DNA of 64,000 bases from Salinivirgaceae bacterium. GTDB taxonomy: Bacteria; Bacteroidota; Bacteroidia; Bacteroidales; SZUA-534. The notes below the pieces were generated by a model. That model did not search any database, had not been told where the DNA came from, and saw nothing but the letters and a program-made list of their open reading frames with translations. Position numbers and translations under genes: made by a program. Below, one piece after another: positions 1-64,000 of this stretch (positions are counted from its first letter, which is position 1; every line of letters starts with the position of its first letter). The stretch spans positions 4,781 to 68,780 of the forward strand of contig JBAYKX010000012.1 in assembly GCA_041664345.1 (NCBI GenBank), in the 5' to 3' direction.

Positions 1-43
1 TATTCCCTTAGATACCACTCAATTTAAGGAAAACCTCTATGGC

Positions 44-514
44 ATGATTAATTTAACCTTTATTGCACGTGAAGAAAGCCCAATTGACCATGAACTGATG
101 GATCAGATTTTTGCTAATGCGCTGGCTGAATTTTATTCCGGGTATGTGCGCACCACCTATTTGCAACATTATCAGATTCCAGCTTATGAAAACCAGCCGA
201 TGTTTGCCCAGCAAAAAGAAGATTACTTAATACCCGTTGATGATAAGGACTATTACCTTATTGTTGAGGATGGCGAAGTGGTGTACAATTATTTTATTAA
301 TTCCGAAGAATTATTGAAAACCATCAACCACCCAAAAAACAAGGAGTTTTATTTATACTATGTGGAGAATAAAAAAAGAGTTCGGATTACAAGTTTTAAG
401 TCGGTAGGTAAAAAACAAATTTATTCAAACGTAAAAGCGGGCGACAAAATATTTATTCCGCCCGGAACAATTATAAAAACCCCAAAAGCCAACCTGGCAG
501 TTATGATTCGGTAG
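44..514 (+). CDS. hypothetical protein (156 aa from first ATG; possibly 5'-truncated by window edge)
   Basis: ORF track. Translating 2..43 in the same frame gives no stop, so the ORF may continue upstream of the window. No motif recognised. Confidence 0.4.
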   Translation: MINLTFIAREESPIDHELMDQIFANALAEFYSGYVRTTYLQHYQIPAYENQPMFAQQKEDYLIPVDDKDYYLIVEDGEVVYNYFINSEELLKTINHPKNKEFYLYYVENKKRVRITSFKSVGKKQIYSNVKAGDKIFIPPGTIIKTPKANLAVMIR

Positions 515-522
515 TTAACCGC

Positions 523-2460
523 TTAACGAATAGCTAGTTTCTTTGATATGGTTCCTTCAGTAGTTTCTATTCTTACGTAATAAATGCCATCCGGTATTTT
601 ACTTATGTTTACTTCTATTTTTTTTGATTGGTGCGTATATTTTTCCTGAAATAATTGTTTTCCTGAAACATCAACAATTTCAATACCGATAATAGGAGTG
701 TTTTTCCCCGATTTTATTATCAGCAAACTATTGGCCGGGTTGGGAGCAATGGAGATTGTTTTTTCTAGCTCTTCATTAGGAACACTTACAACAAATGTAG
801 CCGGATGGGGTGCAATAAGAGTATAATCCGGATCAAATTCAATACTGGTCACAAAGAAGCCCGGTTTGCATGTAAAGGATTGGTTATTTTGGGTATTGTG
901 AAATACCACAAGGCTTTGGTTTTCGGCACCTTTTAACAACAAAGGAACTTTCATAGCAAAAAAGGAGATAGAGGGATGGGTCGTTTTTTGAGAAATGGTT
1001 ATGTGAACGGTATCATTCACATCTTGACGCCACTCCAAACTATACTTAGGATACCCTTGGCCATAATACCAATCGTTGAAATAGGTCGTTAAATTGGTGT
1101 CGGCGGCGGCTTCTAAAAACTCTTTAACTTGCGTTGCTGAGGCAAAACCAGCTTTCGTATCAACATGATTAAGCAGGTTTTTAATTCCGGAAAAAAAAGC
1201 AGCATCACCCATTTGATTTCGCAATTGGTGAATTATTAATCCCCCTTTTTGATAGGTTAAAGCATAATTAAAAATTCGATTTATATCGGTGGTGTCTTCA
1301 ACATAGATACTTCCTGATTTGGCATTGGATATTACATATTCCATCCGGCCTTTTTTCCAACTTAAATAATTTTCCGGATGTAGATACTCCTGACACAGAC
1401 TTTCACAAAACACAGCAAACCCTTCGTTAACCCAGATGTCGTGCCAATTGGAGCAGGTAACATAATCGCCAAACCACTGGTGCGATAATTCATGGGCAAT
1501 TAAATCAGATGAAAACCCTCCCATGAACGACATGGTTTGATGCTCCATACCGCCGCCCCAGCCAAACTGGGCGTGGCCATATTTTTCTTTGTAAAAAGGA
1601 TAAGGAATAAACAAGGAACTATATAATTCAATGGCATCAACCGTATATTTAGCCATCGGCTCTGCCCATTCCAACGATTCTGGATACACATAATTAAGTA
1701 TCTCAACCGTATCGTTTTGTTCATTTACTTTTGCATAATCGGAAAAGGAGGAGTAATTGGTAACCGCTATGGCAACCAAATAAGCAGCAATCGGAAACCG
1801 ATGTTTCCAATAGGTTAGCTTGCTGTCTCCCGATATTTTTTCAAAAATAAGTTTACCGTTTGAACCCACTTTATTAACGGCTGGGGTTTTAACATAAATA
1901 TCAATGGAATCTATTTTATCGGTTAACGTTTGCTTGCAAGGCCACCATTCCTTTGCTCCATAAGGCTCCGATAAAGTCCAAAGGATTGGCTTATTATCAT
2001 GCATGTTGATTTCGAAAGAACCAAATCCGCTCCCCGACATTGGGATTCCCTGATAAAAAACGGTTACCGAATCAAGAATGCCGGCATTAAGCGCTGAAAG
2101 CAAATTAATTTTGAGCACCCCGGCTTGGTGGGTGAAGGATTGTTTTGTGTTATGATATAGAACACTGTCAGTAGTTAATTCATCAATCATATCAAAATGG
2201 ATGGCAGAAAAACTATTGGTAAGTGTTTTAAAATAAGAAGTAATGGAACCTTTGATATATAATTGGGAAGGGTCTACCTCCCAATAAATCCGGTGGTATA
2301 TAATATCATAATCAGCATGATTGTTGATTGCTTTAAAATTCATTTTTTGAGAAAAGGAACGCTTTTCACTTCGCTGAAGCGTATTAAAGTAGCTATTTTG
2401 ACCGATCACAACTTGAAACAAAAAGGTAATTGCAAATAGGAGCTGGACACGGATTTTCAT
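523..2460 (-). CDS. M1-family zinc aminopeptidase with T9SS C-terminal sorting domain
   Basis: HELSH...X18...E gluzincin motif (HELSHQWFGDYVTCSNWHDIWVNEG) and a GGMEH variant of the GxMEN exopeptidase motif. N-terminal signal peptide. C-terminal about 80 aa (IAPNPANS...GIYYVRIETTEGTISKKLAIR) typical of Por/T9SS CTD. Confidence 0.9.
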   Translation of the reverse strand: MKIRVQLLFAITFLFQVVIGQNSYFNTLQRSEKRSFSQKMNFKAINNHADYDIIYHRIYWEVDPSQLYIKGSITSYFKTLTNSFSAIHFDMIDELTTDSVLYHNTKQSFTHQAGVLKINLLSALNAGILDSVTVFYQGIPMSGSGFGSFEINMHDNKPILWTLSEPYGAKEWWPCKQTLTDKIDSIDIYVKTPAVNKVGSNGKLIFEKISGDSKLTYWKHRFPIAAYLVAIAVTNYSSFSDYAKVNEQNDTVEILNYVYPESLEWAEPMAKYTVDAIELYSSLFIPYPFYKEKYGHAQFGWGGGMEHQTMSFMGGFSSDLIAHELSHQWFGDYVTCSNWHDIWVNEGFAVFCESLCQEYLHPENYLSWKKGRMEYVISNAKSGSIYVEDTTDINRIFNYALTYQKGGLIIHQLRNQMGDAAFFSGIKNLLNHVDTKAGFASATQVKEFLEAAADTNLTTYFNDWYYGQGYPKYSLEWRQDVNDTVHITISQKTTHPSISFFAMKVPLLLKGAENQSLVVFHNTQNNQSFTCKPGFFVTSIEFDPDYTLIAPHPATFVVSVPNEELEKTISIAPNPANSLLIIKSGKNTPIIGIEIVDVSGKQLFQEKYTHQSKKIEVNISKIPDGIYYVRIETTEGTISKKLAIR

Positions 2461-2622
2461 AGCTTAAGAATTAGAATCATAAATATAGCAAACATTATAG
2501 TTTGGCATCAATAAAAGGATTAAATTTTATTAACCCTTTTATATAACGCCTAAATCAGAAGAGGAACTATTATTTTTCGATTATTTTTGCTACAATTTTT
2601 AAAATCATTTAAAAAGCAGCAC

Positions 2623-3633
2623 ATGGTTTTTGTAACCGGAGGAACAGGCTTGGTAGGAGCACGCCTGATTGTTGATTTAGTGGAAAGGGGTGAAGAGGTA
2701 ATGGCTTTAATCAGGCCGGGAACTTCAACCACCAAATTTGAGCAAATGGGAGGTTTTTACACCGACCAAATTCAACAAATAAGTAAAAAGGTACAATGGG
2801 TTGAAGGCGATTTGCTTGATATGGAAGGCTTACTAAGCATTATGCCTCAGAAAGCAAAAGTATATCACTGTGCTGCAATGGTTTCTTTTAATCCTTCGGA
2901 TGCAAAAAAGCTTTTTGAAACAAACGTTGATGGAACGGCTAATTTGGTAAACGCGTGCTTGGCAAAAAATGCAGTGAAGCTTTGCCACGTGAGCAGTATT
3001 GGGGCTCTGGGAGGAAAAATTATTGGTCAACCGATTGATGAAAACACACCTTGGTCGGCAACCGGCAAATCAGCCTATTCAATAAGCAAGTATAATTCTG
3101 AATTAGAAATATGGCGGGGAATGGCCGAAGGATTACCAGCCGTAATTGTAAATCCGGCGGTAATACTGGGTCCTGGATTGTGGAATCACGGAAGCGCCCA
3201 GTTTTTTAAAAGGGCGTATAAAGGGCAATCGTTTTATACGCTTGGTTCAACAAGTTATGTCGATGTTCGCGATGTAACCCGCGCCATGATTCTTTTAATG
3301 GAAAGCACCATTGAATCGGAACGGTTTGTTTTAGCCTCACAAACGCTCAACTACAAGGAATTGTTTGTTCAAATGGCAGAAGCTTTAAATTGCAAAGCAC
3401 CAAAACATTATGCCAGCAAACAGGTTACATGGGCTACTTGGCAAAGTTTATGGTTGTGGGAAAAAATATCAGGGAAAGCATCCTCATTTACAAAGAGCAA
3501 TCATCGCAGTGCACATGTAAAAGATAATTATTCCGGAAAAAAAACCACGAAATTTTTCGATTTTGAATATAAGCCAGTTGCAGAAACCATTCAGTTTGTT
3601 GCTGAAAAATTCAAAAAAGATCTCAACTTATAA
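2623..3633 (+). CDS. NAD-dependent epimerase/dehydratase family (extended SDR) protein
   Basis: Rossmann motif VFVTGGTGLVGARL right after the ATG at 2623. The track ORF starts at a TTG at 2587; the ATG is more plausible. YxxxK-like SISKY segment. Confidence 0.8.
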   Translation: MVFVTGGTGLVGARLIVDLVERGEEVMALIRPGTSTTKFEQMGGFYTDQIQQISKKVQWVEGDLLDMEGLLSIMPQKAKVYHCAAMVSFNPSDAKKLFETNVDGTANLVNACLAKNAVKLCHVSSIGALGGKIIGQPIDENTPWSATGKSAYSISKYNSELEIWRGMAEGLPAVIVNPAVILGPGLWNHGSAQFFKRAYKGQSFYTLGSTSYVDVRDVTRAMILLMESTIESERFVLASQTLNYKELFVQMAEALNCKAPKHYASKQVTWATWQSLWLWEKISGKASSFTKSNHRSAHVKDNYSGKKTTKFFDFEYKPVAETIQFVAEKFKKDLNL

Positions 3634-3641
3634 AAGAGGGA

Positions 3642-4487
3642 GTGTTTTACAATTCAAAACAGTTTTCAGTGAAAGCATTGTTTTTAGTTACCGGTATTCT
3701 GTTTTTTACTGCAACAATTAGTATCGCACAATGCTCGGTAAACAATACGGTATTTAATTCGGGCGAGGAAGCATACTATCAGGTTTATTATCACTTAGGA
3801 TTTATTTGGTTAAATGCTGCCGGTGTTTCTTTTAAAACAGAACCGCTTAGTTACGATGGGAAAAAAGGCTTTCATTTTACCAGTATTGGCAACACACACC
3901 CGAATTATAGCTGGATATATGAAGTTCGCGATCGTTTTGAATCGAAAGCCGATTCAGCTACTTTAAACCCAATCTGGTTTTCGAAAAACACCAGTGAAGG
4001 TGGAATACAAGCATACAATAGGTATGTGTTTGACCAAAAATATAGTAAAATATATACTCAAATTAAAAATGGCGATGAACCAATGAAAGCAGACACCCTT
4101 TTAATGAAGGGATGCGTTTTTGATTTGCTAACTGCTATTTATGCCTGTCGCAATTTAAACTTCGAAAACAAGAGAATTAACGACACCATTCCAATCAATT
4201 TGGCGATTGAAGATAAAATATATCCCTTGCATTTGCGTTATTTGGGGAAAGAGGAAATTTCAACCAATGATTCCAAAAGATACCGATGTCAGAAGTTTTC
4301 CATTTTGTTGGTCGAAGGGACGATTTTTAATGGAGGTGAGGATATGTTTGTTTGGGTATCGGACGACAAGGCGCGGGTTCCAATCCGCATTGAGGCAAAA
4401 ATATTGATAGGTTCCATTGAGGCAAATCTTGATAATCATAAAGGAAATAAATGGCCAATTACCGCCATCGTAAATCAAGAACAATGA
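3642..4487 (+). CDS. DUF3108-like secreted protein
   Basis: Signal peptide. Beta-rich sequence with the YYQVYYHLGFIWLNAAGVSF pattern that I associate with DUF3108. GTG start. Family call from memory only. Confidence 0.5.
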   Translation: MFYNSKQFSVKALFLVTGILFFTATISIAQCSVNNTVFNSGEEAYYQVYYHLGFIWLNAAGVSFKTEPLSYDGKKGFHFTSIGNTHPNYSWIYEVRDRFESKADSATLNPIWFSKNTSEGGIQAYNRYVFDQKYSKIYTQIKNGDEPMKADTLLMKGCVFDLLTAIYACRNLNFENKRINDTIPINLAIEDKIYPLHLRYLGKEEISTNDSKRYRCQKFSILLVEGTIFNGGEDMFVWVSDDKARVPIRIEAKILIGSIEANLDNHKGNKWPITAIVNQEQ

Positions 4488-4736
4488 AACTGGATTATCA
4501 GGCTGTAAGCCTGAAAGAACTCAGCCCGGTGCGCTGCACCGGGTATAATAATGGCAAGCGATTGTCGGCGCAAGCAGTATATCTAAATTGGAATTATGAA
4601 GAATCCATGTGCCGAAAACGGGAATTTCAAATTTCGGTTCTTAAATGCGGTTGCCCTGACCGGGTTTTTTTAACACCGTTGAATATTGTAAAAAAGTAAT
4701 AAATTTGTGCCCAAATAACGCCTAAATTTTAAAAAC

Positions 4737-5648
4737 GTGGATAACATTAAAGAATTCAATTCTGCTTCAGGAAAAAACACCGGACACATTATTATTATTG
4801 TTGTTTTATCAATACTAGTATTGGGGCTTGGATACCTCTACTTTAATCAGAAAAAAACAACCGAAGTAAAAATAGTTGAGCTTACCCAAGTGAGCCACGA
4901 AAAAGAAACAGTTACGTTTCAATATCAAAATTTATTGGATGATTACAACAGCTTGGAAACATCAAATGACAGCATCGCAAAACAGCTCAGCAGCGAGAAA
5001 GAGCGGATAAAAAAATTAATGGATCAGCTACGCACCACAAAAGCAGACAATAAAGAGCAAATAGAAAAATACAAAAAAGAGTTAAAAACGCTCCGCGACA
5101 TTATGAAAGGGTTCATTCATCAGATTGACTCCCTAAATACGGCAAACATAGAATTGACGGAAGAAAACACTCAAATTAAAAAACAAATTACCACAGCCAA
5201 AAAGGAAAATAAAAAGCTGAATGAAAGATATGAGGAGGCCGCAAACAAAGTAGCTATTGCTTCGGTTATAAAAGCCATTAATGTGAGTATGTTGTCGTTA
5301 AACAGCAAAGGAAAAGAAACAACAAGGGCAAAGAAAACAAAACGGTTTGCTATTGCTTTTGAATTGGATGAAAACGTGATTGCGGCAAAAGGAACAAAAA
5401 GCGTATATGTCCGGATTACAAACCCGAGTGAACATATTCTGATTCAGGATAACCAACCTGTTTTTTCGTATGAAGGGGAGGAAATTGCGTATTCGGCAGT
5501 ACGTCAAATTGAATACGATGGAAATACTACTAAAGCAATTGTATATTTTGAGAACACCGAAGAAGGGAGCCTAATTGAAGGGACTTACCGGGTCGATATT
5601 TTTTGCGATGGGAGCATGATTGGAACCGCAGCCAGTAGTTTAAAATAG
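4737..5648 (+). CDS. membrane-anchored coiled-coil protein, unknown function
   Basis: One N-terminal TM helix (HIIIIVVLSILVLGLGYLYF) followed by about 150 aa rich in K/E/Q heptad-like sequence. GTG start. Confidence 0.55.
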   Translation: MDNIKEFNSASGKNTGHIIIIVVLSILVLGLGYLYFNQKKTTEVKIVELTQVSHEKETVTFQYQNLLDDYNSLETSNDSIAKQLSSEKERIKKLMDQLRTTKADNKEQIEKYKKELKTLRDIMKGFIHQIDSLNTANIELTEENTQIKKQITTAKKENKKLNERYEEAANKVAIASVIKAINVSMLSLNSKGKETTRAKKTKRFAIAFELDENVIAAKGTKSVYVRITNPSEHILIQDNQPVFSYEGEEIAYSAVRQIEYDGNTTKAIVYFENTEEGSLIEGTYRVDIFCDGSMIGTAASSLK

Positions 5649-5848
5649 GAAAAAGGATTTTAGTCGAGTAATTAGGGGGATTGCTCCCTCGTCCTCTCTC
5701 CCCTCTGGAAATGATCTTGTATAGGGAGGGTTTCTTAAATTTTTTATCTGCCCGTAATTTAATGATATATAGTTACCGTACAAAATAGAACAACAATTCC
5801 TATATAAAAGAACAGAAAGACTACATCCACGACAACATGGTAGCCTGT

Positions 5849-6052
5849 TTAAATCTCAGTTTTATCAATGCCAGCCTGTTTAAGGAGGGAAAAGAAAAGA
5901 CCTTTAGACAGGTCTTTATTGCCGTGTACAGGAACTATTATAGTTTTGTCAGTTGCAGCATTGTAATATAAATGGTGACTGCCATTGGCACGTTTAAAAT
6001 AATAGCCTTTTTGTTCGAGTACTTTGATTAAGTTCTTAGCCGAAAAGTTCAT
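5849..6052 (-). CDS. hicA: HicA-family toxin (mRNA interferase)
   Basis: 67 aa. KVLEQKGYYFKRANGSHHLY...VPVHGNKDL pattern typical of HicA/YcfA. 4-nt ATGA overlap with the upstream HicB-like gene. Confidence 0.85.
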   Translation of the reverse strand: MNFSAKNLIKVLEQKGYYFKRANGSHHLYYNAATDKTIIVPVHGNKDLSKGLFFSLLKQAGIDKTEI

Positions 6053-6276
6053 GCCGTTTGCAAGTTTAAAGAGTATTCCAAAGTTTCGCTATCATCGGGA
6101 ATATCTTCGCCTCGCTCATGAAGCTCCTCAATATAAAGTTCAATCGCTTCTTTTGCCATTTGAATGGCATGTTCTACCGTCTCGCCAAAAGTCATACAGC
6201 CGGGCAACGCTGGCACCGAAACAGTATAAGAGCCTTCCGGTTCTTTGCGCATTAATATTTTATACGTTAGTTGCAT
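6049..6276 (-). CDS. hicB: HicB-family antitoxin (UPF0150 fold)
   Basis: 75 aa. EPEGSYTVSVPALPGCMTFGETVEHAIQMAKEAIELYIEEL is the classic HicB N-terminal domain. Overlaps hicA. Confidence 0.8.
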   Translation of the reverse strand: MQLTYKILMRKEPEGSYTVSVPALPGCMTFGETVEHAIQMAKEAIELYIEELHERGEDIPDDSETLEYSLNLQTA

Positions 6277-6344
6277 ATTGTTATTTTTAATGAGCTATTT
6301 GTAACGCATTTTGTAGTTTAATTATTAGTTTTTGTAGGTAACGG

Positions 6345-6785
6345 TTATTGTTTATCTAAAAACCCAACCAAAATTGATACGCAACCACTTTTTATTAGTT
6401 CCCCGGTATTTGATTCCGGTACGCTAACTTCAACCACCAATTGTTGTGTCGATTTGGTTCTAAAATCCCAGGTTTCAGTAAAATCGTGATCCTTGTTGGT
6501 AAATAGTTCCTGACCTTTTTCGTCAACCAAACGGAATACAATTTTTCCCAACTCTGGTGCAGCGCATACCACAATCCGGTAATCCTGATTGCTGTAAAAA
6601 GTTAACATTAACTCTGCTATATCACCTTCGTTGAGCACGGCGCTATTTAGCTGACCATTATAAATATACGGCTCAAGACGTGGTTTGCAGTCGTTTTTAG
6701 TAAATGTTTTACATTGAGCCGATGCAATAGAATTTATTCCTATCAAAAAGCCTAAAAGGAGAATAAATGTATGTACTGTTTTCAT
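6345..6785 (-). CDS. secreted hypothetical protein
   Basis: Signal peptide ending SIASAQ. Beta-rich. No recognised motif. Confidence 0.5.
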   Translation of the reverse strand: MKTVHTFILLLGFLIGINSIASAQCKTFTKNDCKPRLEPYIYNGQLNSAVLNEGDIAELMLTFYSNQDYRIVVCAAPELGKIVFRLVDEKGQELFTNKDHDFTETWDFRTKSTQQLVVEVSVPESNTGELIKSGCVSILVGFLDKQ

Positions 6786-6821
6786 AGTTTCGGTTTTTGA
6801 ATTCTTGATTAAAATCGGGAA

Positions 6822-7709
6822 TTACGATACAATTTTTGTTCGGATTTCACCGATAAGGTTTTTTATTTCATTCAGCTGTTCTTTGGTAATTTGTATATTG
6901 GTTTCGCTTTCAATCGATGTAATTTTGGTGTCCTGATCGGTTACAATTACTGATTTATCGCGGGTTATGGTTACGTTGCTATAAACCAACACTAATTTTT
7001 CAAAAAAGGGATAAATCTCGGCAAAAGCGCCGTTATCTTTATATTCTTCAATTAAGGAAATCAAGTTTTCAAGTGAATATTTTTGTTCGGCAATACTGCT
7101 AATTAACGCTTGATTGTTTTGATTGCTTTGAAGGTTAACGGCAAAATGCATTCCCTCTACCCATCCGCCAATAAGAATTAAGGCAGCGGTAAGTTCCCGA
7201 TCGTTTTCTTTTAAATAACCATCAGCTTCAGAATATGTTTCTGATATTATTTGAAAGATGGAATCGCGGTTTCCAATATTCTCTTCTATGCGGTTGATAG
7301 TCTCGGCTCCGGCATCTTCCGGAATTTGAAGTTGTGTGGTTAATTTACGGATAACCGCTAAATAGGCAATAGCCGATTGAAGTTGATCGTAAACACGGCA
7401 ATAGCACAAATCGGCACCATAAACGCCAAAGTTTAAAGCTAAATCGGACGACGAACTATAATTGCTCAAATTGGAAACAGGATTGAGTAGTTCTTGGTTA
7501 AAAGCACTTTTTGTAGCCAGAATGGTTTGAGTTATTTCAATGGGAGAAGGCAAATTAAAAAACACCTTTTTTACCGTTTTTTCATTATCCAATTCTTTTT
7601 CAGAATCAAAGGAAAGAACATCCTTTTTTTGTGTTTCTTTTTTATTGTTACAGCTTGAAACAATGAATGCTGAAAAAACCAATAAAAAGAGAATTTTTAA
7701 GTGCTTCAT
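6822..7709 (-). CDS. hypothetical lipoprotein
   Basis: Lipobox-like FIVSSC at the N-terminus. Predicted helical. No recognised motif. Confidence 0.5.
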   Translation of the reverse strand: MKHLKILFLLVFSAFIVSSCNNKKETQKKDVLSFDSEKELDNEKTVKKVFFNLPSPIEITQTILATKSAFNQELLNPVSNLSNYSSSSDLALNFGVYGADLCYCRVYDQLQSAIAYLAVIRKLTTQLQIPEDAGAETINRIEENIGNRDSIFQIISETYSEADGYLKENDRELTAALILIGGWVEGMHFAVNLQSNQNNQALISSIAEQKYSLENLISLIEEYKDNGAFAEIYPFFEKLVLVYSNVTITRDKSVIVTDQDTKITSIESETNIQITKEQLNEIKNLIGEIRTKIVS

Positions 7710-7993
7710 ATCATATAGGTTAATTAATTTATTTTAAAAAAAACCATCATTTGTTCAAAAGTAAGGAATTATGTTGTTTTATTATAATCATTTATCGAAA
7801 AAAAGAAACTTAGCTGAAAACAGGATTAATTTATCTTGTTCAATTGCCTATTCCATCAAAACATAAAAACCTGATAACCATTAAGCTGATGGTTTTTTTA
7901 AAACGCTTAGGGAGCAAGAATTTATTCTGCGATAAATAAAATGAGTCGTGATTCAATAAAACCAACAAACAACTCCTTAAATTCCGGCTTGGG

Positions 7994-8673
7994 TTAAAAA
8001 GAAAAATTAAGATTCAACCCAAAAATGTATTCTTTTTTAGGTTTAATCAGAGAATAGGATTTTTCATTCAAACGATAGTAAGTCTCCACGGTACAGTATT
8101 TGGTTATTGGATATCCCAGCCCGGCAGTATATCGGACTTTTTGAATGCTGTTTTCAACCGGATTGTTTAAACTTTCGTACAGTTCAATTTCTGCAAAAGG
8201 GTATAAAGGAGTTTTGGCAATGTTATATTTTACCGAAAACTTATGCCTCAAATGCTGGGGATAAAAGGTGCTGAATTTGTCCTGTGAGGGCGGCTGAAAA
8301 ACGATTTGATAACGCACCCGATAACCTAATGTAAATCGTCCGGGTTATAACGAAAGTTTAAATCGGTATAAATGCGGTGGTTTGATAGGGTTTGTTCTTC
8401 TATATCATACCCTAAAGTATATCGGTAGGCTGCTCCCACGCGAAACCAGGAATTAATTTTGTATTGCAACCCAACAACCGTGATATAGGAACTCAATTGA
8501 CTGGCATTGTTATCAAAACGGATTTCCTGTTCACCAGATGCTGTTAAAGCATCAGTCAATTTCCAATCAATAGAAACCGCGTTCCAGCTTTGAAAATCCT
8601 TTATTTGAGCAGTTAAAACCGAGGATACAAGGCACCAAAAAAACAAGAATGTGAGGGTTAGTTTTTTATTCAT
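7994..8673 (-). pseudogene. DUF2490-like outer-membrane beta-barrel protein, split by a frameshift near 8329-8350
   Basis: Two adjacent same-strand ORFs (8326..8694 and 7994..8317) in different frames. The first has a signal peptide (MNKKLTLTFLFFWCLVSSVLTAQ from the ATG at 8673). Both show alternating beta-strand patterns ending in ...LNLNFSF. Frame 2 reads PGRFTLGYRVRYQ directly across the frame-1 stop. Confidence 0.6.
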
Positions 8674-9349
8674 TGGTAATGGTTCTGTAATCAATATCTT
8701 CTTCGGATCCCCAAGTTTGATTGCTTTTCATAAAATAGACGAGAATTTTAGCGGTATCTCTTTGAAAATTCACATTGCTGATTGAAACCCGTGATATTTT
8801 CATTCCTAAGCGAGCTTCTAAATCGGCTATCAATTCAGCTTTCCTATCGGGAGTTACCAGTTCAATTTTTTCATAATTAACAACGGTATATGATTCGTTA
8901 GCAATGTTTTTAATCTTTTCAATAAAATAGGAAATTCCAAAAATAACAACATTTGCAAACACCAATTCGGCATAGCTGATTTTTTTATTCGACAATGCAT
9001 TAATAACCGATAAACCAATAACTACAAACAAATAGGTCATTTCTTTAATTGGAATGGAAATGGTACGATAGCGGATGATTCCGAAAACGGCGAATAACCC
9101 AAGGGCAAAACCCAATTGCAGTTTTACGCTTTCAAGCAGGTAACAAAGTAAAAAAATGACAATTCCAAATAAGAGAAAAGTAAATAAAAAATCGCGGCGA
9201 TGTGTTTTTGGATAATAAACGTACCGTACTATTATAAAAGTAAAAACAAAATTGAACAAAAAACGGAGGATTAATTCAATAAGCGAATTAACGTTGAGCA
9301 ACGGAACACCAAAAATCTCCGATGCCTGACTAATTTGTAACAGGTTCAT
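8666..9349 (-). CDS. DUF4956-like multi-pass membrane protein
   Basis: 4-5 hydrophobic helices followed by a soluble C-terminal domain. Overlaps the upstream VTC gene by 20 nt and the downstream barrel gene by 8 nt. Family call from memory of the conserved VTC-DUF4956 pairing. Confidence 0.6.
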   Translation of the reverse strand: MNLLQISQASEIFGVPLLNVNSLIELILRFLFNFVFTFIIVRYVYYPKTHRRDFLFTFLLFGIVIFLLCYLLESVKLQLGFALGLFAVFGIIRYRTISIPIKEMTYLFVVIGLSVINALSNKKISYAELVFANVVIFGISYFIEKIKNIANESYTVVNYEKIELVTPDRKAELIADLEARLGMKISRVSISNVNFQRDTAKILVYFMKSNQTWGSEEDIDYRTITNE

Positions 9350-10097
9350 AATTCAATTTATTTAAATAAGTTATAGTAGGTTTGAATGAGTTTTGTTTAA
9401 GTTTTGGGTTTAGTAAAGCCACGCCAATGCAATATTTGCTGAACCCGCGCTGATAGATTCGGTTTGTTTTAAGAATCTTAAAGAAAGGGGAACTTCCGGT
9501 TTGCTTTTCCCGTTTCACTTCGGCAATGGCAACATGGTTAAGTGAGGTTTTTCCAAATTGGTTTTCCATGGTTAAGCCAAAATCAAGGGTAATGCGCTCA
9601 TTGCTTTCAAAAGAAATTAAGGTTATCCGATTAAAAAAATTGGTTGACGAAACATGCAACGATCGTTCCTTTAATGGCACAACCGATTCAATAAACTGAT
9701 AATGTGGTTCGCTAAGTTGAGACTCTTCGCACACCTCAATTCTACTTTTTAATGTTTTTTCTTTATTGGTTTTTCGCTTAATTTCCAAAAAGGTGGTTCC
9801 CGATTGAGTATAGGTTCGATACCGAATTTTATATCTACTGAGCCGCTGGTTATGATGTTCTAAGTATAAGCTCATTTCCGGCGAATCAAGGTATTCGGTT
9901 TTATACAAAAACGATCGTTGGTTTTCTATTTCCAGAATTTGATAAAATGCGCTGGCTTCTTTTAAAATGATGGGCAATAAATGAATAGGCAATACAAACT
10001 TGCTGTCCATTCGGTTCATTAGCTTAAGATGATTAAGCTGGTTGAGATTTACCGGACGAAATAGTGTTAACAGTTCCGAATAGGAATTGGCATTCAT
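9330..10097 (-). CDS. VTC-domain (polyphosphate polymerase-like, CYTH/triphosphate-tunnel) protein
   Basis: RMDSKFVLP..., YKTEYLDSP..., SRYKIRYRTY...TFLEIKRKTNKEKTLKSR, AIAEVKRE. Alternating basic/acidic beta-strand pattern characteristic of triphosphate tunnel / VTC catalytic domains. Confidence 0.65.
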   Translation of the reverse strand: MNANSYSELLTLFRPVNLNQLNHLKLMNRMDSKFVLPIHLLPIILKEASAFYQILEIENQRSFLYKTEYLDSPEMSLYLEHHNQRLSRYKIRYRTYTQSGTTFLEIKRKTNKEKTLKSRIEVCEESQLSEPHYQFIESVVPLKERSLHVSSTNFFNRITLISFESNERITLDFGLTMENQFGKTSLNHVAIAEVKREKQTGSSPFFKILKTNRIYQRGFSKYCIGVALLNPKLKQNSFKPTITYLNKLNYEPVTN

Positions 10098-10099
10098 TA

Positions 10100-10501
10100 T
10101 TACTTAAAGATGTTGATGGTGGGAATAACTACAACCTGCCCTTTATCGGCAACGGAGACTTTAACAATCACCGGTACTCGCCCCGAAGGTGCCGTTAGGG
10201 TACTGTCTTTTGAATACACAAAAACGGTATAATCTCCTTCCTGCAGGTATTCAAACATAAATGCCCCATTGTAAGTAGTTTCTGTCTTATCGCTGTGTAT
10301 GGAATCGGTTCCGTACACTAAATAAACATCTTCTTCTTCAGCCCAAAAAGTGTTAATTAATCGCGAAAAATCGGCATTATAATCTTTCACCCAAACGTTA
10401 CCTATTATTTTTGCAGTACCACCAGGACCTTCTTCTTTCTCGCAGGAAACAAAAACTAAAAGGAGGACTAAATTTAAAAGGGAAAAAAGGAGTTTTTTCA
10501 T
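10100..10501 (-). CDS. small lipoprotein, first gene of the VTC operon
   Basis: ATG at 10501 gives MKKLLFSLLNLVLLLVFVSC lipobox. Beta-sandwich-like sequence. Stop is 2 nt from the VTC gene start. Confidence 0.55.
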   Translation of the reverse strand: MKKLLFSLLNLVLLLVFVSCEKEEGPGGTAKIIGNVWVKDYNADFSRLINTFWAEEEDVYLVYGTDSIHSDKTETTYNGAFMFEYLQEGDYTVFVYSKDSTLTAPSGRVPVIVKVSVADKGQVVVIPTINIFK

Positions 10502-10790
10502 TTGTATTATAAGTTTAAAAATGAATTGCAGATACATTTATCAAGAGATACAAATGTAAAGGAAGTGTTTTATTAACACATTACAAAATTGTAACAGTTA
10601 TAGCACCGTAAATATTCTATAGCTTTAAAAAACAGGTAATCATTTTTCAGTTAGTGTGCCGGATTTCAATTTGGTGTTTATCTTTGCAACAAGATAAGAA
10701 GAATAAAAACCAAGATTATTGAAGAGCAAGAAGAATGGCTCATTAATGAAATTAGAAAACAATTTTAAAGACATCGAAAAGGTTACTACG

Positions 10791-11633
10791 ATGAAAAAAA
10801 CAGGAAACAAGGTATTAATTGCCACCCTTTTGCTCATTTCTTTTGCAGGAAAACCCATTGATGACAATGGAAATAATCACTATGTGTTGATTGAAACCGG
10901 TTATGGAACCATGAAAGTAAAGCTCTATAATGAGACGCCATTGCACCGCGACAATTTTGTAGCATTGGTTGAGAAAGGTTTTTACGATAGTTTGCTTTTT
11001 CATCGGGTTATTAGCAATTTTATGGTGCAAGGGGGAGATCCGGAATCAAAGAATGCGCCAGCCGGAAAGCAATTGGGAAACGGTGGTCCCGGATATGAAA
11101 TTGATGCCGAGTTTATTCCAACACTGATACATAAAAAGGGAGTTATAGCCGCTGCACGAGAAAGCGATCAGGTGAATCCACAAAAAAAATCATCGGGGAG
11201 CCAGTTTTATATTGTACAAGGCCAAGTTTTTAATTTAGAGCAACTGAAGCAAATGGAGGAAAAAGTCAACTTCCCAAAACGGAAGCAATTGGTTTTTGAT
11301 TACATTTTAAAGCCGGAAAACAAGGCGTTGAAACAAAAGTTGGATTCATTACAAAAAGCCAACGACTTTGCATCATTAAATGCTGCGTATAGCGAAGTTG
11401 CCCTAAAATTGGAACCCGAATATCAAAAACTCGAACTTTTTCATTACACCGAGGAACAGAAAATAGCCTATTCAACCATTGGAGGAACCCCACACCTTGA
11501 TCAAAACTACACCGTTTTTGGAGAGGTGATTGATGGATTGTCGGTTATTGACAGTATTGCCCTAGTTAAAACAGATTCAAATAACCGCCCGTTAAAAGAT
11601 GTGATTATGAAAATGAGGGTGGTGGAAGAATAG
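10791..11633 (+). CDS. cyclophilin-type peptidyl-prolyl cis-trans isomerase (secreted, with insertion)
   Basis: FHRVISNFMVQGGDP and SGSQFYIV cyclophilin motifs. Signal peptide from the ATG at 10791. Confidence 0.9.
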   Translation: MKKTGNKVLIATLLLISFAGKPIDDNGNNHYVLIETGYGTMKVKLYNETPLHRDNFVALVEKGFYDSLLFHRVISNFMVQGGDPESKNAPAGKQLGNGGPGYEIDAEFIPTLIHKKGVIAAARESDQVNPQKKSSGSQFYIVQGQVFNLEQLKQMEEKVNFPKRKQLVFDYILKPENKALKQKLDSLQKANDFASLNAAYSEVALKLEPEYQKLELFHYTEEQKIAYSTIGGTPHLDQNYTVFGEVIDGLSVIDSIALVKTDSNNRPLKDVIMKMRVVEE

Positions 11634-11695
11634 ATGGTTATTAGTTTGTGTCAAGAAGAAAACTCAAAAAATCAATACTCAAAAAACAATCATAA

Positions 11696-11736
11696 TGTCT
11701 TACAATTTTAAAATTTGAATTTTAAATTGTAAGACA
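11696..11736. terminator. long AT-rich hairpin between convergent PPIase and DUF77 genes
   Basis: tgtcttacaattttaaaat / attttaaattgtaagaca, about 18-bp arms with one bulge. No clean T-run on the + strand, so a terminator role is tentative. Confidence 0.3.
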
Positions 11737-11935
11737 GCTGCCTTAAGATGCGGGCTTTAGCCAAAACATATAAAATGAGGAAATTTATCCCCATTTAGGT
11801 ATAACTTGCTATATTTAGCTAAATTTGGCAAGTGTAGTTGCCGAAATTGCATTTTTATTCCAACATTCCAAATGGTTTTAAGTACGATTAACCATTTTAT
11901 AAGTGCCGAATATTCTATATCGAACTCAGGTTAAA

Positions 11936-12235
11936 TTAAATCAATTTCCCGGTAACGGCACGTACTTTTTCTTCCAACATATTTTGGGCTCCCTTTTTAA
12001 TGTCGAGCTTTATAGTGCAATAGATTCGGGAACTTTCGGTTTGCAAAAGGGTGGCGGCATCATCTACAATTTTGAGAGCTTCGGTAACAGTGGGGGTTTC
12101 AACCAAAGTTCCCATTGCCGTTAATTGATAGGGAAATTCACTCTCCTTTATTTGACGAACCACCTTACTTACATCGTCACTTACATGAACCCCTTTATCG
12201 GTTGGGAAAATGGCAAATTCCATTAATACTGACAT
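11936..12235 (-). CDS. MTH1187/YkoF-family (DUF77, UPF0045) thiamine-binding-like protein
   Basis: About 99 aa from the ATG at 12235. MEFAIFPTDKG.HVS..V..V...I..S...Y.LT.MGT..E pattern typical of the family. Confidence 0.7.
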   Translation of the reverse strand: MSVLMEFAIFPTDKGVHVSDDVSKVVRQIKESEFPYQLTAMGTLVETPTVTEALKIVDDAATLLQTESSRIYCTIKLDIKKGAQNMLEEKVRAVTGKLI

Positions 12236-12292
12236 AGTTATACTATTTTTACAATCGTTGAAAAATCGTATCACAGATTTTCCAGAAATTTT

Positions 12293-14206
12293 TTATTGAG
12301 ACGGTTTTTTCTTATCTTTTTTACTTTTCAGCAAATGCGGGGGGGTTACTGGGAATAATTCCCAATCATATTCCATATCCCAATTACTTTTCGTTTCCAC
12401 TTCCTGAGGAAAGTAAAAAACGGGTTCCGGTTGTAACTGTGTCTTTAGGTTTCCGGTATCCCATTTTCCATTGCTATTCCAATCGTAAAAGAGTTTAAAA
12501 ATGTATTTTTTAGGCACCAAATAATTGTAAACAAGGGTTGTATCGCCAGTAATACTGCGCTCTTCTAAAACGTTCTCTTTTTCATCCATAAGTTGTATTC
12601 GCGATTGCGCCAACACATCTTTAACGTGCAATGTAATGATGCTGTAATAATCCAATGCTCTAGTGCTAAAGGCGTATTTTAGTGTATCATTGCTGTTTCC
12701 ATAAATGTCAGTAAAAACGCCGGACGGTATTAGCAACTCATATTTTGCTTCTTCGTCCTTTTTAAATTGAATCACGCATTTTCTTAACATCAACGTATCT
12801 TGAAGGAAGGTTACTTTAACCGGTTTTTTTATGGTGTCGTCCACAATAGTAATCAGCTTAATTCTTGAATCGTTGATTGATAACAAAGGATAACGAACCA
12901 CAAGTTCAATTGAACTGTTCAATTCAAAGGGAGATTTGGCATTGGTTATAAAAGTAAGCTCTGATGGTTTGGGTCCCGAGTCAATCTTTTGCTCTTTTTC
13001 TTTGCCCCCAAAAAGATTCATGTTAAATAGCGACCCTTTGTTTTTCTCTTCTTTTGGTGCTTCTATTTCAGGTTTAATAGTTTGAAAATAGGCCAGTAAG
13101 GTATCCGTTTTCAGATAATCAACCCGATTTGAATCCTTTGCGGTAAAGTTAACTTGAAATTTTAAGCTATCCTTATTATAAAGCAATGAGTCAGTTAACC
13201 AATAGATAAAAGAATCCCGACGCTGTGTTTTTTCCTCAACGAACCAGTTATTTGAAAAAGTATTAACCGACAAAGGAGTTATAAAAAAATTGGAATCAAC
13301 GTTCCTATTAAAGGCAATAATTACCTGTTGCCTTTCGGGGCGGTATATTTCTTTTAAATATTGAAGCGTATAATCTTCAGTAAATAAAAATAAGCGGATA
13401 TTGTCAATTGTTGTTACCATTTCAGTTCTAATTGCCACAGAATCAACCATAACAGTATCTTTCCGGTCGGGTGATATGGAATCAATTATCTGAATGGTAT
13501 CTATAAAGGTTTGTTCTTTAAAGGTTGGCTGAAATAAGGAATCGGAAAAAGCAATGGCCTCATTTGGCAGGTCAAACTTCAGGTTGTTGTTTAAATCTTT
13601 TAATGCAAAAATTTGATAAGGTTTGTTTTTTAGATTCGTTACAAAAAAGTGACCCGATTCATCGGTTTTTGCAATAATATCGGGGAGGGTTGTACGGGGG
13701 GTAGAGTCGCAAAACTGTTCATAAAGTATGGCATAAGTACCAACTTCTGTTTTATAGTTAAAAGCATCTTGCACCGTTCCGCCCATATAAAGGGAATCAA
13801 ACACATCTCCCGTTGATAATTCAAATTGAAAATTGGGGAGGGGATTGTTTTCGTTTAAATCGACAATAGCATTATAAAAATTGAAATTATAGGTAGTGCT
13901 GTCTTTAAGTTGGTTGTTTATTTTTATTATCAGGTTTTTACCCTTTTGTTTTACAATGGGCTTTTCGGGCAATGGTGGCGACACCATCAATTCCTGACGG
14001 ACATTTTTAAGGCTAACGAATTCATTGAACTGAATAATGATTTTTTCTCCCTTGAATTGGGTTGAGTAATTGAGGGGTTTGCTTTTTACGGGAATTGGAG
14101 GATCTACGTCTTTTGGGCCTCCCGATGGTGAGGACATTCGTGCACAAGAATTTGTGAGCATTAAATAGCAGCACAAACCGATTAGGTAGAGGATAAAACG
14201 CATCAT
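12293..14206 (-). CDS. Ig-like (SbsA/Big_5-type) domain lipoprotein
   Basis: Lipobox LTNSC. N-terminal PSGGPKDVDPPIPV...KGEKIIIQFNEFV segment resembles the SbsA-Ig domain common in Bacteroidota lipoproteins. Rest unknown. Confidence 0.55.
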   Translation of the reverse strand: MMRFILYLIGLCCYLMLTNSCARMSSPSGGPKDVDPPIPVKSKPLNYSTQFKGEKIIIQFNEFVSLKNVRQELMVSPPLPEKPIVKQKGKNLIIKINNQLKDSTTYNFNFYNAIVDLNENNPLPNFQFELSTGDVFDSLYMGGTVQDAFNYKTEVGTYAILYEQFCDSTPRTTLPDIIAKTDESGHFFVTNLKNKPYQIFALKDLNNNLKFDLPNEAIAFSDSLFQPTFKEQTFIDTIQIIDSISPDRKDTVMVDSVAIRTEMVTTIDNIRLFLFTEDYTLQYLKEIYRPERQQVIIAFNRNVDSNFFITPLSVNTFSNNWFVEEKTQRRDSFIYWLTDSLLYNKDSLKFQVNFTAKDSNRVDYLKTDTLLAYFQTIKPEIEAPKEEKNKGSLFNMNLFGGKEKEQKIDSGPKPSELTFITNAKSPFELNSSIELVVRYPLLSINDSRIKLITIVDDTIKKPVKVTFLQDTLMLRKCVIQFKKDEEAKYELLIPSGVFTDIYGNSNDTLKYAFSTRALDYYSIITLHVKDVLAQSRIQLMDEKENVLEERSITGDTTLVYNYLVPKKYIFKLFYDWNSNGKWDTGNLKTQLQPEPVFYFPQEVETKSNWDMEYDWELFPVTPPHLLKSKKDKKKPSQ

Positions 14207-14301
14207 TCAGCAACTCTATTTGGTTAGGAAACAAACGGGTAAAAAAAAAGATATGCCCGGAAAAATTCTTTACTTTACTTAATGCAAACTTACAAAGAAA
14301 T

Positions 14302-15954
14302 ATGAATAATTTTCAAAAGTTCTCTGCTATCAAACGACATGCCTTACTTGAAGAAATTGGAAATGATTTTTTTGAGGTGGTTATATTTGGTGGAGGTATA
14401 ACCGGTGCCGGCATTGCTCTCGATGCTGCATCGAGAGGGCTGAAAGTGGCATTGATAGAGCAAAACGATTTTGCCTCAGGAACCAGCAGCCGCTCCACAA
14501 AATTAGTTCATGGCGGGTTGAGGTATCTCGAAAAATTGCAATTCCGTTTTGTGGCTCAACTTGGAAAAGAGCGTAAAGTATTGCACCACAACGCCACCCA
14601 CAATGTAATTCCAACCCCTGTTTTTCTTCCAATATTTGAAGGAGGGCAATTAAAAAAAGGATTGTCTTTTTTGGGACTTTTGGTTTACGATTATTTGGCA
14701 GGAGTTAAAAAAGAATACCGTACGCGCTGGATCACGAAAGAGCAGCTAATAAAAAAGTATCCACTAATTAACCATCAAGGACTCAAAGGAGCTTTTCTAT
14801 ATTATGAATACAAAACCAACGATGGCCGGTTGGTGATTGAAACCTTGAAAAAGGCATCCGATTTAGGTGCCCGGGTAATCAATTATTGCGAACTGCTTGA
14901 ATTACATAAACGGCACGATAGAATAGTTGATGCTCGGGTTGTTGATTTAATTTCTAATCAAGAGCATCTAATTAAAGGCTCTTTTTTTATCAATGCAACA
15001 GGGCCTTGGAGCGGCGAATTTATGAAGCAGTTTGATACGCCCATGCCAAAATCGTTGTATCCAACCAAAGGCATTCATGTTGTTTTTTCTAAGGAGCGAT
15101 TTCCCATCAATGAAGCGTTTTATTTTGACACCCACGACCAACGCATGATTTTTGCCATCCCACGGCAAGATTGTGTTTATGTGGGAACAACCTACACCCC
15201 ATACTCCGGCGATTTAAGAAACCCCCGGGTTGATAACACAGATATTGAATACCTTCTTTTGGCGGTAAACCAGAAATTCAATGGGTTGCATCTGACCAAG
15301 GCCGATGTAATTTCCTGTTGGGCCGGTATTCGTCCGTTAATTCAAGATCCGGGAAAAAAGCCCGATGAAATAAGCCGAAAAGAAGAACTGTTTGTTTCTC
15401 CGGCAGGTTTGATTACCATTACCGGCGGGAAACTTACCGGATTCAGGCTCATGGCAAAACAGGTAGTTGATCGGATTATGAAACAGATGCAGAAAACCTT
15501 TGTAAAATGTAAAACCGAAACCATTCGGGCCTCAGGTAGCGAATGGCTTATTCCTCCTGATATAAACAAATTGGTTGAATTAGCCGATCATCAGTTCGAT
15601 TTAGCCAAGCAAACGGGAATTACCCCCGAAGCGTTTAAAAAGTTCTTTTATCGCTATGGAACCAATATAGAAATACTTACTGAAAAAGCTTATGAATGGA
15701 AGGGGCAGGAGGGAAGCCCGGAGATGCTTTGGACAAAGGTGGAAGTTTGGTATTCCGTTAACCATGAAATGACAGCATCTCTTTCCGGATTTTTTATTTA
15801 TCGCACCGAGATGGTTCTTTTTGAACCGGAAAAAGTTCATCACCAATTGAACCGGGTTGCTCAATTAATGGCGGAACTATTAAGCTGGACGCCTCAAGAA
15901 AAGGCAAATCAACTGGTGCAGTTTAAAAAAAATTGGGAGGAATATCAGCCATGA
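14302..15954 (+). CDS. glpD: FAD-dependent glycerol-3-phosphate dehydrogenase/oxidase
   Basis: VVIFGGGITGAGIALDAASRGLKVALIEQNDFASGTSSRSTKLVHGGLRYL is the GlpD N-terminal FAD signature. 550 aa. Confidence 0.9.
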   Translation: MNNFQKFSAIKRHALLEEIGNDFFEVVIFGGGITGAGIALDAASRGLKVALIEQNDFASGTSSRSTKLVHGGLRYLEKLQFRFVAQLGKERKVLHHNATHNVIPTPVFLPIFEGGQLKKGLSFLGLLVYDYLAGVKKEYRTRWITKEQLIKKYPLINHQGLKGAFLYYEYKTNDGRLVIETLKKASDLGARVINYCELLELHKRHDRIVDARVVDLISNQEHLIKGSFFINATGPWSGEFMKQFDTPMPKSLYPTKGIHVVFSKERFPINEAFYFDTHDQRMIFAIPRQDCVYVGTTYTPYSGDLRNPRVDNTDIEYLLLAVNQKFNGLHLTKADVISCWAGIRPLIQDPGKKPDEISRKEELFVSPAGLITITGGKLTGFRLMAKQVVDRIMKQMQKTFVKCKTETIRASGSEWLIPPDINKLVELADHQFDLAKQTGITPEAFKKFFYRYGTNIEILTEKAYEWKGQEGSPEMLWTKVEVWYSVNHEMTASLSGFFIYRTEMVLFEPEKVHHQLNRVAQLMAELLSWTPQEKANQLVQFKKNWEEYQP

Positions 15955-16499
15955 GCAGCAATGAATTGACTCTTACCGGACTCAAATTAAACTTATGGGT
16001 GTTGTTTCTAGGCGCGCCTATGTGGTTATTGGTTAGCGGATTTTATGTTTATACGTTTGGAGGGTCGCATTATTGGAAGGAAGTAAGCCATTTGATGGAC
16101 GCCGCAATTATATTTATTTTAATTCTTGGTATTGTGATGCATGAATTGCTGCACGCCACAACCTGGATGATACTGAACCGAAAGGGATTTCGGAGCGTTT
16201 CATTTGGTTTTAACAGTTACTCATTTACCCCATACACCCATTTCAGACATCCAATGAAAGTTTGGAAATATGCTATCGGAGGAGCAATGCCCGGTTTACT
16301 GATGGGATTAATTCCATTGCTGCTGAGCTATTTCCTGAAATCGGCAATCTTAAATTTCATCGGGTTTCTATTTTTGTGGACAGCCGGTGGCGATATAGTT
16401 TCACTTTGGATGTTACGCAAGTTAAATGTAAACCAATTGGTGTTGGATCATCCGGACAAAATGGGGTGTATTGTGATAGAACCAGAAATAAAACCTTAA
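15951..16499 (+). CDS. DUF3267-like membrane protein (putative zincin)
   Basis: ATGA overlap with the glpD stop. Several TM helices. HELLHA (HExxH) motif at the membrane edge. Confidence 0.6.
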   Translation: MSSNELTLTGLKLNLWVLFLGAPMWLLVSGFYVYTFGGSHYWKEVSHLMDAAIIFILILGIVMHELLHATTWMILNRKGFRSVSFGFNSYSFTPYTHFRHPMKVWKYAIGGAMPGLLMGLIPLLLSYFLKSAILNFIGFLFLWTAGGDIVSLWMLRKLNVNQLVLDHPDKMGCIVIEPEIKP

Positions 16500-16575
16500 A
16501 ACGACTTAAAATTAAGGAAAAAAGTCTTTTGATTACAATCAGAAAAGTATTATTTTCGAAGATTAAAAATTAGTA

Positions 16576-17004
16576 ATGCCACAAAGTCACGAAGACAACA
16601 AGTTACACAAAGAAATGTTTTTACCTCTTTCTCCAGAGGAAGAAGCAATTGGACGAGTAATAGTGAATGCAGCTTATGTTGTTCACAAGACACTTGGTCC
16701 TGGTCTCTTGGAAAAAGTGTATGAAATATGTTTTTGTCACGAGTTAATGAAAAGAGGGCTTAGTTTTAAAAGGCAGGTTGATATTCCTATTGTTTACGAC
16801 AATTTAACTTTTAGCGAAGGATTAAGACTTGATGTTTTTGTTGAGGGCCTCGTTATTTGCGAGTTGAAAGCATTAGAAACGGTAAATCCCGTTTGGGAAG
16901 CACAATTACTTAGTCACCTTAAGTTGACAGGTAAAAGATTGGGGTATCTAATTAATTTTAATGTTCCTCTAATAAAAGATGGAATAAAGCGAAGGGTTAT
17001 TTAA
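16576..17004 (+). CDS. GxxExxY protein (PD-(D/E)XK nuclease superfamily)
   Basis: GLLEKVYE (GxxExxY) motif, LDVFVEG...ICELKA (D...E.K nuclease-like core), about 140 aa. Confidence 0.85.
   Translation: MPQSHEDNKLHKEMFLPLSPEEEAIGRVIVNAAYVVHKTLGPGLLEKVYEICFCHELMKRGLSFKRQVDIPIVYDNLTFSEGLRLDVFVEGLVICELKALETVNPVWEAQLLSHLKLTGKRLGYLINFNVPLIKDGIKRRVI
16578..16612. repeat. left arm of a 35-bp imperfect inverted repeat flanking the GxxExxY gene
   Basis: gccacaaagtcacgaagacaacaagttacacaaag versus the reverse complement of 17007..17041 (gccactaagtcacaaattcactaagttgcactaag). About 27/35 identical. Overlaps the start codon and first codons. Confidence 0.8.
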
Positions 17005-17006
17005 TT

Positions 17007-17041
17007 CTTAGTGCAACTTAGTGAATTTGTGACTTAGTGGC
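17007..17041. repeat. right arm of the 35-bp inverted repeat flanking the GxxExxY gene
   Basis: cttagtgcaacttagtgaatttgtgacttagtggc. Internally made of cttagtg-like words. Begins 3 nt after the stop codon. Confidence 0.8.
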
Positions 17042-17087
17042 AAATAGTTTTTGTAATACAGAAATATTAACAAACAATGTAGTTTAT

Positions 17088-18431
17088 ATGGGAGCTTTTC
17101 ATGCGTACGATATCCGCGGAATTTACAACCACGATTTTAACAAAGAAGATGTGTATAAAATAGGGTACTTTATTCCCCGATTACTTGCATCGGAAAAAGT
17201 ATTGGTAGGTCGCGATGTAAGGGTTTCGTCACCCGAAATTTATGAATATTTGTGTAATGGTATTACCGATGCCGGCGCCGATGTTTACAACTTAGGATTG
17301 GCTACCACACCCATGGTTTACTGGGCTACGGCAAAACTTGGGTTTACCGCTTCGGTACAGATTACCGCCTCACACAATTCAAAGGAATACAATGGGTTAA
17401 AAGTATCGCGCGAAAATGCCTTGCCCGTAGGGCTTGACACTGGATTGGGAACCATTCAGCATTGGATGGAAACCGAACCAATTGTTCCCGCGGCCACCAA
17501 AGGGAAAATAATTGATAAAGACATTAAAGCGGAATACCTTGAGTTTCAGCGAAATTATTTAGCCGACATTTCGAACCTTAAAATTGCTATAGATTGCTCC
17601 AATGGAATGGCCGCTTTATTAATTAAGGATTTGTTGGGCGACGCTCCAATATATATTTACGATGAGCTCGATGGAAGCTTTCCCAATCACGAACCCAATC
17701 CGTTGGTTGAGGAAAATGTGGCGGAGTTGAAAAAACAGGTCATCACAAATCAGTGCGACATCGGAGTCATATTTGATGGTGATGCCGACCGGGTTATGTT
17801 TGTAGATGAAAAGGGAAAATTCATATCCCCCGATTTGATAATTGGTTTGATGGCTCACTATTTTCTAGAAGAAAAAGGGCTGAAAGGCAATGTATTGCAA
17901 GATATCCGTACTTCGAAAGCGGTAGCAGAATACATTTCAACGTATGGTTCCACCATGAACATGTGGCGTGTGGGCAGGGCTTTTGCGGCTATAAAACTGC
18001 GCGAGATTGACGGTATTTTTGGGGGAGAACTGGCCGGGCATTACTATTTCCGCGATTTTTATTATTCCGATTCGGGCATTATGGCTGCATTAATAGTGCT
18101 CGACATTGTGAGTAAAATGAAAACAAAAGGAAAAACCCTTTCGGAACTAATAAACGGCATTCGCAAATATGCCAACTCCGGCGAAATAAACTTCCGGATT
18201 GAAAAAAAACAGGAAGCCATGGATGCTGTGCGCACTTATTTTCTTACTAGCGAAACGCCTACTGCCAACTACGATTTTGATGGATACCGGGTGGAATTCC
18301 CTGAATGGTGGTTCAACATCCGCCCATCGAATACCGAGCCCTATTTGCGCTTGCTGGCCGAGGCCCGCACCGAAGGACTGTTAAACCAAAAACTTACAGC
18401 TATTAAAGAGATATTGAAAGGGTTTGAGTAG
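17088..18431 (+). CDS. phosphomannomutase/phosphoglucomutase (alpha-D-phosphohexomutase family)
   Basis: Active-site TASHNSKEYNGLK, metal-binding FDGDADR, GGELAGH sugar-binding loop. ATG at 17088 preferred; the track GTG at 17037 lies inside the repeat arm. Confidence 0.9.
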   Translation: MGAFHAYDIRGIYNHDFNKEDVYKIGYFIPRLLASEKVLVGRDVRVSSPEIYEYLCNGITDAGADVYNLGLATTPMVYWATAKLGFTASVQITASHNSKEYNGLKVSRENALPVGLDTGLGTIQHWMETEPIVPAATKGKIIDKDIKAEYLEFQRNYLADISNLKIAIDCSNGMAALLIKDLLGDAPIYIYDELDGSFPNHEPNPLVEENVAELKKQVITNQCDIGVIFDGDADRVMFVDEKGKFISPDLIIGLMAHYFLEEKGLKGNVLQDIRTSKAVAEYISTYGSTMNMWRVGRAFAAIKLREIDGIFGGELAGHYYFRDFYYSDSGIMAALIVLDIVSKMKTKGKTLSELINGIRKYANSGEINFRIEKKQEAMDAVRTYFLTSETPTANYDFDGYRVEFPEWWFNIRPSNTEPYLRLLAEARTEGLLNQKLTAIKEILKGFE

Positions 18432-18548
18432 GCAAAGCAGCTGTAAATCATGTACCCTTTAAGCTAAGTTGAGGTGCTTAAATTAATAAGGAGCGGAAAA
18501 GTTGCAAAACGGAAAACTCAATGATATATCAAAGGCAGGGTATTATAA

Positions 18549-19945
18549 TTAGTCTTTAGTTTTTAACTGTTGTATTTCGGATTCAGCAAACAACGCTTTC
18601 CACGAATTGTCGCTGGCATATTGTTCCCAAGAAACAAAACCCAGGGAAAGAGCTTTTTTAAAGTTTTCAACCATCAGCTTTTTATCCCCGGAAAGCAAAT
18701 AATACCGGGCGTACATCAGATAAACATCTGGGTTTGTGGCGTCAACTAACGCATAAATTTGGATTTTTTTAAAAGCATCGTCTAGTTTACCATCGTCCAA
18801 ATCGTTTTTAGTAAACATAAACGAAACCATACTTAAATAGTTTAATAAACGCCGACCAATTAAAGCCACCTCTTTATCTGAATTTGATGTAGTTTCATTG
18901 AAACGGGTTACTTCAGCCCGCCACCATTCCAAGTCGCGCAATTCAATGGCTTTTATAAATTCCGATCGCAGGGCAATTTCCTTTTGAAGTAATGCCTGCC
19001 GCTTAGTTACCTGTTTTATGAATTGAGGATTTTGTTCCAATGTAGCTTGTTGTATTTTTATGTCCGAAATGTTTCGGATGCCATTAAACCAACGCTCAGT
19101 TTGGCGCAAAGTCAGCAATTCAGCAATATAATTCTGTTTTTTTTCACTGTCATTGATACTATCCTGCATTTGATTCCAAAGGGTATTCATCCATTTTTCG
19201 TTTTTAGGAGTACGGTTGGTTTTCATGCAGAAAAGTTCCAAACCGGAAAAAGCCAAATTAAATTCAGCCACAGGAGGCCATTCGTGTTTTCCGGCAAAAG
19301 TGATGGCGGTATAGTCAATTCCTTTTTGATCGAACGCCGAAAAGGACTGCTGAGCTTCCAGATAATTGAAGTCGGCTAGGCCAACCATGCCCACATAATA
19401 AAACCGGGTCAATTCATCCCCATTAAATGGGATGCTGCCTCCGCAAGCAATTACACCGGCAATTTGTGGAAGCTGCTGAGCAAAAATAATAGCCAGTTTG
19501 GCTCCACCGCTAAAACCGGAGGTAAATATCCGTTTGTTATCAATTAAAAACCTCGATTGGGTTTCATTAAGCAATTGTTGAAAAACAGAAAAGGCATACG
19601 ATCCCGACAACCCATTTTTAATATTGTTGCTACCAACTAGGATGTAACCATAGTTGTTAGCCAGCGATTGGTAGTTTTTCAAGGGCAGACTTCCATCGCC
19701 ATGCGGATCGAAAAAAAAGAGTACCGGCAGACGGTCTTTTCCATTATAGGAATTGGCAAATAAAAAGAGTAGTGGAGCAATGAGTCCGTTGGGCTTTGCT
19801 GGTGATAATAAACCGTTTGTTTTTCGACAGTTTTGCCATATAAATCTAACAATGGCTTCTCTTTTGGGGCGCATGAAACAGCAAACACAAAAACAAGTAA
19901 CAAAACATAATTTTGTTTAATGCGAAGGATGATTTTTTTATTCAT
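18549..19945 (-). pseudogene. alpha/beta hydrolase (esterase-like) plus C-terminal helical-repeat domain; signal peptide is in a different frame
   Basis: GFSGGA nucleophile-elbow motif (GxSxG) and LPVLFFFDPHGDG in ORF 18549..19874. A lipoprotein signal peptide MNKKIILRIKQNYVLLLVFVFAVSC (ATG 19945) sits in overlapping ORF 19679..20026. The frames join sensibly as ...HYSFYLP|NSYNGKDRLPVLFFF near 19765. Confidence 0.6.
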
Positions 19946-19982
19946 ACAAGTTTCTATTTGTATCGTAAATATAGAAAATAAG

Positions 19983-21308
19983 TTAAACCCCAATCCCCTT
20001 AATAAGTTTGTATAAATCGAGGGCATACAAATCGGTCATGCCGGATACAAAATCGAGTACCGATCGTATCCGTTCATAATCGTTGCTGTGAGTTTCCTGA
20101 TATTGTTGAGGCAAAATTGAAAGCAGTTTTTTTGAATAGATGCCACGGGGTTCAAATATAGCACCCATATACTCAGTTAATAAGGTGTTCAGCACATTGT
20201 ATCCGGTAATTTCCACTTCAATTACCGAACGGTGGTTATAAATTTCATTCCAGGCAACGGTTGAACAATCCGAAAGGGCCTGTCTTGATGCACCCACCAA
20301 CCCATCAGCCAGAGTTCCGGGAAAGCTTCCCCTTAATAGGAGTTCCTCATTTTCAATAAAGAGTATCGCCACCTGATGCACCAAATGATTGATAACCGAT
20401 GCCCGTAAGAAAGCAATCTGTTCGTTGCGATCGGTAACTTCTTTATAAATTTGATTCTTTTTCTCAATAAATGCCTTTTCAGTCGAGGGATCAAAAAACG
20501 ACATCAACAAATCGGTGGTCCGCTCTGTGGACAATATCCCAAGCTTGTGTGCGTCTTCAATATCCATTATTTGATAGGAGATATCATCGGCAGCCTCGAC
20601 CAAATAAACTAAAGGATGGCGAAAATAGGAACCCACCCCTTTTAAATCGGGAATTAATCCTGTTTTGTTAGCGATTTCGGAAAAAATTCCTTTTTCTGTA
20701 TCAAAATAGCCGTACTTGTTTTTTTTAGTCCGCTCCAAAGAACTAAACGGGTATTTAACCACACTGGCTAGCGTAGCATAAGTTAGAACAAAACCCCCTT
20801 TTCGGCGGCCATTGAAGGTGTGGGTAAGCAACCGCAGGGCGTTGGCATTTCCTTCAAAATGGTTCAAATCGGCCCATTGCGCTGGGGTTACCGGGTTTTT
20901 GAACAGTGCTCCGGTACCCAATCCAAAGAAATCGGAAATGGCTTTTTCCCCTGCATGTCCAAACGGTGGATTTCCCATGTCGTGCACCAGGCTTGCTGTG
21001 GCAACAATGGAACCAATTTCGCTAAGTAATAATTGGTTTGGGTTCTTTTTTATTAAATCAGATGCTACCCGGTTTCCTAACGAGCGGCCTACGCTTGCTA
21101 CTTCGAGGCTGTGGGTTAATCGGTTGTGTACAAAAACACTTCCGGGCAAAGGAAAAACCTGTGTTTTGTTTTGCAACCTCCGGAATGGAGAAGAAAAAAT
21201 GATGCGGTCGTAATCACGTTGAAATTCCGACCGGAATAAATCGGGCTCCGTAATCGCCGGATTATCTTTTCCAAATCGGGCAGGGGACAAAAGTTTATCC
21301 CATTTCAT
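19983..21308 (-). CDS. dgt: dGTP/dNTP triphosphohydrolase (HD domain)
   Basis: RLTHSLEVASVGRSLG and HDMGNPPFGHAGE HD-domain motifs. ATG at 21308. Confidence 0.9.
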   Translation of the reverse strand: MKWDKLLSPARFGKDNPAITEPDLFRSEFQRDYDRIIFSSPFRRLQNKTQVFPLPGSVFVHNRLTHSLEVASVGRSLGNRVASDLIKKNPNQLLLSEIGSIVATASLVHDMGNPPFGHAGEKAISDFFGLGTGALFKNPVTPAQWADLNHFEGNANALRLLTHTFNGRRKGGFVLTYATLASVVKYPFSSLERTKKNKYGYFDTEKGIFSEIANKTGLIPDLKGVGSYFRHPLVYLVEAADDISYQIMDIEDAHKLGILSTERTTDLLMSFFDPSTEKAFIEKKNQIYKEVTDRNEQIAFLRASVINHLVHQVAILFIENEELLLRGSFPGTLADGLVGASRQALSDCSTVAWNEIYNHRSVIEVEITGYNVLNTLLTEYMGAIFEPRGIYSKKLLSILPQQYQETHSNDYERIRSVLDFVSGMTDLYALDLYKLIKGIGV

Positions 21309-21340
21309 GATTTTTTGGTTGCGTTGCAAAAGCTCGCGAA

Positions 21341-21949
21341 TTAAAGTTCTTTTTGAAGTGTTTTTCTGAAAAACACCAAAATCATAAGCATCCCGGTACT
21401 TATGGATGCATCGGCAATGTTAAAAACCGGACGAAAGAATATAAATTGCTCTGAGGGATTAATTGGAGACCAGGAAGGCCAATGGGTATTTATTATAGGA
21501 AAATATAACATGTCAACAACCTTTCCTTGTAAAAAACTGGCGTAACCGCCCGCTTGTGGTAAAAATTCGGCTATTTGGTAATTGCTGTGATTAAAAAAGA
21601 TTCCATAAAAGGCGCTGTCGATAATGTTTCCTGTTGCACCTGCAAAAATTAGGGAAACGGCAATCAGAAAACCGATTCGGACTTCTTTTTTCACCAATTT
21701 GGTTAAGTAATAAGCAATGAAAATTACGGCTACTATTCGAAAAACACTGAGCAGGTACTTACCAAATTTTCCAAAAAACTCCAAGCCAAAAGCCATTCCG
21801 TTATTTTCGGTAAAATGAATAATGAACCAGTTGCCCGCAACATGGTATTCCTGGCCAATCATCATGTTGGTTTTAATCCAAATTTTGAGAATTTGGTCGA
21901 ATAGTAAGACAAGTAGAATAACAAGAATTGATAAACGCCCTTTTGACAT
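21341..21949 (-). CDS. lspA: lipoprotein signal peptidase (signal peptidase II)
   Basis: Four TM segments, GNIIDS and FNIADASI catalytic Asp motifs. Confidence 0.9.
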   Translation of the reverse strand: MSKGRLSILVILLVLLFDQILKIWIKTNMMIGQEYHVAGNWFIIHFTENNGMAFGLEFFGKFGKYLLSVFRIVAVIFIAYYLTKLVKKEVRIGFLIAVSLIFAGATGNIIDSAFYGIFFNHSNYQIAEFLPQAGGYASFLQGKVVDMLYFPIINTHWPSWSPINPSEQFIFFRPVFNIADASISTGMLMILVFFRKTLQKEL

Positions 21950-21974
21950 GGTTTATATTGTATTTATAAAATTG

Positions 21975-22003
21975 AAAAAGAGGGAACCTTTTGATTCCCT
22001 CTT
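21975..22003 (-). terminator. rho-independent terminator after the dksA-like gene
   Basis: On the minus strand: aagagggaa-tcaaaagg-ttccctctt followed by tttttcaatttt. Confidence 0.6.
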
Positions 22004-22025
22004 ATATACTTTTTAACAAGTTTTT

Positions 22026-22412
22026 TTATTTCTGATTCCTTTTAGCATCAATACTTAAGGTAGCATGAGGCACAGCACGCAAACGATCTTTAGAAATCAA
22101 TTCTCCGGTTTCACGGCAAATTCCATAAGTTTTGTTTTCGATGCGGATTAAAGCAGCCTTTAAATGTTGAATGAACTTTTCTTGTCGTTGGGCTAACTTC
22201 CCTGTTTCTTCGCGTGATAGCACCATAGCTCCTTCTTCCAAAACTTTAAAAGTAGGAGAAGTATCCAAAGTGTCGTTTCCATCGGAATGCGAAAGGGCGC
22301 TTTTCAAGGTGTCATAATCTTTCTGTGCTTTATCTAGCTTGTCCGCAATAAGTTGCTTAAACTCAGCAAGCTCATCATCGGAATATCGGGTTTTAATTTT
22401 TTCGTCTGTCAT
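22026..22412 (-). CDS. DksA/TraR-family transcriptional regulator
   Basis: Coiled-coil N-terminal half. C-terminal YGICRETGELISKDRLRAVPHATLSIDAK is the Bacteroidota-type DksA/TraR C4-like region. Confidence 0.8.
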   Translation of the reverse strand: MTDEKIKTRYSDDELAEFKQLIADKLDKAQKDYDTLKSALSHSDGNDTLDTSPTFKVLEEGAMVLSREETGKLAQRQEKFIQHLKAALIRIENKTYGICRETGELISKDRLRAVPHATLSIDAKRNQK

Positions 22413-22501
22413 AGCTTTAATTTTTAAAGATGCCTAAAGTAATAAAAAATGCTATCTGCAACTCACACCTCATTCTTTATTTTCCAAAAATTTATTAACA
22501 A

Positions 22502-25500
22502 TTATACCTTAACGATTCTAATGTAAGTAGTTATCGAATCATCGAGTTCTACGAGTTTAGCCGTATTAAGTTCCAAATTTGCAACCAATTCTATTTTTTT
22601 GGCTAAGGTTTGTGCACTAATATAGCTTTTGTGTTCGGTAATGGCTGCTGAAATTTCAGGATGATCCATAATCTGTACCAGTATTTTGTCGGTTACTTCA
22701 AAACCACTGTCTTTCCGCAGGTTTTGGATGCGGTTGATAAATTCACGGGCGATACCTTCGTTTCGCAACTCTTCGGTTACCGTAATATCAATAGCGACGG
22801 TTAACGGGCCATCGTTGGCAACCTGCCAACCTGGAATATCTTCTGAAAGTATTTCCACATCATCGATGGTTATAACTACATCCTGTCCGGCAACCGCGGC
22901 CCTTATTTGGTTTTCGCGTTCCATAGTGGCAATATCAGTTTGGCTCATTTGTCCAATAAAATCGGCAATAGGCTTCATGTTTTTGCCGTATTTGGGGCCA
23001 AGGGTCTTAAAGTTTGGTTTTATCTTTTTTACCAGAACCCCCGATGTGTCATCCAGGTATTCCATGGTTTTAATGTTCACCTCAGCCAGAATGATGTTTT
23101 TAACAGCATCCAATTGGCGGGCGGTGTTTTCATTCAGTACTGGAATCAGTATTTTATTGAGCGGCTGACGTACTTTCAAGCTAACCTTGCGACGTAACCC
23201 AAGCACCATAGATGATATGCGCTGAGCCATGTTCATGCGTTCTTCCAAATCCACGTCAATGTACGATTCGTTTTCAACCGGAAACGTGGTCAGATGAACC
23301 GACATCCCTTGGTTTCGTCCGGTAGAAGTGCTTAAATCTTTAAACAAACGGTCGGTAAAGAAAGGGGCAATTGGGCAAGCCAATACTGCCACGGTTTCCA
23401 AGCAGGTATAAAGGGTTTGATAAGCCGCAATTTTATCTGCGTTGTATTCGCCGCCCCAGAAACGCTTCCGGTTCAGACGAACGTACCAATTGCTTAAGTT
23501 ATCGTTCACAAAATTTTGGATAGCCCGTCCCGCACGGGTTGGCTCATAGGTTTCGTACGATTCTTTAACTTCTTTTATTAAGGAATTCAACAGCGAAATG
23601 ACCCATCGGTCAATTTCGGGACGTTCGTTCAACGGGATTTCCTTTTCACGATAATTGAACCCGTCAACATTAGCGTACAAGGCAAAGAATCCGTAGGTGT
23701 TGTAAAGTGTTCCAAAGAATTTGCGCTTTACTTCATCCACCCCGTCCATATCAAATTTCAGGTTATCCCAAGGCTGCGCATTGGTTATCATGTACCAGCG
23801 CAACGGGTCGGAACCGTGCTTTTCAATAGCATCGAACGGATCCACCGCATTGCCTAACCGTTTCGACATTTTGTTACCGTTTTTATCTAACACCAGTCCA
23901 TTGGAAATAATATTCTTAAAAGCGACACTATCAGAAATCATAGTAGAAACCGCATGTAACGTAAAGAACCATCCACGGGTTTGATCCACTCCTTCGGCAA
24001 TAAAATCGGCCGGATACAATTGGCTGAATTCTTTTTCATGCTCAAACGGCCAGTGCCATTGGGCATAAGGCATTGCACCGGAATCGAACCAAACATCGAT
24101 GAGGTCCTTTTCGCGGAACATTTTATGCCCTTTTGGGGAAACCAATACTATATCATCGACATACGGACGGTGAAGGTCAATTTTGTTGTAGTTTTCTTTG
24201 CTGTTGTTGCCCACCTGAAATCCCTGATACGGATTTTTTTGCATGAAACCGGCCGCTATGGCTTTTTCAATTTCAGCCATCAACTCTTCGGTGGAACCGA
24301 TGCATTTTTGTTCCATGCCATCTTCGCTAATCCAAATAGGAAGCGGTGTTCCCCAATATCGGGAACGGCTCAGGTTCCAATCTACCAAATTCTCCAACCA
24401 TTTGCCAAAACGGCCTTCGCCGGTGCTTTTAGGCTTCCAATTAATGGTTTTGTTGAGCTCAATCATGCGGTCTTTTATAGCCGTGGTTTTAATGAACCAA
24501 CTGTCGAGCGGGTAATAAAGCACGGGCTTATCGGTACGCCAGCAATGGGGGTAATTGTGGATGTGTTTTTCAACTTTGAATGCTTTGCTGTCTTTTTTAA
24601 GCATAACCGAAATATCCACATCCAAGGTAGCATCTTCGTCAACCAAAGTGGCATCATAAGCATTTTTTACAAAACGGCCGGCGTATTCTTTATATAAGCC
24701 AACATTCACAAAATCGGAAACAAAATTGGGATCCAGATCTTCAATTTTGTAGAATTTACCGGTTAAATCAACCATGGGACGAAGGGTACCATCTTTATCA
24801 ATCAACAATAAAGGGGCAATACCCGAAGTTTTGGCAACCCGGTCGTCGTCGGCACCAAAGGTTGGGGCAATGTGCACAATACCGGTACCGTCTTCGGTGG
24901 TTACAAAATCGCCCACTACCACCCTGAAAGCATCGCCCATAGGCTTAACCCAAGGAATCAGTTGTTCGTAGTTGAGTCCTTCCAATTCGGTTCCTTTGTA
25001 TTGGGCAACCTTTTTAAATGGGATTTTTTTATCGCCCGGTTGGTAAGCATTAAACTCCAACTCCGCATTTTTAGGGCTGAAATAATTATCGACTAAATCG
25101 GCGGCCATTATTAATGATACGGGCTCGCCGGTATAAGGATTAAAGCTCTTTATTTTTATGTATGTAATGTTGGAGCCAACTGCCAGTGCGGTGTTCGAGG
25201 GCAACGTCCATGGGGTGGTAGTCCAAGCCATGATGGTGAGTTTTTCAGTTCCCTCGAAAAACCGTTCGCTTTTTGGGTTGCGTACCACGGTAAATTGAAC
25301 CGTAGCCGTGGTATCCTTTACATCTTTATAACATCCGGGCTGGTTCAGCTCATGGGTTGACAATCCAGTTCCGGCAGCAGGCGAATACGGCTGAATGCTG
25401 TACCCTTTATACAACAAGCCTTGGCTGTACATTTTTTTGAGCAGGAACCAAAGCGATTCAATGTAGCGGTTGTCGTAAGTAATATATGGGTCGTCCATAT

Positions 25501-25933
25501 TTACCCAATACCCCATTTTGTGGGTAAGGTCCTCCCAGAGGTCAGTGTATTTCATTACCTCTTTGCGGCAGGCGTCGTTGTATTCAGCCACGGTAATGGT
25601 TTTCCCGATGTCTTCTTTGGTTATGCCCAGCATTTTTTCAACGCCCAACTCCACCGGAAGACCGTGGGTGTCCCAACCGGCCTTGCGTTTTACCTGGTAT
25701 CCTTGTAAGGTTTTATATCGGCAAAAAATATCCTTAATAGCCCGTGCCATCACATGGTGAATTCCCGGCTGGCCGTTGGCCGATGGGGGGCCTTCGAAGA
25801 AAACAAAGGTTTCTTTTCCGGCACGGGTGCTCATGCTTTTGTGAAAGGTATCGTCGTCGGTCCATTCTTTCAATACATCCTTATTTATCTGCGATAAGTC
25901 AAGTTGCTTGTATTCAGGAAATTTGCTGCTCAT
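22502..25933 (-). CDS. ileS: isoleucine--tRNA ligase (long, type 2)
   Basis: PPSANGQPGIHHVMARAIKD (HIGH region), KMSKRLGN (KMSKS), CP1 editing domain length. ATG at 25933 (MSSKFPEYKQLDL). Confidence 0.95.
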   Translation of the reverse strand: MSSKFPEYKQLDLSQINKDVLKEWTDDDTFHKSMSTRAGKETFVFFEGPPSANGQPGIHHVMARAIKDIFCRYKTLQGYQVKRKAGWDTHGLPVELGVEKMLGITKEDIGKTITVAEYNDACRKEVMKYTDLWEDLTHKMGYWVNMDDPYITYDNRYIESLWFLLKKMYSQGLLYKGYSIQPYSPAAGTGLSTHELNQPGCYKDVKDTTATVQFTVVRNPKSERFFEGTEKLTIMAWTTTPWTLPSNTALAVGSNITYIKIKSFNPYTGEPVSLIMAADLVDNYFSPKNAELEFNAYQPGDKKIPFKKVAQYKGTELEGLNYEQLIPWVKPMGDAFRVVVGDFVTTEDGTGIVHIAPTFGADDDRVAKTSGIAPLLLIDKDGTLRPMVDLTGKFYKIEDLDPNFVSDFVNVGLYKEYAGRFVKNAYDATLVDEDATLDVDISVMLKKDSKAFKVEKHIHNYPHCWRTDKPVLYYPLDSWFIKTTAIKDRMIELNKTINWKPKSTGEGRFGKWLENLVDWNLSRSRYWGTPLPIWISEDGMEQKCIGSTEELMAEIEKAIAAGFMQKNPYQGFQVGNNSKENYNKIDLHRPYVDDIVLVSPKGHKMFREKDLIDVWFDSGAMPYAQWHWPFEHEKEFSQLYPADFIAEGVDQTRGWFFTLHAVSTMISDSVAFKNIISNGLVLDKNGNKMSKRLGNAVDPFDAIEKHGSDPLRWYMITNAQPWDNLKFDMDGVDEVKRKFFGTLYNTYGFFALYANVDGFNYREKEIPLNERPEIDRWVISLLNSLIKEVKESYETYEPTRAGRAIQNFVNDNLSNWYVRLNRKRFWGGEYNADKIAAYQTLYTCLETVAVLACPIAPFFTDRLFKDLSTSTGRNQGMSVHLTTFPVENESYIDVDLEERMNMAQRISSMVLGLRRKVSLKVRQPLNKILIPVLNENTARQLDAVKNIILAEVNIKTMEYLDDTSGVLVKKIKPNFKTLGPKYGKNMKPIADFIGQMSQTDIATMERENQIRAAVAGQDVVITIDDVEILSEDIPGWQVANDGPLTVAIDITVTEELRNEGIAREFINRIQNLRKDSGFEVTDKILVQIMDHPEISAAITEHKSYISAQTLAKKIELVANLELNTAKLVELDDSITTYIRIVKV

Positions 25934-26104
25934 TGTATTATTTTTTATGCTCAATTTTAGAACCGACAAATATAGCGTTTGAGTTGATAAATTCAAAACT
26001 ACTTTTTTTGATGTCTCTGAAAAGGGATGTACGATATTTTTCCCGTTTTAATGTTTTTTAGTCTTCGGGATTTGTTTGATTGAAGGCTACCAGGAACCTG
26101 AAAA

Positions 26105-26130
26105 TTTCCGCTGTTGTTTCAGCGGAAGGA
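26105..26130 (-). terminator. second hairpin upstream of ileS (tandem terminator or ileS leader element)
   Basis: Minus strand: ttccgctg-aaacaa-cagcggaa followed by atttt. Confidence 0.35.
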
Positions 26131-26138
26131 ATTGGTTA

Positions 26139-26181
26139 TAAAAAAAAGGGTTGCCACCTTTAATTAGGGCAACCCTTTTAT
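26139..26181 (-). terminator. rho-independent terminator after the 760-aa lipoprotein gene
   Basis: Minus strand: aaaagggttgcc-ctaattaaaggt-ggcaaccctt followed by ttttttt. Confidence 0.7.
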
Positions 26182-26196
26182 ATTAAGAATTTTGCT

Positions 26197-28479
26197 TTAC
26201 CAGCTCAAGCCATAAATAGTAACTCCTCCTTCGATGGACAATTGTCCGGTCCCTATAAAAGTAATGGGTAAATCAGCATCAATATTTCTCCCTTGAAGGG
26301 TTAACCGCAATTCAAGCGGCGATTTATAAATGGTCCAATTGAGATTCTGCAATTCATCGATGGAATACAGATTGTCTTGTGTAAAGTGTAATTTAATTTC
26401 AATGTCGTAAGTTTTATCATCAGGAACTTTAACTGCCAAGCTGTAAGTACTGGTTTTGCTAATATAAGAGCTGTCGGATAAAGCAAGTACATTTTGTCCA
26501 TAGAGGCCACTTTGAGGTATATCAAAGCCGGTTGCATTGCCGTTGGTTAGTTTTTTTGGCCAAGTGGGTTCAAGTGCCCCGTTTTCGTAAATGGAAAGTA
26601 TTACTGGGCTGGAGGTAGATGTCAATGTTGATTGCATTTTAAAGTCTATTTCACCACTTCTTGATGAGGTATATGAAGAAATATACTTATCTCCTTCAGT
26701 TCCTAAATATTCATAGTTCCAACCGGCATTTTCAAACTGAGGAAAATAGGTCCAAAATTGGTTTCCTTTCATTATTACCTTTAAGGAAAACCCATCGGGA
26801 AGTATTGCTTTCATTGAATAATCACCGGAAGGGAAATCGGTATTTTCGTTGCTTAATATATTCAAACCAAAAGTTCCCGATGCAGGATATTCAATGATTG
26901 GATCAAGTCCAGTACTGCTGGTTAAATTCTTGGTCCAAGTTGGTGCAATATCTCCATTTTCATAAACAGTAACAGTAATAGATTTGGAGGATATTATTAG
27001 TTCAGAATGCATCTTAAAATCAATTTCATCACTTCTGGTTGAGGTATATGAATAGACTGAATCATCTCCTTCCTTTCCTAAAAACTCCATGCTCCAACCC
27101 GTATTTCCAACCAGAGGGTAATAGCATCCAAAATCATTGCCTTTGATGACAACCTTTAAGGTAACGCCAACAGGTAAAATTGCTTTCATGGAATAATTTG
27201 CGGCTGGAAAATCGGTGTTTTCAGTGCTCAATATATTTAGTCCAAAAGCTCCCGATGCTGGATATTCAATGATTGGATCAAGTCCGGTGCTGCTGGTCAA
27301 GTTTTTTGTCCAAGTTGGTTCAATATATCCATTTTCATAAACAGTAACAGTAATAGGTTTGGAGGATATTATTAGTTCAGAATGCATTTTATAATCAATT
27401 TCACCACTTTTCGACGAAGTGTAAGAATAGACAAACTCATCACCTTCCATCCCGATAAAATCCAGGTCCCACCCGGTATTTTCGCTTTGTTGGGAATAGC
27501 TCCCAAAATCAACTCCCTTGACAACAACCTTTAAGGAAAACCCGATGGGCAGTATTGCTTTCATGGAATAATCAGCAGTTGGGAAATCGGTGTTTTCGGT
27601 GCTTAGAATGTTCAATCCATAAGCACCGGTAGCTGGGTATTCAATTTTTTCGGTTTGCTCAAAGTTAGAACTATCGATGAAATTGGTAACATGTTTTTCA
27701 AAATCAGCAACCGTAACCATTTGACCCAATGTTTCATAACGAGCCTCAAGGTTGGTTCTGATTTCGCTGAGTTTCAATTTTTTAGCTGAATTCATTAATT
27801 GAGAGCCCAGGAGTTCACTGGTAAGGATTCCATCTTCGCGAATATCGGAGCTTATGTTGGCCAGTAATTCCGATAGTTCGGCAACTGTTAAATAGCCCTG
27901 AAGTATTACTGAAACAGCAATTAAAGCCGCATTTCCTTCCCCCGATTTCGAAATATCCAAAAGTTCAGAATCCGAAACATCATCTAAATTGATGGAAAAG
28001 ATTGCAAGAATTTCAGTTTGTGCCTGTATTTTGGCTGGTTCAAAATCCATTCCTTTGGAAATCAAATATTGTATCCTGCTTTTTTCCAAATATGATAGAA
28101 CATTCACATTCAATGTTGTTTTATTCGAAACATCCGAAATGGCGTAAAGAGTTAGTTGAGCCGAGGATATTTCATTCGTCACTTCATTAAAATAGAAACC
28201 ATCGGCTTTTAATTCAACGTATTTCGAAGAAAATGCAACCTCATTAATTTCGAAAGACCCTTTGTTATCCAAAATTTGAGCAAAATAATTTTTGCCCGTT
28301 TGTGTCTGATCTTTTTTTAATTCGCTAATGGAAACGGAAGTTCCATTTATAAATGGACCTTTTTGAACATGCCCAGAAACGGAAATGGTTGTGGGAACTA
28401 CGTCTGTTTTATTAGAGTCATCGATGCATGAAACTAAAAAAATGGCCATTAGCAGAGACCATAAGTATAATTTATTCAT
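26197..28479 (-). CDS. lipoprotein with three near-identical 125-aa tandem repeats plus one degenerate copy
   Basis: Lipobox IFLVSC. Repeats begin IEYPA(T/S)GA(Y/F)GLNILS(T/N)ENTDFP... and end ...TWTKNLTSSTGLDPI. Confidence 0.8.
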   Translation of the reverse strand: MNKLYLWSLLMAIFLVSCIDDSNKTDVVPTTISVSGHVQKGPFINGTSVSISELKKDQTQTGKNYFAQILDNKGSFEINEVAFSSKYVELKADGFYFNEVTNEISSAQLTLYAISDVSNKTTLNVNVLSYLEKSRIQYLISKGMDFEPAKIQAQTEILAIFSINLDDVSDSELLDISKSGEGNAALIAVSVILQGYLTVAELSELLANISSDIREDGILTSELLGSQLMNSAKKLKLSEIRTNLEARYETLGQMVTVADFEKHVTNFIDSSNFEQTEKIEYPATGAYGLNILSTENTDFPTADYSMKAILPIGFSLKVVVKGVDFGSYSQQSENTGWDLDFIGMEGDEFVYSYTSSKSGEIDYKMHSELIISSKPITVTVYENGYIEPTWTKNLTSSTGLDPIIEYPASGAFGLNILSTENTDFPAANYSMKAILPVGVTLKVVIKGNDFGCYYPLVGNTGWSMEFLGKEGDDSVYSYTSTRSDEIDFKMHSELIISSKSITVTVYENGDIAPTWTKNLTSSTGLDPIIEYPASGTFGLNILSNENTDFPSGDYSMKAILPDGFSLKVIMKGNQFWTYFPQFENAGWNYEYLGTEGDKYISSYTSSRSGEIDFKMQSTLTSTSSPVILSIYENGALEPTWPKKLTNGNATGFDIPQSGLYGQNVLALSDSSYISKTSTYSLAVKVPDDKTYDIEIKLHFTQDNLYSIDELQNLNWTIYKSPLELRLTLQGRNIDADLPITFIGTGQLSIEGGVTIYGLSW
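26512..27636 (-). repeat. 3 x 375-bp in-frame tandem repeat inside the lipoprotein gene
   Basis: Unit boundaries recognised at about 27636, 27261, 26886 and 26511 (gatattcaatgattggatcaag... recurs with a 375-bp period). A diverged fourth unit follows toward 26200. Confidence 0.85.
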
Positions 28480-28691
28480 ACAATAAGAATTGAAGGTTTA
28501 TAGTAAGGCAAAGATAACATTTAAGAGGAATAATAACACCTGTTTTCATTTCAGGGTAATTGTGTGGCAATATTGTTAATTTACCACACGAGGGTATTGC
28601 GGTAGTGGGAAATTACAAATTGTAAGAAAGTTACGTGCGAGCGGGGGATTGTCATTCAAAGGCATAATGGGGAATGTCTGGTTTAAAAGAG

Positions 28692-29012
28692 CTATTTAAT
28701 TATATATACTTTCTTTTTCTCTAAATTAGGCTGTAATTCTATGAACTTGGGAATTAACGGGATAAAATCCTGAAGCCTGTTAAAAATTACATCGAACACA
28801 ACTATGGCAATATCGTATTCTTTAAGGTTTTGCTGATATTGTAAATTTTTATCTACCGTAATCATTACTTCAAAGCCCGATTGGATCGCTACTTTCATCA
28901 AATTACCGTTTTTAAGGCTACTCCAACACATTTCACTGACTGTTCTAACTTCAAAATCTATCAAGTGTTGTTTTAACCTTATTGGAATGCACTCATCAAG
29001 CAATATTTTCAT
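28692..29012 (-). CDS. DUF5615-like PIN-fold putative toxin
   Basis: MKILLDECIP..L...L start and about 106 aa size typical of the DUF5615/Mut7-C-like partner of DUF433. 17-nt overlap with the upstream gene. Confidence 0.65.
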   Translation of the reverse strand: MKILLDECIPIRLKQHLIDFEVRTVSEMCWSSLKNGNLMKVAIQSGFEVMITVDKNLQYQQNLKEYDIAIVVFDVIFNRLQDFIPLIPKFIELQPNLEKKKVYIIK

Positions 29013-29241
29013 ATAATATTTCCGATGAGGCGGTTAATAATTTTTGAGCCGCTATAAGCAAAGCTATTGCCTGTTCTCTTTGTACCGATGGAAAATCCAA
29101 TAAAAATGTTTCCAATGATTCCCCTGTTTCCAGGTAATCAAAAAGATTCTTAACAGGCACCCTTGTCCCTGATATCACAGGCATGCCGCTTAATATCTCT
29201 TTATTAATGGTGATTAGCCCTGTCATAGTTTTTAAATTCAT
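28996..29241 (-). CDS. DUF433-like putative antitoxin
   Basis: LSGMPVISGTRVPVKNLFDYLETGESLETFLLDFPSVQREQAIALL matches the DUF433 pattern (G.P.I.GTR.PV..L...L..G.S.E..L.D.P.L..E.I.A.L). Confidence 0.7.
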   Translation of the reverse strand: MNLKTMTGLITINKEILSGMPVISGTRVPVKNLFDYLETGESLETFLLDFPSVQREQAIALLIAAQKLLTASSEILYENIA

Positions 29242-29270
29242 TTGCTACAAATTTAACGATTTATACCCAA

Positions 29271-29302
29271 ATTGAGCGATTTAAAAAGGCAAATCACTCA
29301 AT
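29271..29302. promoter_or_regulatory. imperfect palindrome upstream of the DUF433/DUF5615 pair (candidate operator)
   Basis: ATTGAGCGATTT-N8-AAATCACTCAAT (11/12 complementary), 30-60 nt upstream of the DUF433 ATG. Confidence 0.35.
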
Positions 29303-29356
29303 CGGCTACGAAAAGCGCTTTTTCGCTGCGCACAAACCGCTCAACTTAGAATAAAG

Positions 29357-30241
29357 TTATAGCATAAATATATTTTTGCTGGAATGTTCTGCCTGATACT
29401 CGGAAGGGGTGCGGCGGACAATTTTTTTAAACTGCTCGTTAAAGTGGGAAATATTATTGAAGCCGCTTTCGTAGCAAGCCCGCGAGATGGAAGTGTTTTT
29501 TTCCGACAATAATTTACAGGCATGGCCCACCTTAAATTCATTTAAAAAAGAAAAGAAGGTTTTACCGGTGCGTTTTTTAAAATACCGGCAAAAAGCCGTG
29601 GACGACATGCTTACATGGTCCGAAATTTCATCAAGCGTAATTTGGTTCTGGAAATTGCGGATGATGTATTCGTGCACCTTGTTGAACCGTTGAAAGTCGT
29701 AAGTATTCACAATTTTGGAATACCCAACACTGGTAAGTATCTTCAATTCAGTGTTGGAGGCCATACGGTCCAACAATAAAATCAATTCGGTGATGCGCTC
29801 AATGCCCGAAAGTTTAAAAATCTTGCGGATGTGTTTTCCAAATTCCACTCTTGCTTTGCCTGTAAATTGAATTCCCCGTTGCGAGCGTTCCAGCAAATCT
29901 TTAATTTGCAGCATCTCGGGTAAGTTGATAAAATTCGAGTTGAAAATTTCTTTTCGGAACTGGATCACCAGCGATTTGGTGTTCATGCTGTTTGCATTTT
30001 CAAGAAAAATAGGATCGCTTTTCCACCAGTGCGGCACATTCTCGCCAATAATACACAAATCGCCCTCGCCAAAATTATTAACGCTGTCGCCAATATACCG
30101 TGTGCCGGTACTTTTTACCACATACAGGATTTCAATTTCGGGGTGGAAGTGCCACGGTACCATAAAATGGGGAATCTCTTCGTCAAGGAAAATGATGGAT
30201 TCCTCCGGTAAGGGTGCTAGTTTTTGAAAAAAGGGCTTCAT
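29357..30241 (-). CDS. AraC-family transcriptional regulator (cupin sensor plus HTH), divergent from the iol operon
   Basis: N-terminal cupin-like HFHPEIEILYV. C-terminal AraC double HTH (ITLDEISDHVSMSSTAFCRYFKKRTGKTF...ISRACYESGFNNISHFNEQFKK). Confidence 0.85.
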   Translation of the reverse strand: MKPFFQKLAPLPEESIIFLDEEIPHFMVPWHFHPEIEILYVVKSTGTRYIGDSVNNFGEGDLCIIGENVPHWWKSDPIFLENANSMNTKSLVIQFRKEIFNSNFINLPEMLQIKDLLERSQRGIQFTGKARVEFGKHIRKIFKLSGIERITELILLLDRMASNTELKILTSVGYSKIVNTYDFQRFNKVHEYIIRNFQNQITLDEISDHVSMSSTAFCRYFKKRTGKTFFSFLNEFKVGHACKLLSEKNTSISRACYESGFNNISHFNEQFKKIVRRTPSEYQAEHSSKNIFML

Positions 30242-30407
30242 ATAAGTCCGACTTTATTTGTGGGTGTAATTTAGCGATATTTTATTTAGAAAACAGAAAA
30301 AGGATAATATTCCATCATAAGTTGATAAAAACAGGGTTCATTGTCGCGTTACTGTGCCTAATTTTAACTTACTATTTTAGTAATAATAAAACACGCTCAA
30401 CTCAACT

Positions 30408-31331
30408 ATGCAATTACCAATAAACCATCTTTTTAAGCAGGCGTACGGGCATTACGGAATTGCGGCCTTCAACGTGTTTAACGCAGAACAGGTTTGGGCG
30501 GTTTTTGGCGGTGCTTCAAAATGCAAATTGCCTGTAATTATTCAAATAACACCGGCCGCCCGGAATTACCTGTCTTCAGAATTACTGATCCATTGCATCA
30601 AAGCGGCTGAAACCCGGTTTCCTGGGGTTGATTATTCCATTCACATGGATCACGGAAGCTTGGAACATTGCTATAATGCCATCCATTCGGGGCATTACAA
30701 TTCGGTAATGATTGACGCCTCGCACGAAACATTTTCCGAAAACGTAAGGATAACTCACGAAGTGGTAGCCCTGGCCCATCAAAAAGGGATTGCCGTTGAA
30801 GCAGAACTGGGAGTTTTGAGCGGAGTTGAAGATCACTTAACCATTGATTCCGGAAGTGCCCGTTTTACCGATCCGGCACAAGCCAAAGAATTTGTGAAAC
30901 TAACCCAATGCGATAGCCTAGCCATTGCCGTTGGAACCAGCCATGGAGCATACAAATTCAGTGGCACCCAAGGGTTGCAACTGGAAATACTCACAAAAAT
31001 CCATCAGCAATTGCCGGGTTTTCCTTTGGTGCTGCATGGCGCCTCGGCGGTTCCTTTTGCTGAAATAGAACGGATTAATAAAGCGGGAGGCCAGATCAAG
31101 GAAAGTGCCAAAGGGATTCAAAAAACAGAATTGCTGCAAGCCATCAAATTGGGTGTGTGCAAAATAAATATTGCCACCGACATTCGGTTGCTTTGGACCC
31201 GCGTGCATCGCGAATTCTTTTTGGAAACCCCGGAACTATTCGACATGGTGGTTCCCGGAAAAAAATTCATGGCTGAATTGGAAACTTTTGTGGTTGAAAA
31301 ATGCACCGGACTTATCATCAATGAACGTTAA
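30408..31331 (+). CDS. iolJ: class II aldolase, probable 6-phospho-5-dehydro-2-deoxy-D-gluconate aldolase
   Basis: Class II FBA/tagatose-bisphosphate aldolase motifs (IHMDHG, GTSHGAYK, LVLHGAS). Assigned to IolJ from its position in the iol operon. Confidence 0.75.
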   Translation: MQLPINHLFKQAYGHYGIAAFNVFNAEQVWAVFGGASKCKLPVIIQITPAARNYLSSELLIHCIKAAETRFPGVDYSIHMDHGSLEHCYNAIHSGHYNSVMIDASHETFSENVRITHEVVALAHQKGIAVEAELGVLSGVEDHLTIDSGSARFTDPAQAKEFVKLTQCDSLAIAVGTSHGAYKFSGTQGLQLEILTKIHQQLPGFPLVLHGASAVPFAEIERINKAGGQIKESAKGIQKTELLQAIKLGVCKINIATDIRLLWTRVHREFFLETPELFDMVVPGKKFMAELETFVVEKCTGLIINER

Positions 31332-31345
31332 TACATAATAATTAT

Positions 31346-32230
31346 ATGAATGCAAAAAAAAGCAATCTGCTGGTAAAATCTATCAATAACCCGATATATC
31401 AAAGACTCACTAATGAGCAGGCCGATTGGAAATTCCTGAATTTTCAGGCCCGCCACATGAACAAAGGCGAGACGCTTTGTGGTGATACCGGCGCCCATGA
31501 ATATTTATTTGTGCTGCTGGGAGGGAACTTTACTGCTTATACTTCGTACGGAAATTGGGAAACCAAAAATGGACGAAAGGATGTTTTCAGTGGATTGCCC
31601 CACGCTCTGTATTTGCCTCCTCACACACCCTACACCCTAAAAGCGGAAAGCGATCAGCTCGATTTGGCTTACGGATGGTGCCCGGCCAACGAAAAACACA
31701 ATGCCCGGTTTATAACTCCCGAAAGTGTCCAAAATTTGGGCATTGAATTCCGTGGTGGCGACAATGCAAGCCGCCAGATTAACAGCATCCTTCCTCCGGG
31801 TTCCGATTGCCAGCGTTTGGTTTGTGTGGAAGTTTATACCCCTTCAGGAAACTGGAGTTCGTTCCCTGCCCACAAACACGACAACCGGGTGGTAAATGCT
31901 GAATCCGGAAAGGTGACTGAAGCAAGCCTTGAAGAAGTTTACTTCTATAAGATTGACAAACCTCAAGGATTTGCCATACAAAAGATTTATACCGATGATA
32001 AAAGCATTAACGAATTGGTTGAAGTTGCCAACAACGATTTGGTGATGGTGCCCCGCGGGTATCATCCGGTGGTGGCCGGGCACGGGTACAATGTGTATTA
32101 CCTGAACTTCCTTGCCGGAAGCGATCAATCGTTGGCAAATACCGACGACCCCAAACATAAATGGATACACGGAACATGGAAAGGCATGGATCCGCGGTTG
32201 CCTATTGTTACGCTTGATATGAATAATTGA
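31346..32230 (+). CDS. iolB: 5-deoxy-glucuronate isomerase
   Basis: KduI/IolB-type double cupin (FPAHKHD...EEVYFYK...GYHPVVAGHGY). Operon context. Confidence 0.8.
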   Translation: MNAKKSNLLVKSINNPIYQRLTNEQADWKFLNFQARHMNKGETLCGDTGAHEYLFVLLGGNFTAYTSYGNWETKNGRKDVFSGLPHALYLPPHTPYTLKAESDQLDLAYGWCPANEKHNARFITPESVQNLGIEFRGGDNASRQINSILPPGSDCQRLVCVEVYTPSGNWSSFPAHKHDNRVVNAESGKVTEASLEEVYFYKIDKPQGFAIQKIYTDDKSINELVEVANNDLVMVPRGYHPVVAGHGYNVYYLNFLAGSDQSLANTDDPKHKWIHGTWKGMDPRLPIVTLDMNN

Positions 32231-32411
32231 TCTTTCGGGCTTATCTGCAATCGCAATAGATTGGTAGATTTTTAGACACAAGATATGAGACATGAGATGT
32301 GAGACAAAATATATCTTATTGGAAATCATCACATAATCTGTTTGTCAATACTTTTTACATACAACAGATTATTATTTTTTATGAAAATATAACGAACTAG
32401 TGCAATTTAAA

Positions 32412-33422
32412 ATGGAAAAAAAATACGATGTAATCACCTATGGAAGATCTTCCATTGATTTATACTCCGCAAATATTGGTGCCCCTTTTGTTGATATAAA
32501 ATCATTCAATGCTTATGTTGGAGGATCGCCACTGAATATGGCTGTTGGAACCCGCCGGTTGGGGTTAAAATCGGCCCTTTTAACAGCCGTTGGCGATGAC
32601 CAGATTGCCAATTTTCTGCTCAATTTTTTAAATAACGAAGGGGTAGAAACAAACCTAATTCCACGGAAACCGGGTAGTCGCACCAGTGCAGTGGTGCTGG
32701 GGATTGAACCTCCCGATAATTTTCCACTGGTTTATTACCGCGACAACTGTGCCGATTCAAAAGTTAACATCGACGATGTAATTCATGCCGACATTGCCTC
32801 CACTCGACTTTTCGAGATTTCGGCCACGGCATTGAATGTGGAGCCTACCCGCTCGGCTGCTTTTTATGCTGCCGAAGTTGCCGTTCAAAACAAGATCCCC
32901 ATTTTAATTGATTTGGATTTCAGGGCCGACCAATGGCACGATGCCCGTTCGTTTGGGGTTACCGCTCGCGCGTACCTAAAATACAGCACGCTGGCCCTGG
33001 GTACCGAAGAGGAGATACTGGCTACCATGCTCAAAGACCCAAACCAGATTAAGATTACAAATCAACAAATTTCGGCGCCTGAAATCCGTGGAAACGTGAA
33101 CGAAGCCATTAGTGGTATTATGGAACTTGGGGTGGAGGCGTTGATTGTAAAACGCGGAGCCAAAGGTTCGTCGGTATTTTTAAAGGACGGCAGCGTGATT
33201 GATGTCCCGGGTTTTCCGGTTGAAGTTTTGAATGTGCTTGGCGCCGGCGATGCCTTTGCCAGTGGTTTTATGTATGGTTACCTCAATGGTTGGGTTTGGT
33301 ACAAATGCTGCCGCATGGGCAATGCCTGTGGGGCAATTTTAGTTACCAATCCGGGTTGTTCCAATTTTAACCCCACGCTGCAAGAAGTTTTGGCTTTTAT
33401 TGAAAGTAAAGGAGGATTTTAA
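32412..33422 (+). CDS. iolC: 5-dehydro-2-deoxygluconokinase (PfkB family)
   Basis: PfkB motifs (GGSPLNMAVG and VLGAGDAFASGF). ATG at 32412. Operon context. Confidence 0.8.
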   Translation: MEKKYDVITYGRSSIDLYSANIGAPFVDIKSFNAYVGGSPLNMAVGTRRLGLKSALLTAVGDDQIANFLLNFLNNEGVETNLIPRKPGSRTSAVVLGIEPPDNFPLVYYRDNCADSKVNIDDVIHADIASTRLFEISATALNVEPTRSAAFYAAEVAVQNKIPILIDLDFRADQWHDARSFGVTARAYLKYSTLALGTEEEILATMLKDPNQIKITNQQISAPEIRGNVNEAISGIMELGVEALIVKRGAKGSSVFLKDGSVIDVPGFPVEVLNVLGAGDAFASGFMYGYLNGWVWYKCCRMGNACGAILVTNPGCSNFNPTLQEVLAFIESKGGF

Positions 33423-33435
33423 TAACCGGAATTGT

Positions 33436-35298
33436 ATGGAAAAAACAATTAAAATTACCGTGGCTCAAGCGGTTATCAGCTATCTTAAAAACCAATATGT
33501 GGAAAGCGATGGCGTTGAACATCGGTTTTTTGCCGGTTGTTTGGGCATATTTGGACATGGAAATATAGCAGGAATTGGTCAGGCATTGAGCCAAAACCCC
33601 GATTTTAAGTACATTATGACCCGCAACGAGCAAGCATCGGTGCATATTGCCATTGCTTATGCCAAGATGAAAGACCGCATGGGAACTTTTGTTTGTACCT
33701 CTTCCATTGGCCCCGGTGCAACCAACATGGTAACTGGAGCTGCCTGTGCTACCATAAACCGGCTGCCTGTGCTGCTCATTCCCGGCGATATTTTTTCCAC
33801 CCGTCAGGTTGCCCCGGTATTGCAGCAATTGGAATCATCGCAAACGCAAGATATTTCAGTAAATGATTGCTTTAAACCGGTATCGAAATACTGGGACCGC
33901 ATTAACCGCCCTGAACAGTTGATTATGGCATTGCCAGAAGTGATGCGGGTATTGACTTCGCCATCGGAAACCGGTGCGGTAACTTTATGCTTGCCACAAG
34001 ATGTTCAAGCCGAAGCTTATAACTTTCCGGAGGCTATGTTCAACAAGAGAGTGTGGCGCATTGCCCGCCCAAGGCCAGATTTATCGGCCTTAAAAGAAGC
34101 TGCAGCCTTGATTAAAAAAGCACAACACCCAGTTATTGTGAGTGGTGGCGGTGTTATTTACAGTCAAGCCACCGATTCATTGAAAGCGTTTGCTGAAAAA
34201 ACTGGAATCCCGGTAACGGAAACATTTGCCGGAAAAGGCGTGCTGACGTACCATCACCGGCTAAACCTTGGTGCTGTGGGTGCTACCGGAACCCCCGGTG
34301 CCAACGAAATTACAGCCAAAGCCGATGTGGTAATTGGGATTGGCACTCGCTACAGCGATTTTACCACCGCTTCAAAAACAGCATTCCAAAATCCCAATGT
34401 GCGTTTTATAAACATAAACATTTCGGAGTTCTATGCTTACAAACAACACGGAATATCGCTTACCGGCGATGCAAAAACCTGTATTGACGAGCTTTCCGAA
34501 TTACTGAACGGATACACCACTTCAAAAGATTACCAACAGCATATTGAAACCTTGAACCAATCGTGGGATGAGTATGTGACCAGCGTGTATACCAGTCATC
34601 AATCTGACTCTATTTCGCAAGCTGAGATTATTGGTGCGGTAAATGAAATTGCCAACCCGAACGATGTTGTGTTGTGCGCTGCCGGTAGCCTTCCGGGCGA
34701 TTTACATAAATTGTGGAGGGCAACACATCCCAAATCGTTCCATTTGGAATATGGCTATTCAACCATGGGCTATGAATGCGCTGCCGGAATTGGTGCCAAA
34801 CTGGCCAACCCCGAACGCGAAATTTGGGTAATGGTGGGCGATGGCAACTACCTAATGATGAACAGCGACATTATTACGGCCATTCAGGAAGGAGTAAAAT
34901 ATAACATTGTGTTAATCAACAACAATGGGTTCGGGAGCATCGGAAACCTTTCGCAGACAATTGGTTCACAACGGTTTGGAACCAAATACCGCTATCGCGA
35001 TACAGCTACCGGGCAATTAACGGGTGAAATATTGCCTGTAAACCTTGCTGAAAATGCTAGAAGCCTGGGTGCCGAAGTTATTGAAGCAAAGGACTTGCCC
35101 TCGTTGAAAAAGGCATTGGTACAAGTTAAGAATAATGAACGCACCACCGTGGTAGTGGTTGAAACCGAACTAACCAAAGGCATTCCCGGATATGCTTGGT
35201 GGGAAGTTGCCATAGCGGAAGTTTCGCAGGAAGAATCGGTAAACGAGGCCTACAAACAGTACGTTGAACATAAAAAAGGGCAAAAATATTATTGGTAA
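33436..35298 (+). CDS. iolD: 3D-(3,5/4)-trihydroxycyclohexane-1,2-dione acylhydrolase (TPP-dependent)
   Basis: TPP enzyme architecture with the GDGNYLMMNSD...NNNGFGSI TPP-binding motif. About 620 aa. Operon context. Confidence 0.85.
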   Translation: MEKTIKITVAQAVISYLKNQYVESDGVEHRFFAGCLGIFGHGNIAGIGQALSQNPDFKYIMTRNEQASVHIAIAYAKMKDRMGTFVCTSSIGPGATNMVTGAACATINRLPVLLIPGDIFSTRQVAPVLQQLESSQTQDISVNDCFKPVSKYWDRINRPEQLIMALPEVMRVLTSPSETGAVTLCLPQDVQAEAYNFPEAMFNKRVWRIARPRPDLSALKEAAALIKKAQHPVIVSGGGVIYSQATDSLKAFAEKTGIPVTETFAGKGVLTYHHRLNLGAVGATGTPGANEITAKADVVIGIGTRYSDFTTASKTAFQNPNVRFININISEFYAYKQHGISLTGDAKTCIDELSELLNGYTTSKDYQQHIETLNQSWDEYVTSVYTSHQSDSISQAEIIGAVNEIANPNDVVLCAAGSLPGDLHKLWRATHPKSFHLEYGYSTMGYECAAGIGAKLANPEREIWVMVGDGNYLMMNSDIITAIQEGVKYNIVLINNNGFGSIGNLSQTIGSQRFGTKYRYRDTATGQLTGEILPVNLAENARSLGAEVIEAKDLPSLKKALVQVKNNERTTVVVVETELTKGIPGYAWWEVAIAEVSQEESVNEAYKQYVEHKKGQKYYW

Positions 35299-35318
35299 AG
35301 ATTTAAACAACAAAAGAA

Positions 35319-36788
35319 ATGGAACTATTAAAGAATTATATTGATGGAAATTGGGTTGAAAGCAAGAGTACAGCTAACTTTGGGGTAGAAAATCCGGCCA
35401 CGGGGCAAATTATGTACAAAGTACCTGCCGGCTGTCGCGAAGATGTGAACTTTGCCTCTGAAAAAGCGAAACAAGCCTTTCCCGCATGGCGGAATACTCC
35501 CGCTACACAACGCATCCAATACCTTTTCAAAATGAAACAGGTACTTGAGGCCAACGCCGATGAAATTGCAACCCTTTGTACCCACGAGAGCGGAAAAACC
35601 TTTGCCGAATCGAAAGCTGAAATTGTGCGGGCCGTTGAAAACATTGAGGTTGCCTGTGGCATTCCGGTATTGATGCAAAGCGAATTTTCAGAAGATATTG
35701 CCGTAGGTATTGATGAATACATGATAAGGCAACCCCTTGGACTGGGCGCCTGCATTACCCCTTTCAATTTTCCGGTAATGATTGCATTTTGGTTTATGCC
35801 CTATGCTTTGGCCAGCGGCAACACCTACATTGTGAAACCTTCGGAAAAAGTACCCAAAACCATGGCGAAAATATTCGAGTTTTTCGAAGCCCTGAACCTG
35901 CCCAAAGGGGTGCTCAACATGGTTCATGGAGGCAAAGAAACCGTGGATGCCATATTGGAACATCCGTATATCGATGCCATTAGTTTTGTGGGTTCCACGG
36001 CGGTAGCCAAACATGTGTATCAATACGGAACCGCTCATGGCAAAAGGGTTCAGGCGCAAGGCGGGGCCAAAAACCCCATTATAATTATGCCAGATGCCAA
36101 TATGGAAACGGCGGTTAAAATTGTTGCCGACAGCGCATTCGGTTGTGCCGGACAACGGTGTTTGGCTGCTTCCATTGTAATTACGGTAGGGAGTGCCAAA
36201 GAGGCTTTTGTTTCAAAAATGGTGGAAGCCGCCAAATTGAAAACTACCGGAAACGGTTTGAGCAAAACAACAGAAATGGGCCCGGTAATTACCTCCGAAA
36301 GCAAAACCCGTATTGAATCGTTTATCCAAAAAGGTGTTGATGAAGGCTGTAGCCTTTTGTTGGATGGACGAAATGCACAAGTTGAAGGGCTTGAAAAAGG
36401 TCATTTCATTAAACCAACCATTTTAAGCGACATTAAGCCCGAAAGCGAAACCTTTTCCACCGAAATATTTGGCCCGGTGTTGAGCATCATGCACGCCGAC
36501 AACCTCGATGAAGCCATTGGCATTGTCAATAGAGGCCGGTATGGAAATGCCGCGTGCATCTTTACCCAAAGCGGTTCAGCCGCCCGCAAATTCCGCCACG
36601 AGGCCATTGCCGGAAATATTGGCGTAAATATTGGCATTGCAGCACCCATGGCCTTTTTCCCTTTCAGTGGCTGGAAAGAAAGTTTCTTTGGCGATTTGCA
36701 CGGGCAATCGCGACATGCGGTGGAGTTCTACACTCAAACCAAAGTGGTTATTGAGCGTTGGCACGATGAATGGAGTCGAAAATTTTAA
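35319..36788 (+). CDS. iolA: CoA-acylating methylmalonate/malonate-semialdehyde dehydrogenase
   Basis: ALDH family with catalytic [10 protein letters not shown] Cys and the ...ERW... tail typical of MmsA/IolA. Confidence 0.85.
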
Positions 36789-36800
36789 CCTTTTTATGAT

Positions 36801-37700
36801 ATGATAAAAATAGCAAATGCCCCATGCTCGTGGGGCATACTGGAATTTGACCTCCAGGGTGAGGCCGCCGGATTTGAACAGGTTTTGAACGAGATGAAGG
36901 AAACCGGATACGAAGGGACTGAACTTGGCGACTGGGGCTTTATGCCTACCAACCCAAATGAGTTAAAAAAAGAACTTCAAAAGCGCAATTTCCAACTTTT
37001 AGGGGCTTTTGTTCCGGTGTTTTTAAAAGACAAATCGAAACACCAAGCCGGGGTAGAATTGGCAGTAAAAACGGCAAAACTTATGGCTGATGCCGGGTTT
37101 AAAGATGCCTTTATTGTGTTAGCCGACGAAAACGGCAGCATGCCTGCCCGCACCAAAAATGCCGGACGGGTAACTCAAGCCATGAAATTAACCCATGAGG
37201 AATGGAACGTTTTTGCCGAAGGCGCCAACCAAGTAGCTGCCGAGGTAAAAAAACAAACCGGGTTGCGTACCGTGTTTCATCACCATTGCGCCGGTTACGT
37301 AGAGACTCCCGACGAAATTGATATGTTGCTCAACCTAACCGACCCAAAACTTTTAGGGTTGGTACTCGATATGGGGCATTACTATTTTGGTGGAGGAAAC
37401 CCTTTGGAGGCACTGAAAAAATACAATCAGCGTATTTGGCATGTCCACTTTAAAGATTGCGACCCGACCATTGCCATAAATTCGCGAAAAAAAGAACTGG
37501 ATTACTTCCAATCGGTGCGCGATGGGGTTTTTTGTGAGCTTGGCAAAGGTGCTGTCGATTTTAAAGCCATTGTTCAGGAATTGCATCAGCAAAAATACAA
37601 TGGCTGGATAGTGGTTGAGCAAGATGTGCTTCCCGGAATGGGCAACCCAAAAGTTTGTGCCCAACGCAACAGAGATTATATTAAATCATTAGGACTATAG
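36801..37700 (+). CDS. iolE: inosose (2-keto-myo-inositol) dehydratase, xylose-isomerase-like TIM barrel
   Basis: By-eye alignment to B. subtilis IolE recalled from memory: FHHHCAGYVETPDEIDMLLNLTDPKLLGLVLDMGH vs [42 protein letters not shown] vs HVHFKDV; YNGWIVVEQD vs YKGWIVVEAEQD. Confidence 0.75.
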   Translation: MIKIANAPCSWGILEFDLQGEAAGFEQVLNEMKETGYEGTELGDWGFMPTNPNELKKELQKRNFQLLGAFVPVFLKDKSKHQAGVELAVKTAKLMADAGFKDAFIVLADENGSMPARTKNAGRVTQAMKLTHEEWNVFAEGANQVAAEVKKQTGLRTVFHHHCAGYVETPDEIDMLLNLTDPKLLGLVLDMGHYYFGGGNPLEALKKYNQRIWHVHFKDCDPTIAINSRKKELDYFQSVRDGVFCELGKGAVDFKAIVQELHQQKYNGWIVVEQDVLPGMGNPKVCAQRNRDYIKSLGL

Positions 37701-38008
37701 ACATGAGATTAGAGATTAGAAGTTGAAAATTAGTAGCAGGAATACCGAAGTTGGAAAAGCCCCAAAGGGGCGTAAGAACAAAACCCGGGGCAACGCCCCG
37801 GGTTAATAGGAAAACGACCAAAGCGGTGCATCCAACCATGTTTCAATGGAATGGTAACGCTACATGCATCGCAAAATAGATAAAGCAATTGGAAATAGGA
37901 AGATGGGAGACCGAAGTCAGAAGTCCGTTACCAGCAACCAGTCCCGATAGCTATCGGGAAGAAATCAGTTACCAGAAACAAATCATTACTTAACTAAAAA
38001 TAAAGACA

Positions 38009-39028
38009 ATGAAAAAAATAAAAATTGGAGTTATAGGAGCAGGAAGAATCGGTAAAGTTCATGTTGCCGCCCTGGCACAAGGAGTTCCTGCTGCCGAGGT
38101 ATTGGTAATTGCCGATACCGATATTAAAAGTGCTCAGCAATTAGCCGAAAAATACGGTATTGCCGAATGGACCACCGATTACAAAAAAGTAATCCACAAT
38201 CCAAAGGTGGAAGCTATTATTATTTGCTCGCCTACCGATACCCATGCCAAATACATTATTGAAGCTGCCCAGGCAGGCAAGCACATTTTCTGCGAAAAAC
38301 CGATTGATTTGTCTATCCCCGTGATTCAATCGGCACTTGAGGCCGTAAAAAAGGCAGGGGTAAAATTCATGGTTGGGTTCAACCGCCGGTTCGACCCAAA
38401 TTTCCAGAAAGTGAAACAAATGGTTGTGGAAGGTAAAATAGGTGAAACGCATCTACTAAAAATTACCTCAAGAGACCCGGCACCACCACCCGCAGAATAC
38501 AGTGCTGTTTCCGGTGGAATGTTTTTGGACATGACCATTCACGATTTTGACATGGCCCGGTATATTATAGGCAGCGAAGTGTTGGAAGTTTATACCAAAG
38601 CCGCTGTATTGGTTGACCCGGAAATTGGGAAAGCCGGCGACGTAGATACCGCCATTATTACCCTCACTTTTGCAAACGGAGCACTAGGAGTAATTGATAA
38701 CAGCCGGAAGGCCGTATATGGTTACGATCAACGGTTAGAGGTTTTTGGAACCAAAGGAATGGTGAATGTTGACAACAATTTCCCTGAAAACCACAAATAC
38801 TATTCAAGCCACGGAATTTCAGGTTCGTTGCCCCTAAACTTTTTTATGGACAGATACACTCAATCGTATGCCAATGAAATTATTGCTTTTTGCGATTCGC
38901 TGAACAAAAAGGTTGACTCCATTGTATCGGGTGATGACGGTTTAAAGTCAGTAGCCATAGCCATGGCCGCAAAAAAATCGCATATTGAAAAACGGCCCGT
39001 AAAATTGGACGAAATATATAAATCCTGA
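38009..39028 (+). CDS. iolG: myo-inositol 2-dehydrogenase (Gfo/Idh/MocA family)
   Basis: MKKIKIGVIGAGRIGKVH Rossmann start, EKP motif (FCEKPI), GFNRRFDP. Context. Confidence 0.8.
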   Translation: MKKIKIGVIGAGRIGKVHVAALAQGVPAAEVLVIADTDIKSAQQLAEKYGIAEWTTDYKKVIHNPKVEAIIICSPTDTHAKYIIEAAQAGKHIFCEKPIDLSIPVIQSALEAVKKAGVKFMVGFNRRFDPNFQKVKQMVVEGKIGETHLLKITSRDPAPPPAEYSAVSGGMFLDMTIHDFDMARYIIGSEVLEVYTKAAVLVDPEIGKAGDVDTAIITLTFANGALGVIDNSRKAVYGYDQRLEVFGTKGMVNVDNNFPENHKYYSSHGISGSLPLNFFMDRYTQSYANEIIAFCDSLNKKVDSIVSGDDGLKSVAIAMAAKKSHIEKRPVKLDEIYKS

Positions 39029-39046
39029 TTTTTAAACAAACACTAG

Positions 39047-41317
39047 GTGAAAAACAAAAAATTCTTTCTGGTCCTGGTTCTCTTTTCCAGTGTAAGCTTG
39101 ATGGTGGCACAGCCCTACCACACGTTTATCGATCCTTTTATTGGTTCCAGTGGCGAAGGAAATGTTTTTGTAGGTACTTCCTGCCCGTTTGGAATGGCAA
39201 AACCCGGTCCCGATTGCGATGTGTCGTCCAATAGTGGATATTCGCCCAGCCTGAACAAAGCCATTTATGGTTTTAGCCAGGTTCATGTGAGCGGTACCGG
39301 CGGCGGCCCAAAATACGGAAACGTTTCCTTAATGCCTTTTTGCGGCCCGTTTACAAAGGTGGCTCAGGAATCGCTTCGCGAAAATGAATTGGCTAAAGCA
39401 GGCTACTATTCCACCACATTAAAAAAATGGAACATCAAAGTGGAGATAACCACTGCTCCAAAGGTGGCTTTTCATCGGTACGTTTATCCAAAAAATGCCA
39501 AAAAGGGAATTAAACTCGATGTTGGAAGTTTTTTAGGTGAAGAATCCATACCCGATGCCCGCGAAGCCCAGCAATTTGTTGGTTCCGAAATTGAAGGGGT
39601 TTCTGAAAACTCCATCCGCGGCTATACCCGAATCAGAGGCGGATGGAACAACGGAAAAGCTTATACCGTTTATTTTTACGCCGTTTTCAGTCAACCATTT
39701 TCAAATTTCGGAACTTGGAAAAACAACGAAATTGCTCCACAGGCAAGCTACCAACCCGACGATGGCAACAAAACTGGAGCTTATGTTTACTTCAGCCCAA
39801 CATCGGCTGATACCATTGCCGTAAAAATCGGAATCTCCTTTATCAGCTCGCTTAAAGCACGCGAAAACATTAATAACGAAATCCCCCATTGGGATTTTGA
39901 ACAAGTACGGGCCGAAAACGAAGCCCAATGGGAAAACCTAATCAGTCGGATTGAACTGGATGCCTCGGCCACCCAAGCGCAAAAAACCATGTTTTACACA
40001 GCGTTGTACCACACCATGCTTATGCCGGTTGACCGCACGGGTGAAAATCCGTTATGGGCATCGGGCCAACCGTATTACGACGAATTTTATGCTATTTGGG
40101 ATACCTATCGGACCTCACACCCTTTGATAACACTGATTGCACCGGCAAAACAAACTGAAATTGTAAATGCCTTGATTGACATTTATAAATACGATGGGTA
40201 CATGCCCGATGCCCGGAGCGGCAATTCCAACGGACGCACGCAAGGTGGTTCCAATGGCGAGGTGCTTATTGCCGATGCGTATATAAAAGGATTAACGGGT
40301 GTTAATTATCATGCCGGTTTGCGGGCTATGCTCAAAGACGCCACCGTTCCTCCGGGTGGAAACGAAGAAGCTGAAGGCCGCGGCGGTTTAACCGATTACA
40401 ATTCGCTGGGATACGTTTCCGACAATTTTGTGCGTGCCGGAAACCGCACCCTGGAATACGCGTTTAACGATTATTGTTTGGCGCAGGTAGCCAAAGGGTT
40501 GGGCCGTTTGGGCGAATACCACCGGTTTATTAACCAATCAAACAATTGGCAAAACCTGTGGCGCGACATGGAACACAATGGTTCGCGGGGTTTTATTATG
40601 CCCAAAGATGCCGCCGGCAAATGGATTGACAGCGTTGCCTGCGATATGAGCAACGGACGAAAGAGCTACGTGGTTTATTCCCCGGTAGCCCAGGAGTGGC
40701 CAATTTGCGTGTGCTGGTGGTGCGGATTTTTTTACGAAGGAAATTCCTGGGAATATTCCCTGTTTGTACCTCACGATGTACCAACGCTTATTGCCAAATC
40801 GGGTGGTACCGAAGCTTTCCGTAAACGGTTGGATACTTTTTTTGATGCCAACTATTATAATGTAGCCAATGAACCTTCGTTTCTTACCCCGTTACTTTAT
40901 CATTGGATAGGCCGCCCCGACTTAAGTACTAAAAGGGTGCACGAAATTGTTGACAAGAATTACAACGCAACCTCATCTGGCATTCCGGGCAACGACGATT
41001 CAGGAGCCATGTCGTCGCGGTTGGCTTTTCATTTGATGGGATTTTACCCCAACGCCGGTTTTCCCTACTATTTAATTACCACGCCTTACTTCAAGAAAAC
41101 GGTAATTCACTTGGAAAACAATCGGTCGTTTACCATTGAGGCCAAAAACCTTACGGACAAAAATTGTTTTATCAAATCGGCCAAACTAAATAACCAGAAT
41201 TTTGATCAGGCATGGATAAACCATGAACAGATTGTAGCAGGAGGCACACTTATTTTAGAAATGGCACCGGCAGCATCGGAATGGGGAAAAGCGGTAAACC
41301 CTCCGAATAATCGTTAA
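39047..41317 (+). CDS. GH92-family glycoside hydrolase (alpha-mannosidase family), secreted
   Basis: Signal peptide. HVSGTGGG and GNDDSGAMSS signature segments of GH92. About 750 aa. GTG start 18 nt after the iolG stop. Confidence 0.85.
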   Translation: MKNKKFFLVLVLFSSVSLMVAQPYHTFIDPFIGSSGEGNVFVGTSCPFGMAKPGPDCDVSSNSGYSPSLNKAIYGFSQVHVSGTGGGPKYGNVSLMPFCGPFTKVAQESLRENELAKAGYYSTTLKKWNIKVEITTAPKVAFHRYVYPKNAKKGIKLDVGSFLGEESIPDAREAQQFVGSEIEGVSENSIRGYTRIRGGWNNGKAYTVYFYAVFSQPFSNFGTWKNNEIAPQASYQPDDGNKTGAYVYFSPTSADTIAVKIGISFISSLKARENINNEIPHWDFEQVRAENEAQWENLISRIELDASATQAQKTMFYTALYHTMLMPVDRTGENPLWASGQPYYDEFYAIWDTYRTSHPLITLIAPAKQTEIVNALIDIYKYDGYMPDARSGNSNGRTQGGSNGEVLIADAYIKGLTGVNYHAGLRAMLKDATVPPGGNEEAEGRGGLTDYNSLGYVSDNFVRAGNRTLEYAFNDYCLAQVAKGLGRLGEYHRFINQSNNWQNLWRDMEHNGSRGFIMPKDAAGKWIDSVACDMSNGRKSYVVYSPVAQEWPICVCWWCGFFYEGNSWEYSLFVPHDVPTLIAKSGGTEAFRKRLDTFFDANYYNVANEPSFLTPLLYHWIGRPDLSTKRVHEIVDKNYNATSSGIPGNDDSGAMSSRLAFHLMGFYPNAGFPYYLITTPYFKKTVIHLENNRSFTIEAKNLTDKNCFIKSAKLNNQNFDQAWINHEQIVAGGTLILEMAPAASEWGKAVNPPNNR

Positions 41318-41361
41318 GAATAATGTCGAATAACCAAAAAATATTTTGTTTAACAAAAACT

Positions 41362-41482
41362 TATCCCTCCCAACCTCCCTTTAATAAGGGAGGAGTAGTG
41401 TCGAGTAACCTTGAAAGACTTCTATTCCAATTAAACACAAATCTGCTCCCTCCTTTAACCAAAGGAGGGTTGGGGAGGATAC
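41362..41482. repeat. pair of inverted C-rich/G-rich hairpin elements
   Basis: tatccctcccaacctccctttaataagggagg (41362-41395) versus the reverse complement of 41444-41482 (tatcctccccaaccctcctttggttaaaggaggg). Each copy is itself a hairpin (ccctccttt-aacc-aaaggaggg). Confidence 0.7.
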
Positions 41483-41837
41483 ATTTTAAATTATTAAAAG
41501 CCGTTTCCACATATTTTTCCGAATAACCAAAAAAATCCGCTAAGCACAAAAAATGTGTTAACGATAATTTTACATTAACGAATGATAAAAAAGGCAAAAT
41601 GGCTAAAATACCATTACAAGTGGTTAAAAAATCAAAACACAACAACAACGTTTTCATTAATTTTAGCTAACTGATATAATGTGCATTATCAGGATACCAG
41701 AACTAACAATTTATTAAGTTTTAGTTAATGCAATGCCGAAAAAAACAACTGATTTTTAACCTGAAAAATGAGCAGAATTACGACAGCAAATCGCTCAATT
41801 TGGGTGATAGTAATTAAATAATTTAAAAAGATTACTT

Positions 41838-44800
41838 ATGCAACGACGAATACCATTACTTATATTAATGCTCCTGTTGAGTCCGGTTTATTTGTTTTCG
41901 CAACAAAAAATAACCGGTAAAGTTACTTCGCCCGATGACCCGCTTGGGATACCCGGCGTTAATATTATAATAAAGGGAACCTCGCAGGGAACTATTTCTG
42001 ATATAAACGGCGACTATACACTCGAAGTGCCCAATGATACCTGTACCCTTTTGTTCTCGTATATGGGTTTTAATCCAGAGGAAACACAAATAAACGGAAG
42101 AGCCATCATAAATATGCAGTTGTTACCCTCCCTTGAATCGTTGGATGAAGTGGTTATTACGGCACTTGGAATAAAGCGTGACGAGAAAGCGCTCGGCTAT
42201 TCGGTACAAAAAGTGAAAGGTGAAGAGGTATCCCGGGTAAAAGAGCTCGATGTGGTAAATGCCCTATCGGGTAAAGTGGCGGGGGTTAACATTATACAGG
42301 CCGATGGAGCCATTGGTGGCGGAGGTTCCCGCATCGTTATACGGGGTGAATCGTCGTTAGCCGGAAATACCGATCCCCTATTCATTATTAATGGCATTCC
42401 GGGAGATGCCAATGATGTGGCTCCTGACGATATTGAAAGCATTTCGGTACTTAAAGGGGCTGCTGCTGCTGCCCTTTATGGATCAAAAGCCGGTGCCGGT
42501 GTAGTTATGATTACCTCAAAAAGCGGAAAAAATATTGGGGGAATGCAGGTTGAATTCAATTCAAACAATACTTTTCAAACCCCATTGGTGCTGCCCAAAT
42601 ATCAAAACAAATACGGAATGGGTGAAAGTGGCGATTATAGATACTACGATGGAAACGGAAATGGTGCTTTCGACGATACCCACTTAAACTGGGGACCTGC
42701 TTTCGATGGACAATCGAGGCCCCAGTTTACAGGAAACTTACCTTGGAATGCTTTTAATGATAATGTGAAAGATTTCTACCAAACGGGTCATACTTTTGTG
42801 AATAACTTCTCTGTTGCCAACTCTTCCGAAAAGGGAAACTACCGGTTTTCCTATACCAATACCAATCAAAAAGGGATTATGCCGAACAACGGACTAGTGA
42901 AAAACAATCTGGGACTGAATTCCAATTTTGTGGTAAACAAATACCTCACCATTACCTCAAATATTAATTACAACCGCACCGAATGCGATAACAACAAGCA
43001 GGTGGATGTTAGGTTTTACCCACGGAGCATCGACATTAGTGCATTAAAAGATTATTGGGTGCCCGGAATGGAAGGATACCAACAGATGAATTACCGGCGC
43101 AGCGGGAACAACCCTTACTTTGAATTGTATGAAAACCCCTACTCCTATATTGATAATAGGCTGATTTTAAACGTAAGTGCTAATTTAAAACTAACTGAGA
43201 GTTTTAGCATAATGGGTAAATATGGTACCAATTATACCAACAACGAGTATTACGACCAGCACGCATACAGCACCTTTGCAAAATATGAAAAACGCGATTT
43301 GAAAGGGTATTACAAGAATGGAATGAATAATTTCTGGGATAACAGCGCGGAATTTTTGGCAACATACGATAAGAAATTATTTGATGATTTTACCTTAAAA
43401 ATCTCTTTTGGAGGAAACCATTTCAGGAAGGAATTCAAAAAAATTGAAGGTTCAACCTATGAACTTACCTATTTGGATATTTACAACCTAAATAACCGCG
43501 ATGGATATCTGTCAGTATTGGATGAAATCTCGATACAGGAAACCAACAGTTTGTACAGTTTCTTAAACCTCGATTACAAAGGTAAAATTTTCCTCGATAT
43601 TACTGGACGCGAAGATTGGGCATCGACCCTTCATCCCGACAACAACCATTTTTTCTATCCTTCAGTGGTTCTTTCGGCATTGGTTCATGAGCTTTTACAA
43701 CTTCCTGAGCTTATTTCGTTTTGGAAAGTTCGGGGAAGCCTTGCCCAGGTTGGTAATAGCATTCCCGGCCCTTATTACACAGCAGAACATAAGTTTTCCT
43801 TTGAAACTTATAGTAATGGCTTAACCCATTTAGAGCCTTCAAATATTAATGTTAATCCTTATTTATTACCGGAAATATCAACAGGCCTTGAATTCGGAAC
43901 TGATATCCGCCTTTTTCAGAACAGGTTGGGTTTAGATGTTACCGTATATAATACGGTAACCAAAAATCAGATTCTGACAACAGACAAAACTATTACCGGC
44001 GGAGGGCAAGACAAATTTACGACTAATGCAGGGCAAATTACCAGTAAAGGGATAGAAGCCACATTGAACCTGGTTCCCATCAAGAATAAGGATTTGATTT
44101 GGGAAATGCAAATAAATTGGTCGTTGGACCGGACTTACCTCGATGAATTGATTGATTCAATGCCTGAAATTAACAAAACGCAACAGGTAAACAGCTTTTT
44201 GGCAATTGAAGATAGAGTTGGTCAACGCAGAGGGACATTCTATGGAAGAGCTTATGTACGGGCTCCCAATGGGGAACGGTTGTACAGCCTTTCGGGCGAT
44301 ACCCGCTTAACGGAAAATACCCAATTGGGCAATTACAACCCCGATTGGATGGCCTCCCTCAACAATACCATTACTTACAAATCGCTGAGTCTTTCTTTCC
44401 TTTTCGATTTGCGCTATGGGGGGTTGATTTTCAATGAAATTGAACGCAAACTAAATATGTACGGTTTATCGGAAGCCACATTGCTAAACAACCGTGAAGG
44501 CATAGTTCCCGATGGAATGGTTGAAGAGAACGGTACCTATCGGAAACTTACCCTCGAAGATTTGGAAAAAGCTGGAAAAATAGGTGGGCAATCGGGACAG
44601 GAATATTGGGCAACCCAAATGGAAGAAGCAACTCCGGAAAATGTTTTGGTTGACGATACTTATTTAAAACTGCGTGAGATGCGGTTGGCTTTTGAAATGC
44701 CCAAAGATTGGATCAAAGTATCCTTTGTGAAAGCGGTTACCATAGCACTCGTTGGGCGTAACCTGGCCGTTTGGTCCAAAGTAAAACACGTCGATCCTGA

Positions 44801-44921
44801 AACTTATGGTGAAGCCTCCGAAAAAAACGACTTTGGCGGTACCACAAAAGTGCCCGGATATGCCAATTCCAACATGCCCTCGGTAAGGAGCTATGGTTTT
44901 TCATTAAGTTGTAAATTCTAA
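41838..44921 (+). CDS. SusC/RagA-family TonB-dependent outer-membrane transporter
   Basis: Signal peptide, carboxypeptidase-regulatory-like N-domain (ITGKVTSPDDPLGIPGVNIIIKGTSQGTISDINGDY), plug (SISVLKGAAAAALYGSKAGAGVVMITSK), about 1030 aa, C-terminal aromatic residue (F). Confidence 0.95.
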   Translation: MQRRIPLLILMLLLSPVYLFSQQKITGKVTSPDDPLGIPGVNIIIKGTSQGTISDINGDYTLEVPNDTCTLLFSYMGFNPEETQINGRAIINMQLLPSLESLDEVVITALGIKRDEKALGYSVQKVKGEEVSRVKELDVVNALSGKVAGVNIIQADGAIGGGGSRIVIRGESSLAGNTDPLFIINGIPGDANDVAPDDIESISVLKGAAAAALYGSKAGAGVVMITSKSGKNIGGMQVEFNSNNTFQTPLVLPKYQNKYGMGESGDYRYYDGNGNGAFDDTHLNWGPAFDGQSRPQFTGNLPWNAFNDNVKDFYQTGHTFVNNFSVANSSEKGNYRFSYTNTNQKGIMPNNGLVKNNLGLNSNFVVNKYLTITSNINYNRTECDNNKQVDVRFYPRSIDISALKDYWVPGMEGYQQMNYRRSGNNPYFELYENPYSYIDNRLILNVSANLKLTESFSIMGKYGTNYTNNEYYDQHAYSTFAKYEKRDLKGYYKNGMNNFWDNSAEFLATYDKKLFDDFTLKISFGGNHFRKEFKKIEGSTYELTYLDIYNLNNRDGYLSVLDEISIQETNSLYSFLNLDYKGKIFLDITGREDWASTLHPDNNHFFYPSVVLSALVHELLQLPELISFWKVRGSLAQVGNSIPGPYYTAEHKFSFETYSNGLTHLEPSNINVNPYLLPEISTGLEFGTDIRLFQNRLGLDVTVYNTVTKNQILTTDKTITGGGQDKFTTNAGQITSKGIEATLNLVPIKNKDLIWEMQINWSLDRTYLDELIDSMPEINKTQQVNSFLAIEDRVGQRRGTFYGRAYVRAPNGERLYSLSGDTRLTENTQLGNYNPDWMASLNNTITYKSLSLSFLFDLRYGGLIFNEIERKLNMYGLSEATLLNNREGIVPDGMVEENGTYRKLTLEDLEKAGKIGGQSGQEYWATQMEEATPENVLVDDTYLKLREMRLAFEMPKDWIKVSFVKAVTIALVGRNLAVWSKVKHVDPETYGEASEKNDFGGTTKVPGYANSNMPSVRSYGFSLSCKF

Positions 44922-44931
44922 ACTTGTTGTT

Positions 44932-46698
44932 ATGAAGAAAAAAATTATATTCAATCGCTCATTATATATTTTCCTTGGATTTATGCTTGTATCGGGCTGC
45001 GATACCTGGGAAAAGGACATCAATATTAACCCCAATAGCCCATCAACCGGTGGGGAATCGACCAGCACTTATGACTTTGAACCCAGTGAGTTTATGCAGG
45101 ATATGCTTTACAATGTGGTGCATGGTTGGGATTACATTTATTGGAACGTAGGATCGGCAGTATGCGAATACCACGGAAAAACTATTAGTTTGAGCCAGGG
45201 TAACCGGCACCAGGCATGGCATGCTTTTGACGACTCCAACGATGGTGGCCCTTGGGTACAGGGATATAAAGCCGTTCGTTACATTAGAAGTATGCGGAAT
45301 GCCGCCGTTGCTAACGATGATAAAGAATATCAGGCTATTGCTACTATTTGGGAATGTTATGATTTTTTTGGCCTTACCCTGTTGTATGGAGACATTCCAT
45401 ATACCGAATCCATTATGGATGATGCCCCGTTGACACCTGTTTACGATAAACAGAAGGATATTTATTTCACCCTTATATCTAAACTGCGGACAGCCAGCAA
45501 AAACCTAGACCCAACCGCGATGATTGACGCAAATACGGATTTAATTTTTTATGGCGATGTAAGCAAATGGAAAAAATTTGCCAATACTTTGCTAATCCGG
45601 TATGCCATGTATATGGCTGATGCTGCACCCGACTCTGCAGTAGCTCTGCTGAACGAAATTTTACTGAACCCCGAGGTTTACCCAGTTATGGAATCGAATG
45701 TCGACAACGCCATGTTCCATTTCGATGGGGTTCAATACCAATCTCAATACTACAAGTTATCTTCATCCAAAATTGATGAAGCCCCATTCAGCAATGTGTT
45801 TATTGAGCGATTGGTGAGCCTGAAAGATCCCCGCTTGCCTATTTATGCCAGACCAGCGGCTTTGGTTCATACCGATGCAACAAAAAACGTGCTTCCTTCC
45901 AACGAAGGGGTTGATAAATATGCCGGCCATATTTATGGCATCACTACCGACAACGCTTATGCCTCGGCTTGGAATGATGGCGCCAATTACGCATCAAAAT
46001 TGGGTGACTATTTCAGGACGGAAGATGATAAAGGGACTGCCACTTTGGCTTGTGCCACAGTGCCATTAGCATTAGCCACCTATTCCGAAATGTTATTCTT
46101 TTTGGCCGAAGCTACCGAAACAGGAATGATTACCGGGCAAACCGCCAGACACTATTACGAAAGCGCTATTGAAGCCTCCTTTGATCAATACAAAGCCACT
46201 TTTACCAGCGATAAATATAGCCGTGCTTTTGGCAGTAGTGCCCTCAATTCGGTAACCGATTATGTGAGCCAACCCGATGTATTATATACCGGAGGCCGCG
46301 ACAAGCTTACCCTAATTGCCGAACAAAAATGGATTGCCGATTTTTTGCTGATGTTTGAACCTTATTTTGATCATCGCAGAACCATGCTGCCAGAATTGAG
46401 AGCTTCATCAGGTTCTATGGCATATAATTCTACTGGAAGTGCTACAAAATGGCCATCAAGGTCAGCCTACCCAAATTCAGAAACATCAACCAATAAAACC
46501 AATGTTGATAATGCCAACGCCAATGCCTTTGATATACCCGTTGTGGATCAGGCTACCCGGAACCTAGCGCTCATGTGGCTTATGCAACCCAAAGGTCAAA
46601 ACTGGCTGCAAATGCCTGTATTTCAGGAACCAAATTACAAGGCCGATTATCCGGCACGGTCAACCGATGCTGACTTTGGAACCAATTTCAATAACTGA
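44932..46698 (+). CDS. SusD/RagB-family nutrient-binding lipoprotein
   Basis: Immediately downstream of susC-like. Lipobox LVSGC. Helical TPR-like sequence, about 590 aa. Confidence 0.85.
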   Translation: MKKKIIFNRSLYIFLGFMLVSGCDTWEKDININPNSPSTGGESTSTYDFEPSEFMQDMLYNVVHGWDYIYWNVGSAVCEYHGKTISLSQGNRHQAWHAFDDSNDGGPWVQGYKAVRYIRSMRNAAVANDDKEYQAIATIWECYDFFGLTLLYGDIPYTESIMDDAPLTPVYDKQKDIYFTLISKLRTASKNLDPTAMIDANTDLIFYGDVSKWKKFANTLLIRYAMYMADAAPDSAVALLNEILLNPEVYPVMESNVDNAMFHFDGVQYQSQYYKLSSSKIDEAPFSNVFIERLVSLKDPRLPIYARPAALVHTDATKNVLPSNEGVDKYAGHIYGITTDNAYASAWNDGANYASKLGDYFRTEDDKGTATLACATVPLALATYSEMLFFLAEATETGMITGQTARHYYESAIEASFDQYKATFTSDKYSRAFGSSALNSVTDYVSQPDVLYTGGRDKLTLIAEQKWIADFLLMFEPYFDHRRTMLPELRASSGSMAYNSTGSATKWPSRSAYPNSETSTNKTNVDNANANAFDIPVVDQATRNLALMWLMQPKGQNWLQMPVFQEPNYKADYPARSTDADFGTNFNN

Positions 46699-46761
46699 TA
46701 CACCCAAAACTGGAACACCATGTTTTGGTGGAAAAACAACGACAATTAAACTCTTATATCT

Positions 46762-47718
46762 ATGAAAATGAGGAATTTTTATATAATCCTGTCTTTGGCT
46801 TTCCTTTTGGGAATGGCCTCATGCGATAATGTGGATGAAGGATACCGCATTGATTACGGGGAATCAACGGCTCAATTTACAGTAACCCTTTTAACTGCCG
46901 ACCGAGGAGCGGTGGGCGACACCATCATTTATGCGTTACAAGCAACATCGGATGCCAACATTAAATCAATGGTAGTAAATAACTCCGTTTCCGGCGGAAC
47001 AGGAACAGGGTATGTTATCCCAGGAGGTGAAACGGATCCACTCATCGATCATGTGTATGGAACCATCCAACCAAACACCAAAGCATTTAACATTCGGTAC
47101 TATTATGTGGTGTCGCAAGATACTTTAGATGCAACCATCAATTTTATCATGATTGATGAATTGGGCAAAAAAGAGACGACTCATGAATTATACACCGTAC
47201 CATCAATCGTATCGTACGACAGTCTTGTTTTGTTTTGCAAATCACAGTCGTTAGCCGATGGATTTTCAACTTCGGATGGAATGGTCTATCACAATCTTCA
47301 AGAGTACGAAGAAGTAAGTGAGATAAATAAAGCCGTTCAGGAAGCCTTAGACATGGTGTTTATAGTTGACAATGGCATTGGTATGCTTGTAGCTCCCTAC
47401 AGCGGAATATTCTACAGCTCAATGGCAATAAAAAACAAGACCTTATTTAAATTGACTCCCGATGTTAGTTCATCCGATTTTGATAACCTTACCAATGCCA
47501 CCTTGTCGATTATTACCGAAGAAAATGAAGTTAAAAAAGGAAGTACAAGCATTGACAGTTTAAAAGTTGGTGATATTCTAGGTTACCGGACCGACTTGGC
47601 TTCTACCAACCCATATCACTTTGGGTTGATCCGCATTAACGCCATTCATCCCACCAATGTGGAATACTATGATGGTGTAAGCTATATGATTGAAATGGAT
47701 GTAGTAACTCAAAAATAA
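46762..47718 (+). CDS. PUL-associated lipoprotein, unknown function (candidate surface glycan-binding protein)
   Basis: Lipobox LGMASC. Beta-rich. Position directly after susD-like. Confidence 0.5.
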   Translation: MKMRNFYIILSLAFLLGMASCDNVDEGYRIDYGESTAQFTVTLLTADRGAVGDTIIYALQATSDANIKSMVVNNSVSGGTGTGYVIPGGETDPLIDHVYGTIQPNTKAFNIRYYYVVSQDTLDATINFIMIDELGKKETTHELYTVPSIVSYDSLVLFCKSQSLADGFSTSDGMVYHNLQEYEEVSEINKAVQEALDMVFIVDNGIGMLVAPYSGIFYSSMAIKNKTLFKLTPDVSSSDFDNLTNATLSIITEENEVKKGSTSIDSLKVGDILGYRTDLASTNPYHFGLIRINAIHPTNVEYYDGVSYMIEMDVVTQK

Positions 47719-47724
47719 AAAACC

Positions 47725-50313
47725 ATGAAAAAAGGGATTATACTGTTTTACCTGATACTTGCCTTGCTAACAACAGCAAAACCGCAAGATTATTCAGGTT
47801 ATACCCGTTGTGCCGAGCAAGATTCCCTGGCCTTGATAGCTTTCTACAATGCCACTGACGGCCCCAACTGGACTTCCAATTCGGCTGCTGATTTTTCAAC
47901 GGCCTATCTGTCCGACGATGTGCTTACCTACTATACGGTTGATTATCCCAATGCCGGTTTGGGTAAATGGCTCGAAGGACCTGTAAAAAACTGGTTTGGA
48001 GTAACCCTTGCCAAGCGGCAAATTGGTAACACTACCGATTCAGCCTGGCGGGTAATCCATTTGCATCCCACACTAAGTAGGCGTTCGGCCGGAGAGAATA
48101 AACTGGCGGGTTATGTTCCAAAGGAAGTGGGTTTGTTAACAGCCTTAGAATGGTTTAAAGTAAATGGAAACGTTGGTTTGAAAAACACCGAGTTACCCGA
48201 CGAATTATATCAACCAACCATTCTGGCTTTTGATTTTGAAGGAGCCTTTTTTTCTGGAATCCTAAGCAGTGCTTTACGCAATTGTACTAACTTAAAATAT
48301 CCCAATTTCCGCGATAATTATTTCGACAGCATACCCGTAATTGATTTTATTACCGATCCCTGGGCTTCGTTATGGGTTTACCGAAACCAAATTTCATGGA
48401 CCACCCTGGAGCCTACGGTAGCATATATGGTTGATAAAGGTTATTCGTATGAAGCCTGCGATCAGCATGATGTAGGCCGGGCATCTGAAATTGTGGTTGC
48501 ATCAGGCGGTAGTATAACACTAACATGCAACGATGCCGGAACACAGGGAACCTGTACTTGGTATAAAAAGGGTTTTAATACCTACATGACGGGTACCACT
48601 TATACCGATAACAATGTTACTGCCAGCGATACAGGCAATTATACCGTGGTTGTGGCTAACGAGTATATCCGATTAAACGATGGCAACGCCGACTATGTGA
48701 ATACTTTTACCAAACCCATTCATGTTACATTTGTTCCTTCGGTTCCGGTGGTTAAAAAGGTCGTTTCCTCTTATAGCGGTAACACAATTTCACTCACCAT
48801 CAGCAAACCGATGGCTATCCCAGTATTAGCTCAAACCTCTGAATTTTCAGTAAGCAAAAATGGCAACCCGGTTACTGTTACTGGAATAAGCCGTACCGGT
48901 CGGTTGAATAATACCATCAATCTCGAATTAGAAGCATCAATTTTGAAAGATGATGTGGTAACCCTTTCATATACCAAAGGTACCGTGGTTGATGTTAATG
49001 GCGGTGCGTTAGATTCATTCACAGCAAAGGCGGTAACAAATATCGCCCGTGAAACCCCAACTATTTTATCAGCCATTACCAATGCTAACGGGGAAAGTAT
49101 AATTCTGGAGTTTGACCAATTTATAGATCCCGCCACATTTAATGCCAGTAATTTTACAGTTACGGCCAACACAGAGGTTAATGTTACCGGGATAACCCTA
49201 ATAAATGGAGATATCAACACGAACATCTCCAAAAAAATTGCCATCAACCTCGATGGGGCTTTTAACAGTACCGACATTATTTCGGTAACCTACCAAAAAG
49301 GCAATTTAACAGCTTTGTACGGAGCGGCTCTCCAATCATTCTCTGATTTTGTGGTGGAAAATATTGTGAGCGAAAACAAGGTTTCAATGAACTTAAAAGT
49401 AGTTGATGGTACCAGTATGATTGGCCAAGTGGTTGTTAAAGGCGATATGATGAACCTACCCTTCCCGCTTTTCGATGATGGCACCAATGGCGATGAAGTG
49501 TCAGGCGATCACACGTGGACCATAAATTTACTGTTGAACGATGGCAGTTACGATTGGGAAGTGTATAACCGCACAGTAACCATTACCTACGATACGGTTG
49601 CAAGCACTGATCCAATTACCGGGGTCATTACCTATACCATTACGCCGGTGCAAAACAACAGCGATTCATTGATAAGCGGTACTGCAAACCTCAACCTGAT
49701 CGTTTCTTACGCCCAAGGTTCGGTAACTGGCGATACCGTATATAATTACCGGACCAATTCGGTAACAATGATCCTGGACATGAAAGAATACTTGGCTGCC
49801 AATGCAGTGCAAGCTATTGAACCCTATATGATGGGAATTAACGATGATTGGGGTACTGGTATGTTAATGAAAGCAACAGACCAAAATCATCCTGATTCCA
49901 GCTACATAGCTACAGCAAAAGGATATTTGCCTGGTGAAACCGTAACATTCAATTTCAGGAACGGCAACACTTGGGAAAATAGCACCCCAGCAAAACGGTC
50001 GCATACCGTTGTTGCTACCGATACCATATTCTGTACTTTTGGACAATTAACCGGCATTCCCGGAAATTCCCAAACCGCAGAAAAAATAAGCATTTATCCA
50101 AACCCAGTGGCCAATGGCTACCTCTGGATACGGTTGCCTAATAATGAAGCTATCAAAGAAGTAACACTCTATACAATTTTTGGACAGAAAGTTTTTGCTA
50201 TCCAAAATGCTGCCTCACCGGTGGAAGTAACATCGCTGAAACCCGGAATATACTTTTTACAGATAACCGATGGTTCCGGAAGCAAATTCCAAAGCCGATT
50301 TATTAAAGAATAA
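47725..50313 (+). CDS. T9SS-secreted multidomain protein: LRR N-cap/LRR-like region, Ig-like domain, beta-sandwich repeats, CTD
   Basis: EQDSLALIAFYNATDGPNWTSN cap motif shared with the next gene. Ig-like ITLTCNDAG...TWYKKG...ASDTGNYTVVVAN. Por CTD (ISIYPNPVANG...GIYFLQITDGSGSKFQSRFIKE). Confidence 0.75.
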   Translation: MKKGIILFYLILALLTTAKPQDYSGYTRCAEQDSLALIAFYNATDGPNWTSNSAADFSTAYLSDDVLTYYTVDYPNAGLGKWLEGPVKNWFGVTLAKRQIGNTTDSAWRVIHLHPTLSRRSAGENKLAGYVPKEVGLLTALEWFKVNGNVGLKNTELPDELYQPTILAFDFEGAFFSGILSSALRNCTNLKYPNFRDNYFDSIPVIDFITDPWASLWVYRNQISWTTLEPTVAYMVDKGYSYEACDQHDVGRASEIVVASGGSITLTCNDAGTQGTCTWYKKGFNTYMTGTTYTDNNVTASDTGNYTVVVANEYIRLNDGNADYVNTFTKPIHVTFVPSVPVVKKVVSSYSGNTISLTISKPMAIPVLAQTSEFSVSKNGNPVTVTGISRTGRLNNTINLELEASILKDDVVTLSYTKGTVVDVNGGALDSFTAKAVTNIARETPTILSAITNANGESIILEFDQFIDPATFNASNFTVTANTEVNVTGITLINGDINTNISKKIAINLDGAFNSTDIISVTYQKGNLTALYGAALQSFSDFVVENIVSENKVSMNLKVVDGTSMIGQVVVKGDMMNLPFPLFDDGTNGDEVSGDHTWTINLLLNDGSYDWEVYNRTVTITYDTVASTDPITGVITYTITPVQNNSDSLISGTANLNLIVSYAQGSVTGDTVYNYRTNSVTMILDMKEYLAANAVQAIEPYMMGINDDWGTGMLMKATDQNHPDSSYIATAKGYLPGETVTFNFRNGNTWENSTPAKRSHTVVATDTIFCTFGQLTGIPGNSQTAEKISIYPNPVANGYLWIRLPNNEAIKEVTLYTIFGQKVFAIQNAASPVEVTSLKPGIYFLQITDGSGSKFQSRFIKE

Positions 50314-50344
50314 TTGTTCAAATGTTTAATTAATAATTACTTGT

Positions 50345-53300
50345 ATGAAAAAAACCATTTTACTACTACTTGCAATTTGCCTTTTACCCGGGTTTTCAGG
50401 GTTGAAAGCTCAGGTTCAGGCAACGGATTCCCTGGCCTTAGTGGCTATTTACAATGCCGGCGATGGCCCTAACTGGACCAGTGCCACCAATTGGCTTACC
50501 GGGCCGGTAAATACCTGGCAATATGTTACCGTAACCGGTGACAGAGTTACTCAACTAACTATTAACCAAGCCAACATGGGGGGTACCCTTTCTCCAGCTA
50601 TTGGCCAGTTAACAGAACTTACCCGTTTCGAAATCCAGGATGCCCCAAACCTTACCGGGCCAGTTCCTGCCGAATTATGGAACTGTACCAAAATTACAAG
50701 GTTGCAAATCAAATTCACCGGAATGACCGGTCAAATGCCATCGGCAGGTTTAGCAAACATGACCGCCTTGGGTGAAATCAATTTCCAACAAACCTACTTG
50801 GGTGGAACCATTCCTGCGGAAGTTTTCAATTTACCGGCACTGTCAAAAGCATATCTACACGAAAGCAATTTTACAGGTTCTGTTCCAACAACAGTAGCCA
50901 ATGCCACCCAACTTACCCGTTTGTATCTGCAAAGCAATAAATTGGTAGGTCCTTTAACATTTGTAAATATTAAAAATGCTTCGGCAAAGGTTCAAATTGC
51001 AGGAAACTTTTTTACTTATGCCGATGTAAAACAATATCACGACTCGGCGGCTAATTACTCCCTTTCCGACGATTATCAGTTAGCCAAAGAAATAACAACT
51101 ATTGATGCCCCATTGAATACAGAATACACCCTCGATGGAACAGTTACCGGGGCCGAGGCTTATGCGTGGTTTAAAGAAGGTTTAAGTACCGTTTTGTCAA
51201 CCGATCCTACATATCAGGTTTCGGCTACTGCCTTAGATGCAGAAGGCACTTACACTTGTAAGGCACAATCATCGCTGGTTGCTCATTTCGATATCCGTTC
51301 TATCTACAAAATCACATTGAATGTTACCGATCGCCAACGCGACTCGTTAGCTTTGGTAGCTATTTACAATGCCGGCGATGGGGCCAACTGGACCTCGGCC
51401 ACAAACTGGTTAACGGGTTCAATTGATACCTGGCAATATGTAACATTTGCCAATGGTAGGGTTACTGAGCTTACCATTAACCAAGCCAACATGGGAGGCA
51501 CTCTTTCTCCAGCCATTGGTGAGTTAACTGAACTTACCCGCTTCGAAATCCAGGATGCTCCAAACCTTACCGGCCCCGTTCCTGCCGAATTATGGAATTG
51601 CACCAAAATTGGCAGGTTACAAATCAAATATACCGGAATGACCGGCCAAATGCCATCGGCAGGTTTAGAAAACATGACCTCGATGTATGAAATAAACTTT
51701 CAGCAAACCTACCTGGGTGGAACCATTCCTGCCGAAGTATTTAATTTGCCTGCACTTACCAAGGCATATTTGCACGAAAGCAACTTTACCGGTGCTGTGC
51801 CTGCAACCGTTGCCGATGCTACCCAATTGGAGCGTTTGTATCTGCAAAGCAATAAACTGGAAGGTCCTTTAACTTTTGTAAATATTAAGAACACAGCAGC
51901 AAAAGTTCAGTTAACCGGTAACTTCTTCACTTTTGCAGATGTAAAACAATATCATGACTCATTAGCAAATTACACCTTTAGTGATGATTACCAATATGCC
52001 AAAGAAAATGTAGTAGCCGTTCTTGCTGAAGGTTCAGAATATTCGTTAACCGGAACAACTACAGGTGGCGAGGCTTATGCCTGGTTTAAAGACGAAGCAA
52101 CCACCCCAATCTCAACTGAAGATACCTTGGTTATTTCCGATTTCGGTTTCGATGATGAAGGAACATACATTTGCAAGGCTCAATCGTCGTTGGTGGCTAA
52201 TTTCGACATCCGTTCCGTTTACGAACTGTCGTTGAATTATACAGATCTCCAACGCGACTCATTGGCCTTAGTTGATATTTATAACGCAGGCGATGGAGCA
52301 AATTGGATCAATGCTACCAACTGGCTCACAGGAGAAGTAAGCACATGGGCTGGTGTAGTTGTTTCTGGTGGTAGAGTTACCGAGCTTTCTACTGAAGGCA
52401 TGAACATGGGTGGCACACTTTCCCCATCAATTGGTATGCTTACCGCATTAACCTCACTAAAAATAATGGGTCTTGAAAATCCTGTAACCATTGCGCCGGT
52501 AAGCGGTTCAATTCCTGTTGAAATATGGAACCTGACCAATCTGAAAAAGCTACAGATTAAATTCACCAAAATTACCGGTGGTATCCCTGCGGGAATCGAA
52601 AGCATGGTAAATCTGAGCGAAATCAACTTCCAACAGACTTATTTGGGAGGAACCATTCCTGCAGAAGTATTTAACTTACCCGCTCTTAAAAAAGCGTACC
52701 TGCACGAAAGCAACTTTACCGGTGCCGTTCCAGCAACAGTTGCAAATGCTACCCAATTGGAACGTTTGTATCTGCAAAGCAATAAATTAGAAGGTCCATT
52801 GGCTTTTGTAAATATTAAAAACACAGCCGCCAAAGTTCAATTAACTGGTAACTTCTTCGCTTTTGCCGATGTAAAACAATACCACGACTCTGCAACTAAT
52901 TATACCTTTAGCGACGACTATCAGTATGCACAGGAGGCCCAAAACTTCAGTCTGACTGAAGGCGACGAAGTGACATTTGAATTATATGTACCTAATGGCG
53001 AGGCTTACGCTTGGTTCTATAACGATGAGGCAACTCCAATTTCGGGCGATACTGTTTATGCCATTTCATCGGTATTACCTACCGATACAGGAGTGTATGT
53101 TTGTAAAGTACAAAGTAGTTTAGTAGCCAACTTCGACATCCGTGCCAAATTCACTATTGATACAGTTATTGCCGTAGCGAAAGTTCCTGCATTTGTATCG
53201 GGAGCCTCAAACGAAGCTGGTACAGTTATATCATTGGTTTTCGATTTTGAATTGGCCAATCCTACAGCAGAAGCCGCCAGCTTTACCTTTAAAGAAGGCG

Positions 53301-53743
53301 ATGTAACCAGTCCTGTTACTGCGGTTAGCCTAAACAGCACCGATGCTAAAACCATTGAGTTGACTTTGGAATCGAAAATTGTAAATGAGTCTTCTGCATT
53401 GACCATTACATATACACCGGGAGCCTTAGTTGGAACCACCGGAGGTGTTGTAGAAGCTTTTGGTCCAGTTAGCGTAACCAACAACTTGATCAACTCAATT
53501 AAAGATGCCAAAATTGTAGCCAAAATCTACCCAAATCCTTGCGACAACTACCTTAAAGTTGAAAGCAAAGAAACAATGGAAGCAGTTACAATTATTGACA
53601 TCACGGGACAAACCGTTTGGATGCAAAACAACATAAATGAAAATTCATTGGTTATTGAGACATTAAATTTGAATTCAGGTATTTATTTCGTAAAAGTTAA
53701 ATGCGCTGATTCAATGTATGTTCAAAAGATAACTAAAAAGTAG
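50345..53743 (+). CDS. T9SS-secreted protein with three tandem 305-aa LRR-plus-Ig-like modules
   Basis: Signal peptide. 3 x (DSLALV.IYNAGDG.NW cap + five or six 24-residue L.G.IP-type LRRs + Ig-like D.G.Y.CKAQSS domain). Beta-sandwich domain. Por CTD (KIYPNPCDNYLKV...GIYFVKVKCADSMYVQKITKK). Confidence 0.8.
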   Translation: MKKTILLLLAICLLPGFSGLKAQVQATDSLALVAIYNAGDGPNWTSATNWLTGPVNTWQYVTVTGDRVTQLTINQANMGGTLSPAIGQLTELTRFEIQDAPNLTGPVPAELWNCTKITRLQIKFTGMTGQMPSAGLANMTALGEINFQQTYLGGTIPAEVFNLPALSKAYLHESNFTGSVPTTVANATQLTRLYLQSNKLVGPLTFVNIKNASAKVQIAGNFFTYADVKQYHDSAANYSLSDDYQLAKEITTIDAPLNTEYTLDGTVTGAEAYAWFKEGLSTVLSTDPTYQVSATALDAEGTYTCKAQSSLVAHFDIRSIYKITLNVTDRQRDSLALVAIYNAGDGANWTSATNWLTGSIDTWQYVTFANGRVTELTINQANMGGTLSPAIGELTELTRFEIQDAPNLTGPVPAELWNCTKIGRLQIKYTGMTGQMPSAGLENMTSMYEINFQQTYLGGTIPAEVFNLPALTKAYLHESNFTGAVPATVADATQLERLYLQSNKLEGPLTFVNIKNTAAKVQLTGNFFTFADVKQYHDSLANYTFSDDYQYAKENVVAVLAEGSEYSLTGTTTGGEAYAWFKDEATTPISTEDTLVISDFGFDDEGTYICKAQSSLVANFDIRSVYELSLNYTDLQRDSLALVDIYNAGDGANWINATNWLTGEVSTWAGVVVSGGRVTELSTEGMNMGGTLSPSIGMLTALTSLKIMGLENPVTIAPVSGSIPVEIWNLTNLKKLQIKFTKITGGIPAGIESMVNLSEINFQQTYLGGTIPAEVFNLPALKKAYLHESNFTGAVPATVANATQLERLYLQSNKLEGPLAFVNIKNTAAKVQLTGNFFAFADVKQYHDSATNYTFSDDYQYAQEAQNFSLTEGDEVTFELYVPNGEAYAWFYNDEATPISGDTVYAISSVLPTDTGVYVCKVQSSLVANFDIRAKFTIDTVIAVAKVPAFVSGASNEAGTVISLVFDFELANPTAEAASFTFKEGDVTSPVTAVSLNSTDAKTIELTLESKIVNESSALTITYTPGALVGTTGGVVEAFGPVSVTNNLINSIKDAKIVAKIYPNPCDNYLKVESKETMEAVTIIDITGQTVWMQNNINENSLVIETLNLNSGIYFVKVKCADSMYVQKITKK
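50426..53170 (+). repeat. 3 x 915-bp in-frame tandem repeat (LRR-Ig module)
   Basis: Units start at 50426, 51341 and 52256 (gattccctggcc.../gactcgttagct.../gactcattggcc... atttacaatgccggcgatgg). Roughly 85% nt identity by eye between units 1 and 2, with many differences at third codon positions. Confidence 0.85.
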
Positions 53744-53771
53744 TTTTAGTAGTAGGTAAATTTTCTCATTG

Positions 53772-53807
53772 AAAAGAGATGCAAAATTTGCATCTCTTTT
53801 CTTTTTC
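53772..53807 (+). terminator. rho-independent terminator after the LRR-Ig gene
   Basis: aaaagagatgcaaa-at-ttgcatctctttt followed by ctttttc. Confidence 0.7.
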
Positions 53808-53822
53808 AAAGTTTTATCAGCA

Positions 53823-53837
53823 AGTCACGGTGTGACT
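53823..53837. promoter_or_regulatory. palindrome AGTCAC-N3-GTGACT, copy 1
   Basis: agtcacggtgtgact. Perfect 6-3-6 palindrome, about 325 nt upstream of the PAP2 gene. Confidence 0.3.
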
Positions 53838-53887
53838 TATTGATTAAAAGGCACTTATTAAATCTGTCTAGGTTATTTTAATTAAAG

Positions 53888-53902
53888 AGTCACACCGTGA
53901 CT
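53888..53902. promoter_or_regulatory. palindrome AGTCAC-N3-GTGACT, copy 2
   Basis: agtcacaccgtgact. Exact reverse complement of copy 1, 50 nt downstream of it. Confidence 0.3.
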
Positions 53903-54160
53903 ATCAGTAGGTTATCTTTTTATCTTCGGATTTAAGGAAATACAATAGAATTTCAAAAAATCAAACCGTATATTCGACAAAATCACAATTATCGACCATA
54001 AAAAAATGCAACAATGATAATTTCTTTCTTTACAGGATTACTTTTCGCAGTCACCGTTAAAAAATAATATGGAATGAGTAATTCCCCCTATCACGAGTAC
54101 TCGGGAGGGGCCGGCTGGGGTTAACTATGTGACCTTTATCTAAAAAATAAAAATAAACAG

Positions 54161-56281
54161 ATGAAACATATTATTAAACTTTTTGGCATTTATTTTTTTA
54201 TAGTTTCGCTTGGCATAGCGGGTTGTAATACCCCATCGGCTAAGGAAAAATCACAAATTGATGAAAACGAATTTATTGTCGAATTGCCGCAAGTATCCTA
54301 TCCACTACCCGCAGTGGATCATATTTCAAACAATAGCAATCCGGAAAAGGCAAACAGTATTAACCATAATCCACTTGTTTATCTGCTTCGCGGTATAAAT
54401 GATATTTGGAAAGGAACAACCGATGCCTATCAAATTGCTTCAACACAAAATGGGCCTGGAAGCACTGACTACGAAGAAGGAAATCCAATTATTGATTCAG
54501 TTATTTGGCGTGAGAATATTCAATATGTGTTAAAAGTAACCCGAAACAGAACTGATGAAGAGGCAATTCATGCTTATTTGGATGAAAACAGGGCGAAGTA
54601 TTACAGTGTAATTGATGGTTTTGGCCCGCTAACCGAGGAATATGTAAAATATTCGGGAGCTTATGTTGATTTACCCTATATTGAAAGCGCCCAGGTTTTA
54701 GAAGATGTTCATTATCAATGCAATTATAACGACCATCCAAAATTTGCGGGCGACGAAAACAGTCCATTGGGGCCAGTTGTTAGGCTTAACCGTGATTTTA
54801 GAAACGGAAACTCAAGCTCAAATTGGGTAAAATACCTGTATTCAACACCAAGGCCATGGCGTATGAACGATACAGGAGCTGTTAATTTTTTAGGAACAAC
54901 CTACAATCCTGTTACCCAAAAACCAACCTATCGTTGCGTTGATAACGAAGGCAAAGAAACATTTAAAATATTTGACAACTACGAAAGCAGTGTAAAAATA
55001 ATTCCCGGCTTGGTATGTTCCAGAAGGGCCCACGACTTTATTTACGACGACAACAACCCCTCGTCCAACGATCTTTATACCAATACCACCGACAACAAAA
55101 GAGTGGACAACGCTTATCCAAGCGGACATACCAATGCCGCTTTTCTTTCAGCATTAGCTTATGCCTATGCCTTTCCCGAACGTTTTCCGGAAATGGTTTA
55201 CCGAGGAGCGTTGCTGGGCGAAAACCGTATTGTTGCCGGAATGCACTCGCCTGTTGATGTTATTGGAGGAAAAATAATGGCCCTTACGCTGGCATGCTCG
55301 GCTTTAAATGAGGATTTAGTTTTGAAAAATGCCGAAAAAGCAGTGGAAACCATGTACCATTTCTTTGGTGCCAAAGCCGATAGCCAAAACATAAGTTTGT
55401 ACGATTATGCCCATCGGGAAATTGAAAACCCCAAAGGATATACAAATGGAGAATATGTGAATGTGCATGTTTTCAACAACAATTTTTACGACAATAAAGC
55501 ACTGATAAAGAAACAATATCGCGAATGGCTGACCTACGGATTTACCCAAGACACTACAAAAGCCCATCAGGAACCCATTGTCCCCAAAGGTGCTGAGGCA
55601 ATATTAAAATCCCGGTTTCCCTATTTAAGCGACAATCAAAGGCGGGCCGTTTTATATACAACCGAAATTCCTTCGGGCTATAAAATACTCGACAAAACCA
55701 ACGGTTGGGGACGAATTGATTTACTTGCCGCTTCCGATGGCTATGGATCGTTTATTGGTTCAGTAAATGTGAATATGGATGCATCGCTGGGCAGGTTTAA
55801 TGCATCGGACACCTGGGGAAATGGTATCGATGGTGAAGGTTATTTGACTAAAAGAGGCACAGGAAAACTGATACTTACCGGAAATAACAAATATAGCGGA
55901 GGAACTACGATACAAGGGGGAATTTTGGCCACAAATTCAGAAACAGCATTGGGAAAGGGCGATGTGCTTATCGAGAAAGAAGGTCAGATCGAAGTGAACC
56001 AATCCCTAACAGTAAAAGGTAATTTTATGCAAAATGGCGGTACCCTTCAGGTGAACATTAATTCCGGGAATATTACTCAAATTAGGGTTGAAGGACAGGT
56101 GAAATTAGCGAATAGCACATTGCTTGTCCATTTTAATAGCGATATTGTACCGGTGGCAAAAGATACGGTAGCAATCATTCAGGGCAGTAAAATTTCAGGA
56201 AATTTTGAAATTCTGAAAGCAAACGGATATGAATTATCACAAGTGGAGATTGGTAATGTTCTTTATGTTGTAGTCGAGTAG
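54161..56281 (+). CDS. lipoprotein PAP2-superfamily phosphatase (class A acid phosphatase / haloperoxidase-like) with C-terminal autotransporter-type beta-strand repeats
   Basis: Lipobox LGIAGC. Complete PAP2 tripartite motif: KYLYSTPRP (Kx6RP), YPSGHTNA (PSGH), NRIVAGMHSPVD (Rx5Hx3D). C-terminal GTGKLILTGNNKYSGGTTIQGGILA PATR-like repeat. Confidence 0.8.
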   Translation: MKHIIKLFGIYFFIVSLGIAGCNTPSAKEKSQIDENEFIVELPQVSYPLPAVDHISNNSNPEKANSINHNPLVYLLRGINDIWKGTTDAYQIASTQNGPGSTDYEEGNPIIDSVIWRENIQYVLKVTRNRTDEEAIHAYLDENRAKYYSVIDGFGPLTEEYVKYSGAYVDLPYIESAQVLEDVHYQCNYNDHPKFAGDENSPLGPVVRLNRDFRNGNSSSNWVKYLYSTPRPWRMNDTGAVNFLGTTYNPVTQKPTYRCVDNEGKETFKIFDNYESSVKIIPGLVCSRRAHDFIYDDNNPSSNDLYTNTTDNKRVDNAYPSGHTNAAFLSALAYAYAFPERFPEMVYRGALLGENRIVAGMHSPVDVIGGKIMALTLACSALNEDLVLKNAEKAVETMYHFFGAKADSQNISLYDYAHREIENPKGYTNGEYVNVHVFNNNFYDNKALIKKQYREWLTYGFTQDTTKAHQEPIVPKGAEAILKSRFPYLSDNQRRAVLYTTEIPSGYKILDKTNGWGRIDLLAASDGYGSFIGSVNVNMDASLGRFNASDTWGNGIDGEGYLTKRGTGKLILTGNNKYSGGTTIQGGILATNSETALGKGDVLIEKEGQIEVNQSLTVKGNFMQNGGTLQVNINSGNITQIRVEGQVKLANSTLLVHFNSDIVPVAKDTVAIIQGSKISGNFEILKANGYELSQVEIGNVLYVVVE

Positions 56282-56328
56282 TTTTGTTTACGGCTATTAT
56301 GAGAGATAAACCCCAAAAATTTTTAAAG

Positions 56329-59091
56329 ATGAAGATACATCATTCTTTTTTAACCTTGGTTTTAGTCTTTGCAACCTTTGTTGGGAATGCACAATCAGTG
56401 ATTCGCAACAAAAGTTATTTCGATAGCTTAAATGACACCCACGATGTAATTGCGCTTCCCAATTGGGGACCCTATTCTAAAAAATATGCCGGCATTTCGC
56501 ATATTCCCGAAATTTCAACAGGCATGCGCTTCGATGTTACAGCCTTGCCGGGATATTACCGCAACCGGGTGATGGTGCCCAACGTGCTTTTCGAATCGGG
56601 TTATTATCCGTGGGACATTAACAAAGAATTGTCGAAAGTTACCTACCGGTACGAACTGGAGTGGAAAGACAAAGTTTATGTTGATGTTACCTATTCAACT
56701 TTAGATACTTCAACGGTATTGGTAAGCATGGAATGCGTAAACCAAACTATGTTGCCCCAGGAACTGCAATTGAATCTGGCCGGATTTATCAACTATCCGG
56801 AACCTTATGCCAATTTTCAAGCCAAGCATAGCAACCAAGTTACGTTCATCAATGCCGTCTCATACACCCATCTTCAATTTGCCAAACCCCGCCCGTCGGA
56901 CAATCTGGTTTACGATGGTTGGTTTCGTGGCGAAACCCGCAATGCCGATTTTTTAAATGGAAACGGCATTGGCAAAGGCTTTGGAACCGATAAAGGCGAC
57001 TGGGTCACATACACCGTTCCGCTCCAGAACAATGAAAAAGAAGGGATTCTTACTTTACGGTACCGCATGAAAGAGAACAACTCCAACGCTTTGGTTTTTT
57101 CCGGATTGGTGAATGAAACCCTTCAATTGAAAGGAACCGGCAACTTTGAACTGATACAAGTCCCTTATAAATGCGATAAAAATGAAGCGGAGCTAAAACT
57201 AACTGCCGCAGGAGGGTGCGAAATTGAACTCGATGGCTTTTTTATGGGCTCGACAAGTAATTCTAAATCCATTGAAATAGTGCCCATTGCGAAGAAATTT
57301 ATTCCAGAATTTGTTAAAAACCTACAAGCAGGAACCCTGTTGCTAAAATATCCCGATGTAGCTGTTTATTACGGAATGGCATGGGATTATCCATCATCGT
57401 TTGTGCGCGAAATTGTGGATGAAGAGCTGGATGTGATTTTTAAAAAATACGTGCACGAGCACAACTATCTGGTTTTCCCGGGTGATGAAAAAGGTCATTA
57501 CATTAATGTGTTTATGCGCCCTGTTGAGTTGGAACCCATGAGCAGCCGAACCGTTTACAGCATTGTTTGTACGGGAACCAAACCGCAGGTGGAAAACCAA
57601 CTAGCCCAATTCAGTAAAAACCCGGAGAGCTTTGTTTCAAAAGGGGAAAAAGCTGAAAACATCTTTGAGGGCGATTTGGAGCAGGGAAAACCCTTCCAGT
57701 TCAGCCAGAACATGATGAGGGCCGCATTGCAATACAACATTGTGTATCCCATATACACGCAAGGAGAATTTATCCGCCACTTTACCCCAGGAAAATGGTG
57801 GAACAGCCTATATACTTGGGATGCAGGTTTTATTGCTTTAGGATTGTCTGAAATTGATATCGATAAATCCATTCAGTTCCTGAACACCTATACCACACCC
57901 GTGGGAAGCCAGTCGGCATTCATCCATCACGGTTCGCCAGTTCCCGTGCAAATGTACGCTTTTTACGATCTCTGGAACAAAACGCAGTCGAAGGAATTGC
58001 TTACCTATTTTTATCCGAGGCTGAAACAATATTACGAATTTATGGCGGGTCGTTCGGGCAGTTCTACCACCAACCCATTCAAATCGGACCTGTTAAAAAC
58101 GTGGGATTACTTTTACAATTCCGGTGGCTGGGACGATTACCCTCCGCAAAAAGCCGTGCGCGACAACCATTTGGAAGCCACCGTTTCGCCGGTAATTACC
58201 ACGGCACATATAATCCGAGTTGCCAAAATATTACGGAAAGCGGCTATAGAATCGGGCCACGAAGCCGATGTAAAAACGTACGATAACGACATTAAAACCT
58301 TTACCAAAGCCTTACAAACAGTAGCTTGGGATGCAAAAAGCGGTTATTTCAGTTACATGGTCCACAATTCGCTCGGAAACCCCAAAACTTTTTACACGGA
58401 TCCAAATAGTGGCGCCAATTACAACATGGGTTTAGATGGTGCCTATCCCATTTTTTCAGGTATCTGCACCCCCGAACAGGAAGAAATATTGCTCGATAAA
58501 ATATTTTCCGAAGAACACATGTGGAGCAAAGCCGGAATTTGCGTAGTGGACAAGCAGGCTCCCTATTACCGAATTGACGGGTATTGGAACGGTGCTGTAT
58601 GGATGCCGCACCAATGGTTTATGTGGAAAACCATGTTCGATATGGGGCGGACCGATTTGGCCTGGAAAATTGCTGACCGGGCATTGAATGTATGGAAAAG
58701 CGAAACCGACGAAACCTACTTTACCTACGAACACTGGTTTGCAAAAACTGCCCGTGGTGCAGGCTGGCACCAGTTTGGAGCATTGTCGGCTCCGGTACTC
58801 AACTGGTATGCCGCTTACTACAAACCGGGCACCGTTACCACCGGTTTCGAGATTTGGATTGAGAGCCAATCGTTCAACAGCGACCATTCGGCCTACCAAG
58901 CCAGCCTTTCGTTTGATGAAGCTACCCATGCCCACAAACGCAGCATGGTGGCTTGCCTGAATCCAAATTTTACTTACGAAGTTTTAGTGGATGGTAAAAA
59001 AATAATTGCCCAAAGCAGGTACCCGGGATTACTGGAAATTGAACTTCCGGCAAGTAATAAACCCTGTAAATTGGTGATAAATAAACAATAA
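56329..59091 (+). CDS. glycoside hydrolase, (alpha/alpha)6-barrel GH63/GH37-like (MGH1-like) with large N-terminal beta domain
   Basis: Signal peptide from the ATG at 56329. C-terminal half has WWNSLYTWDAGFIALGL, GGWDDYPPQ, YYRIDGYWNGAVWMPHQWFMWKTMFDMG, resembling the trehalase/GH63-type catalytic barrel. The family call is approximate. Confidence 0.55.
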   Translation: MKIHHSFLTLVLVFATFVGNAQSVIRNKSYFDSLNDTHDVIALPNWGPYSKKYAGISHIPEISTGMRFDVTALPGYYRNRVMVPNVLFESGYYPWDINKELSKVTYRYELEWKDKVYVDVTYSTLDTSTVLVSMECVNQTMLPQELQLNLAGFINYPEPYANFQAKHSNQVTFINAVSYTHLQFAKPRPSDNLVYDGWFRGETRNADFLNGNGIGKGFGTDKGDWVTYTVPLQNNEKEGILTLRYRMKENNSNALVFSGLVNETLQLKGTGNFELIQVPYKCDKNEAELKLTAAGGCEIELDGFFMGSTSNSKSIEIVPIAKKFIPEFVKNLQAGTLLLKYPDVAVYYGMAWDYPSSFVREIVDEELDVIFKKYVHEHNYLVFPGDEKGHYINVFMRPVELEPMSSRTVYSIVCTGTKPQVENQLAQFSKNPESFVSKGEKAENIFEGDLEQGKPFQFSQNMMRAALQYNIVYPIYTQGEFIRHFTPGKWWNSLYTWDAGFIALGLSEIDIDKSIQFLNTYTTPVGSQSAFIHHGSPVPVQMYAFYDLWNKTQSKELLTYFYPRLKQYYEFMAGRSGSSTTNPFKSDLLKTWDYFYNSGGWDDYPPQKAVRDNHLEATVSPVITTAHIIRVAKILRKAAIESGHEADVKTYDNDIKTFTKALQTVAWDAKSGYFSYMVHNSLGNPKTFYTDPNSGANYNMGLDGAYPIFSGICTPEQEEILLDKIFSEEHMWSKAGICVVDKQAPYYRIDGYWNGAVWMPHQWFMWKTMFDMGRTDLAWKIADRALNVWKSETDETYFTYEHWFAKTARGAGWHQFGALSAPVLNWYAAYYKPGTVTTGFEIWIESQSFNSDHSAYQASLSFDEATHAHKRSMVACLNPNFTYEVLVDGKKIIAQSRYPGLLEIELPASNKPCKLVINKQ

Positions 59092-59095
59092 ACAC

Positions 59096-60658
59096 ATGAA
59101 ATACATCCGAATAAAAACATTCGAAAGAGCAACAAGATATGGATTCATTAGTCTGGTTCTGTGTGTTTTAATTGATTTTTTTATTACATCATGCAACTCA
59201 TCAAACTTCAACATTGAAAAACTGGGCGCCATTGGCGATGCCGAAACACTGAATACCGCCATCATCCAAAAAGCCATCGACCAAGCATCGGCAAACGGCG
59301 GCGGAACAGTAATCATCCCATCAGGGCAATTTTTAACTGGTGCCCTATTTCTTAAAAACGGCGTGGAATTGCACCTCGAAAAAGGAGCCCGGTTATTGGG
59401 TAGTACCAACCGGTTGCATTACGGGCAAGATACGGCGTTTGCGCTCATATCGGCGGATCATCAGCACCACATTTCCATTACCGGACAGGGAATTATTGAC
59501 GGACAAGGCGCCGAAGTGGTAAAAAATTTATACAAACAGTTGCGCTCGGGTCGCTTAAACGATGATCAGTACAACACCAAACACCCCCGTGAACATTCGC
59601 GCCCTGAATTGGTCGCTTTTTCGGAATGTAGAAATCTTTCGGTTTCGGGAGTTACCTTAAAAAACAGTGCTTCATGGGTGCTCACTTTTCGCAACTCCTC
59701 GCAAATAAAAGTTGATAGCCTTACCGTGGAAAGCAGCGTGTATTGGAACAACGACGGGATTGATGTGGTAAACTGCAACGGTGTCCGCATTTCGGGTTGC
59801 GTCATTGATTGTGCCGACGATGGCATCTGCCTCAAGTCGGAAGGTCCAATAAAAGGCATTTGCGAAAATGTAACGGTGGAAAATTGTACCATCCGCAGCA
59901 GTGCCAGCGGCTTCAAACTTGGCACAGGTTCTCACGGAGGATTCAAAAACATTACCGTTCGTAATTTAACAATTTACGATACCTACCGATCGGCCGTGGC
60001 CATTGAATGTGTTGATGGTGGAGTGCTTGAAAACATTGATGTGCGCAACATCACCGCAAAAAACACGGGCAATGCCATTCTTATTCGATTGGGACACCGG
60101 AACAAAGAGGGCGAAGTGGGTTCTCTTAAAAATGTTTACATTGGAAATCTATACGCCGAAATCCCGGCAGGAAAACCCGACATTGGCTATCCGCTTGAAG
60201 GTCCACGGCAGAAATACCCGCACAACGTATTTCCTTCGTCCATCACGGGGCTTCCAGAGCATAAGGTTGAAAACGTAACCCTCGAAAACATTGAACTGGT
60301 TTACCAAGGAGGTGGCAACAAGGAAACAGCCTTTACCGATTGGAAAAAACTGGACGAAGTGACTGAAAACGAAGCGGGTTATCCTGAATTTTCCATGTTT
60401 GGAGAATTGCCTGTTTGGGGCTTTTATGTACGGCATGTAAACGGGTTGAAGTTGGAGAACGTAAAAATCTCAAAAAAAGGGAACGATTACCGTCCGGCAA
60501 TGGCTTTCAACCAGGTTGACAGTTTACAAATAGATGGTCTTACCTTGTTGAACGACAGCGTAATGCCAAACCTTATTCTTAAAAATGTAACGGGTTTTTC
60601 ATCTAAAAACATACTATTACCTTACCCGAGTTTAAAAGGCATTTATACATGGAAGTAA
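59096..60658 (+). CDS. GH28-family glycoside hydrolase (polygalacturonase-like, parallel beta-helix)
   Basis: NNDGIDVV (NxDG), CADDGICLKS (DD), GTGSHGG (HG) catalytic-region motifs. Repetitive beta-helix turns (ENVTVENCTI, KNITVRNLTI, ENIDVRNITA). Confidence 0.8.
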   Translation: MKYIRIKTFERATRYGFISLVLCVLIDFFITSCNSSNFNIEKLGAIGDAETLNTAIIQKAIDQASANGGGTVIIPSGQFLTGALFLKNGVELHLEKGARLLGSTNRLHYGQDTAFALISADHQHHISITGQGIIDGQGAEVVKNLYKQLRSGRLNDDQYNTKHPREHSRPELVAFSECRNLSVSGVTLKNSASWVLTFRNSSQIKVDSLTVESSVYWNNDGIDVVNCNGVRISGCVIDCADDGICLKSEGPIKGICENVTVENCTIRSSASGFKLGTGSHGGFKNITVRNLTIYDTYRSAVAIECVDGGVLENIDVRNITAKNTGNAILIRLGHRNKEGEVGSLKNVYIGNLYAEIPAGKPDIGYPLEGPRQKYPHNVFPSSITGLPEHKVENVTLENIELVYQGGGNKETAFTDWKKLDEVTENEAGYPEFSMFGELPVWGFYVRHVNGLKLENVKISKKGNDYRPAMAFNQVDSLQIDGLTLLNDSVMPNLILKNVTGFSSKNILLPYPSLKGIYTWK

Positions 60659-60669
60659 TAAACAAGCCA

Positions 60670-63006
60670 ATGAAAGGCTTAATTTATATAGCCACTTTTG
60701 TTATGCTTTTTAGCTGTAACAAAAATGAAACACCACGGCCGGTTGATCTGGTTTATCCGCAAATGGGTTCGGCGTGGTCGCGGTGGTTTTATTTTTCATC
60801 GGCATGTCGTCCTTTTGGCATGGTAAGCCTTTTCCCCGACACCAAAATTGATGGCGAATGGAAAAGTGGCTACCGATACAACGTTGATACCATCCGCGAT
60901 TTCAGCCACATCCATGAATGGCAGCTTTCGGGGGTGGCTGTAATGCCTGTTACCTTTACCAATGAAAACAGGGATTCTATATTTGCCGACTGGTCTTCAA
61001 ATTTTTCGCATCAAAACGAAACCGTAAAGCCGGGCTATCATTCGGTTTTGCTTGAACGCTACCAAATAAAAGCTGAACTAACTGCCACCAATCGCGTGGG
61101 AGTTCATCGCTATTCGTTTCCAAAAAACCAAAAAAACGGCATCGTGTTCCAGCTTTCGAAGCAATTAGGCCCATCGGAATTCATTGAAGGCGGTTTTAAA
61201 CAAACCACTGAAAATGAAATTACCGGATTCATGGTGAACAGCCCAACCATGCGACGACCCAAACCTACAACAGTCTATTTTTGTGCCCGTTTCAGCCAAC
61301 CCATAAAATTAATTTACCTTTCAACGGCTGACAGTATTTTCCCTTCAACCGAATGGAAAGGCGAAAACGGTAACATTTTGGTTGAATTCAACGAAAATTT
61401 GAACGAACCATTATTGATGAAAGTTGCCGTTTCGTTTACCGATGAAGCGGGGTCTGCTAAAAATATGGAAACTGAAATGCCCGATTGGGATTTCAATCAG
61501 GTAGTCCAAGTGGCTGACAACCAATGGAACGACATGCTTTCGCGAATCGAAATTGAAGGCGGAACCGACCAACAGCAACGGCGCTTTTACACCGACTTGT
61601 ATCATGCCATTATCGGCCGCCGCATTGTAAGCGATGCCGATGGCAAATACGCCGATATGACCGGGCCTGAAAAAATAATCCGCCAGCTCCCGCTCAATGA
61701 ACAAGGCAAACCAAAATTCAACATGTACAACTCCGATGCCTTTTGGGGCGCCCAATGGACGCTGAACACTTTATGGCAGTTGGTATATCCAGAAGTTGCC
61801 CAAGAATTTTGCAACTCTTTTCTGGAATATTATAAAAACGGCGGGCTCATTCCGCGCGGCCCTTCGGGAGGAAACTACACGTTTGTGATGAATGGAGCCT
61901 CAAGTACGCCATTCTTTGTGAGTGCGTGGCAAAAAGGAATCCGTGGGTTCGATATAAACCTAGCTTACCAAGGATTGAAGAAAAATCACCTGCCCGGCGG
62001 CCTGATGAGCAAAGTTGGCTACGAACACAACACCACAAATGGCGGCGGTTTGGAATGGTACATGCAAAAAGGATATGTTCCTTACCCGCTTTCCTACACC
62101 ATTTACGGCAGCCACCAAGATGGAGCCGCCATTACGCTCGAAAATTCTTATCAGGATTGGTGTTTGGCACAACTGGCCAAGTCGCTGGGTAAAGTGGACG
62201 ATTACAAAACGTTCATGCAAAGGTCCGAAAATTTCAAGAACCTGTTCAATCCCGAATTGGGATTTATGGTGCCGAAAGATAAAAACGGCAACTGGAAAAC
62301 CCCCTTCGACCCAATGCTTTACGACAACGGGTTTATTGAAGGAAACGGGGCCCAGTTCACGTGGTTTGTGCCTCATAACCTGCCCTCTCTTTTTGAGTTG
62401 CTAGGTAGTACCGATTCTGTTATCGCGCGGTTGAACCGCGAGTTTGAACTAACTCGGGAATTCCGCTTCTGCAACGAGCATCCCGAAAAGGAAGCAATTA
62501 CCGGACTGAAATATGTAAACGACCGCCGCACGTGGATAAATTACTCGAACCAGCCCAACAGCCATGCGGCGTTTATTTTTAACCACGCTGGGGCACCGTG
62601 GCTCACTCAATATTGGAGCCGCACCGTGGTTGACAGTGTTTTTTCGGGCTTATCGCCATACTGCGGTTACCAAGGCGACGAAGATCAGGGGTTGATGGGT
62701 TCACTGGCGGTACTCATGAAAATGGGCTTTTTCCAGATGAGCGGAGGTTGCGAGGAAGATCCGCTCTACGAATTGGGTAGCCCGTTGTTCAATAAAGTCA
62801 CCATTCATTTGCAACCGGAATTTTACCAAGCGCCAACATTTACAATAACTTGCGAAGGGAATAACAGCGATGCTCCCTTTATACAATCGGCAACTTTAAA
62901 CGATAAACCTTTAAAAACGGTTTGGTTCAAACATTCCGATATTACAAAAGGTACACAAATTTTACTCAAAATGGGAAGTGAATTAAACAAAAAATGCTTT
63001 AATTGA
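60670..63006 (+). CDS. GH92-family glycoside hydrolase, second copy, lipoprotein
   Basis: ATG at 60670 with lipobox MLFSC. GYQGDEDQGLMGS variant of the GH92 GNDDxGxMS segment. About 780 aa. Collinear similarity to 39047..41317 (e.g. MPDWDFNQV / IPHWDFEQV, FYTALYH / FYTDLYH). Confidence 0.85.
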   Translation: MKGLIYIATFVMLFSCNKNETPRPVDLVYPQMGSAWSRWFYFSSACRPFGMVSLFPDTKIDGEWKSGYRYNVDTIRDFSHIHEWQLSGVAVMPVTFTNENRDSIFADWSSNFSHQNETVKPGYHSVLLERYQIKAELTATNRVGVHRYSFPKNQKNGIVFQLSKQLGPSEFIEGGFKQTTENEITGFMVNSPTMRRPKPTTVYFCARFSQPIKLIYLSTADSIFPSTEWKGENGNILVEFNENLNEPLLMKVAVSFTDEAGSAKNMETEMPDWDFNQVVQVADNQWNDMLSRIEIEGGTDQQQRRFYTDLYHAIIGRRIVSDADGKYADMTGPEKIIRQLPLNEQGKPKFNMYNSDAFWGAQWTLNTLWQLVYPEVAQEFCNSFLEYYKNGGLIPRGPSGGNYTFVMNGASSTPFFVSAWQKGIRGFDINLAYQGLKKNHLPGGLMSKVGYEHNTTNGGGLEWYMQKGYVPYPLSYTIYGSHQDGAAITLENSYQDWCLAQLAKSLGKVDDYKTFMQRSENFKNLFNPELGFMVPKDKNGNWKTPFDPMLYDNGFIEGNGAQFTWFVPHNLPSLFELLGSTDSVIARLNREFELTREFRFCNEHPEKEAITGLKYVNDRRTWINYSNQPNSHAAFIFNHAGAPWLTQYWSRTVVDSVFSGLSPYCGYQGDEDQGLMGSLAVLMKMGFFQMSGGCEEDPLYELGSPLFNKVTIHLQPEFYQAPTFTITCEGNNSDAPFIQSATLNDKPLKTVWFKHSDITKGTQILLKMGSELNKKCFN

Positions 63007-63131
63007 TAGCTTAAACTTATAAAAGATGAAACCTCCATGCAGGTAACTGCACAAAAACGGATGAAAATTTGCATGGGGTGTTCCATTCGTACGAAACAAT
63101 TGATATTCAATGAACTAAAAATTATTTACGA

Positions 63132-64000
63132 ATGAAAAGACTATTTTTAATTCCAGCCGCAGCCCTCTTTGTATCAATGGGAACAGTTACGGCACAAACA
63201 GCAAACATGGCTACAATTGATGCCACCAAGATTGACCAAAAAATAAACCGGTTAATCTACAGCCAGTTTTCAGAACACCTCGGAAACTGCATTTACGACG
63301 GTATGTGGGTGGGCGAAAACTCCCCCATCCCTAACAAAAATGGCATCCGCACCGATGTAATGGAAGCCCTCAAAAAAATACAGGTTCCATCGATGCGCTG
63401 GCCGGGCGGTTGCTTTGCCGATGAATACCACTGGATGGATGGCATTGGACCGAAAGCGGACCGTCCGAAAATGATAAACACCAACTGGGGAGGCGTTACC
63501 GAAGACAACAGCTTTGGGACACACGAATTTATGGAACTTTGCAGCCAAATTGGATGCGAACCTTACATAAGCGGAAACCTTGGCAGCGGCACCGTTCAGG
63601 AAATGTCGCAATGGGTTGAATACCTAAACTCCGACAATGAAAGCCCCATGACTTCGCTACGTAAAGCCAACGGCCGCGACAAATCGTGGGGAGTAAAATA
63701 TTGGGGCGTGGGAAATGAATCGTGGGGATGCGGTGGCCGTATGAAACCCCAATACTATTCCGATCAAGCCCTGCATTATTCCAACTTTTTACGGAGTTAC
63801 GGCAGCAACCGGTTGAATCAGATTGCTGTTGGCCCCAATGGCGACGATTACAACTGGACCGATGTAGTGATGAAAGAATTAGGATCCAATTTTTGGGGAC
63901 TTTCGCTGCATTACTACACTTGGATGAATAGTTCGTCGGCTACCGACTTTAAAGAAGACGGATGGTTCCAGGTAATGAAAAAAACCTCACAGATGGAAGA
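63132..64000 (+). CDS. GH51-family alpha-L-arabinofuranosidase, 3'-truncated by window end (absent from the ORF track)
   Basis: My own translation from the ATG at 63132 is open to position 64000. [22 protein letters not shown] signal peptide. [19 protein letters not shown] and [13 protein letters not shown] (acid/base Glu region) are hallmark GH51 segments. Confidence 0.8.

Follow-up and report, generated by a model that had tools for sequence, protein, structure and literature searches.

A myo-inositol operon joined to a glycan-harvesting locus in a sediment Bacteroidota: a candidate single regulon for inositol-phosphate glycans

The iolABCDEFGHIJ operon of Bacillus subtilis, controlled by the DeoR-type repressor IolR, encodes the IolG, E, D, B, C, J and A steps of inositol catabolism co-directionally. 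The same steps are encoded in one co-directional operon in the genome of a sediment Bacteroidota, where this operon is joined to an outer-membrane glycan-harvesting locus (the window is the whole 64-kb stretch of DNA that we analysed). Unlike in B. subtilis, the regulator is a divergent AraC-family protein, there is no IolT/IolF permease of the MFS family, uptake probably being ensured by an SSF symporter and a SusC/SusD pair, and the operon is extended by a GH92 gene only 18 nt past iolG.

The polysaccharide utilization loci (PUL) of Bacteroides thetaiotaomicron for yeast alpha-mannan have dedicated PUL-type regulators, and typically encode GH76, GH125 and GH99 enzymes. No endo/exo-mannanase gene of these three families is found in the window; unlike the mannan PULs, the locus has GH28, GH63-like, GH51, PIG-L, PAP2 and AraC genes and a complete inositol pathway. 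What the two have in common is SusC/SusD, several GH92 and, presumably, a phosphate-bearing mannoglycan that is trimmed sequentially by periplasmic exo-enzymes (PMC4978465). The nan operon of Tannerella forsythia (NanO/NanU) is a precedent for a SusC/SusD-type importer inside a small-molecule catabolic operon (PMC3969230), a design which is also that of three iol loci with SusC/SusD (L003, L005 and L031); the substrate is sialic acid in T. forsythia, whereas it would be inositol or an inositol glycoside here, and our locus adds a full set of CAZymes. Arthrospiribacter ruber (L078) associates an iol operon with a TonB-dependent receptor and a beta-propeller phytase, which is the same principle of an outer-membrane harvester coupled to iol genes, but phytate is not a glycan and L078 has neither SusD nor CAZymes. 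No published description of a locus like the present one was found in the literature.

The open reading frames and strands between 29357 and 64000 match those described in the original prediction (Table 1), whose gene list is right in content, but not in the order of the iol genes: the AraC-family gene faces iolJ-B-C-D-A-E-G (Pfam and NCBIfam). All seven predicted iol functions are present, the best match of IolE being under the cut-off. The one-strand run of genes that had been described after iolG is also there (ORFs and Pfam): a GH92 (hereafter GH92a), SusC/SusD, a lipoprotein, two T9SS Ig/LRR proteins and a PAP2 phosphatase, followed by GH63-like, GH28, GH92 (GH92b) and GH51. The short gap announced between the iolG stop codon (39026-39028) and the GTG start of GH92a is correct, and this start is also that of the public gene call for the source contig. 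Other spacers are longer: 309 nt between iolE and iolG, 520 nt between GH92a and susC, and 418 nt between the T9SS gene and the PAP2 gene.

Table 1. Features of the locus (positions in the window).
Feature	Position	Strand	Basis or remark
AraC-family regulator (cupin + HTH), divergent from iolJ	29357..30241	-	Pfam HTH_18, HTH_AraC, Cupin_2
Operator-like 24-nt motif, site 1, TAATATTCCATCATAAGTTGATAA	30305..30328	+	80 nt before iolJ ATG
Class II ketose-bisphosphate aldolase, IolJ role	30408..31331	+	PF01116; TIGR00167 234 bits, cut-off 216
IolB, 5-deoxy-glucuronate isomerase	31346..32230	+	TIGR04378 316 bits, cut-off 205
IolC, 5-dehydro-2-deoxygluconokinase	32400..33422	+	TIGR04382 369 bits, cut-off 300
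IolD, trihydroxycyclohexane-1,2-dione acylhydrolase	33400..35298	+	TIGR04377 904 bits, cut-off 715
IolA/MMSDH, CoA-acylating (methyl)malonate-semialdehyde dehydrogenase	35319..36788	+	TIGR01722 566 bits, cut-off 448
IolE-like inosose dehydratase	36801..37700	+	best match TIGR04379, 225 bits, under 290 cut-off
IolG, inositol 2-dehydrogenase	38009..39028	+	TIGR04380 469 bits, cut-off 355
GH92a alpha-mannosidase, type I signal peptide	39047..41317	+	Pfam
Operator-like 24-nt motif, site 2, TAAAATACCATTACAAGTGGTTAA	41604..41627	+	211 nt before susC ATG
SusC-like TonB-dependent transporter	41838..44921	+	Pfam CarbopepD_reg_2, Plug, beta-barrel domains
SusD-like lipoprotein	44932..46698	+	Pfam SusD-like_2
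Lipoprotein, position usual for surface glycan-binding protein	46762..47718	+	N-terminal lipobox
T9SS-secreted Ig/SWM-repeat protein	47725..50313	+	Por_Secre_tail, Ig_3
T9SS-secreted LRR + Ig protein	50345..53743	+	Por_Secre_tail, LRR, Ig matches
PAP2 (class A acid-phosphatase-type) lipoprotein, C-terminal PATR beta-helix repeat	54161..56281	+	Pfam
GH63-like / MGH1-like (alpha/alpha)6 glycosidase	56284..59091	+	PF22422
Divergent GH28 lipoprotein (candidate alpha-uronidase)	59096..60658	+	PF00295
GH92b alpha-mannosidase lipoprotein	60649..63006	+	Pfam
GH51 alpha-L-arabinofuranosidase, cut by window end	63132..64000	+	family match

The description of the locus up to 64000 is accurate, but the locus runs on: past this position, the + strand of the source contig encodes GH51 with its PA14 domain (666 aa in full), GH2, PIG-L (CE14-like), a further GH28 (GH28') and an SSF symporter (SSF'), the latter about 7.5 kb downstream of the window end. 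The inositol permease that had been reported as absent is indeed absent from the window, and seems to be missing because the window ends before the SSF gene. Between 29.3 and 64 kb, no SSF/MFS permease is found and, as predicted, the divergent AraC gene is the sole regulator (Pfam/NCBIfam); the scan of 10 ORFs from the 12.3-29.0 kb interval, mostly housekeeping (e.g. IleRS, LspA, DksA), revealed no further regulator and no SSF/MFS permease.

The iol operon and the glycan locus carry the same 24-nt motif, which has exactly two matches in the 64-kb window, before iolJ and before susC. The pattern was built solely from the iol-promoter sites of five genomes; its chance expectation in 64 kb is 0.00 (0.04 for a wider pattern), with the caveat that it partly derives from the very sites that it recovers. 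The motif is kept in relatives at iolJ and at susC (in L083-89 and L087, it precedes susC by approximately 197 nt), and also where an iol operon stands without a PUL; the spacer sequence around it has diverged. In 2.64 Mb of related loci, nearly all sites lie either before the first gene of an iol operon, by the AraC gene, or about 197 nt before a susC of the window type. Orthologues of the AraC protein adjoin iol operons with and without PUL (L005, L006, L083-89, L087, L147), and this protein is a candidate regulator of both operons. No shared motif precedes the PAP2 block in the window, and hairpins are present at 53758-53902, between the T9SS and PAP2 genes, so that the distal half is only a candidate for co-regulation.

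The conservation of the iolG-GH92a junction, which had been proposed as a check, is observed in relatives. The arrangement AraC, iolJBCDAEG, GH92a, SusC, SusD, 318-aa protein and T9SS protein occurs in several JGI metagenomes (91% identity for GH92a) and in GCA_050296555.1 (71-72%), and the junction is retained in loci of different architecture, with GH92 identities as low as about 61%. The lipoprotein encoded at 46762, which has no family match in Pfam or NCBIfam, is conserved in L083-89 and L087. The distal block (phosphatase, GH63-like, GH28, GH92b, GH51, GH2, PIG-L, GH28', SSF') is conserved at 70-77%, and its first four genes stay together in L169, L170 and L171; PafA takes the place of PAP2 in L171, so that two non-orthologous phosphoesterases occupy one same position. 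Relatives also encode an EEP-jacalin/ricin lipoprotein at the matching position. The iol-linked GH92a genes belong mainly to one clade, which implies that conservation is partly inherited.

GH92a, whose orthologues (60-70% identity) are spread across Bacteroidota, is the hub gene of a conserved module. Among 35 groups of orthologues (dereplicated at 90%, loci of at least 12 kb), 12 have inositol catabolism genes within 10 kb of the module, namely iol genes in 8 and myo-inositol oxygenase (MIOX) in 4; the count is 10 of 33 when the group of the window and L010, which had been found from IolG, are removed, and we estimate the rate expected by chance at less than 1%. About two thirds of the modules have no inositol gene within this distance. 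The two linked routes are non-homologous, and the junctions in L111, L143, the MIOX loci and L003 are independent: L129 and L133 have a MIOX-SusC-SusD-NagX-SSF operon headed by MIOX, while in L003 the iol operon, which contains an EEP-family gene, is directly followed by SusC/SusD of the type that is frequent in the module, to which the SusC/SusD of the window is only about 25% identical. In other Bacteroidota, iolG is followed by a SusC/SusD pair, by an EEP gene or by a phytase gene.

The gene most often associated with GH92a is GH28 (42 loci), followed by a second GH92 (38 loci, both types counted, GH92b being present in 10), the alpha-N-acetylglucosaminidase GH89 (27), and a NagX-like glucosamine N-acetyltransferase ahead of GH89 (16). 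The module also comprises phosphoesterases (Metallophos, PafA or PAP2), GH2, GH29/GH95 fucosidases, GH43/GH51, GH115 alpha-glucuronidase, GH88, UxuA plus SDR (glucuronate catabolism), SusC/SusD and SSF symporters. This set most likely fits (Man/GlcN/GlcNAc)-GlcA-inositol-phosphate bearing Ara, Gal and Fuc, that is, the head group of plant GIPC, whose reported composition equals the enzyme set and in which a terminal alpha-GlcN often sits on GlcA (PMC12201980). The NagX-like transmembrane protein encoded directly upstream of GH89 resembles the lysosomal heparan-sulfate pair HGSNAT and NAGLU (GH89), which suggests that terminal alpha-GlcN is acetylated and then cleaved; the typical sulfatases and lyases of heparin PULs are not present. 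GH89, NagX and GH115 are absent from the window, and the locus has the PIG-L/CE14-like gene instead. Eukaryotic GIPC phospholipases (the sphingomyelinase-like enzyme of Botrytis, plant NPC4, GIPC-PLD) yield the proposed substrate, Hex-UA-Ins-P, the fungal enzyme releasing soluble glycans of this type with pentose chains, whose composition also equals the enzyme set of the module (bioRxiv 10.1101/2023.11.16.567443). The EEP-jacalin-ricin lipoprotein of the relatives can be likened to these phospholipases. No such gene was found in the window, so that the locus may leave the intact lipid unattacked. We know of no characterised bacterial GIPC phospholipase of this kind.

The individual enzymes are consistent with this assignment, as far as family membership and context tell. 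The KX6RP, PSGH and RX5HX3D motifs of PAP2 are all intact, and its matches in the PDB are the PhoN/PhoC acid phosphatases; the solved structures closest to GH92a are BT3130 and BT3965. The GH28 encoded at 59096 retains the catalytic Asp motifs but lacks the GHG and RIK motifs of classical polygalacturonases. GH28' lacks a signal peptide in iol-linked architectures and has one elsewhere. GH51 shares 60-65% identity with AbfA-type enzymes from many phyla and is, by similarity, an ordinary alpha-L-arabinofuranosidase. We know of no GH28 or GH63 that splits a glycosyl-inositol bond.

We lean towards the view that these genes form one regulon, a PUL for myo-inositol-phosphate-based glycans with its own iol operon, rather than two neighbours. 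The idea that the whole extracts inositol from a glycoconjugate, already present in the original prediction, is supported by four independent computational lines: synteny, the shared cis-element, recurrent linkage and the phosphoesterases. The common control sequence suggests that sugars and phosphate are probably stripped from inositol glycolipid head groups, which would be a hitherto undescribed nutrient route in bacteria. The T9SS-secreted Ig/LRR proteins and surface lipoproteins would bind the substrate, most likely a plant-type GIPC head group, (Man/GlcN/GlcNAc)-GlcA-Ins-1-P with Ara, Gal, Man or Fuc, or soluble glycans freed from GIPC. In relatives, the EEP-jacalin/ricin enzyme could sever the ceramide-phosphate bond. 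The PAP2 lipoprotein (PafA or a metallophosphoesterase in relatives) would remove phosphate, and SusC/SusD would import the glycan. Exo-enzymes would then trim it in the periplasm: GH51 and GH2 would act on Ara and Gal, both GH92s on alpha-Man, PIG-L/CE14 would handle GlcNAc/GlcN, and GH63-like and GH28 may cut the bonds adjacent to inositol. What is left, either GlcA-inositol or free inositol, would enter the cytoplasm through the SSF symporter, where the signal-less GH28 encoded beside it may release inositol, which IolG-E-D-B-C-J-A would convert into DHAP and acetyl-CoA. The AraC-type protein would sense inositol or an intermediate and drive the iol-GH92 and susC operons via the 24-nt operator.

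It may also be that the operons are co-regulated without sharing a substrate, the PUL being devoted to a common glycan of plants or fungi (N-glycans, or side chains of the pectic, arabinan or mannan type) and free myo-inositol, which is plentiful in decaying plant tissue, being a mere inducer and co-metabolised nutrient. GH28, GH51, GH2, GH43 and fucosidases are indeed typical of plant cell-wall degradation, most GH92a modules have no adjoining inositol genes, and that of Mangrovibacterium marinum, which has no iol gene within 10 kb, is under the control of an ECF sigma/anti-sigma pair. We consider this unlikely: it explains neither the fixation of three unrelated phosphoesterase families in the module, nor MIOX at the head of a SusC/SusD operon, nor the SusC/SusD, EEP or phytase genes after iolG elsewhere, nor the cytoplasmic GH28' by the SSF symporter precisely in iol-linked loci, and the constant set of alpha-mannosidase, alpha-GlcNAc-ase and uronidase-type enzymes is foreign to pectin and N-glycans. 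Adjacency through chance or inheritance alone is strongly disfavoured and highly improbable. The dominance of one clade and the 520-nt spacer would agree with it, but the motif restricted to the iolJ and susC promoters, the full arrangement in relatives, the independent junctions and the 12 linked groups in 35 go against this alternative, which the original prediction had kept.

It is quite unlikely that the same logic applies to another inositol glycoconjugate (fungal MIPC/M(IP)2C, zwitterionic GlcN-Ins GIPCs, GPI anchors or actinobacterial PIM/LM/LAM). GPI anchors, including those of plant AGP, are Man3-GlcN-Ins-P. Two to three distinct GH92 per locus, the phosphatase and inositol catabolism suit Man-Ins-P, PIG-L/CE14 and the GH89 and NagX of related modules suit GlcN-inositol (GPI, fungal GIPC, mycothiol-type bonds), and the jacalin domains of the EEP enzymes are similar to mannose-binding lectins. 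However, to our knowledge, fungal MIPC/GIPC, GPI and PIM/LM/LAM contain no uronic acid, and the most conserved partner, GH28, would be left unexplained, as would GH115, GH88 and UxuA; the fucosidases and GH2 suit plant GIPC extensions better. GH51 is AbfA-type, whereas mycobacterial D-arabinan requires other, newly found families (PMC10115798). Among the substrates originally considered, plant-type GIPC fits best, and LAM/PIM and GPI less well because of the missing uronic acid and of the D-arabinan.

Last, we note two differences from the public data: IolC starts at 32412 in the public gene call, instead of 32400 in our ORF list, and the SusD of the window stops 17 codons earlier than that of the public contig, with a G-to-A change at 46698.

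The ORF map and the family scans of the window bear out the gene list of the original prediction. All seven enzymes of the inositol (iol) pathway are present, as had been proposed, but two of the assignments are less firm: IolB, IolC, IolD and IolG score above their NCBIfam equivalog cut-offs and IolA above that of the MMSDH subfamily, whereas the best match of IolE, a TIGR-type NCBIfam model, stays below its cut-off (225 bits vs 290) and IolJ is identifiable only to the class II ketose-bisphosphate aldolase subfamily. The family scans found no DeoR/RpiR-type repressor, as expected from the prediction, and the AraC-family gene is the sole regulator. The permease that was said to be missing is indeed absent from the window, which has no MFS or SSF gene, but a sodium:solute symporter gene (SSF') lies about 7.5 kb past its end. 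The catabolic half of the locus is a member of the canonical iol pathway, with a regulator and a transport system that are non-canonical. The iolE–iolG spacer (37701-38008) is 309 nt long in the window vs 127 nt in a 91% relative; the extra DNA, which may be a small inserted repeat, contains GC-rich palindromes that lack a T-run on the + strand, such as AACCCGGGGC-AAC-GCCCCGGGTT at 37782-37804.

Features of the locus in the window and on the public contig that extends it
Feature	Position	Strand	Remarks
AraC-family gene	29357-30241	-	divergent from the iol genes
24-nt element, first site	30305-30328		80 nt before iolJ
iolJ-like aldolase, iolB, iolC, iolD, iolA, iolE, iolG	30408-39028	+	family scans
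GH92a	39047-41317	+	signal peptide
24-nt element, second site	41604-41627		211 nt before susC
SusC-like TonB-dependent transporter	41838-44921	+	CarbopepD_reg_2, Plug and barrel domains
SusD-like lipoprotein	44932-46698	+	SusD-like_2
318-aa lipoprotein		+	
Two T9SS-tailed Ig/LRR proteins	47725 and 50345	+	PF18962 (Por_Secre_tail) at the C-terminus
PAP2-PATR lipoprotein		+	
GH63/MGH1-like		+	
GH28	59096-60658	+	PF00295 above cut-off
GH92b	60649-63006	+	
GH51 with PA14 domain	starts in window	+	666 aa on contig
GH2, LacZ-type	past window end	+	contig
PIG-L/CE14-like	past window end	+	contig; N-terminal membrane anchor
GH28'	past window end	+	contig; no signal peptide
SSF' sodium:solute symporter	~7.5 kb past window end	+	contig; 729 aa

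The GH92 gene that follows iolG (GH92a) starts with a GTG codon 18 nt past the iolG stop, where the original prediction had placed the junction and where the gene is also called on the public contig. All genes from 30408 to the window end are on the + strand, in the order of the table, with spacers of 520 nt between GH92a and SusC and of 418 nt between the T9SS-tailed proteins and the PAP2 lipoprotein. The window is near-identical to the ENA metagenome contig ERZ27249449 k141_127794 (137,863 bp), on which the locus runs past 64000 on the same strand with the further genes of the table. In 21 kb, 11 substitutions and a single 1-nt deletion separate the two sequences. They fall at 46698, at 41830 and at 10 further positions in the interval 28307-48457; at 46698, an A in place of G makes a stop codon, which shortens SusD by 17 residues (588 vs 605 aa). 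The genomes nearest to the window are MAGs of Prolixibacteraceae and of Marinilabiliales.

The second half of the locus has the structure that defines a polysaccharide utilisation locus (PUL): susC-like and susD-like genes are adjacent, and co-directional CAZymes (two GH92, GH28, GH63-like and GH51 in the window; GH2, CE14-like and GH28' beyond) are co-localised with lipoproteins and with T9SS cargo. However, it has no PUL-type regulator: in agreement with the prediction, no HTCS, ECF-sigma/anti-sigma or SusR-type gene was found between 29 and 73 kb. Both GH92 proteins have the N-terminal and catalytic domains in full length (Pfam) and are, on these domains, predicted exo-alpha-mannosidases. 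The nearest solved structures to GH92a in a PDB search are BT3130 and BT3965; the latter is alpha-1,4-specific, and the clade of the two includes the one known alpha-1,4-mannosidase. The catalytic aspartates are kept in GH28, whose NND and ADD motifs are invariant within its cluster, and in GH28' (NSD and GDD, likewise invariant in its cluster), while the GHG and RIK motifs of classical polygalacturonases were found in neither; this pattern is consistent with a non-pectin specificity. The PAP2 protein has intact catalytic motifs (KYLYSTPRP at 224, PSGH at 320 and a third, NR-IVAGM-H-SPV-D, at about 354-365, for the signature SRX5HX3D), and its PDB matches are the acid phosphatases PhoN and PhoC. 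A homology search with the window fragment of GH51 shows it to be an ordinary AbfA-type enzyme. The PDB sequence search gave no match for the GH63-like protein, and the 318-aa lipoprotein matched no family; its AlphaFold model, made without an alignment, is unusable (pLDDT 34.6). Last, tblastn of the window gave no homologue of EEP (endonuclease/exonuclease/phosphatase-family), PafA, GH89, NagX, MIOX, GH88 or SSF proteins.

The adjacency of the two halves, whose conservation had been proposed as a check, recurs in relatives, in the order AraC, iolJBCDAEG, GH92a, SusC, SusD, 318-aa lipoprotein, T9SS proteins. Several JGI metagenomes have the whole arrangement, with a GH92a identity of 91%, and so does the NCBI assembly GCA_050296555.1 (71–72%); the distal block is kept at 70–77% GH92b identity. 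The synteny is partly inherited. In one of the relatives (L171), the position of PAP2 is taken by PafA, an alkaline phosphatase that scores 691 bits in NCBIfam, which is above the cut-off; in L169/L170 and L171 an EEP (Exo_endo_phos2)-jacalin lipoprotein, with or without ricin-B lectin domains, is encoded just upstream of the phosphatase. The PDB search matched the lectin domains alone, which resemble mannose-binding jacalin-related lectins, and gave no match for the EEP domain. According to tblastn, the window has no EEP-lectin gene; the 418-nt spacer stands there, with two long hairpins (53758-53902, arms of 28 and 27 nt) that may be a terminator or the scar of a gene loss.

We compared the AraC–iol spacers of the window, of two relatives with the same arrangement (L083 and L087) and of two iol operons that lie beside an AraC gene without the GH92 module (L005 and L006) with those that precede susC, and found that the two kinds of spacer have in common a 24-nt element, TAAWATWSCATYAHAWRTKGDTAA. 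In the 64 kb, with up to 3 mismatches, the element occurs only at the two sites of the table, for a chance expectation of 0.04. This statistic is partly circular; the circularity is avoided with a pattern built from the five iol-promoter sites only, which recovers the susC site at one mismatch and nothing else (expectation 0.00). In 2.64 Mb of fetched loci, nearly all sites with up to 2 mismatches precede either the first gene of an iol operon linked to AraC, L005 and L006 among them, or a susC gene of the window type, about 197 nt upstream. Within the element, two half-sites of the TAAWA type are spaced by about 21 nt, a layout that we infer to be that expected of AraC-type activators. This shared element, which is the strongest in-sequence evidence, together with the 18-nt spacing between iolG and GH92a, argues for the co-regulation of the iol and SusC/SusD operons, and the iol genes and the PUL are very probably coupled in function.

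Regarding other signals in the region, there is no copy of the element before the PAP2 block in the 64-kb window, no RNA family of Rfam matched at 28–64 kb, and a sigma-70 scan was uninformative (36 sites vs 41 expected), its consensus being the wrong one for Bacteroidota. The GH92a–susC spacer is longer in the window than between the called genes of L083 (292 nt); an insertion at 41366-41480 with inverted CCCTCC.../...GGGAGG arms is absent from the relative, and the element lies downstream of it.

With 60–70% identity across Cytophagia, Chitinophagia, Sphingobacteriia, Bacteroidia and Ignavibacteria, the GH92a subfamily is unusually conserved for a GH92. We fetched 80 metagenome loci around GH92a orthologues and clustered all their ORFs. 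Recurrent among the neighbours is a window-type GH28, in 42 loci; a second GH92 belongs to one type in 28 loci and to the GH92b type in 10. In 27 loci there is a GH89 alpha-N-acetylglucosaminidase, in most cases with a NagX-like transmembrane glucosamine N-acetyltransferase gene before it (16 loci). A metallophosphoesterase recurs in 17 loci, one particular SusC/SusD type in 14 and 15, and GH28' in 14. SSF symporters, GH2, a NagB-LmbE fusion, GH88, LacI, GH29 and GH95 fucosidases, PafA-like enzymes and SDR with UxuA are also found. In the cultured Mangrovibacterium marinum, the module is a version with an ECF sigma/FecR pair: ECF-sigma, anti-sigma, SusC, SusD, GH92, GH92a, GH43 and GH28, continuing with GH89, DUF5009, a GH115 alpha-glucuronidase and Metallophos.

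Inositol genes lie within 10 kb of GH92a in 12 of the 35 groups obtained by dereplication at 90% from loci of at least 12 kb: 8 have iol genes and 4 myo-inositol oxygenase (MIOX), an enzyme that is rare in bacteria. When the window's own group and L010, a locus seeded with IolG, are left out, 10 of 33 groups are linked; by our estimate, chance would give less than 1%, for one operon of about 9 kb in a genome of about 5 Mb. About two thirds of the GH92a modules lack inositol genes within this distance. Where the two are joined, the junction varies: besides iolG–GH92a–SusCD (window type), we found GH92–iolJ..G–GH92a–GH28'–SSF' (L010, L163, L114, L134 and L155), an iol operon with an internal SSF gene followed by GH92a–GH28–GH92–GH28' (L111), and MIOX–SusC–SusD–NagX–SSF, with MIOX as first gene, adjoining GH92–GH92a (L129 and L133). 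A rough NJ tree groups most of the iol-linked GH92a sequences into a single clade, outside which L111, L143 and the MIOX loci fall. MIOX is beside the GH92a module in L129, L133, L121, L125 and L130, and the divergent regulator of L129 and L133 is a LacI.

Starting from IolG, we also found loci that carry other genes around iol. In the IolG-seeded L003, SSF–iolJBC–EEP–iolDAEG is directly followed by SusC/SusD of the module type, with no glycosidase among the genes of the roughly 10 kb beyond iolG; the EEP-family gene between iolC and iolD codes for 285 aa (L003:4557-5411). A different SusC/SusD pair follows iolG in L005 and L031, and GH127 follows it in L032. In Arthrospiribacter ruber (L078, 11274-17514), a TonB-dependent receptor, a beta-propeller phytase and a phosphate-selective porin come directly after the iol operon, in what looks like a unit for harvesting inositol from phytate. 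The varied junctions and the IolG-seeded loci make the joining of iol to a harvester of bound inositol look like a recurrent design of the phylum, and suggest a general habit of Bacteroidota in which the harvesters are SusC/SusD pairs, a phytase with a TonB receptor, or EEP enzymes. L006 and L007 are stand-alone AraC–SSF–iol operons. No iolC or iolJ was found within 10 kb on each side in L005, L006 and L007, whose iol operons are closely related; in their place, a transaldolase/FSA-family gene lies between the SSF gene and iolD (e.g. L006:4453-5559), a hint that the lower pathway for 5-deoxy-glucuronate may be a variant one.

What, then, is the substrate? It probably carries inositol. The functions of the module family, with all enzyme specificities inferred from family membership and context, concern alpha-mannose (GH92), alpha-GlcNAc/GlcN (GH89 with NagX-like, PIG-L/CE14), a uronic acid, glucuronate (GH115, GH88, UxuA with SDR, divergent GH28), phosphate esters (PAP2, PafA or Metallophos interchangeably, and EEP), Ara, Gal and Fuc (GH51/GH43, GH2, GH29/GH95) and inositol (iol or MIOX, and SSF). 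In glycosyl-inositol-phospho-ceramides (GIPC) of plants, ceramide is linked by a phosphodiester to inositol-glucuronic acid, whose GlcA bears Man, Glc, GlcN or GlcNAc and is extended further by Ara, Gal, Man and Fuc (PMC12201980). On these predicted functions, the module family is a component-for-component match to the plant GIPC head group. Among the candidates of the original prediction, plant GIPC is the best fit; GPI anchors, the MIPC of fungi and mycobacterial PIM/LAM would account for the mannosidases, the phosphatase and the inositol genes, but they leave the uronic-acid genes unexplained. LAM/PIM is set aside, since D-arabinan needed other enzyme families (PMC10115798) that the locus does not have, while it does have uronidase-type genes. 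A pure pectin PUL, for RG-I or RG-II, is also set aside, because GH92, GH89 and phosphoesterases do not fit pectin.

That the substrate is a plant-type GIPC or an inositol-phosphate glycan (IPG) has, in our view, an even chance. The window variant itself has no GH89, NagX, GH115 or EEP, and so it may feed on glycans that have already been set free, or on fewer kinds of head group. A sphingomyelinase-like phospholipase of fungi frees soluble Hex-UA-Ins-P glycans with pentose chains from GIPCs (bioRxiv 10.1101/2023.11.16.567443). GH28' is without a signal peptide exactly where it adjoins SSF' in iol-linked loci, and has one elsewhere; this localisation suggests the import of a last uronyl-inositol fragment, to be split in the cytoplasm. 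Equally in keeping with a GIPC substrate are the GH28 and GH28' motifs, the closeness of GH92a to the BT3130/BT3965 clade and the intact catalytic motifs of PAP2. We know of no GH28 or GH63 enzyme that cuts a glycosyl-inositol bond.

It is possible, if still short of probable, that the locus belongs to the first bacterial pathway of GIPC head-group turnover, a module found throughout Bacteroidota. In such a pathway, the highly conserved GH92 would be specific for the sugar on GlcA-inositol, the divergent GH28, and possibly the GH63-like enzyme, would have turned into glycosyl-inositol hydrolases, and a cytoplasmic GH28 would be paired with an SSF importer of the uronyl-inositol fragment. The phosphoesterases would be interchangeable, and an AraC-type inositol sensor would control the SusC/SusD harvesting genes together with the iol operon.

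The original prediction knew of no characterised PUL with this logic, and literature and full-text searches likewise gave no description of an iol–PUL fusion or of bacterial GIPC-glycan degradation. The near analogues are the alpha-mannan PULs of B. thetaiotaomicron, for their several GH92s (PMC4978465), the nan operon with NanO/NanU, for a SusCD pair within a catabolic operon (PMC3969230), and the HGSNAT/NAGLU logic, for the NagX–GH89 pair of the relatives. A bioinformatic paper remarks incidentally that the inositol-glycosphingolipids of plants include substrates of GH89 (PMC4176579). Since GIPCs predominate among the glycosphingolipids of plant membranes (PMC12201980), soils, sediments and guts should contain much carbon, phosphorus and inositol in this form. 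If the proposed pathway is true, glycolipid head groups are a new class of PUL substrates, and the locus is an example of the regulator of a catabolic operon governing a PUL via a shared operator. The locus and its relatives would also provide candidate enzymes for the Man/GlcN(Ac)-alpha-GlcA and GlcA-alpha-1,2-inositol bonds, for which, to our knowledge, there is no known hydrolase, and cultured strains for its study exist, e.g. Mangrovibacterium marinum and Roseimarinus sediminis.

On the left side, the ORFs upstream of AraC (12.3–29.0 kb scanned) are mostly housekeeping (IleRS, DksA, LspA, HD phosphohydrolase, PGM). The left flank of the relatives is different (a DUF418 gene), which places the border of the locus at AraC. 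A small toxin-antitoxin-like pair at 28692-29300, made of a DUF5615-like ORF and a DUF433 gene (the latter called on the public contig), sits between AraC and a 760-aa protein of no family. The G+C content rises from 0.36–0.38 upstream of the locus (26001-30000) to 0.44–0.46 over the iol genes (30001-40000), which may reflect coding density or a different history of the locus.

Follow-up and report, generated by a model that had tools for sequence, protein, structure and literature searches.

What is an array of plant-type LRR and Ig-like modules with a T9SS sorting domain doing inside a PUL? This question is raised by a 1132-aa protein of a marine Bacteroidota, encoded in the window, which here means the whole stretch of 64,000 nucleotides that was analysed. 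An earlier note, made from the sequence alone, had described three tandem modules of plant-type LRRs and an Ig-like domain, and this description was borne out by profiles, a PDB search, structure models and Foldseek. The protein consists of a signal peptide, three modules that each comprise a cap, LRRs and an Ig-like domain (305, 305 and 310 aa), an SWM-like beta-sandwich and a type-A T9SS sorting domain:

50345..53743, forward strand: open reading frame of 1132 aa with an ATG start
50345..50410, forward strand: Sec (SPI-type) signal peptide MKKTILLLLAICLLPGFSGLKA/Q, predicted to be cleaved before Gln23
50426..51340, forward strand: module 1, 305 aa, with helical cap (50426-50542), plant-specific-type LRR1-7 (50543-51025) and Ig-like domain (about 51053-51322)
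51341..52255, forward strand: module 2, 305 aa, with cap (51341-51457), LRR1-7 (51458-51940) and Ig-like domain (about 51968-52237)
52256..53185, forward strand: module 3, 310 aa, with cap (52256-52372), LRRs (52373-52870) and Ig-like domain (about 52898-53167)
53171..53494, forward strand: SWM_repeat-like beta-sandwich by sequence likeness, all-beta in the model, probably a stalk or spacer
53525..53743, forward strand: type-A T9SS CTD, then the stop codon

The direct DNA repeats within the reading frame are spaced 915 and then 930 bp from start to start, with a nucleotide identity of 79–84%. The module starts proposed earlier (50426, 51341 and 52256) are correct, whereas the proposed uniform length of 305 aa, or 915 bp, does not extend to module 3, which has 310 aa because of a 5-aa insertion in LRR2. 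The number of repeats per module, previously given as five to six, is slightly higher, as six repeats of 24–25 residues are followed by a seventh capping repeat; the structure model has seven concave beta-strands per module. All three modules carry the cap motif DSLALV.IYNAGDG.NW...NWLTG...W..V, which recurs at the N-terminus of an 862-aa protein encoded upstream. A single module (module 2) was modelled by AF2 with a pLDDT of 95.7 and a pTM of 0.88. The model suggests that the LRRs and the Ig-like domain of one module hold a defined mutual orientation and thus form a rigid unit.

The signal peptide was read from the sequence as a hydrophobic N-terminus ending in LKA/Q that is kept in orthologues; among 11 orthologues, A22 and V24 are invariant and Q23 is at least 90% conserved. 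In the structure model of the 1132-aa protein, this segment is a low-pLDDT helix. The Ig-like domain, for which the DxGxYxC motif of the F-strand and a Trp (AYAWF) had been pointed out, is present and forms a beta-sandwich in the AF2 model. With the whole protein, the Pfam matches to Ig_3 (44.9 bits, cut-off 30) and I-set (32.2 bits, cut-off 23.7) are above the cut-offs; one module on its own gives an Ig match of 21.5 bits, which is under the threshold. The canonical intradomain disulfide between strands B and F is absent from the three modules, as only the F-strand carries a Cys and the region aligned to strand B has none. The SWM-like region shares 31% identity over 90 aa with an SWM repeat of the neighbouring 862-aa protein, and PF13753 is annotated in orthologues of the 1132-aa protein. 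The Por/T9SS CTD was recovered as Por_Secre_tail (PF18962) at residues 1061-1129 (E = 5.9e-13, 49.4 bits, cut-off 27) and by TIGR04183 (54.8 bits, cut-off 23). These matches support the prediction that the protein is a T9SS type-A CTD cargo. Such cargo can also be released into the medium instead of being anchored, which counts against surface attachment; for the 1132-aa protein, we infer surface anchoring. No machinery of the T9SS was seen within the 64 kb of the window.

Plant-specific LRRs have 23–25 residues and the consensus LxxLxLxxNxL(t/s)GxIPxxLGxLxx (PMC2946307). Both the sequence and the fold of the repeats agree with the earlier assignment to this type. G13 is 96–100% conserved in LRR1, 3 and 5, and P16/17 is 100% conserved in LRR2-5; LRR6-7 alone keep the canonical Asn at position 9, which is replaced or shifted in the other repeats. 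When the PDB was searched by sequence, the best 52 of the 60 listed matches were plant LRR proteins (FLS2 at 2e-67, then GSO1, MIK2 and PEPR1), and these were followed by SHOC-2. With the model of module 2, the best 50 Foldseek matches were all plant LRR proteins (PGIP, SERK, LRR-RK), including PGIP 1ogq with a TM of 0.55 and SERK ectodomains with target-normalised TM of 0.7–0.82.

The modules thus resemble the plant-specific LRR ectodomains (PGIP, SERK/BAK1, FLS2 and other LRR-RKs) in their 24–25-residue repeats of the form L..L.L..N.L(t/s)G.IP, with G13 and P16 at about 100%, and in the N-terminal helical cap that is followed by a W..V beta-strand. They differ in the cap, which lacks both a Cys pair and a match to LRRNT_2, in the number of repeats, with just seven per unit and a partly replaced Asn ladder, and in the tandem arrangement of units that each lead into an Ig-like domain. 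Furthermore, the protein combines a signal peptide of bacterial type with a T9SS CTD, and it has neither a transmembrane helix nor a kinase. The proposed likeness to the plant cap therefore stands in part: it is found in the structure and in a short strand alignment of the W.GV type (W.yV) with FLS2, whereas the LRRNT_2 profile (PF08263) was matched by 0 of 27 modules at E <= 10.

The earlier note had also considered the combination of LRR and Ig to be a eukaryotic architecture. This did not hold, as 709 bacterial proteins match at E < 1e-5 and LRR-Ig units are common in FCB-group bacteria; many of the 709 matches combine LRR, Ig and Por_Secre_tail and come from Bacteroidota, Chlorobi, KSB1 and Rhodothermota-like organisms. 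A classical bacterial cap-LRR-Ig unit is that of the Listeria internalins, in which the LRR arc is likewise joined to an N-cap and an Ig-like domain in one rigid unit at the bacterial surface and binds with its concave face. However, internalins have 22-residue SDS22-like repeats, Gram-positive anchors (LPXTG or GW) and one unit per protein, whereas we here find 24–25-residue repeats of the plant-specific type, a tandem array and a T9SS CTD. The internalin family was rejected because of the repeat type and because internalins are absent from the best 50 Foldseek matches and the listed PDB sequence matches. LRR surface proteins of Bacteroidota also include BspA of Tannerella forsythia, which carries a T9SS CTD, and the LRR proteins of F. 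psychrophilum. Unlike the 1132-aa protein, these have TpLRR/LRR_5 repeats, are associated with virulence and lie outside SusC/D operons; this class was rejected as LRR_5 is not among the Pfam matches of the 1132-aa protein at E <= 1. BspA and the F. psychrophilum proteins are regarded as adhesins or ligand binders (PMC7014623; PMC9723704), and the latter are counted among the T9SS-secreted putative adhesins (PMC9723704). The literature was covered incompletely, and within it we found no characterised homologue of the family studied here, although one may exist.

The gene lies in the following neighbourhood:

30408..39028, forward strand: complete myo-inositol catabolic operon (aldolase, IolB, IolC, IolD, IolA/MMSDH, IolE, IolG)
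39047-41317, forward strand: GH92, 18-bp gap after IolG
41838..44921, forward strand: SusC-like TonB-dependent transporter, gene 1 of the cassette, present in 7/7 relatives
44932..46698, forward strand: SusD-like lipoprotein, 10 bp after SusC
46762..47718, forward strand: 318-aa lipoprotein (LGMASC/DNVDEG) in SusE/F-type position, without Pfam match
47725..50313, forward strand: 862-aa T9SS partner with DSLAL cap, degenerate short LRR, Ig_3, two SWM repeats, an unassigned region and CTD
53771..53811, forward strand: intrinsic-terminator-like hairpin with a 14-bp stem, then a T-run
54161..63006, forward strand: downstream PUL enzymes
54161-56281, forward strand: PAP2 phosphatase lipoprotein with PATR repeat
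56284-59091, forward strand: MGH1-like GH
59096-60658, forward strand: GH28
60649-63006, forward strand: GH92

The PUL context is confirmed by SusC, SusD, two GH92, GH28 and the MGH1-like GH, all on the forward strand, that is, by adjacent susC and susD (at 41838 and 44932) with co-oriented CAZyme genes. Starting from susC, five genes with gaps of 10, 63, 6 and 31 bp form a cassette in which the gene of the 1132-aa protein is the last. The hairpin, which had the longest stem in the terminator scan, closes this unit, and beyond it there is a 417-bp gap before the next gene. The same cassette was found in all seven close relatives examined (45–60% identity; two to four modules), including a 315–322-aa gene without Pfam match in the position of the 318-aa lipoprotein and an 857–867-aa counterpart of the 862-aa protein in each of them. 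It is missing in 3/3 distant LRR-Ig relatives.

The LRR protein had been placed in the usual slot of the SGBPs. This has to be corrected, as the slot directly after SusD is held by the 318-aa lipoprotein and the LRR protein is encoded by the fifth gene, after a second T9SS protein. SusE/F and SGBP-B are similar in that their genes are directly downstream of SusC/SusD and in that they are multi-domain proteins, often multivalent, with Ig-like spacers. SGBPs are presumed to capture the substrate at the cell surface (for example PMC4850273, PMC7974029). SGBPs are lipoproteins with beta-sandwich, CBM-like binding domains, whereas the 1132-aa protein has an SPI signal, a T9SS CTD and a putative LRR-arc binding unit; a lipobox is absent from it and present (LGMASC) in the neighbouring 318-aa protein.

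The module copies are old and under purifying selection. As suggested earlier, differences between the copies concentrate at third codon positions (59/38/125 by codon position between modules 1 and 2), and the Nei-Gojobori dN/dS is 0.156–0.165 among units, with dS of 1.0–2.1. Amino-acid identity, at 77% between modules 1 and 2 and 61% between modules 1 and 3, is far above chance. Relatives have two, three or four modules per protein, and repeated duplications of the first-type module gave rise to the extra copies: the first two modules are 97% identical in P0008, 91% in P0003 and, as given above, 77% in the window, where module 2 is a lineage-specific duplicate. For last modules, the best foreign match is another last module in 26/27 cases, and module 3 is, judged by such sequence matches, orthologous to the last module of relatives.

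Across 68 modules, the most common residue at the concave positions 3, 5 and 7 of LRR3-7 reaches an average frequency of 0.89, compared to 0.67 on the convex side. Eleven concave residues are about 100% conserved (Q94, K96, E117, N119, Q121, K141, Y143, H145, R165, Y167 and K188 in module numbering). LRR1-2 have a hypervariable concave face, on which the top residue reaches a frequency of 0.34. The non-PUL relatives P0039 and P0031 differ in all eleven patch residues and keep the structural G, P and L residues. The near-invariant concave face of LRR3-7 suggests one conserved ligand per module. We infer that the patch is a putative ligand site and that its ligand would be the substrate of the PUL. 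The patch could instead be a protein-protein interface because LRR domains bind proteins more often than glycans.

The myo-inositol operon gives an indication of the substrate. NCBIfam equivalogs of IolB, IolC, IolD, IolG and MMSDH are above their cut-offs, and the order iolE-iolG-GH92-SusC also occurs in L006. The junction of iol and PUL is verified in these two lineages only; at the other loci, the flanks are too short or the neighbours are others. Neighbours of the cassette across relatives include Phosphodiest, Exo_endo_phos2+Jacalin, alkaline phosphatase, GDPD, PIG-L, PAP2 and the MGH1-like GH. Given the fusion to iol, GH92 and the phosphatase and phosphodiesterase genes, we take a mannosylated inositol-phosphate glycoconjugate to be the probable substrate. 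GH28 genes are present in the window and at 2/7 loci of relatives and absent from the flanks of several relatives. GH28 has no obvious fit with an inositol-mannoside substrate.

On balance, we lean towards the 1132-aa protein being a T9SS-exported and probably surface-attached multivalent binder, which serves as a dedicated accessory of one particular PUL with the concave patch as ligand site and a mannosylated inositol-phosphate substrate. Each module would be a rigid unit in which seven plant-specific-type LRRs lie between a helical cap and an Ig-like domain, with the polar, aromatic and basic concave patch of LRR3-7 as its ligand site, and the Ig and SWM-like domains may be spacers that hold two to four such sites off the outer membrane. 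The 1132-aa protein would act jointly with the 318-aa lipoprotein and the 862-aa T9SS partner to capture the substrate, or particles or membranes bearing it, beside SusC/D. Candidate substrates are fungal or plant/algal GIPC/MIPC head groups, GPI cores and phosphatidylinositol mannosides. A bolder version, which we consider unlikely, is that the cassette and the iol operon harvest inositol-phosphate glycolipid head groups (GIPC/MIPC, GPI or PIM) from eukaryotic or actinobacterial membranes, with the tandem LRR modules as lectin-like multivalent receptors for mannosyl-inositol-phosphate. If true, a bacterial LRR would be a carbohydrate or phospho-glycan receptor, and the PUL would be aimed at glycolipids and not at polysaccharides.

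The same patch might dock a protein, be it the 862-aa protein, the 318-aa lipoprotein, SusD or a PUL enzyme, so that the array organises two to four copies of a partner in a cellulosome-like manner. Proteins are the classical ligands of concave LRR faces. The fold is closest to SERK co-receptors and to PGIP, which binds GH28 polygalacturonases, and GH28 genes occur, as noted above, in the window and at 2/7 loci. An invariant patch would fit an invariant, co-evolving partner, and the 862-aa protein is co-conserved at 7/7 loci with a tightly held length. However, several relatives lack GH28 in their flanks, the PUL enzymes contain no recognised dockerin-like module, and residues like those of the patch (E, N, Q, K, Y, H, R, Y) are typically seen in sites that bind carbohydrate or phosphate, too. 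We consider such a scaffold unlikely.

It is less probable still that the array is an adhesin that recognises a eukaryote, such as an alga, fungus or protist, by one of its proteins or surface structures. The ligand would then differ from the transported glycan, and the bacterium would stay attached to the cells or debris from which the PUL harvests membrane glycolipids and glycoproteins. Among Bacteroidota, LRR surface proteins of the T9SS are known, or suspected, to be adhesins, for instance Tannerella BspA (PMC7014623) and the 17 tandem LRR proteins of F. psychrophilum that fish plasma induces (PMC9723704). The repeats are moreover closely similar to plant and algal receptor ectodomains, and the hypervariable face of LRR1-2 is the pattern expected of a diversifying recognition surface. 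Yet the invariant patch of LRR3-7 points to a conserved rather than a diversifying ligand, and the strict linkage to SusC/D in 7/7 relatives, together with the absence from PULs in relatives outside the subfamily, argues for a role tied to the substrate. A role like that of plant PGIP may also be thought of, with the array as a secreted decoy or inhibitor against glycosidases or other proteins, be they from competitors or from the eukaryotic source organism, since the best structural matches in Foldseek are PGIP and an ice-binding protein that resembles it. This is very improbable, as the CTD and the spacer domains suggest surface display, a tandem array and a place behind SusC/D in the operon would be unexpected, and supporting context is absent.

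To our knowledge, accessory binding proteins of PULs have so far been known as lipoproteins with beta-sandwich, CBM-like domains. The whole PUL subfamily described here uses two predicted T9SS-anchored proteins instead, one of which is an array of plant-receptor-type LRR arcs with an invariant concave patch. If the patch binds the substrate, LRRs would join the modules for glycan capture, and T9SS anchoring would be an alternative way to equip a Sus-like transporter. The family is amenable to testing, as a 305-aa module folds confidently in silico and offers eleven obvious residues for mutation, and the independent, repeated gain of modules is a natural experiment on valency. Lastly, the fusion of a PUL with the myo-inositol pathway points to inositol-phosphate glycoconjugates as substrates of marine and sediment Bacteroidota, a class that is so far unexplored.

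The LRR-Ig protein (1132 aa; ORF 50345-53743, + strand) is encoded within a polysaccharide utilization locus (PUL), where its gene closes a tight five-gene unit. All genes from 30408 to 63006 lie on the + strand, and SusC, SusD, GH92, GH28 and an MGH1-like GH are found around the gene, in agreement with the PUL placement proposed in the earlier note. The unit comprises the following features:

41838-44921, + strand, SusC; 10 bp to the next gene
44932-46698, + strand, SusD; 63 bp to the next gene
46762-47718, + strand, 318-aa lipoprotein without a Pfam match (LGMASC-DNVDEG); 6 bp to the next gene
47725-50313, + strand, 862-aa T9SS protein; 31 bp to the next gene
50345-53743, + strand, LRR-Ig protein; terminator, then 417 bp to the next gene
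53771-53811, terminator-like hairpin with a 14-bp stem and T-run, downstream of the LRR-Ig gene

The LRR-Ig gene had also been thought to occupy the usual position of a surface glycan-binding protein (SGBP), which does not hold here. The 318-aa lipoprotein directly follows SusD, thus an SGBP-like slot is already filled, and two T9SS proteins come after it. Past its lipidated Cys the lipoprotein has acidic residues (C-DNVDEG), compatible with surface export. The 862-aa T9SS protein starts with a DSLAL..FYN..DG.NW cap as in the LRR-Ig modules; a short and degenerate LRR comes next, and then an Ig_3 domain, two SWM repeats and the C-terminal sorting domain (CTD); about 250 residues before its CTD have no domain assignment. 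The next gene 3' of the LRR-Ig gene (54161-56281) encodes a PAP2 phosphatase lipoprotein that carries a PATR repeat of the autotransporter type, and beyond it lie genes for an MGH1-like GH, GH28 and GH92. After the terminator, another inverted repeat (AAGTCACGGTGTGACTT, about 53823-53840; copy agtcacaccgtgact at 53888-53903) may be a regulator-binding site before the PAP2/GH genes.

A protein search with the LRR-Ig query returned 709 proteins at E < 1e-5. Identity to this query is 43-90% in the close group (P0001-P0027), whose proteins carry two, three or four module copies of about 305-320 aa each and are named just 'LRR protein' or 'T9SS type A sorting domain-containing protein'. In a genome scan, the nearest relatives were found in a Marinilabiliales MAG (90% identity), a Bacteroidales MAG and an uncultured Saccharicrinis. 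We compared the gene context of seven close relatives (P0006, P0007, P0013, P0015, P0027, P0025 and P0017), and all seven have the same order of SusC, SusD, a 315-322-aa gene, an 857-867-aa T9SS protein and the LRR-Ig protein. Varying combinations of genes lie near this cassette: GH92, MGH1-like GH, GH28, PIG-L, Phosphodiest, Exo_endo_phos2+Jacalin, alkaline phosphatase, GDPD and AraC. PIG-L genes are present in two PUL loci (L002 and L004); in a Tenacibaculum locus, an 833-aa PIG-L-domain protein (L009:5326-7827) is directly followed by a distant non-PUL LRR-Ig T9SS relative.

No PUL surrounds any of three distant LRR-Ig-CTD proteins (P0039; P0053, Tenacibaculum; P0028, Chlorobi). We thus conclude that PUL linkage marks one LRR-Ig subfamily, and that the cap-LRR-Ig unit is a common building block among FCB-group bacteria. 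As these three relatives lie in unrelated contexts, a PUL role for every bacterial LRR-Ig T9SS protein is ruled out. The earlier description of LRR-Ig arrays as a eukaryotic architecture is likewise contradicted by how common the unit is in the FCB group.

Upstream of the PUL lies a complete myo-inositol catabolic (iol) operon encoding the aldolase, IolB, IolC, IolD, IolA/MMSDH, IolE and IolG:

29357-30241, AraC regulator, divergent from the iol operon
30408-41317, + strand, iol operon and first PUL GH92

IolB, IolC, IolD, IolG and MMSDH exceed the NCBIfam equivalog/subfamily cut-offs, IolE is the top match for its gene yet under the cut-off, and a class-II aldolase completes the set. A 760-aa ORF without a Pfam match (26197-28479, - strand) is flanked by the AraC regulator and an isoleucyl-tRNA synthetase-like gene. 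GH92 starts 18 bp past IolG, and the iolE-iolG-GH92-SusC junction recurs in a Bacteroidales MAG locus (L006:1-4000), where IolG is 76% identical to that of the window. The iol operon running into GH92, with the junction order repeated in L006, suggests a PUL for inositol-containing mannoglycoconjugates. A mannosylated inositol-phosphate glycoconjugate is the probable substrate, judging from the iol operon, the GH92 and MGH1-like GH genes, and the phosphatases or phosphodiesterases that recur near the cassette, among them an EEP-family enzyme fused to a Jacalin lectin domain. We found no description of an iol-linked PUL in the literature searched (inositol/GIPC and PUL). In three relatives, an Exo_endo_phos2 (EEP)-Jacalin fusion gene directly follows the LRR-Ig gene:

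L001:13528-14895, Exo_endo_phos2+Jacalin gene
L011:12316-13662, Exo_endo_phos2+Jacalin gene
L012:12747-14084, Exo_endo_phos2+Jacalin gene

Inositol-phosphosphingolipid phospholipase C belongs to the EEP family, and the fusion protein is a candidate phosphodiesterase directed at mannose.

By sequence and fold, the LRR-Ig protein belongs to the T9SS type-A cargo class and to the plant-specific LRR class. Its CTD, noted earlier, was recovered by Pfam on the whole protein (Por_Secre_tail, residues 1061-1129, E = 5.9e-13) and by NCBIfam (TIGR04183, 54.8 bits, cut-off 23). The SWM_repeat-like sandwich formed by residues 943-1050 shares 31% identity with one repeat of the upstream 862-aa protein. Pfam also matched LRR_8, LRR_14, LRR_4 and LRR_1; NCBIfam matches to LRR regions of XopAE, XopAC and XopL, three Xanthomonas effectors, were sub-threshold. 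The window repeats agree with the consensus of the plant-specific class (PMC2946307), with Gly13 and Pro16 about 100% conserved. A PDB sequence search returned mostly plant LRR receptor ectodomains, with FLS2 at 2e-67 and further matches to GSO1, MIK2, PEPR1, ERL1, HAESA and BRI1, and also to PGIP.

The full-length AlphaFold2 model (alignment of 11 sequences) has a mean pLDDT of 86.2. As the Foldseek alignments of this model were all smeared along long plant ectodomains (TM 0.12-0.17), we used a model of M2 alone (27 module sequences; pLDDT 95.7, pTM 0.88). It consists of a helical cap, seven short concave beta-strands, corresponding to six 24-25-residue repeats and one capping repeat, and a beta-sandwich; its pTM indicates a predicted orientation of LRR and Ig that is fixed within the module. 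The best 50 Foldseek matches of M2 were all plant LRR proteins, including a PGIP-like ice-binding protein, PRK6 and LRX; SERK1/2 ectodomains reached a target-normalised TM of 0.7-0.82 and PGIP (1ogq) a TM of 0.55. The plant-type assignment of the repeats is thus borne out by consensus, matches and a confident model. The proposed likeness of the cap to LRRNT_2 stands for one strand (W..V), the sole part aligning with the W.GV.C strand of FLS2 in the PDB sequence search, but membership of LRRNT_2 is rejected: the cap is free of cysteines, and at E <= 10 the profile hit not one of 27 modules. In the Ig-like domain, the C-strand Trp and F-strand DxGxYxC are present, and Ig_3, Ig_2 and I-set each exceed their gathering scores on the whole protein. 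The B-strand Cys is missing, and the canonical Ig disulfide is therefore absent.

The modules appear in the window as direct repeats with 79-84% nucleotide identity, spaced 915 and then 930 bp from start to start. Tandem Repeats Finder did not report them, because its longest period is 500.

50426-51340, + strand, M1
51341-52255, + strand, M2
52256-53185, + strand, M3, with a 5-residue insertion in the second repeat

Amino-acid identity is 77% for M1-M2 and 61% for M1-M3. As previously suggested, differences fall mostly at third codon positions (59/38/125 for M1-M2). Nei-Gojobori estimates between units (dN/dS 0.156-0.165, dS 1.0-2.1) show that the copies are old and under purifying selection, and rule out a recent unselected duplication or an assembly artefact. 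For 26 of 27 last modules, the best foreign match is another protein's last module, and by sequence comparison the last modules are orthologous between proteins. The closest relative is inside the same protein for 45 of 68 modules. Compared with two-module relatives, M1 and M2 of the window both look like the first module and M3 like the last; within-protein identity of duplicated first-type modules is 97% (P0008), 91% (P0003) and 77% (window). The ancestral state thus looks like two modules, with extra first-type modules apparently gained repeatedly and then retained under selection.

We found no description of this LRR-Ig family, or of a plant-specific-type LRR as a PUL component, in the searchable literature (LRR, T9SS, SGBP, SusC/D and PUL topics). 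BspA carries a T9SS CTD. It is an LRR surface protein of Bacteroidota (PMC7014623), and LRR proteins of F. psychrophilum are known or proposed T9SS-exported surface proteins (PMC9723704). LRR_5 in PUL proteins was noted only as BACON-LRR_5 fusions (PMC11216935). The Dyadobacter papers name LRR proteins only generically, and the CHU_1279 paper deals with another type of protein.

We compared conservation across 68 modules, with positions 3, 5 and 7 of each LRR as the concave, solvent-exposed positions. In LRR3-7, these are better conserved (mean top-residue frequency 0.89) than the hydrophobic core (0.83) and the convex side (0.67), with Q94, K96, E117, N119, Q121, K141, Y143, H145, R165, Y167 and K188 conserved at 94-100%. 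At these positions, LRR1-2 are hypervariable (0.34). The non-PUL relatives P0039 and P0031 retain the structural residues and differ at every patch residue. A mixed patch of polar, aromatic and basic residues such as this would be expected where the ligand contains sugar or phosphate. The patch is also compatible with a conserved protein partner, which would fit the array being a protein scaffold; we regard this as rather unlikely. An adhesin for eukaryotic cells seems less likely still. That the array is a PGIP-like inhibitor, PGIP being among its sequence and fold matches, is highly improbable.

The best-supported reading, which we hold at slightly better than even, is that the LRR-Ig protein serves this PUL as its dedicated, multivalent capture arm, displayed through the T9SS. 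Its predicted capture role would resemble that of an SGBP or an internalin-type binder, although it is a member of neither family. Each module would carry one binding site, and the Ig and SWM domains would serve as spacers.
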